In this document: positions 1-64,000 of the stretch, piece after piece | Position numbering within the stretch: position 1 is the first letter of the stretch | Layout of the letters: each line of letters opens with the position of its first letter | From: Mobula hypostoma | Lineage: Eukaryota | Length of the DNA: 64,000 nucleotides | Direction of reading: 5' to 3' | NCBI RefSeq assembly: GCF_963921235.1 | Contig: NC_086107.1 | Location: 46,872,001 to 46,936,000 of the forward strand | Translations under genes and position numbers: made by a program | The notes under the pieces: model-generated | What the model was told of the DNA's origin: nothing | Seen by the model: only the letters and a program-made list of their open reading frames with translations | Database searches by the model: none

Positions 1-111
1 TAAATTTGAAATATTGTGTTGTATCAGGTACAGTCGGCCCTCCTTATCCTCGAGTTCCGCATGCGCGAATTCAACCAACCGCAAATCGAGAAAACCTGGA
101 AGTGCTCTTCC

Positions 112-272
112 NNNNNNNNNNNNNNNNNNNNNNNNNNNNNNNNNNNNNNNNNNNNNNNNNNNNNNNNNNNNNNNNNNNNNNNNNNNNNNNNNNNNNNNNN
201 NNNNNNNNNNNNNNNNNNNNNNNNNNNNNNNNNNNNNNNNNNNNNNNNNNNNNNNNNNNNNNNNNNNNNNNN
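112..272. other. assembly gap (N run)
   Basis: Run of Ns. Confidence 1.
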
Positions 273-775
273 AATCGGGATCGAAAAAAAACAGAAGTTC
301 TCTTACTAAGTAAGTTGGAACAGGTACATCCGGTATTATTTAGCGTCAGTTAGTCAAACGTTTGTCTTAGTATATAGTATATATTTTACCTTTCTATGCA
401 TATAAAACACTTAAGAAACGTATGTTTCAGCGCCGGCCTTGGGAACGGAAATTCCTGAGTTCGATCCAGTGACAGACCGCTCCCGAGCGCTCTCCATCCC
501 TGCCGGGTTGATGTGGAGGATCAAAAACCCAAAACCCCAAAACCCAATGTTGCTTAGTAATAATTTTAGCTTTAATTGGGCAGGGCCTTTCTCATTTTAT
601 CCTTTAAAATTGTTCCAATCGTTGACCGATTGTAGCCTAACGCTTTTACTATGACCGATGGCGTTTCACCTCTTTCTGATCGCTTCATTATTTCCACTTT
701 ATTTTCAATCGTGATCGTGATTATTTTCGTGAACAGAAACACTGCGGATTCAGAGCTCCGCCACCGGGCCCTAAT

Positions 776-913
776 GTCCACTGTACTGAGACAGGTTAAA
801 TAAGGTCCGGGGTTCCACTGGGTCCTAAGGTCCACTGCATTTAGACAGGCTAAATAAGGTCCGGGGTACCACTGGGTTCTAAGGTCCACCGCATTTAGAC
901 AGGTTGAATAAGG
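776..913. repeat. 54-bp tandem repeat (~2.6 copies) inside the Tigger element
   Basis: GTCCAC(T/C)G recurs at 776, 830 and 884, a period of 54. Confidence 0.9.
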
Positions 914-1173
914 AGCTCGAGCATCTGCGTTTTTTGGTATCCGCAAGGGGTCTCAGAATAAATCCCTCGCGGATAAGGAGGGCTGACTGTACATGGGATA
1001 TATGCAAAGATTTGATCTCATGCTGATACATATAGTCACCTGAAGTTACATAGTATTAAACGGCACATTAACTGGCCAAATAATTTTTTTCTTCTTCGTC
1101 CCTTGTTCTCATTCTTCTAGTGCTGGCCTGACCCTATAGTATAGTTAGACTTGTTGTTGAGACCAGATTTATT

Positions 1174-1935
1174 ATCTTGCATTGTGAGATATGGATCAAC
1201 TGGAAAGTTGGGTGGAATGTGACAGATGGACTTCAATTCAGACAAGCATGAGGATCATACACTTGAAGAGGTCAACTTCTGTGTGGACACAGAGTAGATG
1301 AAAGGGAGTTAAGGAACATTGATAACCGGAGAAACATTGATGTGTAAATCCATTAGCTCCCTGAAAGTGGCAATACACATGAAATTAAAAAGGAATTTAG
1401 TACGCCTGCTTTTGTAGGCTGAGATGTTGAGTATAAGAATTGGGACATTAAACTGCAGTTGTACAAAGCATTGGCTAGTTTACTCGAGTAGAGTATTGTA
1501 CACAGTTCTGGTTACTTCATTACAGGAAGGATGGAGCAACAATCGAGCAGGTACAGAAGTGATTCACCAGGTGTTCTATGGAATGGTAGGCTGTAAAAAG
1601 AAATTGGTTTATTCTCACTAGAATGTAGGAAAAAGAGGTGACCTTGTAGAAAAGGGCACAGGGACTCTAGAAGTACTGTCAGTTTAAGTTGAGGGGGAGA
1701 TTTGAGAGAGGATTTTCCACATGGAGACTGGTATTTATTTAAAATGGACTGCCTGAGGAGATAGTGGAGGCAGGTACAATTCCAAATGTTTAAAAGTTGT
1801 TTGCACAGGTTCTTGGATAGGAAAGGCATAGAAGGACATATGGCTAATGCAGACAAATAAAATTAATGTATATGGGCATCATAGTTGGCATAGATGGGGA
1901 TGGCTACAAGGGCTCGTTTCTGTATTATATCTCTA
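1174..1935 (+). mobile_element. degenerate CR1 LINE 3' fragment
   Basis: Similar to the RT C-terminus and 3' UTR of the better-preserved CR1 copies in this window. Confidence 0.75.
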
Positions 1936-2081
1936 ATTCCATGATCCTTTGATATTTATCATATCCATTTGTATTTTGTCATGTTTCTGCTGATATTCAC
2001 ATCCCATGTCACATCTCAGTATAGCACATCCCTGGGTAACCAATCAATTCCGTTTTTAAACACATCTATAAGTCGATTTTT

Positions 2082-2210
2082 GAGGGGGGAGGGAGGAGGG
2101 GGAGAGAAGGGGGTGGGGGTGTGGGAGGGAAGGGGAGGGGAGGGGATGGAAGGGGAGAGGGTCAAAGGAGAGGGAGGAAAGAGGGGAGGGTCAAGGGAGA
2201 GGAGAGGGGG
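2082..2210. repeat. GA-rich polypurine low-complexity tract
   Basis: Nearly pure G/A run about 310 bp upstream of the IgV exon. Confidence 0.9.
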
Positions 2211-2520
2211 AATAGTTCTTCAGTTTATTGGAAGGAATGCATTGTTTAAAATAAAGTTCTAGTAAATTCCTCAGGATTTTAAAACCATAATTAGTTAACA
2301 GTAGATGCCGGTAGTAGAGGCCAGTTGTATTTCCTGTCATCTCGTGAGAGTGCCTATTGTCAAGTGTGTCAGTTGTTAAGCACTTTCATAATAAAAATGT
2401 AGCATAACTTCATGTTGATAGGCAAAAACGGCCTCAATCTAAAATTACTTTCCTGCAGTTGGAAGATAAATTAGAAAATTATTGTCTTACTAATGATAAT
2501 TTTGACCTTAATTATTGCAG

Positions 2521-2877
2521 AAGGTGACTTAACAGTGTCTATGGATACAAAAATTGTGGAAGCCACTGTGAATAAAGATGTTCTTCTTGAATGCCGTGTG
2601 TCTGGTTACAAGGCCACGGAAATTGACCTTAGAACCGTTGCAGTTCAGTGGTTCTTTCAAAAACCTGACTCTTCTGACAGACAAGAAGTATATCATTTCA
2701 CTGGAGGCAGGCATACGCCATACAGAAAAGGAGCTGAAATATTTGACAACGAATTGAAGAAGGGAATTGCTTCTCTTTTTCTTCCACTTGTGCAATTTAA
2801 TGAAGAAGGAGATTACACCTGCACTGTTTCTATTAACTTAGAGAATGGAGAAGGAAAATCTTCCATGACTGTTTCAG
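2521..2877 (+). CDS. NCR3LG1: IgV-domain exon of B7-H6-like gene
   Basis: Acceptor ttgcag|aa, donor tcag|gtaaaa, phase 1-1. V-set motifs LLECRV, VQWF, ASLFLP and EEGDYTC. Confidence 0.93.
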
Positions 2878-5800
2878 GTAAAAATAATAAAGCATGAATT
2901 CTTCCCCTTATACAAACTGTCGAATTACTGCTGCAGCATATTTGATCAAGGAAGGTATTCACCGATATTTATGCGTGTAGTTGCAAGCAGTTTAATGATA
3001 CCCCTATAAATTTAAAATAACAGTCAGTTTTAAAGTTTTGAGGGCTTTATGCATGGTCACATAGCTGGGACGGCATGATGGCATAGCGGTTAGAGCAACA
3101 CTTTGCAGTGTGCCAGCTGTAAGATCAGGGTTCAAATTCCACCACTGTTTGTATGTTCCCCCTAGTTTCCTCCCACATTTCAAAGACTAGGATTAGGATT
3201 AGTGAGTTATAAGCATGCTACGTTGGCAACAGAAATGTGCTGACGCTTGCAGGCTGCCCAGCACAATCCTCGCTGATTTGATTTGATGCAAGTGATGCAT
3301 TTCACTCTATGTTTCAATGTATGTACAAGTGACAAATAAAACTAATCTTTATAATCCTTTAACTAAATCAGCAGTGTTGCACCAATGTGTTGCCATAGTT
3401 GCAATTTTGGAACATTATTAATAAATAACACTGGTGGTGAAATTTATACTATAATATAGTGATGTACAGAGCATCTGCACAAGGTGATGTCCTCTGACTT
3501 TTTTTTGTGCTGACAATTAGAATTCTGTCAACAAGGTACATTTTCAAACAGTGTTTTGCCATTTATTTTACTTGTAAACTTCTTAATATAGTTGCAGATT
3601 ATCTCCAAAATGAGATTTTGGAAATGCTGTTGCAAGATGCTTTCCTAAAATATAAAATGCTTTCTCTACTGCAAATTAAATAAATCTTGTCTTGCTGTAT
3701 CATAATTATATGAATACCTCTATTCATGAGTGTGGAAGGAACAAACCTGTCAATAGATATTGAAATCTGGTGCTGGAGAGTGTCTCGGGTGTACTCTGCT
3801 TTAAGATGATGACCAGCCCAGTGATAAGATGATGTTTAATATTCATGCTCAACTTCATATTACCATTTACATGGTTGGTATTTTGTGCATTAAACTACGG
3901 AATGGCAAAATCACAAGTTTGTGTTCTGGGAGTAAAGACGTGATTAACCTACATCTTTACACTTTAATTATCAGGAAGAGCTATCTTCAACTGTGAAAAT
4001 TTTAACATGTGCGGTAATTGTTTGATTCAATAGATGCAAAAGGTATTTAATATTAAATTATGACTATATTATATCTTTACAGCCAAACCAAATGTGGTAT
4101 TATCTTCAACTGCCATCACAATTGAGAATGGTACTGAAAAGTCAGTAAATTGTAGCAGTACCGGTTTTTATCCCAAGACAATTGAGATGAGCTGGTTAAA
4201 GAAATCTAAAGATGGAGAAGAAAAGATTTTGAAGCATTTCTGCACAGGATCCCCAATTAAAAATAATGATGGAACCTACAGTGTTTCTAGTCGTATGAGG
4301 TTACGGCCATCGCTCCAAGATAATTCTAATGTTTACATATGCTTTGTGAGACACAGATCACTTCGTAATGGTGAAAAGTTGGAAACCACTCTGAGTGTGA
4401 AAGGTAAGTGTTGAGCTTACTTTATGTGCACATTAAGTTTGTAATGGAAAATATAGGCATAAAGTGAAGGCTAACATGTTGTTATGAGACTTTATTACTT
4501 TGTTCATGGGATGTGGACATTAACGATAATGTTGACAAGTTTTGCCCATCCCAATTTGTCCCTGGACTGAGAAGATCATTAAGATTCTACCAGATTGCTA
4601 GATCTGGAATTATGAATAGATAAGCATGGCACATTTCTTTATCCCAAGGATATTTACAAAACATACAAATGCAGTTTCATGCTTCCATTAGCAGCTTTTG
4701 TAATCACAAGGTTTTAACTAGAAATTGAAAGACATTGTTTTGGTATACATGTTTGGAGCACAAAACAATAATAAAAACCTTCAAACTGGAAGCTTATAAC
4801 AAAAAAAACTTGTAAGGTACTAATTGTGGGGGATGTTATTTTTTTAGTAGAGGCCAGACAAACTTAAGATATGAAATTTGGGTGGCTGGGAGGTCAAGGG
4901 TTAAGGGTGAAAAATTCAAGGGGAACATGAGAGGAAACTTCTTCACTTGGCGTGACAGTGTGGAATGAAATGCCACCAAGCACAAGTAGTGCATGCAAGC
5001 TTGATATCACTGTTTAGGAGAAGTTTGGATAGTTACATGGATTGTACGGGTATGGAGGGCTATGGTCCTGGTGTAGGTCAATGAGAGTAGGCATCTTAAA
5101 TGATTCGGCATGGACGAGATGAGAATTAGGGCCTATTTCTGTCCTGTACTTTTTCTATGACGCTGAAACGTAGCTACAGACCAAATTCATCAAATGCATT
5201 TGAGAGAGCTGTCTGAATCATGTCATTTTTGAACTAACTGGGATATTAGTTGTTTTGGTTCTAGCTTTGTGTAGTGAGACATTGCTAATTAATAGACTCA
5301 TATTGAAGGATTCTTTAAAGGATAGTGGACAGGATGTACCAATGGATTGTGATCAAATAATCAGGCATCGTATAATTACATGCACATGATTATGTAAGGC
5401 TGTTTATTAGCTAGTCTGTAGAGAAATCTCCCACTGAGCATATTTTTGTGTGGAGGACTTTGCAAAATTGGCAAGATGGGAGCTAGTTTGCTGCATCTGA
5501 TTTTGATGCCTATATTGATGCTGGGTGGTCCACTTGTTTCATGCTTACAATGTTTTCATATTGTGGTACTTGTTTAGAGGGCACATAAAAAGAGTCAATC
5601 ACTTTGGAGGGTTTGGAAGCTCATATAAGCCAGACCAGGTAATTTCTTCTTGTGAAGAGAATTTATGAATCAAATGGGTTTTGCTAGTTTTGTGCATTTA
5701 TGAAAGTTATTTTGTAGTGTGATTTTAAAAAATATAATATTCTAAAGCTTATGTAAAGTCAAGAAATGCTTAAATTATCAATGGCAAAGGAAGATAAATT

Positions 5801-8800
5801 AATGTTAATGCAATTCTGAAGAATCTCCAACCCAAAATAATCTTCCAACTTTAAGATTAACCATTATTTTTGAATAAATTAAAAAAATATAAATATTCAT
5901 TATTAAAGCTTTTTTTTTAACAGAGCCAGAAGTTGTTGTACCAGGGGGAATAATAGCTGGCAGTGTATTTGCTAGTGTACTGATATGTTCACTGATCATG
6001 ATCATTGGATTTGTGATGTATCTGCGATATTTCAGAAAAGGTAAGATATGCTTCAGTACATCAGAAACATGAATAATTAACTCCTTTTCTGTGTCTCACA
6101 CATTTATTGGAATGCACTCCATTGCCTTAAGTGCATCTTACTGAACAGGTAATTCTTAGCTGATCCCTGGGAAAGCATTTGTTTAAAATGTATTTCTTTG
6201 TGATGAGTCGTCAATTCACCTTCTAGGCCTCATTGCAGTTCACAAGATCACAAGACAAAGGAGTGGAAGTAGGCCATTCGGCCCATCGAGTCTGCTCTGC
6301 CACTCCACCATGAGCTAAACTATTCTTCCAATTAGTTGCAATTTTCGGCTTTTTCCCCATATCCCTTGATACCCTGACTAATTAGATACCTATCAATCTC
6401 CTCCTTAAACACCTTCAATGATCGGGCCTCCACAGCTTTATGTGGCAACGAGTTCCATAAGTCCACGACCCTCTGGCTAAAAAAATTTCTCCTCATCTGT
6501 TGTAAATGGGTACCCTGTAATTCTAAGACTGTGGCCTCTTGTCCTGGACTCACCCACCAAGGGAAACAGCCTTTCCACATCTACTCTGTCCAACCCTTTC
6601 AACATTCGAAATGTTTCTATGAGATCCCCTCTCATTCTTCTACACTCTGATGAATACAGTCGAAGAGCCGACAAACGCTCCTCATATGTTAGCTCCTGCG
6701 TTCCAGGAATCATCCTCGTAAATCATTCCCAGTTACTCCTTCACTATTTGCAGCATTTAGGCATGGAAACCTGATAAGATAGGTATATTTGATTAAGAAT
6801 CTTAAAGTTTAAATTAAATTTGATCTGAAAATAATTTTTACTAGAAAGTAAAATTTAGACTTCTCCATGCTATGAAACACTACATTTGGTATTGTGCATT
6901 AGCCACTTTGTGTTTACTTTAGAATTTTTCAATTTAAAGCTACAAAGTCTATACAACAAATATATGTGAAATAAAAAGGATACATTCCTGGCCCGTTTTC
7001 ATTATTTTACCTTTTAGAAACCAGGTTGACTAAAATCTATTATGTTTTATGCTGTATAGTTAGGTTTATGTGTCACTTTTAAGCTTGTTACCTCCATTGG
7101 CTGTTGATTACACAGTTCTGGAATTTGCTCTCTGAATGTATTTGCCTTCCTTCTTTATGATACTTCTTAAGAGCCATGAATTTGCCCAAGATTTAGCCAC
7201 TATCCATAAAACCACAGAACATAAGAGTAGAATTATGGCCCATCAAGTTTGCTCTGCTATTTTATCATGGCTGATCCATTTCCCTCTCAGCCCCATTGTC
7301 CTGACTTCTCCACGTAACATTTATGCCTTGACTAATTAGGAAACTATCAGCCTGTACCTGAAAACACCAAATAACCTGGCCTCCACAGGCAACTGTGGCA
7401 AGGAATTCCACAGATTTCCCACTCTGGTTAAAGAAATCCCTCCTCATCTCTGTTCTAAACAGACATCCCTCTAATCTGAGGCTGTGTCTTCTGGTCCTAG
7501 ACTCCCCCACCACAAGAAACATCCTCTCCACATCCACTCTATCTAGGCCTTTCAATATTCAATGGATTTCAATTATACCTTTCATACAATAAGCCTGTCA
7601 TTCCCAGAATCAATCTTGTGAACCTCCTCTGAACTCTCTCCAATGTCAGTACATCCTTTCTTAAAATGATACTTCAAGTGGAGACTCATCTGTGCCATGT
7701 TAATTATCAGCATTACATCCTTGCCTTTATACTCTAGTCCTCTCAAGATGAATGCTAACATTGCATTTGCCTTCCTCACCACCAATTCAAACTGCAAATT
7801 AACCTTTAGGGAATCCTGCACAAGGACTCCCAAGTCCCTTTTCACCTTGGATTTTTGAATTTTCTCCCTGTTTAGGAAATAGTCTACTCCTTTATTCCTT
7901 CTACCAAAGTGCATGAGCATACACCTCCCTACACTATATTCCATCTGCCACTTTCTTGCCTATTCTTCCAATCTGTCTAAGTCCATCTGCAGTCTCCCTG
8001 CTTCCTCAGCACTATCTGTCCCTCCACCTATTGTCATATGATCCACAAACTTGGCCACAAAGCATCAATTCCATCTTCCAATCATTAATGTACAACATAG
8101 AAAGAAGCGGTAACAACACCAACACTTGCAGAACACTGCTAATCACCAGCAGCCAATCAAAAAAAAAACTCCCAATTAGCCAGTGCTCTAACCATGTGTT
8201 TCCTCTAATACCTTGGGCTTTTATCTTGATAAGCAGTGTCATGTGTGGCACCTTGTCAAATGCCTTCAGAAAACCCAAGTACACAATATCCACTGATCTT
8301 GCTTTGTTTATCCTATTTATTTCCTCAAAAAGAATTCCTACAGTTTTGTCAGGCAAGATTTTCCCTTAAGAAAACAAGTTAACATTGACCTATTTTATCA
8401 TGTGTCTCAAGGTACCCCGAAACTACATCCTTAACAATCAACTCCAACATGTTCCCAAATACTGAGGTCAGGCTCACTGGCCTATAGTTTCCTTTCTTCT
8501 GCCACTCTCCCTTCTTCAAGAGTGGAGTGACGTTTGCGGTTTTCCAGTCCGCTGGAACTATGCCAAAATCTATTGCTTCATGAAAGATTGTTACTAATGC
8601 CACAATCGTTTAAGCTACTCTTTCAGGACTCTTGGGTGTAGTGCAGCTGGTGCAAGGGACTGAACCACCTTCAGACATTTCAGATTTTCAAGCAGCTTCT
8701 CCCTAGTAATAGCAACTGCGCTCGCTTCTGCCTCCCGATGATCTCAAATTTCTGGCATAGTCTAGTGTCTTCCACAATTAAGACTGATGCAAAATACTTA

Positions 8801-11800
8801 TTTGGTTCATCCACCATTTGGTTGTCTCCCATTACTACCTCTCCAGCATCATTTTCCAGTGGTCCAATATCTACTCTCAGCTCTTTTTTTACTCTGTATA
8901 TATCTGAAAAATGTTTGGTTTTGCCTTTGATATAGCTTACCTTAATATTTCATCTTTTTGCTCCATATGGCCTTTTTTGGTGCTTTCTGTTGTTTTTTAA
9001 AAGCTTCTCAATCCTCTAACTTCCCACTAATTTTTGTTTTATTATATGCCCTTTTTTTTTTGTTGCCTTTGACTCCCTTGTCAGCCGTCTTTATGTTATC
9101 CTCCCTTTAGAATACTACATCTTTAGGATGTATCTATTCCTGCACCTTCCCGATTGCTCCCAGAAACTCCAGCTATTGCTGCTCTCTAGTCATCCCTGTG
9201 ACTGTCCCCTTCCAATCAACTTTGGTTTCTTACTTATGACTCTGTAATTCCTTTTTACTCCTCTTTAATACTGATACATCTGACTTTAACTTCTCCCTCT
9301 CAAATTGCAGGGTGAATTCTATCACATTATCACTGCCTCCCTAGGGTTCCTTTAGTTGAATCTCCCTTATCAAAACTGGTTCATTATACAACACCCAATC
9401 CAGAATAACAGTCTTCCTAGTGAGCTCAACCAAAAGCTGCTTTAAAAGGCCATCTTGTCGGCATTCTCCAAGTTATCTCTCCTGGGATCCAGCACCAACC
9501 TGACTTTCCCAATCTACCTTCATGTTGAGCTCCCCCATGACTATTGTAACATTGCCCTTTTGACGTGCGTTTGCTGCTCTATCTTCCATGGTAATTTGTA
9601 GCCTCCAGCCTGGCTATTGTTCGAAGATCTGTATTTAACTCCTGTCAAGGTGTTTTTACATTTGCAATTTCTTACCTCTACCCACAAGGATTCTACGCCT
9701 TCCAATCCTATGTCGCCACATTCTAAGGATTATCCTCAATTACTCCATGTGGCTCTGTGTCACATTTTATTTAATAATGCTTCTGTGAAGACGATTGGAA
9801 CATTTTATTGCATTAGGGATGCAATGCACATAAAGCATCCATATTATTGTGTCCCCACCTGCTGACGACATATGGGAGTTGCTGCATTTTGATTAATTTG
9901 TACAGTTTCACACTTGCACAGATCAGAGAAAAAAAAAGCAGATCTGCCCCATAGCTAAATCAATGCACAAAGTTAATCCCTTGATTGCAAAAAGTGGAAA
10001 TGTGCTGTTACACAGAGAATAAAAAGAGCTCATGGTAGGCCAGACTGTGACTAATACACCCCGGGAAACACAATGCTTTGCAAAAGATTGAAATCCTAGA
10101 TATGATAAAATGTATAATTTCCAAGCTGAGGCTGAGCAAGTATATCAGGCATCATATTCAATAATTTTAATGTAAAGCATTCATGAATATTTTTAAATAG
10201 ACTATTTGTTAAATTCCTTATTTCAGTTTTCAGAAATATTAGTTCTGGAAAGCAAAAATATTTCAGAATGAATTATGAGTAATTTGTGGGAACCTGTTTG
10301 CTAAATTTCTTCAAGTGGCTTTGTTACGGAGATAGTACTCATTGTAAATGTGGACATGGCAATTTGTTGAAAGTGTGATGAGATCCGATTAGTCAAATGG
10401 TGAAGAAAAGTGGATTCCTATAAAGGAAAATGGCTTTCACATGATGATGCTTGAGTGAATACTGCCGGCAAGCAAAACAAACTCTCCGGGACATCACAGC
10501 AGCTGCATCCACTATACACACTTTATCATTTCTGTTGCATTTTCTTTGGTCTATCTCACTGGCCCACGAAACTATCGCAGAGTAGTTGGGCCCCACCGTT
10601 ATGCCTAAATCTACAACTTCCTGTTGGGCTGAACTCAGGCCTTCCTTCAGCATTTTTAGGAAGACTGGGTCATCCCTCCCTGGATTATCCAACCCTGAAT
10701 ACTCCTCATATGCTTGATATTTACATTCTGCATAACCCATGCCTGTCTCGTCAGCTTTTTGAATCACTGCCGTTATTGTTCCCCAGCTACTCTTGCCTTC
10801 CCCCAGCCGCTGCCTCACTTCCCCTTTAAAAGAGCGATATCTTTCTTCATTACTGGCGCTCCTGGTAGTTGCCCACGTACCAGCCCGCACCCCCTGGGCC
10901 ATCTTGTCCCACATATTCCTCGGGCACTTCGCTTTCACTAACACGTGTATATCTTTAGGGTGCATCTGGTGAATTTCAACCATTTCCTCGAGCTTGCGCC
11001 AGAATTCTGAATTCCCACAGGTGACTTTAAGTGAGGGCAACTCAGAAAAGATGCTCTGTTTCTCCCCGGGGGTGAAGGGCTTATGAATAGTCATAATCAA
11101 GGTCAAGGGCTGGCTCAGATCATCAGGGTTCTCAACCTGACGTTGCTTGATCTCAGTAGGTGCCATTCTGGTAGATCTATCTGGGTAAAACCACTTCCTG
11201 AGATATCCCCACATTAATTCCCACAGTACACAAAATATAAAACCGCAGAGTATGTATTCCACAATCTGCCACTTTTGAGTGCCGGAACTCATGATGCCTG
11301 CTGTATTCCTTTGCATCACACTTGCAAACGCATACACTAAAATGCAGCTCCCCGAACGAGTATGCACCTCCCTATTCTGGCGTCTCGAACTGTACTGTTG
11401 GTTACCACCTTTCGCAACTGGTGGTCCAAGTCTCACCAAGTTAACATGCAAAGATTCCTCACTTAAATAAACACACATGCACACGTACACACTACGTTTA
11501 CATCTACCAGTTCAGCTCTCCGCGTTTGTGATACTTTGTGTACCCGTGCACCACCGACTGAACAGATCCAAATGTGAGTGTTATTTTAGAAAAATACTCA
11601 CCAACTTAGACTGCTAGGAATGCTGGCCACACGATGGATCACGAAGCATCCTACTCCTGACACCAGATGTTGTAGCGTGGATGATATCACTGGAGATACA
11701 GAGTCACTGGTAGATACAAAGCAGCTTCTTTATTCGACAAAACAAGGTACAGCAGGCATCATACGGACGGAAGCGCTTTCGGTAGAAAGGTCTGCTAGCC

Positions 11801-14800
11801 CAATGTGGGCTCGATATTTATATGCTAAACGCAAAGGCAATCACTACCTAAAAAGTTATAGGCAATGCATAGACAATGCTTCCTTTTGAGGCTACATACA
11901 AAACATCACACCTTCTGAATTCATCCTTTCCTTCCGACGCTAACATGTCTGGGTTGGTTTCCACAGCCTTTAGGAATGCAAGTTAAATCCATAATACATC
12001 TATTTGTCATTTTATGTGCTAACATAGAAGACAATTAATATTTATAAAGTATAGATAATACTGTCTTCAAAACTACAGCATCTAGTCAAACTACGGCACC
12101 AGAAGCATCTGGTATTCACACCTTTTTTAGGAAGCGCATTGTTGTGGACTCAATCCACAGTACTTTGTCAAATAGAAGTCTGGTGGCCAAAGTCATTTAA
12201 GTGTAAACGAATTATCTACCCAAAAAAACTCACTCTAACAAATATCTTCCAAACTTTTGATCTCACAGGTTTGTCTATATTGTTTGTGCTCAATCCACTA
12301 AAGCATGCCTGTTTGCATGCAATAAATTTGTCTCTATTTTGCTATCTCTCTCCCCTCTTAGAAGCTTGTGCCTTAAGACTTGGCTTGCATCAGCCTGATT
12401 TGTCTGTCAACTGATATTTCTCACACATGACCCGATTATTTTTTTTGTTTGTGTCTATCTTTTCTTGACTCTTGTGGTGTGTTATCTTTCACTGTGCATT
12501 AATAGCCTCTGCATTTCCAGTTCTTCTGTCCTTCTGTCCTGACATTTCTCACTGCTTTGGCTTCATCTTTGTCTCTGATCTACTTGTGGGTCAATATTTA
12601 TATTGCTTTTAAACTTAGAGGTCACCATAATTGGGATAGACTCAATTGTTTCATACTTTTTTATTTAGTGCAGTGTTAAACTATGCATTGTCTGGTGATA
12701 TTTATGTGAGCAGATGTTTGGTGTAGTTGTATGATTATTCTGATAGCTTTAAAGTAACAAAATTGCCTTGCAAAAAAGAATAACTTTTTAAAATATTTTT
12801 CTAGTACCTCCTAAAGTTTCTGATATCAGCCAGCCTCCACGCATTGTACATTTGGAAGAAACTGTTCTGACTTGTCAGATATCTGGATATAAACCTTCAA
12901 ATATTTCTATTCAATGGTTTCTACAAATAAATGGCGGAACAGAACATAGCATTTGCCGGTGGACTTCTCCGTCTGAGAACTTGAAAGCACCTGAGGAGAT
13001 CGATCAGCAGAGACTTATTGCAGATTATGAAAGTGCAGTGGAAGCTTTTGCATTTGAGATGTCAGCTGTCACAAACAACAGTGATGGTACCTCCAGTCTG
13101 AAGTGTGAAGTTATCTTCTGCCCTGATATTGAGAGAGATAATGAAGCTGTTCTTAAACTTCAAGTTTTGCATAGTAGCAATTTGAGAAAGCCTATTATTA
13201 AGACCATCACATTGAAAGTTGAAGGAAGTAAGTAAGAAAGCAATGAAAATAACTGAATATTTGTCATTAGTAAAATTACTTCATTGTAGAATGGTTTCAG
13301 AAGGGCGAAAAATGAAATGATCATGACTGGATCGGTATCTTTGTCCTCTCTTTTTTTGCACTACTTTTGAATTTCACAATGCATAGTATGCCAGTGATAT
13401 TAAACATAATTCTGATTAGAAAATTACAATGAACACATGAAGTTACAAATTTCTCCATCCACTTGTTTATTCTTAACTGTTTTGTAAGCACTGCACTACC
13501 AGTGTTTAATTTCAGAATCAGGCTTATTATCTCTGGCATATTCATGAAATAAAAAGTACTGCAAGTTACAAAATAAACAAATGGAGTGAAAGACGAGTAA
13601 GGAAGTAGTATTCATGAGTTTGTGTTCTATTGAGAAATCTGATGGCGGAGAGAAAGAAGCTGTTCCTAAACCATGGAGCATGGGTCTTCAGATTCCTTTA
13701 CCTGATCCCCGTGATCGTAATGTGAAGAGGTCATGTCCCAGATGGTGAGAGTCCTTAATGATTGATGCTGCCTTTCTGAGGCACTATTCCTTTTGAAGAT
13801 TTCCTCAGCGATGAGGAGGGTTATCCCCGCAAAGAAACTGGCTGGATCTCTTTCGGAGGCATTGGAGGCTCCATGTCAGGTTGTTATGCAACCAGTGAGA
13901 ATGCTCTATACAGTATGTGTAGAAATTTGCAAGTCTTTGGTGGCCTACTGAACCTTCTCAGACTCCTAATGAAGAAGAGTCACTGATATTCCTTCTGTAT
14001 GATTATAACAATGTGTTGGGCCCAAGATAGACCCTCTGACTTGTTGAAACCCAGGACCATGAAGCTGCCCACCCTTTCTACCAGTGACTGTTCAATGAGG
14101 ACCAGTGAGTGTTCCCTCGACTTTCCCTTCCTGAAGGCTGCAATCGGTTCCTTTGTCTTGCTGATGCTTTGTGCAAAGTTGTTGTTGTGACTGCACTCAA
14201 CCAGCCAATTCATCTCACTCATGTACACTTCCTTTTCAACATCTGAGTTTCTGCCCTCAACAGTGATACTAAATTTAGAGATAACATTTGAGCTGTACCT
14301 AGTCACAGTCATAAGTGTAGATGGATTAGAGCAGTAGGCTAAGCACATATAGTTGAGGTATGCCTGTGTTGATTGTCTGCAAGGAGGAAATGCTATTACA
14401 TAGAACATAACAGCACTTGGCAGGCTCTTCAGTCCATCATGTGTTGTGACAATGTTTTAACTTACTCTTAAGATCAATCTAAGCCTTCTCTCATATATAG
14501 CCCTCCATTTTTCTATCATCCATTTTATTACAATATGCACTGACTGGTATCCCAACAAGGACTAGTGTCACCTGATTTGGAGGACAGGTATACTTGGATT
14601 TTGAGAGGCTTTCTATAGGTACTGTACTAAACGAGCAATTATTACATAAAATTACAGCACACACGATTGGAGGCAATGTTTATCTATGAATTGTGAATTA
14701 AGTAATAGAGAGGGGGAAAAAGAGTGCAGGTCATTTTTGGGCTTGGAGGCTCCGACTAGTGCAGTGTCCTAGTGATCAATCCTGGGGCATCAGATGTTTA

Positions 14801-17800
14801 TAATTTAATATCTCCTCCTCCTGACAATCTACGCAGGTGCACCTCAAGAGGGTGTGCTTAGCCCACTGCTCGTCTCCCCCCACACTCATGACAGCCTGGC
14901 TAGGTACAGTTCAAGTGTAATCTATAATTCACTGCTGACACCATTGTCGTGGGCAGAGTCTCAAATGGTGACATGAAGCATTTTCATTTTCATTTTTAAA
15001 TCTTTTTTATTAATTGTTATTGAAAATCAACAACAAAGAAAAATACATCAAGATAATCAAGACAACATATCCATATGTAGAATAAGAGTTAAACTATCAA
15101 CAAGACTGAACAATATATCAATAATAATAAAAAAAATCAAAATGTTAAAGCTATTTTTTTTGGAAAAAGGAAAGAAAGAAAAAAGAACTCCTACTAACTA
15201 AAACAAAAAAAACCCAAATAACAAAAAAAGGGGGGAAAAGAAAACCATTTGGAGCACAAACTGGGAGCTATACACCATAAAAGTTGCTGGTGAACGCAGC
15301 AGGCCAGGCAGCATCTCTAGGAAGAGGTGCAGTCGACATTTCAGGCCGAGACCCTGTCCTGACGAAGGGTCTCGGCCTGAAACGTCACTGCACCTCTTCC
15401 TAGAGATGCTGCCTGGCCTGCTGCGTTCACCAGCAACTTTTATGTGTGTTGCTTGAATTTCCAGCATCTGCAGAATTCCTGTTGTTTGAGCTATACGCCA
15501 TACAAGCTTCCATAAAAAAAGACATCATTCCGTCAACCAAATCCATATATCCAAGCATCAGAAAAGGACCATCTTAATTAACTCAAATCAAATGATAATA
15601 ACGGATAAAAGACCCCCACCTTTTCTCGAAGTCAAATGTAGGATCAAAAGTTCGACTTCTAATTTTTTCCAAACTAAGACATAACATCACCTGAGAGAAC
15701 CATTGTATCAAAGTGGGAGCAGAGGCATCTTTCCATTTTAATAAAATAGCCCTTCTAGCCAATAATGTGACAAACGTGTTGGTCTGATATAGAAATACCA
15801 TGAATATATTGAGGAATTATACCAAACAAAACTGTCAATTTATTAGGTTGTAAATTGATTTTTAAAGCTTTAGAAATTGTAGAAAAAATAAGATTTCCAA
15901 AACTGTTTCAATACAGAACACGACCAAAACATATGTGTCAATGTCGCTATCTCAGTTTTACATCTATCACACTGACTATTTACATTAGGAAATATCTTAG
16001 ACAATCTCTTCTTTATCAAATAATAACGATGTACAGTTTTAAATTGAATTAGAGAATGACTGGCACAAATCGAAGAAGAGTTGACCAACTTCAAAATTCG
16101 CAACCAATCCTCTGTTATCAAGATCATATTAAGCTCTCTTTCCCAATCTTGATTAATCTTAAGTAAAAGATAGTTATCCTGTTGTAATAGTAAATTTTAA
16201 ATTTTCCGAATAAAACCTTTCACTAAAAGGTTCATTTTTAAAATAATGTTTAACAGGTCAGAGTCTTGTATACATGGAGAATTACTTAAATATTCTTGTA
16301 AGGAATGTCTGAGCTGAAGATATTGCAAAAAATGTGAATAGACATGAAGCATAAAGGAGCAAATAGATCAACTGGTCGAGTGGTGAAGCAGCAACAACCT
16401 TGCACTCAACATCAGCATGACCAGCAAATTGATTGTAGTCTTCGGGAGAACATGGACCAATCCTCGCTGTGGGCTCAGTGCTGGAAAGGGTGAACAGTTT
16501 CAACAACATCTCAGAGGATCTGTCCTGGGCCCAAAGTCCAGATGCAATCACAACAGAAGTACAGGAGCCTGAAGACACAGACACAACATTTTAGGATCAG
16601 TTTTTTCTCCCCCCCTCTGCCTTCAGATTTCTGAATGATCCACGAACCATCTTGTTACTTTGATCAGCCGACCAACATTTGTCATGCCTGCACAGTACTG
16701 CGGCTACAAAGCAACAAATGTCATGATAATAATGATAATATAATAAGTGATAATAAATGATAATAAGTCTGATTTCTAATTTATATCAGTGATTTGAATG
16801 AGGGGACCCAGTGCAATATATCCATAATTAGCTGTTGAAACAAAGCTGGAAGTGGCAGTGTGAGTTGTTAGGAAGGTACAGAATGGCCTCTGCTAGATAT
16901 AGCATAGGCTAAGTGAAAGAAAAAGGACATAGCAGATGGAATATAATACAGAAAAATATGAAGTCATCCATTGTAGAAAAAATAGGAATGCAGAGTTTTT
17001 AAAAGGGTGAGAGATTCAAAGGTCTACTGTTGCTCAGTTGTTTCTAGTTCAGCAATTATGGTGGAGATGATATACTCACATTGATATTCTGTTTTTGATG
17101 TCATTTGAATTCAGATCTATTTTGCAAAATATTTAACTAAGCCAAGTACAATTCTATGGGCTAGATTTTCTCAGTGAACTGATGAGAATGATTGTGGAAA
17201 GCTTGATAAAAGGGAGGATACAGATTTCCAGTTGCATTGTTTCCTGACTGAACTGACTTTAAATAAATCCTCATCAACTTAAATTCAGCATTTTGCAAAT
17301 ACTCCAGAACAGCAAGAGAGAATTAGAGAGAGGCACAGGGAATTAAGTTTCTGTACTTTGCAACTATCAGTCTAACACGTTGTAGACACTCAAATTGCAT
17401 TGCAAACTGTAGGTAAGAATAGCATTGAATTCAACTACTATCCAGTTCATTCCAAAAAGCAACATTACCTAATATGTTTTTTATGTCTATAAAACTGTTG
17501 CATATGTTATCTTTCTCATGACCTTTTGTGCAGGATAGTATCACACTTTTAGTTTGCAAGTAGGTAGGAGAAGATGATAATTGGATGAATCCTTTTTAAG
17601 AGCGGCAGTTTCAGTTGTGTATGACAATTTGATTGTAGGCCCTGGAGAGTAGAAGTTTGTAAGAGATATAGTAAAAGAGCTATAATGTTGAATACAGGTT
17701 TTGTATAAGTAAGTTAGCAGTAACTTCTTAGCCCTATATTTATGGCCATGTACGAGGGGTGATTGATAAGTTCGTGGCTTAAGGTAGAAGGAATCAATTT

Positions 17801-20800
17801 TAGAAAACCTAGCACATTTATTTTTCAACATAGTCCCCTCCTACATTTATACACTTAGTCCAGCGGTCGTGGAGCATATGAATCCTGGACCTTCAGAAAG
17901 TGTCCACAGCAGGAGTGATTGATAAGTTCATGGCCTAAGGTAGAAGGAGATGAGTTATTAACCAAACTTTCTGCATTTTCACTCAAAGAGTTGAACTGCA
18001 TGTGCAGGTAACGAGAGCTGTATAACTCATCTCCTTCTACCTTAGGAGGGGACTATGTTGAAAAAGTGCAATGTTTTCTAAAATTGACTCCTTCTACCTC
18101 AGGCCACAAACTTATCAATCACCCCACATACAGTGTCTTAGAGTAACAGATTTTTTGAAGTTGTTGGATCTTCACTCATGTTTTCTCTTTGTCTTTTGAC
18201 TTTTTTGTATTACTATATCTTTTTTAAAATTTGCAGTCTTTTTTGTAGTTAAATCTTATAAGCCTGAAGTACTCGGCAGTAAATTTTAACAGAAAGGTGC
18301 AGCTTCTGTTAAAATTGCTGTATTTTTATTTATACTCTATTTGCAACAGATTTTAAAAAACTGAAGGTTTATTTATCTAATTAATAAATAAACCTCTCAG
18401 TTTATTTTATCTTTTGCAAAATAAGACAATGTTGTGTGCTGATGACATTAAATATTCTATCCTTTTTTTTCCTTCTCAATAAAAAAAGTTGCACCAAAGA
18501 TGACAGACATTCTAGTACCTCCTTGCATCATTCATGAAGAATTGATTGCATTGTCCTGTCCAATTGATGGATTTAAACCAAGACCACTGGCTATCACTTG
18601 GTACCAGAAGCAGAACAACAAATTGAAAGAAATTGTGAAATATGTGCCACGAGTTCAAGAATCTTTTGCTGGGAATGAAACAAATCTTCCCAAGTATTCC
18701 CACACCTTACATGAGGTGACATACGAAGACCATACTTACAGTATCTTAAGTGTTCTTGCTTTTATACCAACCATTCAGGATGACCATGACACAGAGTATA
18801 TTTGTGAAGCTGAACATCTGTCCACAGGTTCAGAAATACAGAAGGGTGTTACACTAAGCGTAAAAGGTACAGTCAGAATGTATTAGTTCATATTTGCGTA
18901 TCATGTTTTACTATTGTTTTAACTACGATATTTAGGTTATCTTGGAATCAGCCCAGAAAGAACTTCTAGAGGTTTAAACATATTAATTTAAGCACTAACA
19001 CCAAATTCCTTGTTTTATAGCCAAATAATTTATTGTTCTTGTGGTATGATTTTTTTTAAGATATTAAGGTAGATGTCACGTGCAATGACCTCTAATTTGT
19101 GCTAACAAAAACATAAATCTATATTTTAAGATCTCGATGAAGGTGTGGGGATAAAGTATTAACTTGGTAATAATTAAAATATGAAATAATTATATCAGTT
19201 ATTAATTTATTGATTATTTCTGACCAATGTTTTAGCGTGCCCTCTGTTTTAATGGAAAATTCATCTTCACTTTTATTCTACTGTGTTTCTGATCTTCTTG
19301 TCATTTGCCACCCTTGTTGTTACATTAACAGAACTGTTGGAATGTGTGAGTTGCAGAGAAATGCTTCCAAAGGCTTTTAATTGTTCCATAACTAGAGTAA
19401 GCTAAAGATCTGATAGGTTTTATGGTGAATTGTAAAGCACCAAGATGACACAGAGCCTCAGAAGCTTCTGAAGCAAGTTCCATAACGTATATAAGTTAAG
19501 TGGCTGAAGTCCTGACTGCCAATGACACTGCTGTCTGGAAATGAAAAGTAATTATTATTGGTGAAGGAACAAGAGTTAAGGTGCAGGAAATAGTTTTAAA
19601 TAAGCTAATATTTACTGAATGCAGGAATCAGAGGTAGGCCACAAATCATTGCAGTAGTTGAGGCTAGAATTATTGTCTCTCAGTGAAAGTTTAAGCCTAA
19701 ATTGGGCTGAGTCAAGGAATTGGATGATATAAGGCTGAAAGAAAGCTTGTCTATTTCCATGGATCCAGGTATTCATCTTAGGTTCAGGTGGAATACCAAA
19801 GCTTTAGGACAAGGAGGGTAGGGACACCAGTGTGGAGCATGCTAATTTACTAGGGCATGTTGAGATAAAGAACAAGTGTTTATTGGTTCTCTCAAAGAAC
19901 ATTAAGGTGGATAAATCCCCAGGTCCCGATGGGATATGCCTCAGATTATTAAGGAAGGCAAGCAATGAGATTGCTGGGATCTTGACCATGTCCTCTCTAG
20001 CCACATGTGAAGTCCCAGAGAATTGTCAAGTAGCTCATGTGGTTCCATTATTTAAGAAAGGAAATGGGAATCATCCTGCTAACAATAGACAGGAGAATTT
20101 CACATCACTGATAGAGAACTTGCTGATGAGGATTCTTAGGGATGGGATTTATGAGCATTTGGAAAACCATATTGAGGGATAATCAGCACAGCTTTGTGCA
20201 GTGCAAGTTGTGTCTAACTAGCTCAATTAAGTCTTTTTGAGGAAATGATGAAGATAGAGCTGTGGATGTTGTTTACATGGATTTTACTTAGACATTTGAT
20301 AAGGTCCCTCAGAGGAGGTTCATTGAAGAGATATAAATATGTGGGATTCATGGTGAATTGGTCATTTGGATTCTGAATTTATGTGCCCCTAGAAGAGAGA
20401 GGATAGTGGTAGACAGGACCTATTCTTGCTGAATGTCTGTGACTGGTATTCGTGTGGATCCATACTGAGACCTCTGTTATTGGCCAAATAACTAAATGAC
20501 CTGGATGAAAACGTAGATGGGTGGGTTAGGAAGTTTGTAGATGATATGCAAATTGGCAGTGTTTTGGTTAAAATAGTTGACTAGCAAAGGATGCAGTGGG
20601 ATATAGATCAGTTGCAGATGGAGTTTATCTTTGGCCAAATGTGAAGTGTTTCAATTTGAAAATTCAAATGCAAAGGGACAGGGCACTGTTAATAGCAAGA
20701 CCCTTCTGGAGTGGTGCTGGAGCACTGGAAAATCATAAATGTCGCTCCACATTTTAAAAAGGAGAGAGGTAAAACTGTGAAATTATAGGCCAGTAAGCCT

Positions 20801-23800
20801 AACTTCAGTGGTTGGCATGATGTTAGAATGGATTAGTTTTGTTAGGCATTTGACTATGAAATTTGATTGGCACAAGATTGTGGAGTGAAAGGCATGTTCC
20901 TATTCTGTACTGTTTATGGTTAGTATAGATTTATTTAATTACCTGAGTTTAATTTTCCCTAGTATCATGAAGGGTTTGGACTTGAGTCTTCAGATTTCTC
21001 CAGCTATCTATAATAATTCAGTGATCTATTGAATGTGCTACAAAAGCCCCATCAAACTGTATATCAGTATCCTCTTTTTAATGATTCCATCTAAATCTGG
21101 TTCTTAAACAAAACCTGCAGTTTGTCGCAATCTTTTACAGTTTATTTTTCCCTTTCTTTGCTGCTTAGCAATCCCAAAATGTGATGATATAAAAATCGTT
21201 CCTGAAGTCCCAATTGTAGAAGAATTTGGTTTTGCATCATGTCGAATATATTCCTTCTTCCCAAAAAACATCAAAGTTATCTGGAAAATGGATAATAATA
21301 TAATGGAGGAAATGAATGCTGAATCTGAAGCTATCTTGGGAAAGGATGGCCGTTATAGCTGCACAAGTCATTTGAAATTTATTCCCGAAAGAGAAGATTT
21401 GGGAAAGTTATTGACGTGTGAATTCCAGCATGAAAGTATGACAGACACCAAGAAAACTAGCTGTAAATTGTTTAAATTGAGTGAGTAAATGTTTTATTTA
21501 TTAACACTTTTTATTTTGCAATATTCCAATAGCCATTAGAGAACATAAATGGATACATGCAGGAGCTTTTGTTAAATTATTGTTGGTGGTATGGATAATC
21601 TATCAGGTTCATTCCGATATACGTTCTAGTTTCAGCTTCATGGCTGGTCAAACTGGAAAAGCTAACTTTGGACAGTTTAACATTGGCCACTTGTTATGGG
21701 ACCAGAAAATTATCTTTTCACTCGAAGTTTTTATTTTCACAACTTGAAATCTAGTCAGATATCTCAGTGAGTTTTTTCTTGAAGAAAGCAGAAAGGTATA
21801 TGGATATGGATGCAATCTTTGAGGGTCAAAATCCAATCCCGGGCAGGCTGCTCGGTTGTTGGCTAGAATAAGTTTGATAATTAGATGTTACTGTAGACAC
21901 AAAATTGGAAAAGGTATATGAGGAACTTAACTCTTCAACTTTTAAAGCTACGCCAATTTAAAAAATCACAATTACAGAATAAAGTAAAACTTCTACATGG
22001 TAGAATTGGAGCAATCAGCCCAGTGGCCCTTTGCCATTGGTAACATACCATGTGAGTATCCACACAGACACACTACCACTAAATCTAAAATAGTATATCC
22101 TTCCATTTTTTTCTCCCTCATTTTTATCCAGCTGATCTTTAACCCTATGGATCTATCAGCTTGTTAGGGTGGCTTATAAGTCGATTGACCGTAAATGCAA
22201 TTTTTTTTCTGATTTGTATCCAGTTTCAATAAGACCATGTGAGTTGGGTGAAGACTTGTTTGCTTCTTGAATCTTCCATGCTGGCTTTATTTATAACTTC
22301 CCTGTCTGAAGGTGCATAGTTTTAGGAGTGAATTTTTTTTCTGTGTGATTAGGGAAAGTCACATGATGTCCACTACCTGTATAGAGTGGTATAGTGCATA
22401 ATAATGGTAATCTGCAATGTGGTAAAATGTTATTGCTTCACAAGCACATTGGTTTGTTTGATACAAATTTTAAAAATCTTTAGTTTGCAAAATTTCAGTA
22501 ACCCTTGTAGAACACAAATTAGTTAACTGTTAATTCAATTACTGTTAGTATAATGGGTAACCTATTAGATTGATGCACAGATGCATACTAAGTTCTGGAT
22601 TCACTGCTGGCAAAACTGGAGGATGAATGCTCAGTTTTCTTTGTTGGTTTTATCAAACATGAAATATGTTTAGAATGTGGTTCTGCTGAGAAAATTGAAG
22701 CAGTTAGACTTAGATGTAAATCTATCGGTATTAAATACTTGAGCTGAGTTCTCTATATTATCCTTGATCAAATTGATACAGGTACAAGCAAATAACATAT
22801 TAAATCTATGATTTAAGTTGTATGGGCAGCAAGGGCCTTGATTCATAGGATTTAGCATTCTTTTGAGATTGTTCTGTTGAGACATGGTACACTTAAATTG
22901 AGTGAGCAAGCACTCTACTGACAAATGGGATATATTTATTCTAATTAAAAGAGGAAGTGGGGAAAGGAAATATTTAGCACCGGGAGAAAATTCAAGTCTG
23001 TAAAGCAGAGTGAAAGTGTACGGAGTGATATACAAAGGGACAAGGAGATTGTCAGACGTTATTAGAGTTTTTTAAACGGATCAGAGAAAAAAAAGCTAAG
23101 CTTTGTGATTGAGACATTGATCAGGGCAAAATATGAGAAGAGAGTTAGGATTGAGGTGGACTGAGAAACTACACTGCCACCTTGCTTTATGAGTCAATAC
23201 ATTCTCAAGAATGAGAATACGAGTAGAATAATTATAGTTAAAATGGGTTTGTAGGAATGTATATGGATGTGTTATTGGCAGCTCCATTCTGTGAGACACA
23301 GAGAAAACCCTTGCACCCACTCTTCACACACCCAATTTCAGCTGTGCTTGAAATCTGTTTGAGAAACTAGACTTTTGCAGCAGCATTAAAATAGTTGAAA
23401 TGGTCTCATAGCTACCTGGAGAGAGACACCTAGGGAATGTGCAGCAGCTATATGATTGTCTAGCACTGAATTATGTGGCTTAAGGTTGCATTCTGAATGT
23501 TATGGCCAGTAAGAGACATTGCTGGGGAGAAGGGGCAGCGGCTCTATGTGATGTCATTCTGCACTCTGCACCTTCTGATGGATGTGATGGAGCTGCCATG
23601 TTCCCTATCTCTTGTCTGGCTACAGACTCATCTCAGCCCAAAGGTTTCTCAGTAATGCAAGTCCAATACTTTTTCATGCTGAAATGCTAATCTTGGTAGC
23701 TCAAATTCAAGATAATTGTGACTGTTTTCTTGTATAATTTTGTTTGGGTTATTTAAGTAGGTTGTAAAACCACTTCACTTAACAATTTATTTTGATATTT

Positions 23801-26800
23801 ACAGTATCTTCTCCATTAATGGACAAGATGACAGTTGAACCACAATACCCAGAGCCAGGAAACGAAGCAACATTCCTATGCGTTGCTTATGGCTTCTTTC
23901 CAGAGAATGTCATGTTTATGTGGTTCAAAAATGATAAGAGGATTGATGATAATGAAATAATTTCTACCACCCCAGAGATAGATAAAAATACCGGCTTCTT
24001 CTACAGCGAGAGTCGATATAAATACATAATTTCAGTAAAAGATCGTCAAATTGATTTCAAAGTTGAGGCTCTTCATTTTCCAACTTCTCACAGACCTACA
24101 AGGATTTTTCACACCTTGCACCTTGGAGGTATGAATTCAATGTATTCTTAATTTCTACATTTAAACTGTTTTAGAGAGCTACATATTTCTATAGCTATCA
24201 ACATGTCAAAATTTCACACATTTAATAACACAAAATTGTTACACTGAAATGTGTGTGTTTTTATTAAAAGACTACAAATACACATGTAGTAAATCATGCT
24301 ATACAAACTTTATGGTAAAATTTCCTACTTGTCAGTCAAATTTTGGGAAAGAAATTGCATTTAAACTATTAGAAATTAGAATTTATTAAAAAATTTCTGT
24401 AATTAAGTAAAAACAAAAGAGAGATGCCCTGATCCAGTTGACTGTTTGCTGTTTTGTTTGGAAATAACAACATTCAGTGCACATTGTAAAAATGGAAGGT
24501 GAAGAGTCACTGGCTGATTTGAAGACCACAAGTTTAGCCAGCTGCTGCAGACGCTTTAGAATTATTAATAGGGCCCAGGATGATACCCTGCAGTTATTCT
24601 GGGGATTTGATTTGCTCTTTAACTGCGCCCCAAATGGAATCCAGTGATGTAACTTAGAGGTTACATGGATTCCTTGGCATCTTTCTGGGAAATTGCTTCA
24701 CCTTATTGCTAGATTCCTGTGGTGGAACTCAGTGTTGCTAGGGTTCCCTGGTGCTATTTTGGGGAATAGTTTGCTGCATCACTGATCTCTCCATGGAGTT
24801 TGAATAGAGACTCAAGCCACTGCTTCAGATTCGCTAGCATTATTATACGGGATTGCCACTTGAATCCTGTGTCAGATCCAACCTGCTTCAGCATCTGAGA
24901 TCACATTCTTTTTAAAGTGGGTTAAAGAGCAGGCAAGGAACTTCTATCAATTATTTTCTTTTTATGTTATTGGTTGGCATCCATCTGTTGAAGGAAAAGA
25001 GTGATGACCATCATCACAAGCCTGGACAGAAGATAATGGAGATCCTGAGATGCCCAGTCATCAAGATCCCTCTCTTGGCCTCACCAGTGTAGTCCAAAGG
25101 AAAGCCGATGAAACAATACATTTTGTACAAGTATGGCTGCAGGAGCTGCCGGATGAATGTTCAATATTGTCCAACCACCTTAAGGGCTCCACTCCGGATT
25201 TGCTGTCTGGGTTTACTCCCATAGCCTTTGTCTCTCCTAAGGCTGCCCACAAGGCAATGGGGCTATTTACTTATAGCTGGGGATCTGGTTCACAAGCACC
25301 AAGGCGTGTCTATTTGCTGCTGGGCCTGCGTGCTATGTGTGCAGGGACCAGACCTCCTCCCCATCCTCTGTAGTTCAGCCCGAGTCCAAAAGGAATTCAG
25401 TTTCCATGTGTTTGCAATGAGGAGGCACTGCTTGGGGCTTGCTGTTGGAGAGGCCATGTACTGGCAGGGAGAGATTTACACATTTGGGTATCCTTTTCGC
25501 GAGACTGCGAGCCAGCGGTGGAAGCTGAAAGTAAGAGTGACAAACACTACCACACTAGATGCATCACAACAACCATTTTGACACTATTATTAATTATTAT
25601 CCATTTAAAGCTTTAAACTGTTTTATGTTCATATTCTTGATGTTGTATAATTAAGTTTTTTAAATTAACTCTGGGTGTTAGAAACATTAAAAAGTTTAAG
25701 AAATTTTATGTTTTTACTGCCTGTAAAAATTCTGCCTCCATTTGTGCCTGTGCTAGATGGTTGGGTTACTTTAGATTTGGGACCTGGTACAGTTACCGTT
25801 GCTGCTGGACTATTGGATGTGGAGGTAGATTGGCCTTCTACATCTGGATAAAATAAACAAATGTGTGGGACAAGTTCAAACCATAATTCTGGGTATGAAG
25901 ACTTCTCTGCAATGTCTGGCCCTTTTATATTATTCAAAGAACATTACACAGTGATAAAAATAAGTATGCATCAATGAGGTGAACTGAATTTTGTCATGTG
26001 ACAATACGTTAGATGTTTCAGCTATCTAACCCAAGTTGAATCTCAATATTGAATTGTCCAACTCTAGTTAGCACACACAAAATGGTGGAGGAACTCAGCT
26101 GGACTATTGGATGTACAATATAAAAGGGCCAGATGTAGAAGGCCAATCTACCTCCACATCCAATAGGCCAGGCAGCGTCTATGGAAAAGAGAAAGCAGTC
26201 AATGTTTTGGGACATCAGAACTGGTAAAAAGATGAGAAGTCAGAGCAAGAAGGTGGGGGGAGAGGAGGAGAGGAAGAAGTACAAGGTGATAGGTGAAACC
26301 GGGGGCCGGGGGGGCGGGGTAAAGTAAAGAGTTGGGAAGTTGATTGATTAAAAAATAAATAAAAGGCTGGAGAAGGGGGAATCTGATAGATACTGGAAGA
26401 CCATGGAAGAAAGGCAAAGGGGAGGAGCACAGAGGGAGATGATGAACAGGTAAAGAGACGAGGTGAAAGAGGGAAACGGGATTGGGGAATGGTGAAGGGG
26501 GACAATTAACATAAGTTAGAGAACTCAATGTTCATGCCATCAGGTTGGAGGTTACCCAGACGGAATATAAGATGTTGCTCCTCCAGCCTGAGTGTGATCT
26601 CATTCTGGCAGTAGAGGAGGCCATGGTCTGACATGTAGGTATGGGAATGGGAAGTAGAATTGAAATGGCTGGCCACCAACTTTTGTCAACTTGTTTTTTC
26701 TTTCTGTTTTTATCTGGACTTGCCATTTGTAATTTCAATACTGCTTCATCCTCTCACCCACTCCTTTCCTTTCTTTCATTTTCTTTTCTGGCCTGCTGAG

Positions 26801-29800
26801 CATGAAAGCCAGATGAATCAACAGGACCAAGACTGCAAAATGTTAGCAATGTGTTACACATATATTCATTCAATAGTAATAACATTACACCCCGTTTGTT
26901 CCACCCATTGTCCTTCCTCATCTCCTCTGCTGTTTCAACTAACGTCCACTTTGTTTACTTCTTCGTTCTGTTGAAGGGTTGTCCATCTGCAGCGTTAACC
27001 ATTTTCTCTTTCCGCACATGCTGCTTGACAACTGAGTTCTTCCTGCAGTTCCATTCTTTTCTCAGATTCCAACATTTGCATTTTTATTTGCTTTCCAAAT
27101 ATTTCTTTGGTAAGTGGGAGCCATTTCTTGGTTACCAGCTAATTAAGTAAGTACAATTTAGTAAGACTGAAACACATAGAAAAGCTGTTTTGAAGTGTTT
27201 TTATATATTGTCAGTTGATTAGTTTTAAATTTAGTCAGTTCTTTTGGAAACGGTGTCTGCTTTTTCTTCAAATAGGAATTCCAAAGCTTTCTGATGTCAT
27301 TCTCGAGCCAGAAAATCCATTATATGGCCAGCCTCTTGTTCTTAAATGTAATGTAACCAGTTTTTCTCACAATGAAATTTCCACCCAATGGCTAATGGAT
27401 GAGGAACCCTTCTTAAAAGGAGTAAAAAATTCAAGCCCCATAATGGGAAAGGATGGATCTTATCATTTGTCCTCCTGTCTGGAGTTTATACCAACAGCAT
27501 TGCATTATAATAAGAAATTTGCCATTGTGGTGAAAAATGGACTTTCATCTGATGGTATTAAAAAGCAGTTTCGTTTACCGCTTCCAGGTAAGTTAAACTG
27601 GTGCAAAACCCTATACGTTTATTAATTTTGTTAGCAAGAACTGAATTTGTCAGAGTAAAAAAACCAACTGCTAATTGTTTTTGAATAACATAATTTGTTT
27701 TCATATATTTGTTTCCAGCATGGGCCCAGGTGAGTTTATAAACCTTTACTTGAGTAAAGGTATTAATAGCAGAAAAGAAAGGACTTTGAATTGAAGTACA
27801 ATTGAGTCCAGTTAATTGGGACACATCAGACCTGTACATTTTGGTCCAGTTAAGTGGCTGCCCAATTAGCCTAAGTTTCATGGAAATAGTAAGAGACAAA
27901 CTACCATTTAACTGAATAACAAATTATGTATTTAAATGAAATACAGAACAAATTAGAACACTATCAATACCACTACAGTGCTATAAAACTGTATTAGTTC
28001 CTAGTAGTTCATCCAGTGTACATTGCTGCTTCTTTTGATTGATTATAAATGAACAAAATCAGTGCAGACAATGGGCTGCCTTCATACAATGCTATTGATG
28101 ACTGCAATCACCAAATCTTCATTATCGTTATACGATTGTCAATACCTTCAAACTCTTTTTCTTTCTTAACTTGGTTAAGTGGTGTAATCATTTCATTTTC
28201 ACTCCTAGCTGTTCCTAGTATCTCCAAGCCTGAATACTCGAAACCACAGCAAGCAAAGCGGTTCTGAATCGTCTTACTGCTTGTTTCTCACCAATGATCA
28301 GTGACAAAAATCAGTGCTCTATAAACACAAGCACATTCAACTGATGCTCCTTAAAAACAGCTCACTCCAAGCACAGTGTAACTTCTAATGGTCACACAAG
28401 TGCATGCATTTGACGCCAGTTAGAAACTTCCACAACATTCTCCTGCCCCAAATAAGTGGCGTAGTGCCCCCGAATAAAGGAAGAAGTTCCTGGCTTTTTT
28501 CTTGATGAGTTTTGTTCTTTGAAAGTGTCCAAAATAGTGGGAAGATTTGCAAATGTTGCACAGGGGGGTGGGGGCATGGTTTAAACTAGAGTTGCAGGGT
28601 GCACAGAACAGTTCGTGGAGTGGTTATGAAGAAAAATGTAAATCATATATAACCATATAACAATTACAGCATGGAAACATGCCTTCTCGGCCTTTCTAGT
28701 CCGTGCCAAAAGCCTACTCTCACCTAGTCCCACCGACCTGCACTCAGCCCATAACCTTCCATTCCTTCCCAATTTTACGTTAAATGACAATATCAAGCCT
28801 GCCTCCACCACTTTTACTGGAAGCTCGTTCCACACAGCTACCACTCTCTGAGTAAAGAAGTTTCCCCTCACATTACCCCTAAACTTTTGCCCCCTCTCAA
28901 CTCATGTCCTCTTGTTTGAATCTCCCCTACTCTCAATGGAAAAAGCCTATCCACGTCAACTCTATCCACCCCCCTCAACCTTCTACGCTCCAAAGAATAA
29001 AGACCCAACTTGTTCAACCTTTCTCTGTAATTTAGGTGCTGAAACCCAGGTAACATTATAGTAAATCTTCTCTATACTCTTTCTATTTTGTTGACATCTT
29101 TTCTATAATTCGGTGACCAGAACTGTAGACAGTACTCCAAATTTGGCCTTACCAATGCCTTGTACAATTTTAACATTACATCCCAACTCCTATACTCAAT
29201 GCTCTGATTTATAAAGGCCAGCATATCAAAAGCTTTCTTCACCACCCTATCCACATGAGATTCCATCTTCAGGGAACTATGCACCATTATTACTAGATCA
29301 CTCTGTTCTACTGCATTCTTCAATGCCCTATCATTTACCATGTATGTCCCATTTTGATTAGTCCTCCCAAAATGTAGCACCTCACACTCATCAGTATTAA
29401 ACTCCATTTGCCATCTTTCAGCCCACTATTCTAACTGGCCTAAATTTCTCTGCAAGCTTTGAAAGCCTCCTTCATTATCCACAATGCCACCTATCTTGGT
29501 ATCATCTGCATTCTTACTAATCCAATTTACCACCCCATCAGTCACCGGCCTCCAACCTGACAAGCAGTTATCCACCACTACTCTCTGGCCTCTCCCATCC
29601 TGCCAATGTTGAATCCATTTTACTACTTCAATATTAATACCTAACATTTGAATCTTCCTAACTAACCTTCCATGTGGAACCTTGTCAAAGGCCTTACTGA
29701 AGTCCATATAGATAACATCCACTGCGTTACCCTCGTTAACTTTCCTAGTAACCTCTTCAAAAAATTCAATTTGTCAAACATGACCTTCCACGCACAAATC

Positions 29801-32800
29801 CATGTTGACTGTTCCTAATCAGACCCTGACTATCCGGATAGTTATATATACCATCTCTAAGAATACCTTCCATTAATTTACCCACCACTGTTGTCAAACT
29901 TACAGGCGGATAATTGCTAGATTTACTCTTTGAACCCTTTTTAAGCAATGGAACAACATGAGCAATACGCCAATCCTCCAGCACCATTCCCGTTTCTAAT
30001 GACATCTGAAATATTTCAGTCAGAGCCCCTGCTATTTCGACACTAACTTCCCTCAAGGTCCTGGGGAATATCCTGTCAGGACCCGGAGACTTACAACTTT
30101 TATATTCCTTAAACGCGCCAATACTTCCTCTTCTTTAATCATCATAGTTTCCAAAACATCCCTACCTGTTTCCTTTACCTTACACAATTCAATATCCTTC
30201 TCCTGAGTGAATACCGAAGAAAAGAAATTGTTCAAAATCTCCCCCATCTCTTTTGGTTCCACACATAGCTGTCCATTCCGATTCTCTAAGGGACCAATTT
30301 TATCCCTCACTATCCTTTTGCTATTAATATAACTGTAGAAACCCTTTGGATTTATTTTCACCTTACTTGCTAAAGCAACCTCGCCTCTTCTTTTAGCTTT
30401 TCGAATTTCTTTCTTAAGATACTTTTTACATTCTTTATATTCCTCGAGCACCTCATTTACTCCATGCTGCCTATATTTATTGTAGATATCTCTCTTTTTC
30501 CGAACCAAGTTTCCAATATCCCTTGAAAACCATGGCTCTCTCAAACTTTTAACCTTTCCTTCCAACCTAACAGGAACATAAAGATTCTGTACCCTCAAAC
30601 TTTCACCTCAATGACCTCCATTTCTCTATTACATCTTTACCATAAAACAAATTGTCCTAATCCACTCCTTCTAAATCCTTTCGCATCTCCTTATAGTTAG
30701 CCTTTCTCTGCTCAAAAATCTCAACCTGGGTCCAGACTTATCCTTCTCCATAACTATATTGAAACTAATGGCATTGTGGTCACTGGACCCGAAGTGCTCC
30801 CCAACATATAATTCCGTCACCTGACCTATCTCATTCCCTAATAGGAGATCCAACACTGCCCATTCTCTAGTTGGTACCTCTATGTATTGTTGCCAAAAAC
30901 TACCCTGCACACATTTTACAAACTCCAAACCATCCAGCCCTTTTACAGTATGGGCTCCCAATCTATGTGTGGAAAATTAAAATCTCCCACAATGACACCC
31001 TTGTGCTTACTACAGATATCTGCTATCTCCTTACAAATTTGCTCCTCCAATTCTCGCTCCCCATTAGGTGGTCTATAATACACCCCTATGTGTTACTACA
31101 CCTTTCCCATTCCTCAATTCCACCCAAATCCTCCCTAGACAAGCCCTGTAATCTATCCTGCCAGAGCACCGCTGTAATATTCTCTCTGACAAGCAATGCA
31201 ACACCTCCCCCTCTTGTCCCTCTGATTCTATCACACCCTCCTGCAACCATGTTTCACTAATAGCTACAACATCATACTTCCAGGTATCAATCCATGCTCC
31301 AAGCTCATTCACCTTTTTTACAATGCTCCTAGCATTAAAATAAACAGTTTCCAAATCCTACATACAAAATTGGGAATCAGTAGTTTGAACATGGTGGGAC
31401 TAATGTTCTGATCTGCGTATATTTCAATGCAAGGAGTATTGTAGAAAAGCGGATGAATTTAGGGCATGGATCAGCACATGGAATTATGACATTGTAGCTA
31501 TTAGTGAGACTTTGTTGCAGGAGGGGCAGGACTGGCAGTTCTGGAGTTAAGTTGTTTCAGATGTGATAGAGCAGGAGGGATTAGAGGAGGGAGGGGTGTC
31601 GTGGTAGTGCTCAGACAGGAGATCTTGGTCACTAAGGCTTTATACGTAGAACTGAAGATTAAGAAAGGCATGAGCACATTAATGGGATTATATTATGGAC
31701 CACCCAACACTCCACAGGATTTAAGAAGAGCAAATTTGTAGAGAGATTGCTGACTCTTTCAGGAAACATGAGGTTGTAATAGGTGATTTTAACCTTCCAC
31801 ATATTGACTGGGACTTCCATAAAGGCTTGATGGGATAGAATTTGTCAAATGTGTTCAGGAAAGTTTCCTTAATTAGTACATAGAAGTCCCAATGAGAGTG
31901 TGGGCAATATTTGATTTGCTATTAGGGAATGAGACAGGGCAGGTGACAGAAGTTTGTGTACGAGAACACTTTGCATCCAGCGACCACAATGCCATTGCTT
32001 TCAAAATAAATATGCAAAAAGATAGATCTGGTCCATAGGTTGAGATTCTAATTTGGAGCAAGGTCTATTCTGATGGTATCAGAGAGGATCTGGCAAGTGT
32101 GAATTGGGACAGACTATTTCTGACTGCGGTGTACTTGGTAAGTGGGAGGCTTTCAAAAGTGAAACTTTGGAAGTACAGAGTTTGTATGTTCCTGTCAGAA
32201 TAAAAGGCAAGGATAACAGGTTTAGTAACCTTCAGTTTTCGAAAGATAATCAGGTGCTGGTTAAGACAAAAATGGAAGAGCATAGCAGGTATGTTATAGA
32301 CAGGCAGGAACAAATGAGGTTCTTGAGGAGTAGAAGAAATGCAAGAGAACACTTAAGAAGAAAATCAGGAGGGCTAAAAGAAGGCACGAGGTTTCTCTAG
32401 CAGACAAGGTGAAGGAGAATCCTAAGGTCTTCTCAGATATATTAAAACCAAAAGGATAGCAAAGGACCAACACTGGTCCTCTGGAGGATGAAAGTGGTAA
32501 TCTATAAGTGAAACCAAAAGAGATGGGGGAGATCTTGAATGGATATTTTTTTACATTTGTATTTAATTGGAAGATGGACGCATAGTCTATGGATGTGAAG
32601 CAAGGCAGCAGTGAGGTCTTGGACCCTATACAGATTACAGAGGAAGACGTATTTGCTATCTTGAGGCGAGTTAGGATGGATAAATCCCCAGGGCCTAACA
32701 AGGTATTTCCCTGGACCCTGTGGGAGGCTAGAGCAGAAATTGTAGGGACCCTAGGAGAGATATTTAAAACATCCTTAGGTATGGGTGAGGTTCCAGAGAA

Positions 32801-35689
32801 TTGGAGGATAGCTAATGTTGTTCCATTGTTTACGAAAGGCTCTATGAATACGCCACAAAATCAGTAGTGGGAATGTTATTGGAAGGTGGTCTAAAGGTCC
32901 AGATATATAAGTATTTGGATAGATAGGGATTGATTAGGGATAGTTAACCTGGCTTTGTGCATGGTAGGTCGTGTCTAACAAATCTTATAGAGTTTTTCGA
33001 GGAACAAGCCAGTAAAGTTGATTAAGGCAAGACAGTGGACGTTGTCCACATGGACTTTAGTGAGGCCTTTGATGAAGTGCTGCATGGGAGGTTGGTCAAG
33101 AAGGCTCAGTCACTTGGCATTCATGATGAGGTAGTAAATGGTTGCTTCTCTGACTGGAAGCCTCTGACTAGTAGTGTGCCACAGGGATTAGTGCTGGGTC
33201 TATTGTTGTTTGTCATCTACATCAATGATCTGTATAATAATGCAGTAAACTGGATCAGCCACTTTGCTGATGACACCATGATTAGGGGGTGTAGTGGACA
33301 GCAAGGAAGACTATCAAAGCATGTAGCAGGATCTGGACCAGCTGGCAAATGGAATGAAAAAAATGGAATGCACCAACCCGGTCTTACATGAAGAGCGGTA
33401 GGGCACTGAAGAGTGTAGTAGAACAGAGGAATCTGGGAATACAGATCCATAAATTCCTGCAAATGGCATCACATTTAGATAGTCTTAAAAGAAAGCTTTT
33501 GGAGCATTGGCCTTCATTAATCAATGTATTGAGTATAGGAATTGGGATATTATGTTGAAATTGTATAAGATGTCAGTGTGAGGTCTAATTTGGAGTATTG
33601 TGTGCAGTTTTGGTCACCTACCTACAGGAAAGATGTAAATAAGATTGGGGGGAACGTCGACTCAGACCATGAGAGGCCTGCGTCAGGCATTTTCATGCCT
33701 TACAAGGTGCAGATTAGAAGTGCGGGGCGCCACTGCTCACACAGACTAGAGCAATGTGTGATTAAGTGCCTTGCTCAAGGGCACAAACACACCACCACAG
33801 CTGAGGCTCGAACTAGCAACCTTGAGAGAACTCCTTGACGAACTCCTTAACCACTTGGCCACCTGCCCAATAAGGTTGAAAGAGTGCAAAGAAAATTTAC
33901 AAGGATACTGCCAACACTTGAGGACCTGAGTTATAGGAGAAGGTTAAATAGGTTAAGACTTTATTCCCGAGAACGTAGAAAATTGAGGGGAGATTTGATA
34001 GACATACAAAATTTATGAGTAGTATTGATAGTGCAAATACAAGCAGGCTTTTTGCAGTGATGTTAGGTGAGACTAGAACTAGTGGTAATTGGCTAAGGGT
34101 GAAAGGTGAAATTTTTAAGGGGAACACAAGGTGAAACTTCTTCACTGAGAGGGTGGTGAGAATGTGGAATGAGCTGTCAGCACAAGTGGTGGATGCGGGT
34201 TCGATTTCAACATTTAAGAGAAATTTGGATAGGTATGTGGATGGGAGAGGAATGGAGGGTTATGGTCCAGGTGCAGGTCGATGGGACTAAGCAGATCAAT
34301 GGATCAGCATGGTCTAGATGAGCCGAAGGGCCTGGTTCTATGCTGTAGTGTTCTGTGGCTCTGTGATTCTAAGTGGCTGCTCCGATTATCCGATAACTCA
34401 ATAAACCAAGTCCACTTTTACATCCATGTTAAAAGCTGAGCATGTGACTGAATCAGTGTCATATTTCACTTAATTTTTCAACATTTCAAATTTTGAACCT
34501 TCCAACATACGAATTAGATGGGACGTTATTGTAGCCTTGAGAACAAAGTACACCTTAGCAATTTTAGGACTTTTAAAAAAAAATTATGGGACCATTTTTA
34601 AACCTATCTGATTTACTAATGGGCTTGGAGGTGGAAGAGTGCTATTTTGGCAAACCTGGCTTATACACACTCCAGAACCAAAGCAATATGTTAACTCTTA
34701 GCTGCCTTTTATAAATCCTCATCTATGAGATTACTGGGTATAATAGGATCAAATATTCCGTTTGAGGATTGGAGTTTGTTCAATTACCCACATTTACTCC
34801 TCTCAGTAAATGTATGATGTCATTGGAAACAAGGGTCCAGATGTCATATTTAGAATCACTAATAAGAGTTGCTCAAGGCATCTCAATACTACATTGTAAA
34901 AGTTATGTTTCTTAACACTTGTTATTGGCTATTCATCAGAAATACAACCAACCTCGTTTCCCATGTAAACTGTTAACATCTTTTCCAACTGCTCAGTAAT
35001 TCATGCTTTTATGTGCCCATCCTGAAAGTGTATAATTTTTTATTAAACTCTAGAAAATATCTTTACCGAATAAATTTTGTTGTTTCCACTTTCTACTCCT
35101 ATATTCCTTCCTGATTAAGGATTTATGTAGGCCTGCTGACATTTATTTAGCCTACAAACGGTGCCGTTTTGAATGTTTACTTGGATATATGTGATATATC
35201 ATTTTCTCAGATGCTTTAATCTATAGCGGTCTTGTCTACTGTATAAGCTTTAGTATTTGAAATTTCTACATTCAACATATTTATCTTAACTTTGGAAAAT
35301 TTATTTGTCAGAATTTGAACAATCAGCTCTAGTCAATGGGACTGACTATATTTGCATGTTGTGTTCCACTTTAAGGACATTTCCCCACTGTGTCTGAAAT
35401 CAAGTGCAACCCAACACATCTGGAGGAAAACAGAATGGCTACTTTCACAGTTTCACTGACCAATTATGTACCACTGGAAATTGAAGTGAAGTGGTTCAAA
35501 GGAGAACAACCCTTCACAGGACCTGTGAATAATAGTCAACCTCAGATTACTGCAAGTGGTCTTTTTTCTTCAACAACCAGCATAGAATTTGCTCCAGAAC
35601 GATCTGATCAGGACTTGGAAGTCAGATGTACGATATTTCACTCAGAGACAAGCAAAAGAATAGAACAAAAGTTTCATTTAACATTTTGA
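2521..35689 (+). CDS. NCR3LG1: B7-H6/NCR3LG1-like multi-exon gene (V-C1-TM plus six C1-type Ig domains); leader exon upstream of window
   Basis: Nine exons with AG/GT boundaries, all phase 1, join into one open frame (2858 nt including stop). V and C1 resemble human B7-H6 as recalled from memory: DLTVSM vs DLKVEM; GFYPKTIEMSW vs GFYPEAINITW; TGSPIKNNDGTYSVSSRMRL...YICFVRHRSL vs [20 protein letters not shown]...YQCVVRHASL. Linkage of the post-TM exons to the TM exon is inferred from phase and strand. Confidence 0.8.
3067..3355 (+). mobile_element. tRNA-derived SINE
   Basis: A-box-like TGGCATAGCGG and B-box-like GGTTCAAATTCC, with an AATAAA/TAATC-type tail. Confidence 0.7.
4083..4403 (+). CDS. 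NCR3LG1: extracellular IgC1 exon of B7-H6-like gene
   Basis: Acceptor tttacag|cc, donor aaag|gtaagt, phase 1-1. C1 motifs VNCSSTGFYPKTIEMSW, DGTYSVSS and YICFVRH; N-glycosylation sequons NGT and NCS. Confidence 0.93.
4878..5165 (+). mobile_element. CR1 LINE 3' end
   Basis: Matches the CR1 ORF2 C-terminus (GNMRGNFFT...VWNE) and 3' UTR seen elsewhere in the window. Confidence 0.7.
5924..6040 (+). CDS. NCR3LG1: transmembrane exon of B7-H6-like gene
   Basis: Acceptor ttttttaacag|ag, donor aaag|gtaaga, 117 nt, phase 1-1. Encodes EPEVVVPGG-IIAGSVFASVLICSLIMIIGFVMYL-RYFRK: a hydrophobic helix followed by a basic stop-transfer. Confidence 0.9.
6240..6730 (-). mobile_element. CR1 LINE 3' fragment
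   Basis: ORFs 6332-6580 and 6477-6713 give RRMRGDLIETFRMLKGLDRVD and FFSQRVVDLWNSLP; (cacaagat) tail. Confidence 0.85.
7205..9700 (-). mobile_element. degenerate CR1 LINE (APE-RT, fragmented)
   Basis: Fragmented ORFs with AFDKVPH, GNYRPVSLTS and ADWKTANVTPL motifs. Confidence 0.85.
10393..11490 (-). mobile_element. ERV/LTR-retroelement gag-like ORF, truncated at the first zinc knuckle
   Basis: Uninterrupted 365-codon frame with likely Met at 11292. Gag-like HKPFTPGEKQSIFSELP and acidic/basic helical segments, ending at VCFACRQ. Lies directly downstream of a PBS and LTR on the same strand. Confidence 0.7.
11648..11665 (-). promoter_or_regulatory. primer binding site complementary to tRNA-Leu
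   Basis: Minus strand TGGTGTCAGGAGTAGGAT, 17/18 match to the complement of the vertebrate tRNA-Leu(CAG) 3' end as recalled (ATCCCACTCCTGACACCA); 2 nt from the LTR end. Confidence 0.8.
11668..12120 (-). mobile_element. 5' LTR of the ERV-like element
   Basis: Minus strand ends in CA next to the PBS and carries a TATA-like motif (~11820) and AATAAA (~11730). The distal TG boundary near 12120 is tentative. Confidence 0.65.
12805..13227 (+). CDS. post-TM C1-type Ig exon 1 (141 aa, with loop insertion)
   Basis: Acceptor tttttctag|ta, donor gga a|gtaagt, phase 1-1. LTCQISGYKPSNISIQWF and NNSDGTSS present; the F-strand Cys is replaced (VLKLQVLH). Confidence 0.85.
13605..14400 (-). mobile_element. 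Rex1/Babar-like LINE 3' fragment
   Basis: ORF 13980-14408 resembles the RT C-terminal region (ISKTKE..FRK...VERVGSFMVLG). Confidence 0.65.
14992..16258 (-). mobile_element. L1-clade LINE 3' fragment
   Basis: zf-RVT-like QCDRCKTEIATLTHMFWSC and LLARRAILLKWK...EKI motifs; A-rich tail. Confidence 0.8.
15272..15487. repeat. palindromic (hairpin) short interspersed repeat inserted in the L1
   Basis: Near-perfect inverted arms at ~15277-15354 and ~15371-15443; flanking duplication GAGCTATAC(A/G)CCATA at 15265-15279 and 15488-15502. Confidence 0.8.
17751..18130. mobile_element. mariner-type MITE
   Basis: Terminal TACGAGGGGTGATTGATAAGTT and inverse AACTTATCAATCACCCCACATA, TA ends; internal extra TIR-like copy near 17913. 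Confidence 0.8.
18489..18866 (+). CDS. post-TM C1-type Ig exon 2 (126 aa)
   Basis: Acceptor (T)nCCTTCTCAATAAAAAAAG|tt, donor aaag|gtacag, phase 1-1. LSCPIDGFKPRPLAITWY and EYICEAEH, both Cys kept. Confidence 0.85.
19780..20930 (+). mobile_element. degenerate CR1 LINE fragments
   Basis: KVDKSPGPDGI, VAHVVPLFKKG and related RT motifs. Confidence 0.75.
21169..21480 (+). CDS. post-TM C1-type Ig exon 3 (104 aa)
   Basis: Acceptor ctgcttag|ca, donor ttg a|gtgagt, phase 1-1. ASCRIYSFFPKNIKVIW, DGRYSCTSHLKFIP and LTCEFQH, both Cys kept. Confidence 0.88.
23805..24128 (+). CDS. post-TM C1-type Ig exon 4 (108 aa)
   Basis: Acceptor tttacag|ta, donor gga g|gtatga, phase 1-1. FLCVAYGFFPENVMFMWFKN present; the F-strand Cys is replaced (FKVEALH). 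Confidence 0.88.
24960..25590 (-). mobile_element. internally deleted RTE-like LINE
   Basis: RTE-like 3' end (...CAGATGGATGCCAACCAA on the minus strand) joined to degenerate endonuclease-like sequence. Confidence 0.5.
26070..26660 (+). mobile_element. Penelope-associated interspersed repeat (CACACACAAAATG..GGAGGAACTCAGC family)
   Basis: Same head motif recurs at ~40095 and ~43060; purine-rich body. Confidence 0.55.
27276..27587 (+). CDS. post-TM C1-type Ig exon 5 (104 aa)
   Basis: Acceptor cttcaaatag|ga, donor ccag|gtaagt, phase 1-1. LKCNVTSFSHNEISTQW and DGSYHLSSCLEFIP present; the F-strand Cys is replaced (FAIVVK). Confidence 0.88.
27799..28540. mobile_element. Tigger-like non-autonomous element, truncated
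   Basis: Starts TACAATTGAGTCCAGTTAATTGGGACAC, with internal CCCAATTA/CCCAAATAA subterminal repeats. Confidence 0.5.
28635..31375 (-). mobile_element. CR1 LINE ORF2 (APE+RT), degenerate
   Basis: ORF fragments from YFNARSIVKKVNEL/AISETWL through DFSKAFDKVPH and NADDTKIGG to RGNFFTQRVV; (AACCATAT) tail. Confidence 0.9.
31412..34365 (+). mobile_element. CR1 LINE ORF2, degenerate, head-to-head with the previous copy
   Basis: From TATTTCAATGCAAGGAGT through DKSPGP, VPQGLVLG and HFADDT to the 3' UTR. Confidence 0.85.
33648..33870 (-). mobile_element. tRNA-type SINE inserted in CR1
   Basis: Interrupts CR1 between AAGATTG and AATAAGGTTGAAAGAG; minus strand starts GGGCAGGTGGCCAAGTGGTTAAGG (A-box-like). 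Confidence 0.6.
35376..35689 (+). CDS. terminal post-TM C1-type Ig exon 6 (with stop)
   Basis: Acceptor ccactttaag|ga, phase 1. The B-strand Cys is replaced (ATFTVSL); EVKWFKG, GLFSSTTSIEFAP and VRCTIFH present. TGA at 35687-35689. Confidence 0.85.
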
Positions 35690-35888
35690 GGTAAATGTGA
35701 TTTTGTTCCACTTGTTGCCTCCAAGGATCAAGTCCAACTTCTAAAATAGCTCCCCAAACAACAGTACATCAGTGGCATATACAGGCCATTTGGGACAAAG
35801 ATGTCTCAAGGCCCTTCATAAGTGTGTTAGCAAATTAAATTTTAACCAAAGCCCATTATGAGATGCAAGGACAGATGACCATAAATTG

Positions 35889-35894
35889 AATAAA
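35889..35894 (+). terminator. candidate polyadenylation signal
   Basis: AATAAA 200 nt after the stop; the AT-rich background makes a chance match plausible. Confidence 0.35.
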
Positions 35895-36141
35895 AGTGAT
35901 GGTTTTAATAGACATTTTGAAAAATGGAGAAGAGTAACAAAAATGTAAAAACTGAATTCCAGACTGAGAAGCAGTTGGTAGCCAATGTAGATTTTGAATA
36001 TTAATAGTATTATTATTGAAAGAATACCAGGAGTTCAGAGTGGGGGAACAGAACTGAAGGTGGTAGTGCTATATAATAGGAAGTGAATTTGGAGGATTTG
36101 ATTATTAAACATGAGAATGGCTGTTTGGAAGATTGTTTGAT

Positions 36142-38510
36142 AGCTAAGCTTGACAAGGTGTTTATAGACGTTTCGACTCCAATCGAGAAGCCATCATCAA
36201 TGCACAGTTTAGGGTGTTGTCTTTTCAGAATGCTGGCTTATGTACTCCTCAGGGGTCCGAATGGATATTGATTAGACGTCATGATCTGGTTGGCTGGTTC
36301 AACCCTGTGAACAGTTTAGAAGATTCTGCTTGGTTAGCTTCAAGGGAGGTCCATTAGAGGTGTTTGCTTCGCTGTCCAGATACCGAGATTACTAGCAATT
36401 CATTTCTCCGTAAGGGTTCATATACTGGATCTATGTCAATGTCTTTGTCGACTGCAACTTTGAGGATGAAACTATCAAACTCAAAGAGCAACAAAATGTG
36501 ACGAACAGAACAAATGTTGTGTATTGACTCCAACAAGTACTATGCTGGCTAAACGGGAAGAAAACTGTTGACAAGGATACACAAGCAGCAGCTAGCGAGC
36601 AGAAGTCATGACCCACTCCAGCTAGTATCATCTCATGAAAATGAAAATGGATACCATTCCAAGCCAGACTCTTGACTCAAGCAAGAACAAGACAAGAATG
36701 AGTATTTCTTGAAGCGTGGTTATGTACAGAAGAATCTATCAACAGCTCCATTCTTTAAGAAAGGAGAGAGGCAACAGAAGGGAAATTATAGACCATTAAC
36801 ATGACCTCAGGGGCTGGGAAGATGTTGGAGTCAATTGCTCAAGATGAGGTTATGGGGTATTTGGTGACACAGCACAAGATAGGACAAAGTCAGCATGATT
36901 TTCTTGAGGGAAAATCCTGCCTGACAAACCTGTTGGAATTCTTTGAGGAGATTGCAAGTAGGATGGATAAAGGGGATGCTGTAGATGTTGTATATTTGGA
37001 TTTTCAGAAGGCCTTTGACAAAGTGCCACACATAAACTTGCTTACCAAATTGAGAGCCCATGGTATTACAAGAAAGTTGCTAGTATGGTTAGAGCATTGT
37101 CTGATTGGCCAGAGGCAGCAAGTGGGAAGAAAAGGATCCTTTTTTGGTTGAGTGCCAGTGACTAGTGGTGTTCTGCAGGGGTTGGTGTTGGGACCATTTC
37201 TTTTTATATTTTAATCAATGGTTTAGATGATGGAATAGATAGCTTTGTTGCCACGTTTACAGATGATACTAAGATTGGTGGAGGAGTTTGAGGAAACAGG
37301 AAGGCTGCAGAAGGACATAGACAGATTAGGAGCATGGACAAGAAAGTGGCAAATAAAATACAATGCTGGAAAATGCATGGTTATGCACTTTAATAGAAGA
37401 AGTAAATGTGCAGACTATTTTCTAAGTACAGAGAAAATCTAAAAATCTGAGATGCAAAGGAACTTTGGAGTCCTTGTGCAGAACACCCTAAAGATTAACT
37501 TACAGGTTAAGTCAGTGGTGAGGAAGGCAAATGCAATGTTAGCATTCATTTCATGAGGTCTAGAATACAAGAGCAGGGATCTGATGCTTAGGCCATATAA
37601 GGCACTGGTGAGGCCTCACCCTCAGTATTGTGAACAGTTTTGGGCTCCTCATCGAAGTAAAAATGTGCTGGCATTGGAGAACATTCAGAGGAGGTTCACA
37701 AGGATGATTTCGGAAATCAAGGGGTTATCACATGAGGAACATTTGATAGATCTGGTCCTGTACTCGCTGGAATTTAGAAGGATGAGGGGTGATCTCATTG
37801 AAACTTTTCACATGTTGAAAGGCCTAGACAAAGTAGATGAGGAAACAATGTTTCCCATGGTGGGGGAGTCTAGGACAAGAGGGCACAGCCTCAGGATAAA
37901 GGGGTGCCCATTTAAAACAGAGATATGGAGAATTTTTTTTAGCTGCAGGGTGGTGAATTTGTTACTACAGGCAGCTGTAGAGGCCAGGTTTTTGGGTGTA
38001 TTTATGGTGGCAATTGATGGGTTCTTGATTGGCCACGGCATCAAAGGTTATGGGGAGAAGGCCAGGGAGTGGGGCTGAGGAGGAGAAAAGAAAGGGTCAG
38101 CAATGATTGAATGGTGGAGCCGGCTCTATGGGCCAAATAGCCTAATTCTGCTCCTATGTTTTATGGTTTAACAAAGACATCAGCATAGATCCAGTACATA
38201 AACCCTTACGGAGAAAAGAGAAACAACGACATCAACAATTAATGAATTGCCAGTAAACTGGGGATCTGGACAGTGAAGCAAACACTTCCAATGGACCTCC
38301 CTTGAAGCTAGCCAGCCAATCAGGATCTTCCACTGCAAAACCGTTCACTGTGTTTTGAACCAGCCAACCAGATCATGGCGTCTAATCAAGATCCATTTGG
38401 GCCCCAGATGAGTATATAAGGTGGCATTCTGAGGAGACAACACCCTTAACTGCGCACTGATGATGGCTTCTCGATCGGAGTCACAACGTTTGCAAACAAT
38501 TTGCCAAGCT
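36142..38510. mobile_element. Penelope-like element as inverted arms (~36142-36445 and ~38173-38510)
   Basis: The arms are clear reverse complements. The minus-strand frame 36354-36536 gives DIDIDPVYEPLR, resembling the Penelope GIY-YIG C-terminus. Confidence 0.7.
36725..38170 (+). mobile_element. CR1 LINE 3' half between the Penelope arms
   Basis: SQHDFLEGKSCLTNLLEFFE, LDFQKAFDKVPH and EFRRMRGDLIETF. Confidence 0.9.
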
Positions 38511-39519
38511 CAGCAATTGACCAAACATCCAAATAGCCAACTGGAGCTACCAATATTCCACAATATTTTAAAGGAGAATGGCTCTACAATGGGCAAGTGT
38601 GGCAGTGCGGGATAGACAAGAGTAAGGGCAAGGATGGCAGAGTTTTCGAAGATATGAATGTTATAACAGCAATCAGCTAGGAATATATTAAAATAGTTAA
38701 TGCAAGTATAATGGTAACAATGATGTGCTAAGTAGTTCAACAAAGAGCAGATTGGGGGGATTAGTTGTAGGGGAAGGCATATATAAGTCTCTCATGACTA
38801 CCTTCTTCCTCTTGTGTAAGAATGCACCCTGCTGATTCTATACCAGTGAGATTCAAGTTAAAGATAACCACTTAGTTAACACAGCACAAACTAGGTGCCA
38901 AGCAATCCCTGAAAAATGCAACCTGGACACACAACAATTCTGCCCATCGTTCTGTTTTCATTAAGTTTAAACTAAAGTCAATTGTAAGCATTTCCTCAAC
39001 ATGAACCAAGGATGTAAATATTGGTGGGGTGTAAGATGGAAGACAAAAGTACAATTAGACTAGTAAATTGGGAGTCAGATCATAAGCCAGCTCCTGGGGA
39101 ACACCCACCTATGACACCCATGCAGCACTGAATGTTTCACCCTTCTTGTTTTGGGCAGCTAGGGCAACTTGGGATATAATAGATCATCAGTTGGTCTTTT
39201 TAATATAATTGAAGTAAAACAGATAGCAGCAACTCTTCCAAAGCTGGAGATGGGGTTGAACCCTATCAAGCTTGAATCCTAACGTCCTGAGTCCTAATGT
39301 TTTCATCTGGCTGGCTGTTGCTGTCACTATTACCTATGGCCCCATAATTCACACGTAGTGTCCTAACTGCAAGAAAACTTACCAGATTTTGATCCTGAAT
39401 GTAATGATAACAGAAAAGCTTGGAGATAAGAAAAGTAACCTTGTGTTTTGATGCATGGCAAGCAGACAAGGAAAGCTTTGGAATTTTGGGAGAAACCCAG
39501 ATAACAAGTGTATGATAAC

Positions 39520-39850
39520 CATAACTATATAACAATTACAGCACGGAAACAGGCCATCTCGGCCCTTCTAGTCCGTGCCGAACTCTTACTCTTACCCAGT
39601 CCCACCAACCTGCATCAACCCGTAATCCTCCATTCCTTTCCTGTCCATATAGCTATCCAATTTAACCTTAAGTGACACCATCGAACCTGCCTCAACTTCT
39701 GCTGGAAGCTCGTTCCACACAGCTACCACCCTCTGAGTAAGGAAGTTCCCCCTCATGTTACCCCTAAACTTTTGCCCTTTAACTCTTAACTCATGTCCTC
39801 TTGTTTGAATCTCCCCCACTCGCAATGGAAGCCTGTCCACGTCAACTGAT
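39520..39850 (-). mobile_element. CR1 3' end (same subfamily as 28635)
   Basis: GNMRGNFLTQRVVAVWNELP; matching 3' UTR. Confidence 0.85.
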
Positions 39851-40574
39851 GTGGAAATCTTATTGTGTTTTGATGAAGGGATATTAAATGGAAAGGTTAA
39901 CTCTGTTTCTTTCTCTACAGGTGCTGTCGGATCTATTGATTATTTGCAGAGAGTTTATCTAATACTATATAAATGGAAGCAGTGAACCTTTTTAGGATGA
40001 TTAAATAAGCCTTGAGTTAAAAAGTGGATATACATGATGTGGGTGTGAAACTTTAGAACAGTCACAAAAACCCCCACTGCTAATATCTGCTGCAACACCC
40101 ACAAAATGCTGGAGGAACTCGGGCATGTAAACAGTCTACGTTTCAGGCTGAGACTCTTCATCAGGACTGGGAATGAAGAGGAGAAATGTATATTGCTCTG
40201 AATTTCCAATATCTACAGATTTTCTCATGTTTGTGATACTAATATCTGCTGTCCTTGCTCGGCTTGGCTAGTGGCTGTTTCTCAAGATCCTCAGCAATGT
40301 AGTTGAATCTGTTGGAAGAATTCTCTAAAACAGTATTTAACTTGATTGTTCAGCTTATTCAAAAAATGTCAGTGTTGTTGAATGTTAAAGATAGCTCTGA
40401 CTTTGAACACTTAATACAGACCCCAAAATAAAGACCAGGCTACAAAGAGAAGATAAAAGTTGAAAATATCATAGAAATCTTTCCCTATTTTTGTAAAGTT
40501 GAAAAAGATTAAACTATTGGAGGGGTATAAATCAAGGGAGAGGGGTAGCTAAGAAAGCCATTGTACAGGTCTAT

Positions 40575-41232
40575 AGTTTATTAAAAGTGGCATCACAGGT
40601 TACTAGGTCTGTAAAGAAAGCTTTTGGCACATCGGCCTTCATAAATCAAAGTACCGAGTACGGCTGATGAGATGATATGTTGAAGTTGTTGAGGGCTAAT
40701 TTGGGGTACTGTGTGCAGTTTTGGTTATTTACCTACAGAAAAGTTGTAAATAAGGTTGAAATGAGTACGGAGAAAATTTACAAGGACATTGCTGGATCTG
40801 GAAGACCTGAGTTATATGGGAAGATTAAATGGGATAGGATTTATTTCTTCAGGTATGGAAGATTGAGAGATTTGATTGAGGTATACTAAATTATGAGGCA
40901 TATAGATAGGGTAAATGCAAGCAGGCTTTTTTTCTACTGATGCTGAGTAGGACAACAACTAGAGGTCATGGGTTGGGAGTGAAAGGTGAAAAGTTTAAGG
41001 GGACTATTGGGGGAACTTCTTCACTCAGAGTGTGGAATACGTTGCTAGTACAAGTGGTGCATGTGAGGTTGATTTCAACATTTACGAGAAGTTTGGATAG
41101 GTACATGGATGGGAGCGGTATGAAAGGCTATTGTCCCAGTGCAGGTCAATGGCAGTAGGCAATTTAGATGGTTTAGCATGGAATAGATGGGCCAAAGAGC
41201 CTGCTTCTGTGCTGTACTTTTCTATGGCTCTC
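40575..41232 (+). mobile_element. CR1 3' fragment
   Basis: LGYCVQFW and TRGHGLGVKGEKFKG motifs. Confidence 0.8.
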
Positions 41233-41629
41233 CATGACACTACAACAGAGACTATGTATCAGAACAGAAGAAGCTGTTTTGTAAAATTACAGGTTCCAGA
41301 GTTGAAAGAAATTGTCTAAAGAGAGATTTTTAAAATATTTCAGCAAACAGTGGGTAGGTTCAATCCACTTTTGATACTGACCTGTAAATGTTCTAGATCA
41401 GTACAGCTAATCATCTTACAACTAATGTGTTGGCTGCATACACTGGTCCTTCAGAAGCACTGCAAAAGGATGGAAATGGCACTCAAAAGAATAAAGACTG
41501 AGGCAAAAAAAAACAAACAAACTGCTGAATGAGTCTAGTCAGTTGAGCAGCATCTGATGAGGGAATTGTATTGTTGATATTTATTATTGAACGCTCCATC
41601 AGGACTGAGAGAGGAAATGCCAGTGTAAG

Positions 41630-42368
41630 AAAACGGCAAGTGACTGGTTGACTGGGGAGAAAGGAGTTGAAAGATGACAGGCAGTTTATTACACCCTCTC
41701 AGAAATCTCATTATGATAGTAACCACCCTGCTTGCTGGAGAAATTGTGGAAATCAAAATGAAAACTATTATCATATTTTCTGGGAAAGCCCCATTATCAA
41801 AGACTATTGGACTGGGATACTTAATGCCCTACAAGACATCTTTAAATGTGAAATACCCTTAGAGGGTAAGACCATATACTTTGGGTATATACCTCAAGAA
41901 TGGTTGAAAAGAGATAAATATTTAATGTACTGCTGGTGGCTGGTAAAAAGACCCTTACCAGGAAATGGTTGTCACAGGAGAGCCCAACTTTAAATGTATG
42001 GATGGAAATTACAATGGAAATTTACAAAATGGGGAAGATAACAGCATCTGTTAATCCTAACTTGGAGCAATTTTATTCATACTGAAGAATATGGTTTAAC
42101 TACATAACGCCTCATAGGCCTGATTTTTATTCTCACAAGTCAATATGTTGTTAAAAAAAAATCACTCCCTACTCTGTACATAGTTTTCATCTTTTGATTG
42201 TTCTTTCTTTCCTCTCCTTTCTTATAAGTGTATACCTCAGATAAATATTATGTGGAGATTTGTGACAAATATGATTATATGATATATATGTACAGTATCT
42301 GAAATACATCTTATGGAAATGTTTGTTTGATGATGGAATTTAATTAAAAAATAAATTACAAAAAAAAA
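41630..42368 (+). mobile_element. L1-clade LINE 3' fragment
   Basis: CWRNCGNQNENYYHIFW zinc-finger region; AATAAA and poly(A)-like end. Confidence 0.8.
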
Positions 42369-43774
42369 TCAAGATGACAAGCAGATTGAACCAGGTAGAG
42401 GAAGGGGAAGGTGGAGTGGACAGACATGATTGATGGAGGCAGACAGCTAAGAGGGAGGTGTGGAGTGTGAAGGTGGATACAGTTGCTGGAGAATGATAAG
42501 TAGGAACACAAAGGCTACCAGTGCTGGAATCTGATAAGGAAGGAGGATGATCATGGGAACCATGAGGGGAGAGGTAAAAGGCAGAGGGAACCAGGATTGG
42601 AGGTGAGGCAGTGAAGGAATCATGCATTAGGGCCTGATCCAATATTCAAGAAAGGAAAGGAAGTGAATCTGGTGGATGTTGTGGACAGCTACTGTAACAA
42701 TGACATGGTTCCTGAGAATATATAAGAGGAAAGACCTTGCATCCTTCACTCTTTTGAAATCCTGGGCCTGACCTAAAACAGCATAGTTACATTGTTGGGG
42801 TTCCTGTTATGAACCCAAAGGGGAAGGCTGGGGAAAAACCACGAACCTGAAATCTCTGAAAACTGTAATGTTCAAGCCTTAAAACTACTAAAATTCACTT
42901 GGGAAATCTAGATTTTCATTTGTTTGCAGCCAGAAATCAAGTTTGACTCTTTTAGGAGCAGTGCTCATCATTCATAATAATACCAATATAAGCCAGACTA
43001 GTGTCCTGCCAGACATAAGAATGCATGCACTATGATTAAGAGCTAAAGCAACTGACAGAAAATGCTAGAAGAACTCAGAAGGTCAGGCAACATCCATGGA
43101 AATAAACAAACAGTCAAAGTTTTGGGCCAAGACCTTTCTTCAGGACAGATGCATTTGGTGCTGAAGGATGACGAATATTTTGAAAAATTTCTGTTTGGTG
43201 AATTATATGAAGAACTGAGAATAGATGGAGTTGGATGTTGTATCCTCAGGGCAGCAACATGTAAAGCTATATACTTTTGATTATTAAACTTAAAATTAAG
43301 TATTGCATCATGTTTGTATTATTTGAAATCTTTGCTACATATTTGTATGTTTTTGATGTTTTAACTTAGTTCACATCAAGCAATCATATGGGACGATGTC
43401 CAGCCCACAACCTATTGGTTGCAATATTTCTCTGATGCAGTGCATTAACTCTCTTGGCAGTATTTAGAAGAGAGTACAGAACAAAATCAAAAATCTGTCT
43501 TGTCTTCTACAGTGTCTGTAAAACCAGAGCCTTCCCTTTGTGTGCAACACAACCCATGTAAGTACTGAGAAGAAGAATGGTGCTAATTGAAAGTACTCCA
43601 GATTCTCAGTGGCTGAATCTGAGCTTTACAGATCTATGACTAATTGTTAAATCTGTCATTGAGAGAACTTATTATAAATACTAATATTTCTTTTTTGATG
43701 AACTGTGAATGTTTACCCCTTTTGGATTCTACATGAGTCTTTAATCAGATGGTAGGACTATAACAGGACTAGAA

Positions 43775-46700
43775 CAGGGGTGGCCAACTGTTTACATTCG
43801 ATGCATCAATTTTTCCACACGACTACAGATGCGCCATACAACTCTTGTACCCCTATTCAATTCTTGTAAAAATGTTAATATAGACATATTTAGCATTTTT
43901 ATATGACATATTGATTGAATATAAAGACAAGATAAACATTACTTAATGAGATTTTTGAGTTTGTTTTGATTTTGCCAAGCTTTTAATGTTTGGAGTTAAA
44001 TTAGTTACTGAGAGCAACAGAGAATTCTTCAAGTTTGAATCAGTCAATCTCAACCTCGTTTTGTTTTTAATCAATTTCATGGCTGAAAATGCTTGTTCAC
44101 ATCTGTACATCGTTCTGAAACAACAGATATAACTCTGGGCAAATTTTGTTCTGGAAAATGTTCACAGGGTAATGATCGCCTGAAATTAATCATGTCAGAA
44201 GCATTTGGGACTGAGGGAAGCTCATCAAATTTCATGTTCAATAATTAATTTGTTTTCAAGAAAATAAGTTCCATTTGTATGTTACTAGGCATCTTCATGA
44301 TTTTTTGTTCACTAAGTGAAAATGGGTTTATAAATGCAAGTATGCAGTCTTTAGCAAAATCACGAAAATGACTTGCAATAAACTGATTTTTTTCAATATA
44401 TTTTGTAAAATTGCCATTATCTTCAGCACATTCACTCTGCTCTCTTTTAAGTGCGGAAACTAGCTCAAATCCTCATTTTCTAACCGAGAGGTGAACAGTT
44501 TTAAGTTTATCTTGAATGCATTGATATCATTTACTAAGCTAGGAAACAATTTGTTCTTGCCCTGGAGTTTCAAATTTAGATCACTGAGATGGCTGGCAAC
44601 ATCAACTAAAAATGCTAAATCAAATAGCCAATTGTTAACACATAAAAGGGCTCTTTCCTCAGGCAGCTCATTTTTCTCGTCTAGAAAATTATGAACAGTA
44701 TTTTTCAGTTTCCAAAATCTACTCAGAGCCTGTCCTCTAGAAAGCCAGAGCACCTCACAACAAAGGACGAGATCGCCATATTCCAAACCTAACATTTCAC
44801 AATATTCTCTGAATTCTCGTCTGTTTAATCCTTTTGCTCTAATTTTATTCATGCATTTCACAACCAGTAACATAACATGCTGCAAATTTAAAGTTTTTTC
44901 CGCACAGTGGCTCTTAGTGTGTAATGCAGTGATATTTTAGTAGCAGATGACCTAAAAAGTTGTCAAGCAAAGTTGTCCCAGCGGCTTTACCTATCATTGA
45001 CGGCGCTCCGTCATGACAAACACCGTTGAGTTTACTAGAATCAAGTTCTAGATTTTCTAGGCATGATTTTACTTTGTCAAAAATGTCTGATTCTCTTGTT
45101 TTTCCATGAAGCGAATCAAGACCGATAAATTCTTCAAAGACGATAAAATTATCATCAATTCCTCTTATAAAAATGCTTAATTATGCTACATCACATAGTT
45201 CAGCAGATTCGTCCAAAGCTAAAGGAAAGGAAGTACAAGCATGGACAAGGTCTTTCAGTTGCTCAGATACATCATGACAGAGTTCTTCGGTGCGTCTCGT
45301 AACTGTTTGCTTTGACAGAGCAATTTCGTCTACCTTCCTTTTGATATTTTTATCACCAAGACATCTTGCAAATATTTGGAGACAAGGCTTAACAATTTTT
45401 TCTCCATCAGAGAAAGACTTTCATTTTTTGGTCAACGCTAAAGCAATTTCGTAGGACGCTTCTGTCATCGCTAAACTTTCACAACAACTTCTAACAAATA
45501 TATTTTGTCTTCTTTTGATTTCTTCCTTTTTCTTAATCACATATTCTTTCCGTAACTCAGACCCAAGCACTAGCTTCAGTTTTCCTTCTATCTCAGACTG
45601 ATGTTGTGTTTTATAGTGTCTATTAAGATCATGTCTTCTATTATGTGAAAAAGTGTTTTCACAAACAATACTCAACGGTTTTCCTGACAGACCCGCTATT
45701 AATAAGAACTTATTTTCCCCTGTTCATTGAATTCACGCTTACAATCACTTTTTGCTATTCTTTTGCACTGTGATGGGTAACTGAATGTAAAAAGAAGGCT
45801 TAATTTTCGAAGAAGTGCAAAACTGCAAATGTTCACAAAGGACGAACAAAGCACAACTCCGTAGCGAAAGAATGTCAATTGTAAACTAACTGGCAAAAAC
45901 CTGTGATGCACCGCTGGTGCAGACGACTAGTGCTTCAGAATCAAACATAGAAACATAGAAAATAGGTGCAGGAGTAGGCCATTCGGCCCTTCGAGCCTGC
46001 ACCGCCATTTATTATGATCATGGCTGATCATCCAACTCAGATCCCCGCCCCAGCCTTCCCTCCATACCCCCTGACCCCCGTAGCCACAAGGGCCATATCT
46101 AACTCCCTCTTAAATACAGCCAATGAACTGGCCTCAACTGTTTCCTGTGGCAGAGAATTCCACAGATCCACCACTCTCTGTGTGAAGAAGTTTTTCCTAA
46201 TCTCGGTCCTAAAAGGCTTCCCCTCTATCCTTAAACTGTGGCCCCTCGTTCTGGACTTCCCCAACATCGGGAACAATCTTCCTGCATCTAGCCTGTCCAA
46301 TCCCTTTAGGATTTTATACGTTTCAATCAGATTCTCCCTCAATCTTCTAAATTCCAACGAGTACAAGCCCAGTTCATCCAGTCTTTCTTCATATGAAAGT
46401 CCTGCCATCCCAGGAATCAATCTGGTGAACCTTCTTTGTACTCCCTCTATGGCAAGGATGTCTTTCCTCAGATTAGGGGACCAAAACTGCACACAATACT
46501 CCAGGTGTGGTCTCACCAAGGCCTTGTACAACTGCAGTAGTACCTCCCTGCTCCTGTACTCGAATCCTCTCACTATAAATGCCAGCATACCATTCGCCTT
46601 TTTCACCGCCTGCTGTACCTGCATGCCCACTTTCAATGACTGGTGTATAATGACACCCAGGTCTTGTTGCACCTTCCCTTTTCCTAATCGGCCACCATTC

Positions 46701-49062
46701 AGATAATAATCTGTTTTCCTATTTTTGCCACCAAAGTGGATAACTTCACATTTATCCACATTAAATTGCATCTGCCATGAATTTGCCCACTCACCCAACC
46801 TATCCAAGTCACCCTGCATCCTCTTAGCATCCTCCTCACAGCTAACACTGCCATCCAGCTTCGTGTCATCTGCAAACTTGGAGATGCTGCATTTAATTCC
46901 CTCATCCAAGTCATTAATATATATTGTAAACAACTGGGGTCCCAGCACTGAGCCTTGCGGTACCCCACTAGTCACCGCCTGCCATTCTGAAAAGGTCCCG
47001 TTTATTCCCACTCTTTGCTTCCTGTCTGCTAACCAATTTTCCACCCACATCAATACCTTACCCCCAATACCGTGTGCTTTAAGTTTGCACACTAATCTCT
47101 TGTGTGGGACCTTGTCAAAAGCCTCTTGAAAATCCAAATATACCACATCCACCGGTTCTCCCCTATCCACTCTACTAGTTACATCCTCAAAAAATTCTAT
47201 GAGATTCGTCAGACATGATTTTCCTTTCACAAATCCATGCTGACTTTGTCCGATCATTTCACCGCTTTCCAAATGCGCTGTTATTACATCCTTGATAACT
47301 GACTCCAGTAGTTTCCCCACCATCGACGTTAGGCTAACCGGTCTATAATTCCCCGGTTTCTCTCTCCCTCCTTTTTTAAAAAGTGGGGTTACATTAGCCA
47401 CCCTCCAATCCTCAGGAACTAGTCCAGAATCTAACGAGTTTTGAAAAATTATCACTACTGCATCCACTATTTCTTGGGCTACTTCCTTAAGCACTCTGGG
47501 ATGCAGACCATCTGGCCCTGGGGATTTATCTGCCTTCAATCCCTTCAATTTACCTAACACCACTTCCCTACTAACATGTATTTCGCTCAATTCCTCCATC
47601 TCACTGGACCCTCTGTCCCCTACTATTTCTGGAAGATTATTTATGTCCTCCTTAGTGAAGACAGAACCAAAGTAATTATTCAATTGGTCTGCCATGTCCT
47701 TGCGCCCCATAATCAATTCACCTGTTTCTGTCTGCAGGGGACCTACATTTGTCTTTACCAGTCTTTTCCTTTTTACATATCTATAAAAGCTTTTACAGTC
47801 CATTTTTATGTTCCCTGCCAGTTTTCTCTCATAATCTTATTTCCCCTTCCTAATTAAGCCCTTTGTCCTCCTCTGCTGAACTCTGAATTTCTCCCAGTCC
47901 TCAGGTGGGCCACTTTCTCTGGCTAATTTGTATGCTTCTTCTTTGGAATTGATACTATCCCTAATTTCTCTTGTCAGCCACGGGTGCACTACCTTCCTTG
48001 ATTTATTCTTTTGCCAAACTGGGATGAACAATTGTTGTAGTTCATCCATGCAACCTTTAAATGCTTGCCATTGCATATCCACCGTCAATCCTTTAAGTGT
48101 CATTTGCCAGTCTATCTTAGCTAATTCATGTCTCATACCTTCAAATTTACCCTTCTTTAAGTTCAGAACCTTTGTTTCTGAATTAACTATGTCACTCCCC
48201 ATCTTAATGAAGAATTCCACCATATTATGGTCACTCTTACCCAATGGGCCTCTCACGACAAGATTGCTAATTAACCCTTCCTCATTGCTCAAAACCCAGT
48301 CCAGAATAGCCTGCTCTCTAGTTGGTTCCTCGACATGTTGGTTCAAAAAACCATCCCGCATACATTCCAAGAAATCCTCTTCCTCAGCACCTTTACCAAT
48401 TTGGTTCACCCAATCTACATGTAGATTGAAGTCACCCATTATAACTGCTGTTCCTTTATTGCACACATTTCTAATTTCCTGTTTAATACCATCTCCGACC
48501 TCGCTACTACTGTTAAGTGGCCTGTACACAACTCCCACCAGCATCTTCTGCCCCTTAGTGTTACGCAGCTCTACCCATATCGATTCCACATCTTCCCGGC
48601 TTATGTCCTTCCCTTCTATTGCGTTAATTTCTTCTTTAACCAGCAATGCCACCCCACCTCCCCTTCCTTCATGTCTATCCCTCCTGAATATTGAATATCC
48701 CTGAACATTGAGCTCCCAAACAAGTATCAAACGTGTATGGAACAGTTATAGAACGACTGCAGAACAAAAGTCCTTTTTTCCTACTTTGACTCATTGAACA
48801 TTTTTAATTGAAAATAAATTAATGTGAAGGAAGATAACATTAGCCAAAAGATGTGCATGAAATAATAAAATTACTAAAAATAATTGCTAAGTGTTAGATT
48901 TATTCTCAGTAAAACCCATTTCTAGCTCTAAGCTACTTGAATTCCTGTTAGATTTTTTTTCTACAAATTGGTTTTTGGTTAATACTTTTCGCACGAGTAG
49001 GCTTATTTTTTTATTATTAGCACTGGGGTGTAATGCGCCATAGGTTGGCCATACAGTATCTG
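43775..49062 (-). mobile_element. hAT (SPIN/Charlie/Buster-like) DNA transposon, degenerate transposase, interrupted by CR1
   Basis: Left TIR CAGGGGTGGCCAAC; damaged right TIR GTTGGCCA...CTG; 8-bp flanks GACTAGAA and GTCTAGGC (TCTAGA-like target). ORFs: HDLNRHYKTQH...ASYEIAL and EVLWLSRGQALSRF...LAFLVDVASHLSDLNLKLQG. Confidence 0.85.
45942..48722 (-). mobile_element. young 5'-truncated CR1 LINE ORF2 (APE-RT), single in-frame stop
   Basis: ORFs 47837-48730 and 46037-47803 are in the same frame, separated by one TAA (KGK*DYERK). Motifs GDFN, SDH, VPQGSVLGP and KFADDTKL; (CTATGTTT)n tail; CAAACA duplicated at both ends. Confidence 0.95.
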
Positions 49063-50949
49063 GTCTAGGCCGTACCCGTGGCTCCCTAGGCAATGGGCTG
49101 GCTGCTGCTATTGGGAAGAGTGTCTACTTCTGTTAAAACTGTAGTCCTGCCACTCAATGTTTCTCACTCAGGCCACCTACACTCACGAACTAGTCTTGGT
49201 CTTCGGATTTCTGCGTGGAATAAGATTTTAGCAGAATTTCTCCCTTGGTAGTTTACAGTAAATAATGCCCATATAATAGACAATATAAGTTCAGAACTAG
49301 AATAGCTAGCCAATGAGAAGACCCACAAATCCAGCTTACCCCGGGCACCCCGTATGTTCCCTTTGCCATTCATATACTATAGAGGTGGTGAACAGTAATG
49401 TTGGTCCAATTTTTACCTGTCCTGTACTCTGCTGGTCACATTGTCGGGTTGATCGGGCCATTACATTAGGGGTGCGAAGGAGGTATCACTCAAGGACAAT
49501 CCTAACCCTGGTCCTGAACACAAATGGACCAGAGCCGGGGCTACGCGTGTTTTTACATATACCTCTCTTGGCAAAGTGCTAGTGTTGGACCTACTATCTG
49601 AGGCTAGAGCTTGGAGACAATAGGGGGAGCGCAGTGCTGTAAAGTTAGTGGTGGTACTACCCCATAACAAGACTATTCAAGACCAGATACTTTACAGAGT
49701 TGTGAGAATTTCGAGCAGACTCGCTCCCTGAAAAGGTATAGGCCCATAATCCTACCAATATACACAGCGAGGATTCTCTTCCAACCAGCAGGGGTTTTAG
49801 ATATGCAGGACTCTGTGCAGAATGGGGAACTGCCATACAAACGTAACAGTTTGTTAAATTTGCGCGGTTGGCCGTATAATTAGCAAACTGCCACTATGTA
49901 TTGTATAAGTGTGGGTGACCCTGTCCTTCCTTCACATGCTCAAAACTTCTTCTCCACTTGCCTAATTTTTTGTATTTGCCCTCAGGCACTGTTGGGCACT
50001 TAATCAATCCTACCCCCAATATGATTATTACCACTGTTTCCTTCATGTTAGTCCTCTATTGAGTATATATTTCGTTAATAATCAGTCACTATGTATATAA
50101 CATGAGCTACAGGTTAGAATAGATTTCTTTTCCAGTCTCTCAATAACACTTAGTTCCCAGTTCTCAGCGCCATTCCTTTCTCTCGGGGATGATGTCACTT
50201 GTTCAGCGTTAATTCGTCCTCGTTGTGGTGCAACTTGCACCTGCTGGCACGTATTCAGTCAGGTTTCCCCTTCACCTTAACGGCTGTACGGGCTGTCGTC
50301 AGGAGCACTTGGTAGGGGCCTGGGAGAGAAAGAATCTTTATTCATTGATCTCACATATATTTTATCACCCGGCTTAAATGGATGCACGTTACCTTCAGTT
50401 AAAGGTGCCTGGACTTGCCGCACCCTCTCATACAATTTCCCCGCCTCCTGACACAATGCTTGTGCGTATTTCAGTGTCTTCTCATCATTCCATATTAACG
50501 CTGCCTTTTCTGGGGTCATGGGAGGCTTAGTTCCTGTTGTCATAGACCGCCCCATCAAAATTTCATGAGGGTTAAGTCCTGTATTTCTATTCTTCTGATT
50601 TTGCAGAGTGTACATTACTGAGGGCAGTGCCTCTGGCCATCCGAGACCGTTTTGCTGACAAACTTTTGTCAAAGTTGCTTTTATTCCCCCGTTTGCTCTT
50701 TTCACCATACCCGAGGACTGAGGCTGGTAACGGATACACAATTTCATATGGAACCCCAAGGCTTCCTTCAGTCCCTGTACTAATTTATTTGTAAAATGGG
50801 TTCCCCTGTCACTATTCATCCCTTGGGGAATTCCAAACCTAGGTATAATTTCTTTCATCAATATGTTCACCACAGTTCTTGCATCATCTCTCCTAGTTGG
50901 ATAGGACTCCGCCCATCTGGAAAACACGTTTACTATTGCTAATATATAC

Positions 50950-52319
50950 TGTCACATACCCCATGACGGGTTAAAGAACTAGCAGAAATGGAAAACACTT
51001 TGGAGACCAGTATTGCTATTAACTAATGGTATTTATTAGTAACTACGGAATACAGTAATATGAATGCAAATAAATCAAACAGGTCAGCAATGATTATATA
51101 TAAGTAAGTGTGGAAATATATGAAAACTAAGCTTCTTCAAGTCTATGGTAAATAGGTAGTCTTACGATGATGAGTAAAGTTCAGTTCAGTTCGTGGTATT
51201 GAGTAGTGATGGAGGAAGAGGGAGAGGGGGAGAGGTCTGAGTCTTCAGATGAGCTGACGCCGTCAATCTTCCCGATGTCCTCCAAAATCCTCTAGAAGTC
51301 ACCAACTGTGACTACCACAAAGGGGACCGTTCTTCTGTGGTGGAATTATCAACCCAGGAGAAGTTTGGACACACGAATAACTCCCCACCGGTCACACCCT
51401 TTTCACACTGCGAGAGCCACTGATTAATCCTCCAAAACCCACCTTTTCTGGGGGCACAACAAAGCTCATTCAGTGTCCAAAACCATGTGTCTATAGGTCT
51501 AACAACTGACCTTCTATTTATCTCACCATGTTAGATAGATAGATAGATAGATAGACATACTTTATTGATCCCGAGAGAAATTATGTTTCATTACAGTTGC
51601 ACCAACCAAGAACAGAGTACAAACATAGCAATACAAAAACCACAAATAATCAAATAATAATATGTAAACCATGCCAGACAGAAATATGTCCAGGACCAGC
51701 CCAGTGGCCCAGGGTGAGAGGAGCTGCAACGTTTGATGGCTACAGGCAGGAATGACTTCCCATGTTGCTCAGTGCTGCATCCTGATGGAATGAGTCTCTG
51801 GCTGAATGTACTCCTGTGCCCAATGGTATAAATGATGTTACATGCCGACATCGGGTTAGCAGAGGGAGGGATGTACACAACAACCACAATTGCATGTGAG
51901 ATTTCCCTTGGCAAATAATATGGCCGGAGTGCAACAGCAAAAAGTTCAATATCCGGGCTACAAACACGTTCCTTGATCGTAATATGATGAGGATTGCACC
52001 ATCTGTTATTAACCAGCACAGCAAGCCCCCCTCCTTTATGCTTACCGCTCTCAGTGCACTTCCGGTCAGCCCGAACGGTCTGGAAGCCCTTTATGGAAAC
52101 GTTTTGGTCGAGTATGTTGAACACCAACTGTCCATCAAGCAGCTCCTCCCTTCTCTCTCTGTAAGAACTTGGAAGCTGCTAGTGCCCTTGCAAAATTGTA
52201 AACAAACTGTGAACAGTCTTTGCCTCTCTCTCTCTTTTTAACAAGGTATCTGTGTTCCAGAATACTCTCTCTCTCTTTCAAAAGCACAGTTCATAGGGGT
52301 AATTCAGGACCCCGTCACA
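50950..52319 (-). mobile_element. solo LTR inserted in the ERV integrase
   Basis: TG...CA ends with 4-bp TSD ATAC. Removing it restores the integrase reading EGFKYILAIVNVFSRWAE. Confidence 0.9.
51532..52140 (-). mobile_element. internally deleted Rex1/Babar-like LINE inside the solo LTR
   Basis: APE motifs GGGLAVLVNNRWC...LRPYYLPREI...VYIPP fused to a 3' end with AATAAA and (TATC)n. Confidence 0.8.
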
Positions 52320-53534
52320 ATACTTAAAACCCTCTTTCAGCAGGCATATGTACAAAGTCAATTGCAGGTTTTCAAAAGGCATTTCCGGTTGTGGCAGGTG
52401 ATCAAATCTAGCGGGCGCCTTTCCTCTATTGTTTTGCTGGCAAACTAAACAAGTTCGTGCTATCTTCTCGATAGTTACTGTTATTCCTGGGGCATACCGT
52501 TGTTGAGTGATGGCGTGCTGCATCCTCCTCTGCCCATGTGAGCCTGGCCATATGCCAGGTGAGCCGGGGCAAAAATAAACTATGCGGGCACACTTCTCGG
52601 GCGTCTCGGTGACGCCATAGCCCGGTATTCTGGTAACATGCAGATTTGCTCCACGCACATTTCTCTTGCTGTGAGGCAAGATTTTGGGCTTCCTGCAGCT
52701 GCTGAACATCAATACACACAGGGAGCTTCTTCCCTCCTGATTCAATTCGAGGGGTCTGTAGCACAGGTTGTCGCTGAAGACCCACCTGTTTTGCTACCAA
52801 TGTCTGCAAACCGAATTCCATTGGAGACCTCATACTCGGTTGAGGTGTGTGCGTCGCACTTAATCTATACTGCATAATACTAAAACTCTCATGCTCTGTC
52901 TGTGACCTCCAGTTAGCGCAAACAGTGCATTACAGCGGCATTTCTTTTGGCTAAATCGAATTAAAATGTGCTAACTTACAAAATGCAGGCAAAGTTCAGG
53001 GACATATATTCACATAAAATCGCTCATTCCCCAAAAATCAACAGGCTAGCTTTCACGCGACACCCAATCAGCCATCACCGAAATCAGGACGCGACAGCCT
53101 GACGCATGCGCACGGCCAGCCTCAGCAGCAACACCTACCGGAGCAAAAGGGCAGGGCAGCTCTATTTCAAGGGGTCACATTCTGCTAATCACCATCAGCA
53201 TGTGCTGGATTGGGACAGATCTAATTGCCACCCATCAATATGAGATAATTAAATCTTATTGTAATGACGTACTTCGAGTCACTCATAAAATCCTTTGCTG
53301 CAGTCAAAGGACAGTGGTGACTATATCACATCCATTTAGGAGAGCGCCAACCAAATCATCAAGAATAATCAGCATCCTTTGGTATTACTGCTTCGTATCT
53401 TCTATCCAGCATTAGGGTAAAATAATGGTCAACCTAATTATGCCACGTGAAAAGGGAAGGGTGACATTATGGTCAAGAGATGACCCCAAACGTTGTCGGG
53501 AAGAGAAAACAAGAATCGGATGAGGCCAGGGATG

Positions 53535-55128
53535 CATGACTCCAGGATCAAAGAGTCAGGACAAAAAAAGATGAGAGAAGAAGAGACAGAGGAGGAGAGA
53601 CATGCACGTCTCCAGGATCAGAGAGAATACTGAAAGCGGCCAGTGAGTGAGTGGGCCAGTGAAGGAGTAGTGATTTGAGGCTTTGACTCGAGAGGATTTG
53701 ACGAAAAGAGGCGGCGGACGAGCTTGCTCCCAATTAGTCTTTACAATGCCTCCTGAGACGGTGATGTGCCTCTCATGTGAGATGTGGCAGTCTTGGGGGA
53801 ACTCCCCTCTCCCACAGAGACATATCTGCCAGAAGTGCATGCGGCTGGGCGATCTGGAAGACCGTGTAAGGAATATGGAGCAGCAGCTGGATGACCTTCA
53901 ACTCATAAGGGAGAATGAGGCAGTCATAGATGAGAGCTACAGGGAGGTAGTCACACCTAGGCTGCCAGAAGCAGGTGGTTGGGTGACAGTCAGAGGGGGG
54001 AAAGTGAAGGTGATGTGACAACAAACCAAGTTATGAGAAGATTGATACTGATGAGAGAGATAAGGGAGACAATGGAGAAGCGTTCAAAATGTTAATGAGA
54101 GAGGAGAGAGAGATAACGGAAGAGAAACACAATTAAGAGTATTGACAGACCGGTTGCTTTGAACCTGAACTGTTTGAAGTTTGATGGACAGGCGATACCC
54201 CAGCAGGAGGATAAAAAGAACAGGTTTGCTAAGGCAAGACACACACCACGAGATCACGAGATAACAAGACCCTGGAACAGCGGTGTGCCCCCACAAGTTG
54301 GTGGAAGTTTGGAGGTCTGGTCGCGGGAACCGACCATAGATGCACAGAGTGAAAAGGTACGATCGGCGGGAACCTGGTGTGTGTGTCCGCCCTTGCCTGG
54401 GTGCCGGCTTCACTGCGGAAGAACGGTCGTATCCGGAACGGAGGGGTCACAGTCGGTGACCACAGAAGACATAAAAGGGTTCACCCGAAATCTAACTGAG
54501 AAGAACATCAAGGTCTGTCTGAATCAGATTTGCATATCATCCTCTCTCTCTCCAACGGCACAACAGCGATTACTGCGAACTGTACTAAGCTGAACTGAAC
54601 TCTGCGTCACTTGAGACTGATCATTTTACCCCTAGACTGCGATAGAGCTTGTTTGATTCCTACTACCCTAGTTCTGTGTACGTGTGTGTTTTATCATTGC
54701 TAACCTGTTGCATTTATATCCTTACGATTAGAGTACTGTGTTACTTATTTCTTTAATAAAACTTTCTTAGTTCCAGTAATCCAGACTCCCAACTAAGTGG
54801 TCCATTTCTGCTGGTTTGGCAACCCATTTACGGGGTACGTAACAGTGAGTACACAGGTAGCGCAGTGCACTCCTGTAGCCATTCCCCTGAATAATAAGTT
54901 TATCGTCCTGGATGACCGACTAGGTGTGAGCCACGGTGGCAGGGCCTCTGGCACTGAGTCTGACCCTGTGGTGAAGAAGGGTGGGACGGAGAAGAAGAGA
55001 GCTGTTGTCATTGGAGACTCTATAGTCAGGGGAGCAGACAGGAGATTTTGTGGACGTGAGAAGGACACCCGCATGGTTTGTTGCCTCCCAGGTGCCAGGG
55101 TCTGGGATGTCTCTGACTGGGTGCACGA
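53535..55128 (+). mobile_element. CR1 5' UTR and ORF1 (zinc finger, coiled coil, SGNH esterase), split by an LTR
   Basis: CLSCEMW..CQKC..LEDRVRNMEQQL, then VVIGDSIVRG..VCCLPGARV after the LTR. Confidence 0.85.
54014..54844 (+). mobile_element. solo LTR
   Basis: TGTGAC...GTAACA with 4-bp TSD GTGA. Removal restores the ORF1 reading KVKVSTQVAQ. Its 3' end resembles the 50950-52319 LTR in reverse. Confidence 0.9.
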
Positions 55129-55139
55129 ACTAGGCAAAG

Positions 55140-56040
55140 ACGTTACATGGCTGCAGGACAGGACGTGGCTGGGGTCTTGAGGCTTCGAGACAGGCTGGGG
55201 TCTTGAGGCTGGAGGCTTGGGGTCTTGAAGCTGGGGGCTCGGAGACAGGCTTGGGGTCTTGAGGCTTGAGGTATGGACTCCGAGCCAGAGACTGGGCAAG
55301 GACCCAGAATCTGGGACTTGACTCGGGCTCGGACTCCAGAACTAGGTGAGGACAAGACAAGGCTACAGGACTGGACATGGCTTGGGTGAGGAACTCCTGA
55401 GTAGGGCAAGACACGAGGACAGTTAAAGGCACATGGACAGGACTCGGAGAGGACTGGACTGGACGAGGGCCTTCAGGAGCACGGAGCCTTGGGCTAGAAG
55501 AGACGGGAGCACAGAACACAGAGCCGGGACCCCTCCTTGGGAACAGGACATAGGGCCGGGACTCATACACAGAACGCTGAACATGAAGACAGATCTCAAC
55601 ACAAGGTGGCGGCAAATGGCCGGACCCACCTAGTGAAGGCGAAGACACAGAGACAGTTCCCAACACTAGGTAATGGCAAATGGCCGGACCTACCTAGCGA
55701 AGGCGTGGACACAGAGAGACAATTCCACACAACGAAAGACAGTTCCTTATCTTGACCTAACAAGGCTCCGGTCTTGTTCCGGCGGTAAAACTTTAGGGAT
55801 ACAGGTGGGGTATACAGGCAGGGTATCCAGGCAGAGAGTCAAGCAAGGGGGGAAAGACAAGGAGGGGAGCAGAACAGTCCAGCAGGGAATCCCTGGTTTG
55901 CAGAGGTATTTATGTCTCAGCCCCAAAACGAGAATCATGTGCCTACAACAGAAACTGGGGAAAACCAGAAACCCTGGAATAAGGGACTATGGACTGGACC
56001 GTGAACCGGAATACAGACTTCACGGACCGGACCATGACAG
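55140..56040 (-). mobile_element. LTR-like element with short internal repeats
   Basis: Minus strand begins TGTCATGGTCCGGTCCG; repeated GGGGTCTTGAGGCT units; the left boundary is uncertain. Confidence 0.55.
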
Positions 56041-56202
56041 TTCCATTCAGGCACTACCCCCCTTTCAGCAAGGGCAGCCCCTTAATTTAATCCGGACTCT
56101 ACCCCCACTTCAGCTAGGGCAGTCCCTTATTTAACTCGGCCCTCTAAGTTAGCCTTTCTTCGGATCTTGCTCAATGTAGATCCCATTTTTGTCACCCGAT
56201 TC

Positions 56203-56654
56203 TGTCGTGGAAACACTAACAAAGAACTTCGAGTTTCTTTTTAAGAGTTTATTAACATGATATCATGGAGAGTCTGCAGAAGTCTCCACCACCACCAGAA
56301 CTCTGAATTCTAGGTTATACAGAGCTCATATTTATACAGCAAGACAAACAACTTCACATAACTTTGTTTAGCATCCCACGGTCAGTACAATATCAATCGC
56401 TTAAAAGACATGTCAATTATTCTCTCAGCGCGAGTATAACAGTCCTCTTTGTTCCCTGTTATCAGGGCTCAAAATTTACCCCCAGACGCATCCTCCCTCC
56501 TGGTTCCAGGGGCCTAGTATCTTATTAATTGGAGTTCCTGGCATTGTGCTTATCATCCAAGGTTATTCTCAACACGCATCAACAGTCTTAAGCCCAGCTG
56601 TTCCAGAATGGTCAAGTATCCCATCAGATACTAGTTTTAACCATTTCTACCACA
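56203..56654 (-). mobile_element. probable ERV LTR, followed on the minus strand by a short MGSTLSK gag-like start (56186)
   Basis: TG...CA ends with TATA-like and AATAAA motifs on the minus strand; no TSD. The downstream MGxxxS myristoylation-like start is stopped after 19 codons. Confidence 0.45.
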
Positions 56655-57176
56655 GGCAGAGAAACAACTCCTTATCATACATATGGTAAGGTGGATTCTT
56701 TCAGATTCAGTACAAAATTTATCACTGATTAAGCTGACAACCTAGGTTTGTGATTTGTGATTTATCATGGAGATAGATGCAAATGTAATTGTGTGCCTAT
56801 GGGTATCAGCTACCAGTTGATTCTGGGTAGTTTGGTATCACTGGTATTGGTACACGGCTAGTCACCACTTAGGAAGTGCATACCTCTTCATCAGTCAGTC
56901 ACAACTGAGGATGAATATCTGTATTAATGTGCAGTGGGTGATGTACCAAAGGAGACATTTATTCTCTTCAGAGAACCTCATGACAGGATGCTTGTTGTTT
57001 GGGGAAAGTTGTTTCTCCAGGGATCTATCTAAATCTCTTGCTCTCTCTATTGGTGAAAAGATCAGAATCAGGATAGATGTTTTCGGTAATGTCTGTCTCT
57101 TTCTCTACAGAGAGGGGTCAGAGATGTACAGGAAAACTAAATCTATCTTTGTCTTAGGAAGGATGTTCTCTCTATC

Positions 57177-58465
57177 TCATCCCCTCTCCCTCCCTTCCTC
57201 TCCCCTCTCTCTCTGCTTCCCCCCTCCCCTCCCTCTCCCCCTCCACTCCCTCCTCCCCTCCCTCTCCCCCTCCCCTCCCCCCTCTACTCCCTCCTCCCCT
57301 CCCCCCTCTACTCCCCCTCCCCTCCCTCCCTCTCTCCTCTCCCCCTCCCCTCCCCCTCTCCCCCCTCCCCTCCCTCTCCCCTCCCCCCTCCCTCTTCCTC
57401 TCCACCCCTCCCCTCCCTCTCCCTTCCCTCTCCCCCTCCCTCCTCCTCTCCCTCTCCCCCTCCCCTCCCTCTCCCCCCTCCCCTCCCCCTCTTCTCCCCC
57501 TCCCCTCCCTCTCCCCCCTCCCTTCCNNNNNNNNNNNNNNNNNNNNNNNNNNNNNNNNNNNNNNNNNNNNNNNNNNNNNNNNNNNNNNNNNNNNNNNNNN
57601 NNNNNNNNNNNNNNNNNNNNNNNNNNNNNNNNNNNNNNNNNNNNNNNNNNNNNNNNNNNNNNNNNNNNNNNNNNNNNNNNNNNNNNNNNNNNNNNNNNNN
57701 NNNNNNNNNNNNNNNNNNNNNNNNNNNNNNNNNNNNNNNNNNNNNNNNNNNNNNNNNNNNNNNNNNNNNNNNNNNNNNNNNNNNNNNNNNNNNNNNNNNN
57801 NNNNNNNNNNNNNNNNNNNNNNNNNNNNNNNNNNNNNNNNNNNNNNNNNNNNNNNNNNNNNNNNNNNNNNNNNNNNNNNNNNNNNNNNNNNNNNNNNNNN
57901 NNNNNNNNNNNNNNNNNNNNNNNNNNNNNNNNNNNNNNNNNNNNNNNNNNNTCCACCCCTCCCCTCCTTCTCCCTCCACCCCTCCCCTCCTTCTCCCTCC
58001 ACCCCTCCCCTCCCTCTCCCCCTCCCTTCCCCTCTCCCTCCCTCTCCCCCTCCCTCCTTCTCCCCCTCCCTCCTCCCTCTCCCCCTCCCCCTCTCTTCCC
58101 TCCTGCTCCCCCCCCTCCCCTCCTCTCTCCCTCCCCCCTCCTCTTCCCCTCCCCCTCCCCCCTTCTCCCCCTCCCTTCCCTCTCCCCCTCCCCTCTCTTC
58201 CCTCCCCTCGCCCTCCCCCTCCTCCCTCTCCCCGTCCCCTCTCCCCGTCCCCTCTCCCCCCTCCCCTCCTCCCCCCTCTCCCAGTCCCCTCTCCCCCCTC
58301 TCCCACTCCTTCTCCCTCCTCTCCCCTCCCCCATGCTCCCCCTCCCCCTCCTCTCCCCCTCCTCCCTCCCTCCCCCCCTCCCCCCTCCTCTCCCCTCTCC
58401 CCTGCCCCTCCTCTCCCCTCCCCCTCCTCTCCCCTCCCCCTCCTCTCCCCTCCCCCCCTCCCCCC
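57177..58465. repeat. long polypyrimidine (CCCCT/CTCC)n low-complexity tract with gaps
   Basis: Nearly pure C/T; N runs at 57527-57951 and 58466-58709. Confidence 0.95.
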
Positions 58466-59124
58466 NNNNNNNNNNNNNNNNNNNNNNNNNNNNNNNNNNN
58501 NNNNNNNNNNNNNNNNNNNNNNNNNNNNNNNNNNNNNNNNNNNNNNNNNNNNNNNNNNNNNNNNNNNNNNNNNNNNNNNNNNNNNNNNNNNNNNNNNNNN
58601 NNNNNNNNNNNNNNNNNNNNNNNNNNNNNNNNNNNNNNNNNNNNNNNNNNNNNNNNNNNNNNNNNNNNNNNNNNNNNNNNNNNNNNNNNNNNNNNNNNNN
58701 NNNNNNNNNGGGAGGGTTATACAGTACTTTTTCACTGTTGGGCTGGTGAGCTATCTTTATCTAGTGAGAGAAATTGCCTCTCTCTTTCAGCCTGGAGAGA
58801 AGGATTGTCTCTGCTTTTCGCTGTCTCTTTGGAAAGAAAAGAGTTGTCACTCGGTGTCTTCGGAGACACCTGGTCTCTGGGATGAAGGTCTCTTTCTCCA
58901 AGGAAAGGAGGTCGTGTGTGTGTCTGAGAAAGGAAGTTTTGCATCTTTTTCTCCCCTCTCGGAAAGGTGACGACTCCATCTCTCTGAAGAGAAAGCTTGC
59001 CCTTCAACGGAAGGTTCTGCTGTTCTCGCTGTGGGCGCAGATTCCCCCGCCCTTTCCGGAGCGAAAGTGAAACGAACGCAGAAGGGAGGAAGGCTAACCA
59101 GCCGACGGTAGAAGACCGAGGGTC

Positions 59125-59197
59125 ATGGGCCGGACGGGGAGTTCATTGTGGATCGTGTCGGCGGTGATCGCGCTGATGGTCCTGGTGCCGCTTTCAG
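59125..59197 (+). CDS. first (signal-peptide) exon of a second gene, possibly a B7-H6-like paralog
   Basis: MGRTGSSLWIVSAVIALMVLVPLS plus 1 nt (73 nt, phase 1); donor tcag|gtgaaa; n/h/c signal-peptide pattern. Confidence 0.75.
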
Positions 59198-59270
59198 GTG
59201 AAAACCGGATTGCGCTGGGGGGGTGGGGGGAGTGCCGAAGGAAGAGAGATGACTGGCAGGCCAGGCTAGG

Positions 59271-59380
59271 CCGGGCCGGGCCGGGCCGGGCCGAGCCGAG
59301 CCGAGCCGAGCCGAGCCGAGCCGAGCCGAGCCGAGCCGAGCCGAGCCGAGCCGAGCCGAGCCGAATCGAGCCGAATCGAG
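59271..59380. repeat. pentanucleotide repeat (CCGGG)4(CCGAG)14 plus variants
   Basis: Read directly from the sequence; 74 nt downstream of the exon 1 donor. Confidence 0.95.
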
Positions 59381-59445
59381 GCCGGGGAGTCGGTGAGCTG
59401 GAACCCAGAACCGTGTTTCGTTATGCTGCGCTTCAACCCGCGCAG

Positions 59446-62400
59446 TTCTTCTTCTTCTTGTGTTGTTTTATGGTGGTTGGCAAACCAGTTTTAAGGTGCA
59501 TTACCGCCACCTGCTAGACTGGAGTGTCAATCGTTGGATAAACAGGAAGGGAACAGAATTGCATATTCTATTCTATATTATATTCTATTTAATAAACCTG
59601 TCTTTCAGATACTTCATGATACAGATCTGGATTTCTCTTGAATTTTCACTTAAAATGTCTTCTATACCCACATCAGTTTTTTTTGTTATCTTAAGCGCTC
59701 CTATCATCTTCACTTTCTTTTTGATACTTCTTACATTTTATCAATACATATTCAACTGTTTCTGGTTGATTACAGTGTTCACACAACCCAGTTGGATGTT
59801 TCCCCATTTTGTGTAATGTGTAATTAAGACTAGTGTGTCCAACTCTCAAACAACTGATGATCACTTCTGTCTTTCTATATCCACTTGACAATCTTTTGTA
59901 TCTGACTTGCCTCTGTATTTTGTACAGTTGTCTCCCTGTTTCACTCTTTCCCAATGCTTCTGCCATGTCTCCTCAATAGGTGTTTTGATAATGCTCTTGA
60001 CTTAGCTTTGCTGAGATGGATCTGGACCTCTATTATAGACGATTTGAGCAATTGTTTAGCTATATTATCCACCTTTTCATCACCCTCCACTCAACAATGA
60101 GCAGGAACCCAAAGAAAGCTTACTTCTACCCCAGTTTTGGTCAGTGTATATAACTTGCATAAAATATCCTGTCTACTTTCTGATTTTCTTGATTTGATTG
60201 AGGTTAATGCAGATAAACCGTCTGCACAGGTTACAGCCTTTTTGATATTATTTTCTTCTATCCAAGATTATGCACTCAAAATTGCCATTAATTCTGTTGT
60301 ATACACTGATAAGTGGTTTTGATGTTCTTTTCCTGATATTAGTTTTGCACTGAGGAATGTAGACTGCAATACCTGTGTGGCCAGATCGAGGGTCTTTTGA
60401 TCCATCCATACATAAATATTACAAGTTCATTTCTAAAATGCAAGTCTATATATTCGTGTGCTATCTGTTTGATTCCATAGTTAGACTCTTTACAGATAAA
60501 AACCTGTATGCATTGTAAAGAGCCATGGAGGAACATCAGATACTGGAACTGTAGGGCTATATTCCATTTCCTGTAGACCATAGTTTTGTGCTGCTGCACC
60601 CCCGATCCATCCAAAGCTATTATAACTTGACTTATTATGTTCCCAGGAGTCTTTCAATATAGCTTTAGCTGGATGTGAGTAGTTATGTCCCATGATGTTA
60701 ACACAGTAATTTAGCATTAGCTTTATTCTTCTAAGTCTTAATGGCATTTCCCCCATTTCGACTTGAAGAGCTGATATAGGTGATGTTCTGAATGCACCAC
60801 TACATATCCAGCATTTTTAAATTACTTTCTGCAGCTGACATGTATGCTACAATTCCATAATCCAATGTAGCCCTCATTAAGGCTTGATAAATATTTAATA
60901 GCGATATACTGCTCGCACCCAGTCCTGTCGGGCAAGACCCCTCAATAAGTTATTTATTTTTTTACATTTGTTTGTAATATTCTCGATTTGCTTTTTCCAT
61001 GTAAGTTTCTCATCAAATAACAAATGAAGGAACCGAATCACCTTTACCTGCTCTAATTTTTGTTCATATAATTTCACGGAAACTGGTTTGTGACTTCTTG
61101 AGAAACATATCACTTGTGACTTACTTGTAGCCAATTTGAAACCCCATTTATTTTCCCACTCTTCCACTTTATTTATTGCATCTTGCATTTTCCTTTGTAT
61201 ATAAATTTAATTTCTTCCCCTCGTCCATAAAGCCCCGTCATCTGCATATACGGATTTCCCTACACTATGTTCAACTTGTGCAAATATGTCATTTATCACT
61301 ATGGAAAATTGTAATGGACTGCAGACACTACCTTGTGGTGTTCCATTTTCAACCAAGTATGTCCTGGAGTATTCTGTTTCTACCTTGACTTGATTTGTTC
61401 GACCAAAAAGAAAGTCTAGAACCCAATTATATAATTTTCCTTCCACCTCTAGTTCTTTCAATTTAATTAACACTCCCTCTTTCCAGAGCATATCGTATGC
61501 CTTTTCTATGTCAAAAAATACCGCCAAGACCATTTCTTTATTTGTTTGAGCCTTCCGAATTTCAGATTCCAAGCTAATTATTGAATCTATTGCAGTTCTT
61601 CCTTTACGAAAACTGCTTTGGTAGGGAGAAATAAGATTTCTTTTTTCTAGAAAGTATGTAAGCCTATCAGTTATTATTCGTTCCATAAGTTTACCTAGCT
61701 GTGAAGTTAGTGCAATTGGTCTATAATTTGTTGGGTCTGATGAATCTTTACCAGGTTTTAATACTGGAACACTAACAGAATGTTTCCATGCAGTTGGTAG
61801 TTTACCTATTTCCCATATTTTATTAAACAGTCTCTGTAGAACTAGAAATGCACTTCTTGATAAATGCTTCAGCATTATACCCCATACTTGATCCTTCCCA
61901 GGAGAAGTTGGCCGTGCATTCGTAATGGCTCTTTCTATTTCTGTTATGCTAATAGGTGTATCCAGCACTTCTTCAGATGTTGCTCTTTTGTCCGTCATTC
62001 TGAATTTTGCTTAAGCCTCTTCTCCCTTTGCTGTCTAGCCTCGACCATCAAATTCTCTAAGCTATGTAGGTTTACAAAAGCTTTTGCCAATATTGCTGCT
62101 TTTTCTACATTGTTAATTGCCATTTTGTCCTTACTTTTTAGCACAGGATCTCTTTACTACTTCTTATACCATTCACTTTCCTTATCCCTTATCATGCCCC
62201 ATATTTCGGACAGTTGAGTTTCTCTTCCAATTTTGGTACAATACTGTCTCCGAAATGCTTGCTTTGCTTGTCTGATTGTTTTCCGAACTTCTGCTTGTGC
62301 TCTTTTATATTGTATTAATATTTCTACCGAATGTTGTCTTTTTAACATTTTAAATGCTTTATTTCTTGCTTTTATACTTCTACTACATTCACAATTCCAC

Positions 62401-64000
62401 CATGGAACATTTTCCCTCTTTCCTGTACCTTTACTTTTCGGAATTGTTTCTTCTGCCGAATTTATAATTGCTGTGACCAATTTGTCATTCATTTCTTCTA
62501 TATCTGATATATTTTCATCTAAAATCTTTGTGCATCTTACTTCGCTTCTTTTTTGAAATATCTCCCACTCCCATTCAGTTTCCAGCTTTACACTCTTAAA
62601 TCCTACATTTTGTTCTATTTTAACCTGAATCCTTGTGAGTAAGGGATAGTGATCACTTCCTACTGTAGTTGGTTTTAATACATTCCAAGTACTGATTCCT
62701 GTTAATTCTCTACTTATAAATGTTAAGTCTATTGCAGTTTCTGTGTTTTGGGATATATTATATCTTGTACCTTCTCCATTATTTATACATGCCAGTTTTT
62801 CATCATCGAGAAATTCTTCTATCATTAATCTGTTTTCATCCACATTTTTACATCCCCATAGTGTACTGTGTCCTTTGAAATCCCCACACCTTATTATTTT
62901 CCCTTGCATTATACCACCCACTTTGTTTAATGTATCTTTGCTTAGTCTTCTACATGGATTATAATAATTTATTATTACCAAGTTTTCTCTGCCTATCCAT
63001 ATTTTGATTATTATTGATTCGTACTTCTGCCCTGTGTTGACTATATTATATCTGGCTATAAATAATTGCTACTCCTCCACCATTGCCATTGCTTCTATCC
63101 CTCCTAATTGCTGTATATCCTTGTAAAACAAAATCTAATTGTGGCTTCAACCATGTTTCTTGTATACATAGAATCTGAGGTTTTTCCTTAAGTTCTGATA
63201 CATTTTTTAAAATTCTTGACCATTTACCATAAGACTCCTTGCATTCCATTGCAAAATATATATTGCCATTAAGATCCCGCCTCCCCTGCCTGTGATCTGT
63301 TTGATCCTCCATTCAGCATTTTTTCAACTGCTTCCCACCTAAGCCCTGTAATACCAAGATATTTTTCTGCAGACTTGACTATAATTTTAATTTTTTCTGT
63401 TCTTTTGTCTGTTTGCACTGAACAGTTAATTGCATCTACCATAAGCAGTATGAAATCTTTTCTATTCATTGTCAGTGTGTCCTTATTTATCATATTACAG
63501 CCCTCACAGTTCACTGTTATTCCCTGTATTTGTTTGCTTAATAACTTTCTCCTTTTCAGCGAAACCTTTCACTGCCTCAGCGTAACTAATCCCTTGAGTT
63601 ACTTTAACATATTGTATCTCAGCTGCCTTCTTGCTAATAACTGTATTCCTCGCTACAATTGCAACATTTCAGCCTAGCTCCCGCCTCACATCCCGTATTC
63701 ATGTTCTCCAGCGCATCTCCCACATCTTTGTTTCCCTCTGCAGACCGCCGCAATATGCCCAAATTTCTGACATTTAAAACATCTTAAAGGCGGTGGTATA
63801 TATATTCTGACTTCATAACACATATACCCTAAATAAACTTTAGTCGGCAATCTCACTTCATCAAAGTTGATCATTACCGATAAACTATCGTACTTTTTTC
63901 CTTCTCTTGTAACTGTCAAACGTTTGGCCTCAATAATCTTTGCTTCTTTTATGTTCTGTTTAATCTCATCCATAGTAACTTTTGTTGGTATCCCTGAAAT
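59446..64000 (-). mobile_element. Nimb/I-group LINE (ORF1 CCHC knuckles; ORF2 APE-RT-RNase H-CCHC), degenerate, continues beyond window
   Basis: PLRCFKCQKFGH..C..C..H; ILCIQETW, CGDF, SDHYP; FFDIEKAYD, PQGS, YADD; LRVGH...CEHC..TVEYVLIKC; (GAA)n 3' tail. Confidence 0.88.

Follow-up and report, generated by a model that had tools for sequence, protein, structure and literature searches.

The stretch of Mobula hypostoma DNA analysed here, 64 kb in length and hereafter called the window, holds a gene whose nine plus strand exons join into 951 codons without a stop. All nine exons are bordered by an AG acceptor and a GT donor, have a length divisible by 3 and meet their neighbours at phase 1 junctions, and the reading frame terminates at TGA 35687-35689. 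The encoded domains come in the order V, C1, transmembrane (TM) segment, then six more C1-set domains, Pfam having assigned exon 1 to the V-set and the remaining seven immunoglobulin (Ig) exons to the C1-set. An earlier reading of the DNA letters (the original prediction) had described a V, a C1, a single TM exon ending in RYFRK and six C1 exons, and each of these features was found where it had been placed. The phase 1, stop-free junctions claimed at the same time are borne out by the uninterrupted 951-codon frame.

The first domain of the ectodomain is encoded by the V-set exon (2521..2877, plus strand; Pfam V-set, E value 1e-9), which was free of mismatches in spliced RNA contigs of 4 runs and identical to the RefSeq protein described below. 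The second domain, a C1-set exon in which the canonical Cys pair is kept (4083..4403, plus strand; Pfam C1-set, E value 4e-13), is attached to it by the joint 2877>4083, with GT..AG borders, in 4 runs. A connecting peptide and the single TM helix, with its basic end RYFRK, are found at 5924..6040 (plus strand; Kyte-Doolittle 19-mer value 2.68), joined by 4403>5924 in 4 runs. This TM exon is 117 nt long and in phase 1-1, so that the frame survives its skipping, and its joint with the first tail exon translates as RYFRK-V-PPKVSDI.

The six tail exons, all on the plus strand, sum to 2064 nt and encode a tail of ~690 aa. Tail domain 1 (Ig3, 12805..13227) starts with VPPKVSDI and contains a long insert; it was recognised by Pfam as C1-set, all its sampled words were present in RNA runs X1-X4, and a Leu stands in place of its second canonical Cys. 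Tail domains 2 (Ig4, 18489..18866) and 3 (Ig5, 21169..21480; Pfam C1-set, E value 4e-11) both have an invariant canonical Cys pair. In tail domains 4 (Ig6, 23805..24128) and 5 (Ig7, 27276..27587) the alignment of cysteines places Val and Ile/Phe, respectively, at the second canonical position, and in tail domain 6 (Ig8, 35376..35690, including the stop codon) the first canonical Cys is a Val. Ig4 to Ig8 were each recognised by Pfam and are present in a skate mRNA. Both strands of the window were also searched with an HMM made from these six tail exons and the C1 exon of the ectodomain, and no further Ig exon was found.

The model is identical over 951 of 951 residues to XP_062918061.1 (LOC134353706, Mobula hypostoma, “uncharacterized protein”, 984 aa). 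The RefSeq protein has in addition a 33-residue signal peptide, MQESKEAMACARKLSPRLVPRVVALLALLRLSE, which is not encoded within the window. A scan for ORFs and donors, together with a tblastn search with the RefSeq leader, gave no leader exon in 1-2520, and the ORF and donor scan gave no leader-like exon between the TM exon and 12805 either; the leader exon thus lies outside the window. With the leader scan empty and a single helix in the hydropathy profile, the absence of a second TM segment or leader among the exons, as originally predicted, was confirmed. An in-frame ATG (MIILTLIIAEG..) was noticed at 2493-2520, upstream of the V-exon acceptor and within the polypyrimidine tract; as RNA contigs splice at 2521, the main transcript does not use this ATG. 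For M. birostris, RefSeq has an isoform model of 945 aa that lacks the leader and begins with a Met inside the V domain.

The V-C1-TM-(C1)n layout is shared by two RefSeq neighbours, LOC134353705 and LOC134353704, and the locus therefore contains at least three tandem paralogues. Nine C1 domains follow the TM segment in LOC134353705. In one tandem paralogue, the nine post-TM domains include five near-identical 110-aa repeats, which points to a recent exon duplication in its tail.

Other features of the window were recorded as well. Within the intron separating the TM exon from Ig3, region 6250-8450 is covered by RNA contigs to a depth in the thousands, with many short divergent contigs; LINE/RT-like ORF fragments on its minus strand mark it as transcribed repeats, outside the gene. 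A 365-aa ORF on the minus strand (10393-11490), also in a long intron, is possibly a retroelement remnant. Pfam gave no matches for the intron ORFs (10396-11490 on the minus strand and others). Further downstream, within 57141-59400, a Pro/Ser/Leu-rich stretch of low complexity is broken by masked runs of N (57527-57951 and 58466-58709) and gives way to a tandem repeat of the AEPSR type at ~59270-59400.

RNA contigs from four Mobula hypostoma runs were placed on positions 2450-8449 of the window. A single long contig was obtained per run (2416, 3232, 3170 and 3301 nt), with 0 mismatches over V, C1 and TM and with both the 2877>4083 and 4403>5924 introns removed at GT..AG borders. Depth was zero in the non-repeat intron bins, which means that the contigs come from RNA and not from DNA; the remaining intron bins contained only short, divergent repeat contigs. 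Past position 6040, the long contigs extend for 1519, 2313, 2313 and 2311 nt, no piece of which falls in 6041-8449, and word shares indicate that the first tail exon is complete in all four runs. The letters of these contigs were read as far as the TM exon, and their link to Ig3-Ig8 relies on length, word shares, the RefSeq model and the skate transcript. Once the 2064 nt of tail exons are subtracted from an extension of 2313 nt, ~249 nt are left for UTR.

The skate transcript is Logan contig L001 (SRR5172151), of 3517 nt, which contains an uninterrupted ORF of 958 aa and is colinear with all nine exons of the window, at a DNA identity of 69-79%. In this alignment the TM block reaches 6043 and is immediately followed by the block beginning at 12803, and the blocks run on to 35690. 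Four further Logan contigs of the same cluster have ORFs of 944-958 aa. We conclude that there is one gene and one mRNA, in which the TM exon directly precedes the six C1 exons. Among the outcomes that, according to the original prediction, would speak against it are a TM exon that never splices onward and a separate downstream gene with its own promoter and leader. Instead, the Mobula contigs run ~2.3 kb further than the TM exon, the skate TM segment abuts Ig3, and no leader exon is present between 6041 and 12805. Since the model equals the RefSeq protein residue for residue and fits the spliced RNA contigs, this gene structure is not due to chance.

Could the predictors nevertheless have wrongly fused two neighbouring genes (a short one of B7-H6 type and a C1-array gene lacking a leader), or decaying duplicated exons? 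Some multi-TM matches of the family search reported below do look like fused Ig heavy-chain models, with an IgM-type motif. Here, however, spliced RNA contigs include the TM exon and go on for over 2 kb of additional sequence, the skate mRNA carries the whole ORF, the intervening intron lacks a leader exon, and the tail has the signature of purifying selection and domain-by-domain orthology across more than 400 My. We regard a fusion of this kind as extremely improbable.

The 3′ end was less straightforward. The stop codon lies one base before a GT donor (35691). A 3′ UTR read through from the last exon and ending near the AATAAA at 35889 was considered and rejected, as only a share of 0.19 of the words sampled from 35600-35960 was present in the RNA runs, exactly the part of this region that is exonic. 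The donor at 35691 is thus apparently used, with the 3′ UTR in a further exon; this exon was sought but not located.

A different reading of the transcripts is that the TM exon is skipped in the main product, giving a secreted protein of eight Ig domains (V-C1-C1x6), the TM form being minor or membrane-tethered. The symmetric 117-nt phase 1-1 exon would permit this without loss of frame, the Cys pairs of Ig4 and Ig5 are invariant, and related extracellular multi-C1 proteins exist (UrIg, UrIg2, and matches with a C-terminal TM). Against it, the TM exon was included through 4403>5924 in 4 of 4 Mobula runs, and no joint leading from C1 to Ig3 was present among the joints listed, which leave aside 33 further ones. 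The skate contig and five Logan ORFs (944-958 aa) also include the TM exon, and every homologue has conserved it together with the juxtamembrane motif; even with some skipping, the TM form would still be made. Contigs lose rare variants, and a minor, secreted isoform skipping the TM exon could have been missed. As the main product, the secreted form appears to us quite unlikely, and we retain the TM-containing protein as the principal one.

We then turn to the ectodomain. B7-H6 (NCR3LG1) is the ligand of NKp30, and its human form has a short, non-Ig, Gag-related tail. When residues 26-262 of the sawfish orthologue were compared to the PDB with phmmer, human B7-H6 chains came out best (6yjp, 3pv6 and 4zso, E values of 6e-32 to ~1e-31), followed by CD276 (B7-H3, 6e-20) and tapasin-related protein (2e-14). 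The Mobula protein was also modelled with AlphaFold2 from an alignment of 32 sequences (mean pLDDT 84), and Foldseek aligned the V-C1 part of the model with B7-H6 (6yjp, 4zso, 3pv6) at a TM-score of 0.90-0.92 and an rmsd of 2.0-2.7 Å, with 30% identity. The ectodomain had been called B7-H6-like from the start, and B7-H6 is indeed its best match both by PDB sequence (E value 6e-32) and by fold. The ray protein shares with human B7-H6 the signal peptide, the V-C1 ectodomain, the single TM segment and the type I layout, but its tail consists of six C1-like Ig domains, where that of human B7-H6 is short and Gag-related. The suggested kinship with the B7-H6 lineage is one of ectodomain similarity.

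A nurse-shark protein of the same layout (QTT61906.1, 1092 aa) has been deposited under the name “natural killer cell cytotoxicity receptor 3 ligand (B7H6)”. Its identity to the window protein is only 37%, which suggests a sister lineage, and hence at least two old long-form lineages in cartilaginous fish. In that sister lineage (nurse-shark B7H6 and Callorhinchus LOC103174895), the frame does not end at the site of this stop codon of the window gene but goes on to encode an acidic linker and an additional Ig domain.

The distribution of the layout was examined by phmmer, using tail exon 21169-21480 as query against a database of 1.8 billion representatives. The search returned 433 matches, and an internal TM segment followed by at least 2 C1 domains was present in 136 of the 215 proteins fetched. 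A second search, seeded with the best of these matches, and a cluster look-up led to XP_062918061.1. Species named with this layout are Callorhinchus, many sharks and rays, Latimeria, Protopterus, Erpetoichthys, Acipenser, a newt (Lissotriton) and several frogs; no amniote was among the named matches, the search not being amniote-specific. Homologues are annotated “uncharacterized” in more than 30 species. The size of the post-TM array varies, with six, seven to nine, or more than 10 domains, the tails of more than ten domains being those of frogs. The window gene has the hallmark of the family, an array starting with K-VPPKV after the TM exon on a single mRNA. Judging from these sequences, the conserved arrangement is ancient, extending from chimaeras to newts.

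Some matches depart from this scheme. Three frog proteins (P0003, P0005 and P0013) have a V-C1-C1 ectodomain, a TM segment, an array of 7-13 C1 domains and, at the end, a long acidic region rich in Ser; their different ectodomain indicates that the post-TM C1 array is not restricted to B7-H6-like ectodomains. Matches with two TM segments (P0073, P0090 and similar) might have been taken for a variant of the family, but the membrane motif of Ig heavy chains is present in their TM segments; they look like fused heavy-chain models and were set aside. An Atlas search with the tail gave only generic C1-set clusters.

Is the tail maintained as a functional part of the protein? Compared domain by domain between Mobula and other species, its identity is as high as that of the ectodomain. 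Ig4 is the tail domain best conserved at long range, being 40-46% identical to its bony-vertebrate homologues, while the values for V are 31-38%. Against the skate mRNA, dN/dS was 0.20 for the ectodomain, 0.34 for the tail and 0.22-0.47 for single tail domains, values that are rough as dS is near saturation. At about 0.34, the tail is under purifying selection.

In the AlphaFold2 model, the six tail domains are beta-sandwiches with a pLDDT of about 88-94, and only the juxtamembrane linker and the Ig3 insert are modelled with low confidence. The best Foldseek match of the whole model was a titin fragment (I65-I70), while by sequence the closest solved relatives of the tail domains are Ig constant, SIRP and UrIg2 domains. 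The ~690-aa Ig array of the original prediction is therefore modelled as well folded, and its dN/dS is that of a constrained sequence. By these models and rates, the tail is a maintained, folded module.

On which side of the membrane would this module lie? Each of 18 proteins compared has one strong hydrophobic helix, with a Kyte-Doolittle value of 2.2-3.1, the maximum in the tail being at most 1.74. In Mobula, the helix of the TM exon is the only segment above 1.9 and corresponds to the AlphaFold2 helix 278-295. In the 18 proteins the TM helix is followed by a conserved basic cluster (3-4 basic residues) and a KVPPKVS motif, and neither another hydrophobic segment nor a GPI-like end was found in the proteins compared. 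A type I membrane protein is the prediction that these sequence features yield.

The cysteine pattern differs on the two sides of the helix. In all 16 species compared, which range from chimaera to newt, the V and first C1 domains keep the canonical Cys pair. In Ig3, Ig6, Ig7 and Ig8, one of the two canonical Cys is changed to a hydrophobic residue in all 16 species, with the single exception of the newt Ig7, which has a Cys at the F-strand site and retains the pair. This hydrophobic replacement across species suggests that four tail domains have been without the canonical disulfide since the gnathostome ancestor. Ig4 and Ig5 have both canonical Cys in 16/16 species, as expected of oxidised extracellular Ig domains, and this casts some doubt on a cytosolic tail; cytosolic Ig domains of the titin type, though, likewise keep buried cysteines. 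Acidic, Ser-rich stretches of low complexity follow the array in the chimaera and frog homologues, and these look cytosolic. N-glycosylation sequons were dropped as a marker of topology, as they occur at chance level in ectodomain and tail alike.

Taken together, the signal peptide, the single TM helix, the positive-inside cluster and the lack of a disulfide pair in four of the tail domains make it quite probable that the tail is cytosolic. Of the original claim that the array sits on the cytoplasmic side, the parts concerning the single TM helix, the basic cluster and the signal peptide have held; the side itself we infer from them.

The polypeptide could also be as modelled and yet have its post-TM array in the lumen or outside the cell, as a membrane-proximal stalk, through an unstable stop-transfer, cleavage or re-translocation. 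Such a location would agree with the invariant Cys pairs of Ig4 and Ig5, with the nature of the nearest solved relatives of the tail (Ig constant, SIRP and UrIg2 domains) and with the fact that C1-set domains are otherwise not known from anywhere but outside the cell. It is hard to reconcile with a strong helix (Kyte-Doolittle 2.2-3.1) that has 3-4 basic residues behind it in every species, with the absence of a second hydrophobic segment or GPI-like end, or with the acidic, phospho-type linkers of the homologues. Moreover, 4 of the 6 tail domains have lacked a disulfide pair since the gnathostome ancestor (newt Ig7 aside), whereas the ectodomains keep theirs. We consider an extracellular tail unlikely, and proceed with the cytosolic one.

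The region, then, is one expressed and conserved gene, which we place in the B7-H6 (NCR3LG1) lineage, on an old branch that is still uncharacterised. To this explanation as a whole, including the outward V-C1 part and the cytosolic array proposed below, we give a probability of roughly 0.7.

Three known systems are useful for comparison. Butyrophilins (for example BTN3A1) combine a B7-related V-C ectodomain, a TM segment and an intracellular B30.2 beta-sandwich. The window protein would resemble them in joining a B7-family ectodomain, by way of one TM helix, to a large intracellular module of folded beta-sandwiches, but this module is a C1-like Ig array instead of B30.2/SPRY. No SPRY (B30.2) domain was detected by Pfam in the tail, where only C1-set and other Ig families were matched; the protein is therefore butyrophilin-like at most in its working, and not a member of that family. 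Titin, obscurin and myomesin have tandem I-set arrays as soluble sarcomeric proteins in the reducing cytosol. The predicted likeness is that of a rod of tandem Ig-fold domains in the cytosol; the difference is that the domains of these proteins are I-set and soluble, while those of the window gene are C1-set and attached to a membrane ligand.

The third system, and the closest multi-C1 gene so far described in elasmobranchs, is shark UrIg2, a non-rearranging gene that encodes a VJ domain and 9-11 C1 domains followed by a C-terminal TM, and whose long, plastic arrays of C1 exons grow by exon duplication (PMC12227049). Long C1 arrays are common to both, and there is a weak sequence match to the window tail (9dmx, E value 1.5e-8). 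In UrIg2, however, all Ig domains precede the TM, are extracellular and have each a canonical disulfide, whereas the window gene differs from both UrIg and UrIg2 in that the TM comes after the second domain and is followed by six C1 domains, four of which lack the pair. In the PDB search, the window-type ectodomain also matched B7-H6 far better than UrIg2.

As to function, the V-C1 part would face outward, presumably as a ligand for receptors of the NKp30 type, with the six-domain array in the cytosol forming a folded rod ~25 nm long. The Ig array may act there as an intracellular docking or sensing module, coupling the internal state of the cell to the display or clustering of the V-C1 ligand. 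It may tie the ligand to the cortical cytoskeleton, or else to the tails of the tandem paralogues, given that C1 domains typically pair. The original prediction had suggested a scaffold or a platform for reverse signalling. Our best guess, by analogy, is an inside-out or scaffold role like that of the butyrophilin intracellular domain. The variable number of domains and the near-identical repeats would fit a spacer or scaffold role.

A wider proposal follows, to which we give slightly less than even odds: ancestral B7-H6-type ligands of jawed vertebrates would have had a cytosolic rod of C1-set domains, serving as sensor or scaffold for the display of an NK-receptor ligand, with four of its domains disulfide-free for more than 400 My. 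The sequences themselves are already in RefSeq, and one relative bears the name B7H6, but we found no paper describing the post-TM Ig tail. Nor did the literature yield a description of Ig domains after the TM of any B7-family protein; an earlier one may exist.

If the proposal is true, C1-set domains would for the first time be known to act within the cell; those known so far, the hallmark modules of antibodies, T-cell receptors, MHC and their partners, are all extracellular. The use of the C1 fold would be extended, and the B7-H6/NKp30 axis would gain an ancestral intracellular half. The non-homologous tail of human B7-H6, a retroviral Gag remnant, would then be explained as a replacement.

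What the first reader, a model, noticed from the sequence alone, without database searches (positions are those of the whole stretch)
12805..35689. Four of six post-TM Ig domains have lost one cysteine of the canonical disulfide
Seen: the F-strand Cys is absent in exons 12805 (LKLQVLH), 23805 (FKVEALH) and 27276 (FAIVVK), and the B-strand Cys is absent in 35376 (FTVSL). The core Trp and open frames are kept, and both pre-TM domains keep both Cys. Established: cytosolic Ig domains often lack the disulfide. Inference: this is independent sequence support for cytosolic location under continued selection on the fold, rather than pseudogene decay.
Basis: partly seen in the sequence, partly recalled or inferred. 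Interest (0 to 1): 0.7.

Follow-up and report, generated by a model that had tools for sequence, protein, structure and literature searches.

The report
Disulfide-poor Ig tail of ray B7-H6
A devil-ray surface protein of the B7-H6 (NK-cell ligand) type carries six antibody-constant-type domains behind its membrane anchor; four of them lost one bridge-forming cysteine before sharks, rays and chimaeras split yet stayed under selection, as expected if this chain sits inside the cell, a placement I found described nowhere for such domains.

Summary
Observation confirmed. The plus-strand gene has V, C and TM exons and six C1-set Ig exons (D1-D6), all phase 1-1 and open, with the stop inside D6. D1, D4 and D5 lack the F-strand Cys and D6 lacks the B-strand Cys. 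D2, D3 and both pre-TM domains keep both, and every domain keeps the Trp.

This is not decay. The same pattern occurs in 17 chondrichthyan orthologues, chimaera included, and largely recurs in coelacanth and newt relatives. dN/dS of D1-D6 is about 0.45 in three independent species pairs, with no stops. Spliced RNA contigs from four runs join V, C and TM and continue for a D1-D6-sized stretch.

Cytosolic placement is inferred, not shown, but well supported:
- Signal peptide in orthologues, one TM, and basic residues after it.
- In 92 relatives with the same layout, 88% of pre-TM C1 domains keep both Cys against 54% of post-TM domains. In 18 multi-C1 proteins with a C-terminal TM, 141 of 141 domains keep both.
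- Stray cysteines are 3-10 times commoner behind the TM.

The ectodomain is closest to human B7-H6. The scan had already flagged this layout at two neighbouring paralogues of this genome. I found no description in the papers I could search.

The parts
2521..2877 (+). IgV exon of the ectodomain (both canonical Cys, Trp); phase 1-1
   Evidence: (V-set, 1.5e-9). Covered with 0 mismatches by spliced RNA contigs at 2518-2874 (the aligner's cut is ambiguous by 2-3 nt).
4083..4403 (+). IgC (C1-set) exon of the ectodomain, C/W/C
   Evidence: (C1-set, 4.6e-13). RNA joint 2874>4080, GT..AG.
5924..6040 (+). Transmembrane exon: EPEVVVPGGIIAGSVFASVLICSLIMIIGFVMYL followed by RYFRK; phase 1-1
   Evidence: Hydropathy scan and splice sites. 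RNA joint 4401>5922 in all four runs, and the contigs run on about 2313 nt past 6040.
12805..13227 (+). D1, first post-TM Ig exon: B Cys and Trp kept, F-strand Cys replaced by Leu (LKLQV). Carries a long C-E insertion predicted disordered
   Evidence: Pfam C1-set 20.9 bits, against a cut-off of 21. AF2 strands at positions 26/40/121.
18489..18866 (+). D2, C/W/C, with a conserved Tyr-rich insertion
   Evidence: The exon is held fully by RNA runs X1-X4.
21169..21480 (+). D3, C/W/C
23805..24128 (+). D4, F-strand Cys replaced by Val (FKVEA); the most conserved domain
27276..27587 (+). D5, F-strand Cys replaced by Ile (FAIVV)
35376..35690 (+). D6, B-strand Cys replaced by Val (FTVSL), F Cys kept. 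The stop codon TGA at 35687-35689 sits 1 nt before a GT donor
   Evidence: The RNA runs hold only the coding part of 35600-35920, so the donor at 35690 appears to be used and a 3' UTR exon lies further downstream.

Best explanation
The window holds a functional, transcribed B7-H6-like gene. It lacks only its leader exon, which lies upstream of the window. The product is a type I membrane protein: signal peptide, IgV, IgC1, one TM helix with a basic stop-transfer flank, then six C1-set-derived Ig domains, ending at ...HLTF. The six-domain chain most likely lies in the cytosol, where the B-F disulfide cannot form. There the paired cysteines are constrained only as hydrophobic core residues. Before holocephalans and elasmobranchs diverged, and for most positions apparently before the cartilaginous/bony fish split (inferred from the shared pattern in coelacanth and newt relatives), one Cys in each of D1, D4, D5 and D6 was replaced by Leu/Val/Ile/Phe without loss of the fold. 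Shown: sequence, splicing, conservation and purifying selection. Inferred: topology, and that the tail acts as a folded intracellular scaffold or sensor coupled to the NK-ligand-type ectodomain. That would be analogous in logic to the cytosolic B30.2 domain of butyrophilins.
For: Cys pattern. Same pattern in 17 orthologues, including Callorhinchus. Coelacanth, lungfish and newt relatives show it in most positions (C-x, CC, CC, C-x, then C-x or CC, x-C). dN/dS 0.45-0.46 for D1-D6 and 0.45-0.59 for the Cys-deficient domains, with upper CI below 1 and no stops. Conserved 10-exon structure. Spliced RNA contigs in four runs cover V-C-TM with 0 mismatches, then run on 2311-2313 nt in three runs (1519 nt in the fourth, shorter contig). 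D1-D6 is 2064 nt, which leaves about 249 nt of UTR. A skate RNA contig carries one 958-aa ORF, SP-V-C-TM-D1..D6. Family statistics: both Cys present in 88% of pre-TM, 54% of post-TM and 100% (141/141) of control domains. Lost Cys are replaced by V/L/I/F. Sporadic Cys columns: 1 of 227 in the ectodomain against 32 of 686 post-TM (p = 0.0015). Non-canonical Cys per 100 aa: 1.82 post-TM, 0.58 pre-TM, 0.46 control. K+R after/before the TM = 317/146 and D+E = 60/226. AF2 mean pLDDT is 88, all six domains are beta-sandwiches, and all 18 B/C/F positions lie in strands. Ectodomain best PDB match is human B7-H6, 9e-32. Intracellular Ig domains rely on a hydrophobic core; APEG-1 has an Ile-Cys pair at B/F: PMC1352370.
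Against: No experiment places the tail. No dedicated topology predictor was available, only hydropathy and charge counts. D2 and D3 keep both Cys in all 17 orthologues, which a purely reducing environment does not require. The orphan Cys are equally conserved, however, so retention need not mean a disulfide. NCBI isoform X2 of Carcharodon and Cetorhinus omits the TM exon, which would send D1-D4 through the secretory path. Because the TM exon is phase 1-1, skipping it keeps the frame. The TM-to-D1 junction in this species rests on contig length, not on a laid joint. The family counts are not phylogenetically independent. N-glycosylation sequon density does not discriminate.
Confidence: 0.75

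Rival explanations
1. The D1-D6 chain is, mainly or also, extracellular or secreted, because the phase 1-1 TM exon is skipped in the relevant isoform. The missing cysteines are then tolerated losses, as in the few extracellular Ig domains that lack the disulfide.
For: NCBI isoform X2 of Carcharodon and Cetorhinus joins C directly to D1. D2 and D3 retain both Cys in all orthologues. All exons are phase 1-1.
Against: In four ray RNA runs, the only joint listed from the C exon donor goes to the TM exon. The skate transcript includes the TM. Conventional extracellular multi-C1 chains, including one from Mobula, keep 141/141 disulfide pairs. Stray Cys are 3-10 times enriched behind the TM. Contigs can hide minor isoforms, so a minor secreted form is not excluded.
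Confidence: 0.12
2. The post-TM exons are decaying or relaxed duplicates of the extracellular C exon (pseudo-exons), and the Cys losses are early signs of that.
For: Four of six domains lack a canonical Cys. D1 falls just under the Pfam C1-set cut-off.
Against: dN/dS is about 0.45 with upper CI at most 0.63. There are no stops in six species. The losses are identical in 17 orthologues spanning the chimaera split. The exons are expressed. AF2 pLDDT is about 87-92 for the Cys-deficient domains. dN of D4 and D6 is lower than that of the ectodomain.
Confidence: 0.01
3. The architecture is a gene-model artefact: a short V-C-TM gene fused in silico to a separate downstream multi-Ig gene.
For: Most family members are automatic predictions named 'uncharacterized protein'.
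Against: Single RNA contigs of 3.2-3.3 kb in three of the four runs (2.4 kb in the fourth) contain V, C and TM and continue for a length that fits D1-D6 plus a UTR. A 3517-nt skate RNA contig has one ORF through all ten exons. The motif after the TM, KVPPK(V/L)(S/T)(D/E)I, recurs in several rays, sharks, the chimaera and the coelacanth.
Confidence: 0.02

Closest known systems
Human B7-H6 / NCR3LG1 (PDB 3PV6, 4ZSO, 6YJP)
   Same: IgV plus IgC1 ectodomain with both disulfides, followed by a single TM. It is the best solved-structure match of the orthologue's ectodomain (9e-32, against 6e-20 for CD276). NCBI names the alligator and Rhinophrynus family members NCR3LG1.
   Different: From my own knowledge, the human cytoplasmic tail is a short gag-like sequence with ITIM/SH2/SH3-type motifs. 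Here the tail is about 690 residues of six C1-set-type Ig domains. Binding to NKp30 is untested.
Butyrophilins (e.g. BTN3A1), B7 relatives with a cytosolic B30.2 domain
   Same: A B7-type V-C ectodomain, one TM, then a folded beta-sandwich module on the cytosolic side. This is the only comparable logic within the wider B7 family, and it is a possible model for inside-out signalling (my own knowledge; an analogy only).
   Different: The cytosolic module here is Ig C1-set, not PRY/SPRY. No B30.2 match was found. No ligand is known.
Intracellular I-set Ig domains of muscle proteins (titin, telokin, APEG-1, obscurin)
   Same: Ig sandwiches in a reducing compartment, held by a hydrophobic core rather than the B-F disulfide. 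APEG-1 has an Ile/Cys pair at B/F, like D6 here (PMC1352370). Titin I65-I70 is the top Foldseek match of the six-domain model.
   Different: Those are I-set domains of soluble cytoskeletal proteins. These are C1-set by Pfam, a set otherwise known from Ig, TCR, MHC, tapasin, SIRP and B7 ectodomains, and they hang on a membrane protein.
UrIg2 and other multi-C1 membrane proteins with a C-terminal TM
   Same: Long chains of C1-set domains in elasmobranchs. P0057 from Mobula resembles Ig heavy chains and UrIg2.
   Different: Their C1 chain lies before the TM, and every domain keeps the disulfide: 141/141 here, and in the UrIg2 crystal structure (PMC12227049). The window's gene has the TM after the first C domain.

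Membership tests
B7 family, B7-H6 (NCR3LG1) type | N-terminal IgV followed by IgC domain, each with the canonical disulfide Cys and Trp | tested here: met
   Pfam V-set 1.5e-9 and C1-set 4.6e-13; C/W/C in both domains.
B7 family, B7-H6 (NCR3LG1) type | Closest sequence relative among characterised proteins is B7-H6 | tested here: met
   Pristis orthologue V-C against PDB: NCR3LG1 9e-32, next CD276 6e-20. With the window's V exon alone, CD276 (2.3e-9) and NCR3LG1 (3.6e-9) score about equally.
B7 family, B7-H6 (NCR3LG1) type | Single-pass type I membrane protein | tested here: met
   One hydrophobic exon at 5924-6040 and no other in the gene. Signal peptides in orthologues. Hydropathy only; no dedicated predictor was available.
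B7 family, B7-H6 (NCR3LG1) type | Gag-like cytoplasmic tail as in human B7-H6 | tested here: not met
   The tail consists of six C1-set matches and folds as six Ig sandwiches.
B7 family, B7-H6 (NCR3LG1) type | Binds NKp30 | not testable with these tools
No complex prediction was run, because the report does not claim binding.
Ig C1-set domain (PF07654) | Profile match above the curated cut-off | tested here: met
   D2-D6 score 30-46 bits against a cut-off of 21. D1 scores 20.9 bits, just below it.
Ig C1-set domain (PF07654) | B-F disulfide pair | tested here: not met
   Absent in D1, D4, D5 and D6; present in D2 and D3.
Ig C1-set domain (PF07654) | Core Trp and seven-strand sandwich | tested here: met
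   Trp is invariant in the window's seven domains. AF2 pLDDT is 88, and the B, C and F positions lie in strands.
Unprocessed pseudogene / decaying exons | Stops, frameshifts or dN/dS near 1 | tested here: not met
   No stops in six species; dN/dS 0.45 (CI 0.34-0.60).
UrIg / UrIg2 | VJ domain, all C1 domains extracellular, TM at the C-terminus | tested here: not met
   The TM follows the first C domain and the protein ends after D6 without a second TM. Description of UrIg2: PMC12227049.

The most novel reading that the evidence does not exclude
The ancestral jawed-vertebrate B7-H6 was a two-sided Ig protein. Its V-C ectodomain faced NK-type receptors. A chain of C1-set Ig domains, adapted to the reducing cytosol, worked as an intracellular sensor or scaffold that couples the state of the cell to display of the ligand, as B30.2 does in butyrophilins. 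This layout is found in cartilaginous fish, bichir, coelacanth, lungfish, amphibians and crocodilians, and has been replaced in mammals. It would be the first use of the adaptive-immunity C1-set domain inside the cell.
Probability: 0.3. Interest if true: 0.9.

Novelty: new variant of a known kind. Interest (0 to 1): 0.75.

Why it matters
C1-set domains are regarded as the extracellular hallmark of the adaptive immune system (Ig, TCR, MHC, tapasin, B7). A conserved chain of them behind a membrane anchor, evolving with the cysteine signature of cytosolic proteins, would enlarge what this domain is known to do.

It would also give B7-H6, whose cytoplasmic function is obscure even in humans, an ancestral intracellular module that can be tested.

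The cysteine pattern offers a simple sequence-only marker of compartment that can be applied across the whole family. The family is large: 92 of the 150 best hits have the layout. It is named 'uncharacterized' in nearly every database entry I looked at.

Tried and rejected
- Leader exon: a tblastn of orthologue signal peptides against window 1-2600 found nothing. The exon lies upstream of the window or in the N gap at 112-272.
- TM-to-D1 junction: read laying could not span it, because the two exons are 6.8 kb apart and the limit is 6 kb. I laid V-C-TM instead and used contig lengths.
- D6 as terminal exon: I expected the 3' UTR to run on after the D6 stop codon. The RNA runs hold only the coding fifth of 35600-35920, so the donor at 35690 is used and the AATAAA at 35889 is not this gene's signal.
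- Sequon density (0.85 per 100 aa in the ectodomain, 0.61 post-TM) does not discriminate.
- Foldseek on the whole six-domain model returned only generic multi-Ig chains.
- Literature: five searches found no description of post-TM Ig domains in B7-H6. The two most relevant papers (Flajnik 2012, PMC3709836; Ohta and Flajnik 2015, PMC4594805) are not held, so prior mention there cannot be excluded.
- UrIg2 identity was considered and rejected on architecture.
- The 365-aa minus-strand ORF in the TM-D1 intron has no Pfam match and is not part of the gene.

Full report
**What is there**

On the plus strand I rebuilt the gene from ORFs, AG/GT sites and reading frame.

| Exon | Coordinates |
|---|---|
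| IgV | 2521-2877 |
| IgC | 4083-4403 |
| TM | 5924-6040 |
| D1 | 12805-13227 |
| D2 | 18489-18866 |
| D3 | 21169-21480 |
| D4 | 23805-24128 |
| D5 | 27276-27587 |
| D6 | 35376-35690 |

- Every exon length is a multiple of three and every exon is phase 1-1. The joined frame is open for 951 residues and ends at a TGA (35687-35689) inside D6.
- Pfam calls the first exon V-set and all seven others C1-set. D1 is borderline, at 20.9 bits against a cut-off of 21.
- The TM exon reads EPEVVVPGGIIAGSVFASVLICSLIMIIGFVMYL-RYFRK. It is the only hydrophobic stretch in the gene.
- The leader exon is not in the window.

**The observation**

In the alignment of the seven C-type domains, the residues at B-strand Cys / core Trp / F-strand Cys are:

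| Domain | B / Trp / F |
|---|---|
| ecto C | C/W/C |
| D1 | C/W/L |
| D2 | C/W/C |
| D3 | C/W/C |
| D4 | C/W/V |
| D5 | C/W/I |
| D6 | V/W/C |

The V domain also has both Cys.

**Is the gene real and is the TM part of the message?**

- Four runs that hold the D2 exon completely were laid on 2400-8399. Introns have zero depth, so these runs are RNA.
- Each run gives one contig lying with no mismatch on V, C and TM, with GT..AG joints 2874>4080 and 4401>5922. No joint from the C exon to anywhere else was listed.
- After the TM exon the contigs continue for 2313, 2313 and 2311 nt in three runs, and 1519 nt in the fourth, shorter contig. D1-D6 add up to 2064 nt, which leaves about 249 nt of 3' UTR.
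- The runs do not hold the DNA just after 35690. So that donor is used, and the stop lies 1 nt before the last junction.
- The TM-to-D1 link in this species therefore rests on contig length, not on a joint I could lay.
- In a skate the link is direct. A 3517-nt RNA contig (SRR5172151) has a single 958-aa ORF running leader-V-C-TM-D1..D6.

**Orthologues and selection**

- A profile search and a follow-up search returned colinear orthologues from rays, skates, sharks and the chimaera Callorhinchus. Identity to the window is 45-96%. All are named 'uncharacterized protein'. The closest is a Mobula birostris protein at 96.5%.
- Mapping five of them to their DNA gives the same ten exons in each species and no internal stop.
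- The Cys pattern is the same in all 17 orthologues. The only further changes are a second loss in D4 of Callorhinchus and a Trp-to-Cys change in D1 of the skates.

Nei-Gojobori dN/dS in three pairs that share no branch:

| Region | Window-Pristis | Skate transcript-Rhinoraja | Heptranchias-Rhincodon |
|---|---|---|---|
| D1-D6 | 0.455 (0.34-0.60) | 0.46 (0.35-0.63) | 0.45 (0.35-0.55) |
| Ectodomain (V+C) | 0.43 | 0.375 | 0.29 |
| Cys-deficient domains (D1, D4, D5, D6) | 0.50 | 0.59 | 0.45 |

- For the four Cys-deficient domains all upper limits are below 1.
- D4 and D6 change more slowly at the protein level than the ectodomain in the Window-Pristis pair.
- Decay is excluded. The losses are old and fixed.
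- The pattern largely recurs in coelacanth, lungfish and newt relatives. This suggests it predates the split of cartilaginous and bony fish.

**Which side of the membrane?**

This is inferred, from four lines of evidence.

1. *Topology signals.* Orthologues have a leader peptide. Across 93 proteins with this layout, the 15 residues after the TM hold 317 K+R and 60 D+E, against 146 and 226 before it.
   - 92 of the 150 best hits have one or two C1 domains, a TM, then 2-13 more C1 domains.
   - Both Cys are present in 103/117 pre-TM domains (88%) and 248/462 post-TM domains (54%).
   - 18 hits have at least four C1 domains followed by a C-terminal TM, the conventional extracellular arrangement. 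They keep both Cys in 141/141 domains.
   - That control set includes a Mobula protein resembling Ig heavy chains and UrIg2. The UrIg2 crystal structure shows the canonical disulfide in every domain (PMC12227049).
   - So the named refuter, similar loss in extracellular homologues, is not seen.
3. *Free cysteines.* In the orthologue alignment, non-conserved Cys occupy 1 of 227 ectodomain columns but 32 of 686 post-TM columns (p = 0.0015). Family-wide, non-canonical Cys run at 1.82 per 100 aa behind the TM, 0.58 before it and 0.46 in the controls.
4. *The fold is kept.*
   - Lost Cys are replaced almost only by V, L, I or F.
   - AlphaFold2 with 27 sequences gives mean pLDDT 88 and six sandwiches. 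D4, D5 and D6 are at about 87-92.
   - Only the D1 insertion is disordered, and all 18 B/C/F positions lie in strands.
   - Published structures state that intracellular Ig domains rely on a hydrophobic core. APEG-1 has an Ile/Cys pair at the B/F positions (PMC1352370).

**Points against**

- D2 and D3 have kept both Cys in all 17 orthologues, chimaera included. The orphan Cys of D1, D4, D5 and D6 are equally conserved, so conservation of a core Cys does not by itself show a disulfide. The point still stands.
- NCBI lists TM-less isoforms for two lamniform sharks, and the phase 1-1 TM exon can be skipped in frame. A minor secreted form cannot be excluded from contigs.
- The family counts involve related domains, so the p-values are only indicative.

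**What it is like**

- The orthologue's ectodomain matches human B7-H6 far better than any other solved protein (9e-32, against 6e-20 for CD276).
- NCBI names the alligator and Rhinophrynus members NCR3LG1.
- The family occurs in cartilaginous fish, bichir, coelacanth, lungfish, frogs, salamanders, caecilians and crocodilians.
- It fails one feature of human B7-H6, the gag-like tail. It is not UrIg2, whose TM is C-terminal.
- The nearest functional analogy is the butyrophilins, B7 relatives with a folded cytosolic B30.2 sensor. That is an analogy from my own knowledge, not a tested link.

**Novelty**

Two earlier notes of this scan (s1-141902, s1-142035) flagged the same layout at neighbouring paralogues of this genome. 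The cysteine evidence, the controls and the dN/dS here are new support on different DNA. Five literature searches found no description. The two most relevant B7-H6 evolution papers could not be read.

Noticed in passing
window 35690-35940: The stop codon of the gene lies 1 nt before a GT donor. The RNA runs hold the coding end of D6 but not the DNA after it, so a 3' UTR exon of about 249 nt must lie further downstream. I did not locate it. The AATAAA at 35889 is probably unrelated.
   Followed up: partly
P0162, P0163, P0160, P0013, P0164, P0165 (orthologues): NCBI isoforms vary. Carcharodon and Cetorhinus X2 lack the TM exon. Hemiscyllium X2 lacks D1. Several shark models, including these two X2 isoforms, end after D4 with a short alternative end. 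The phase 1-1 exons allow cassette use of the TM and single Ig domains.
   Followed up: partly
window 18600-18760 (D2 insertion) and 12950-13090 (D1 insertion): D2 carries a conserved Tyr-rich acidic insertion (consensus PKYxHSxxExxYEDxTYS), and D1 a long loop predicted disordered (pLDDT below 50). These are candidate phosphorylation or docking sites if the tail is cytosolic.
   Followed up: no
frog proteins such as P0002, P0009, P0010: Amphibian relatives have up to 13 post-TM domains in a two-domain repeat that alternates a domain with no Cys (L/W/V) and one with both (C/W/C). This suggests tandem expansion of a domain pair after the Cys loss.
   Followed up: no
window 10393-11490, minus strand: A 365-aa ORF in the TM-D1 intron with no Pfam match, surrounded by reverse-transcriptase fragments. 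Possibly a retroelement gag-like ORF.
   Followed up: partly
window 6300-8600, 28500-31400, 32100-33900, 36800-38100, 46000-48730, 50277-50927: The introns and the downstream region are full of retroelement remains, including an RT plus endonuclease pair (46037-48730, minus strand) and an integrase core (50277-50927, minus strand). In the stretch laid (2400-8399), the fragments at about 6200-8400 show very high RNA contig depth.
   Followed up: partly
window 57000-58750 and 59200-59400: Low-complexity Pro/Ser/Leu-rich (reverse strand Gly/Arg/Glu-rich) repeats interrupted by two N gaps, and a short PSRAE-type tandem repeat.
   Followed up: no
window 4240-4260 (C exon): The ectodomain C domain has a fifth Cys (HFCTGSP) at a column conserved across the orthologue alignment. 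This is an odd number of Cys for an extracellular region, and it may form an interchain bridge.
   Followed up: no
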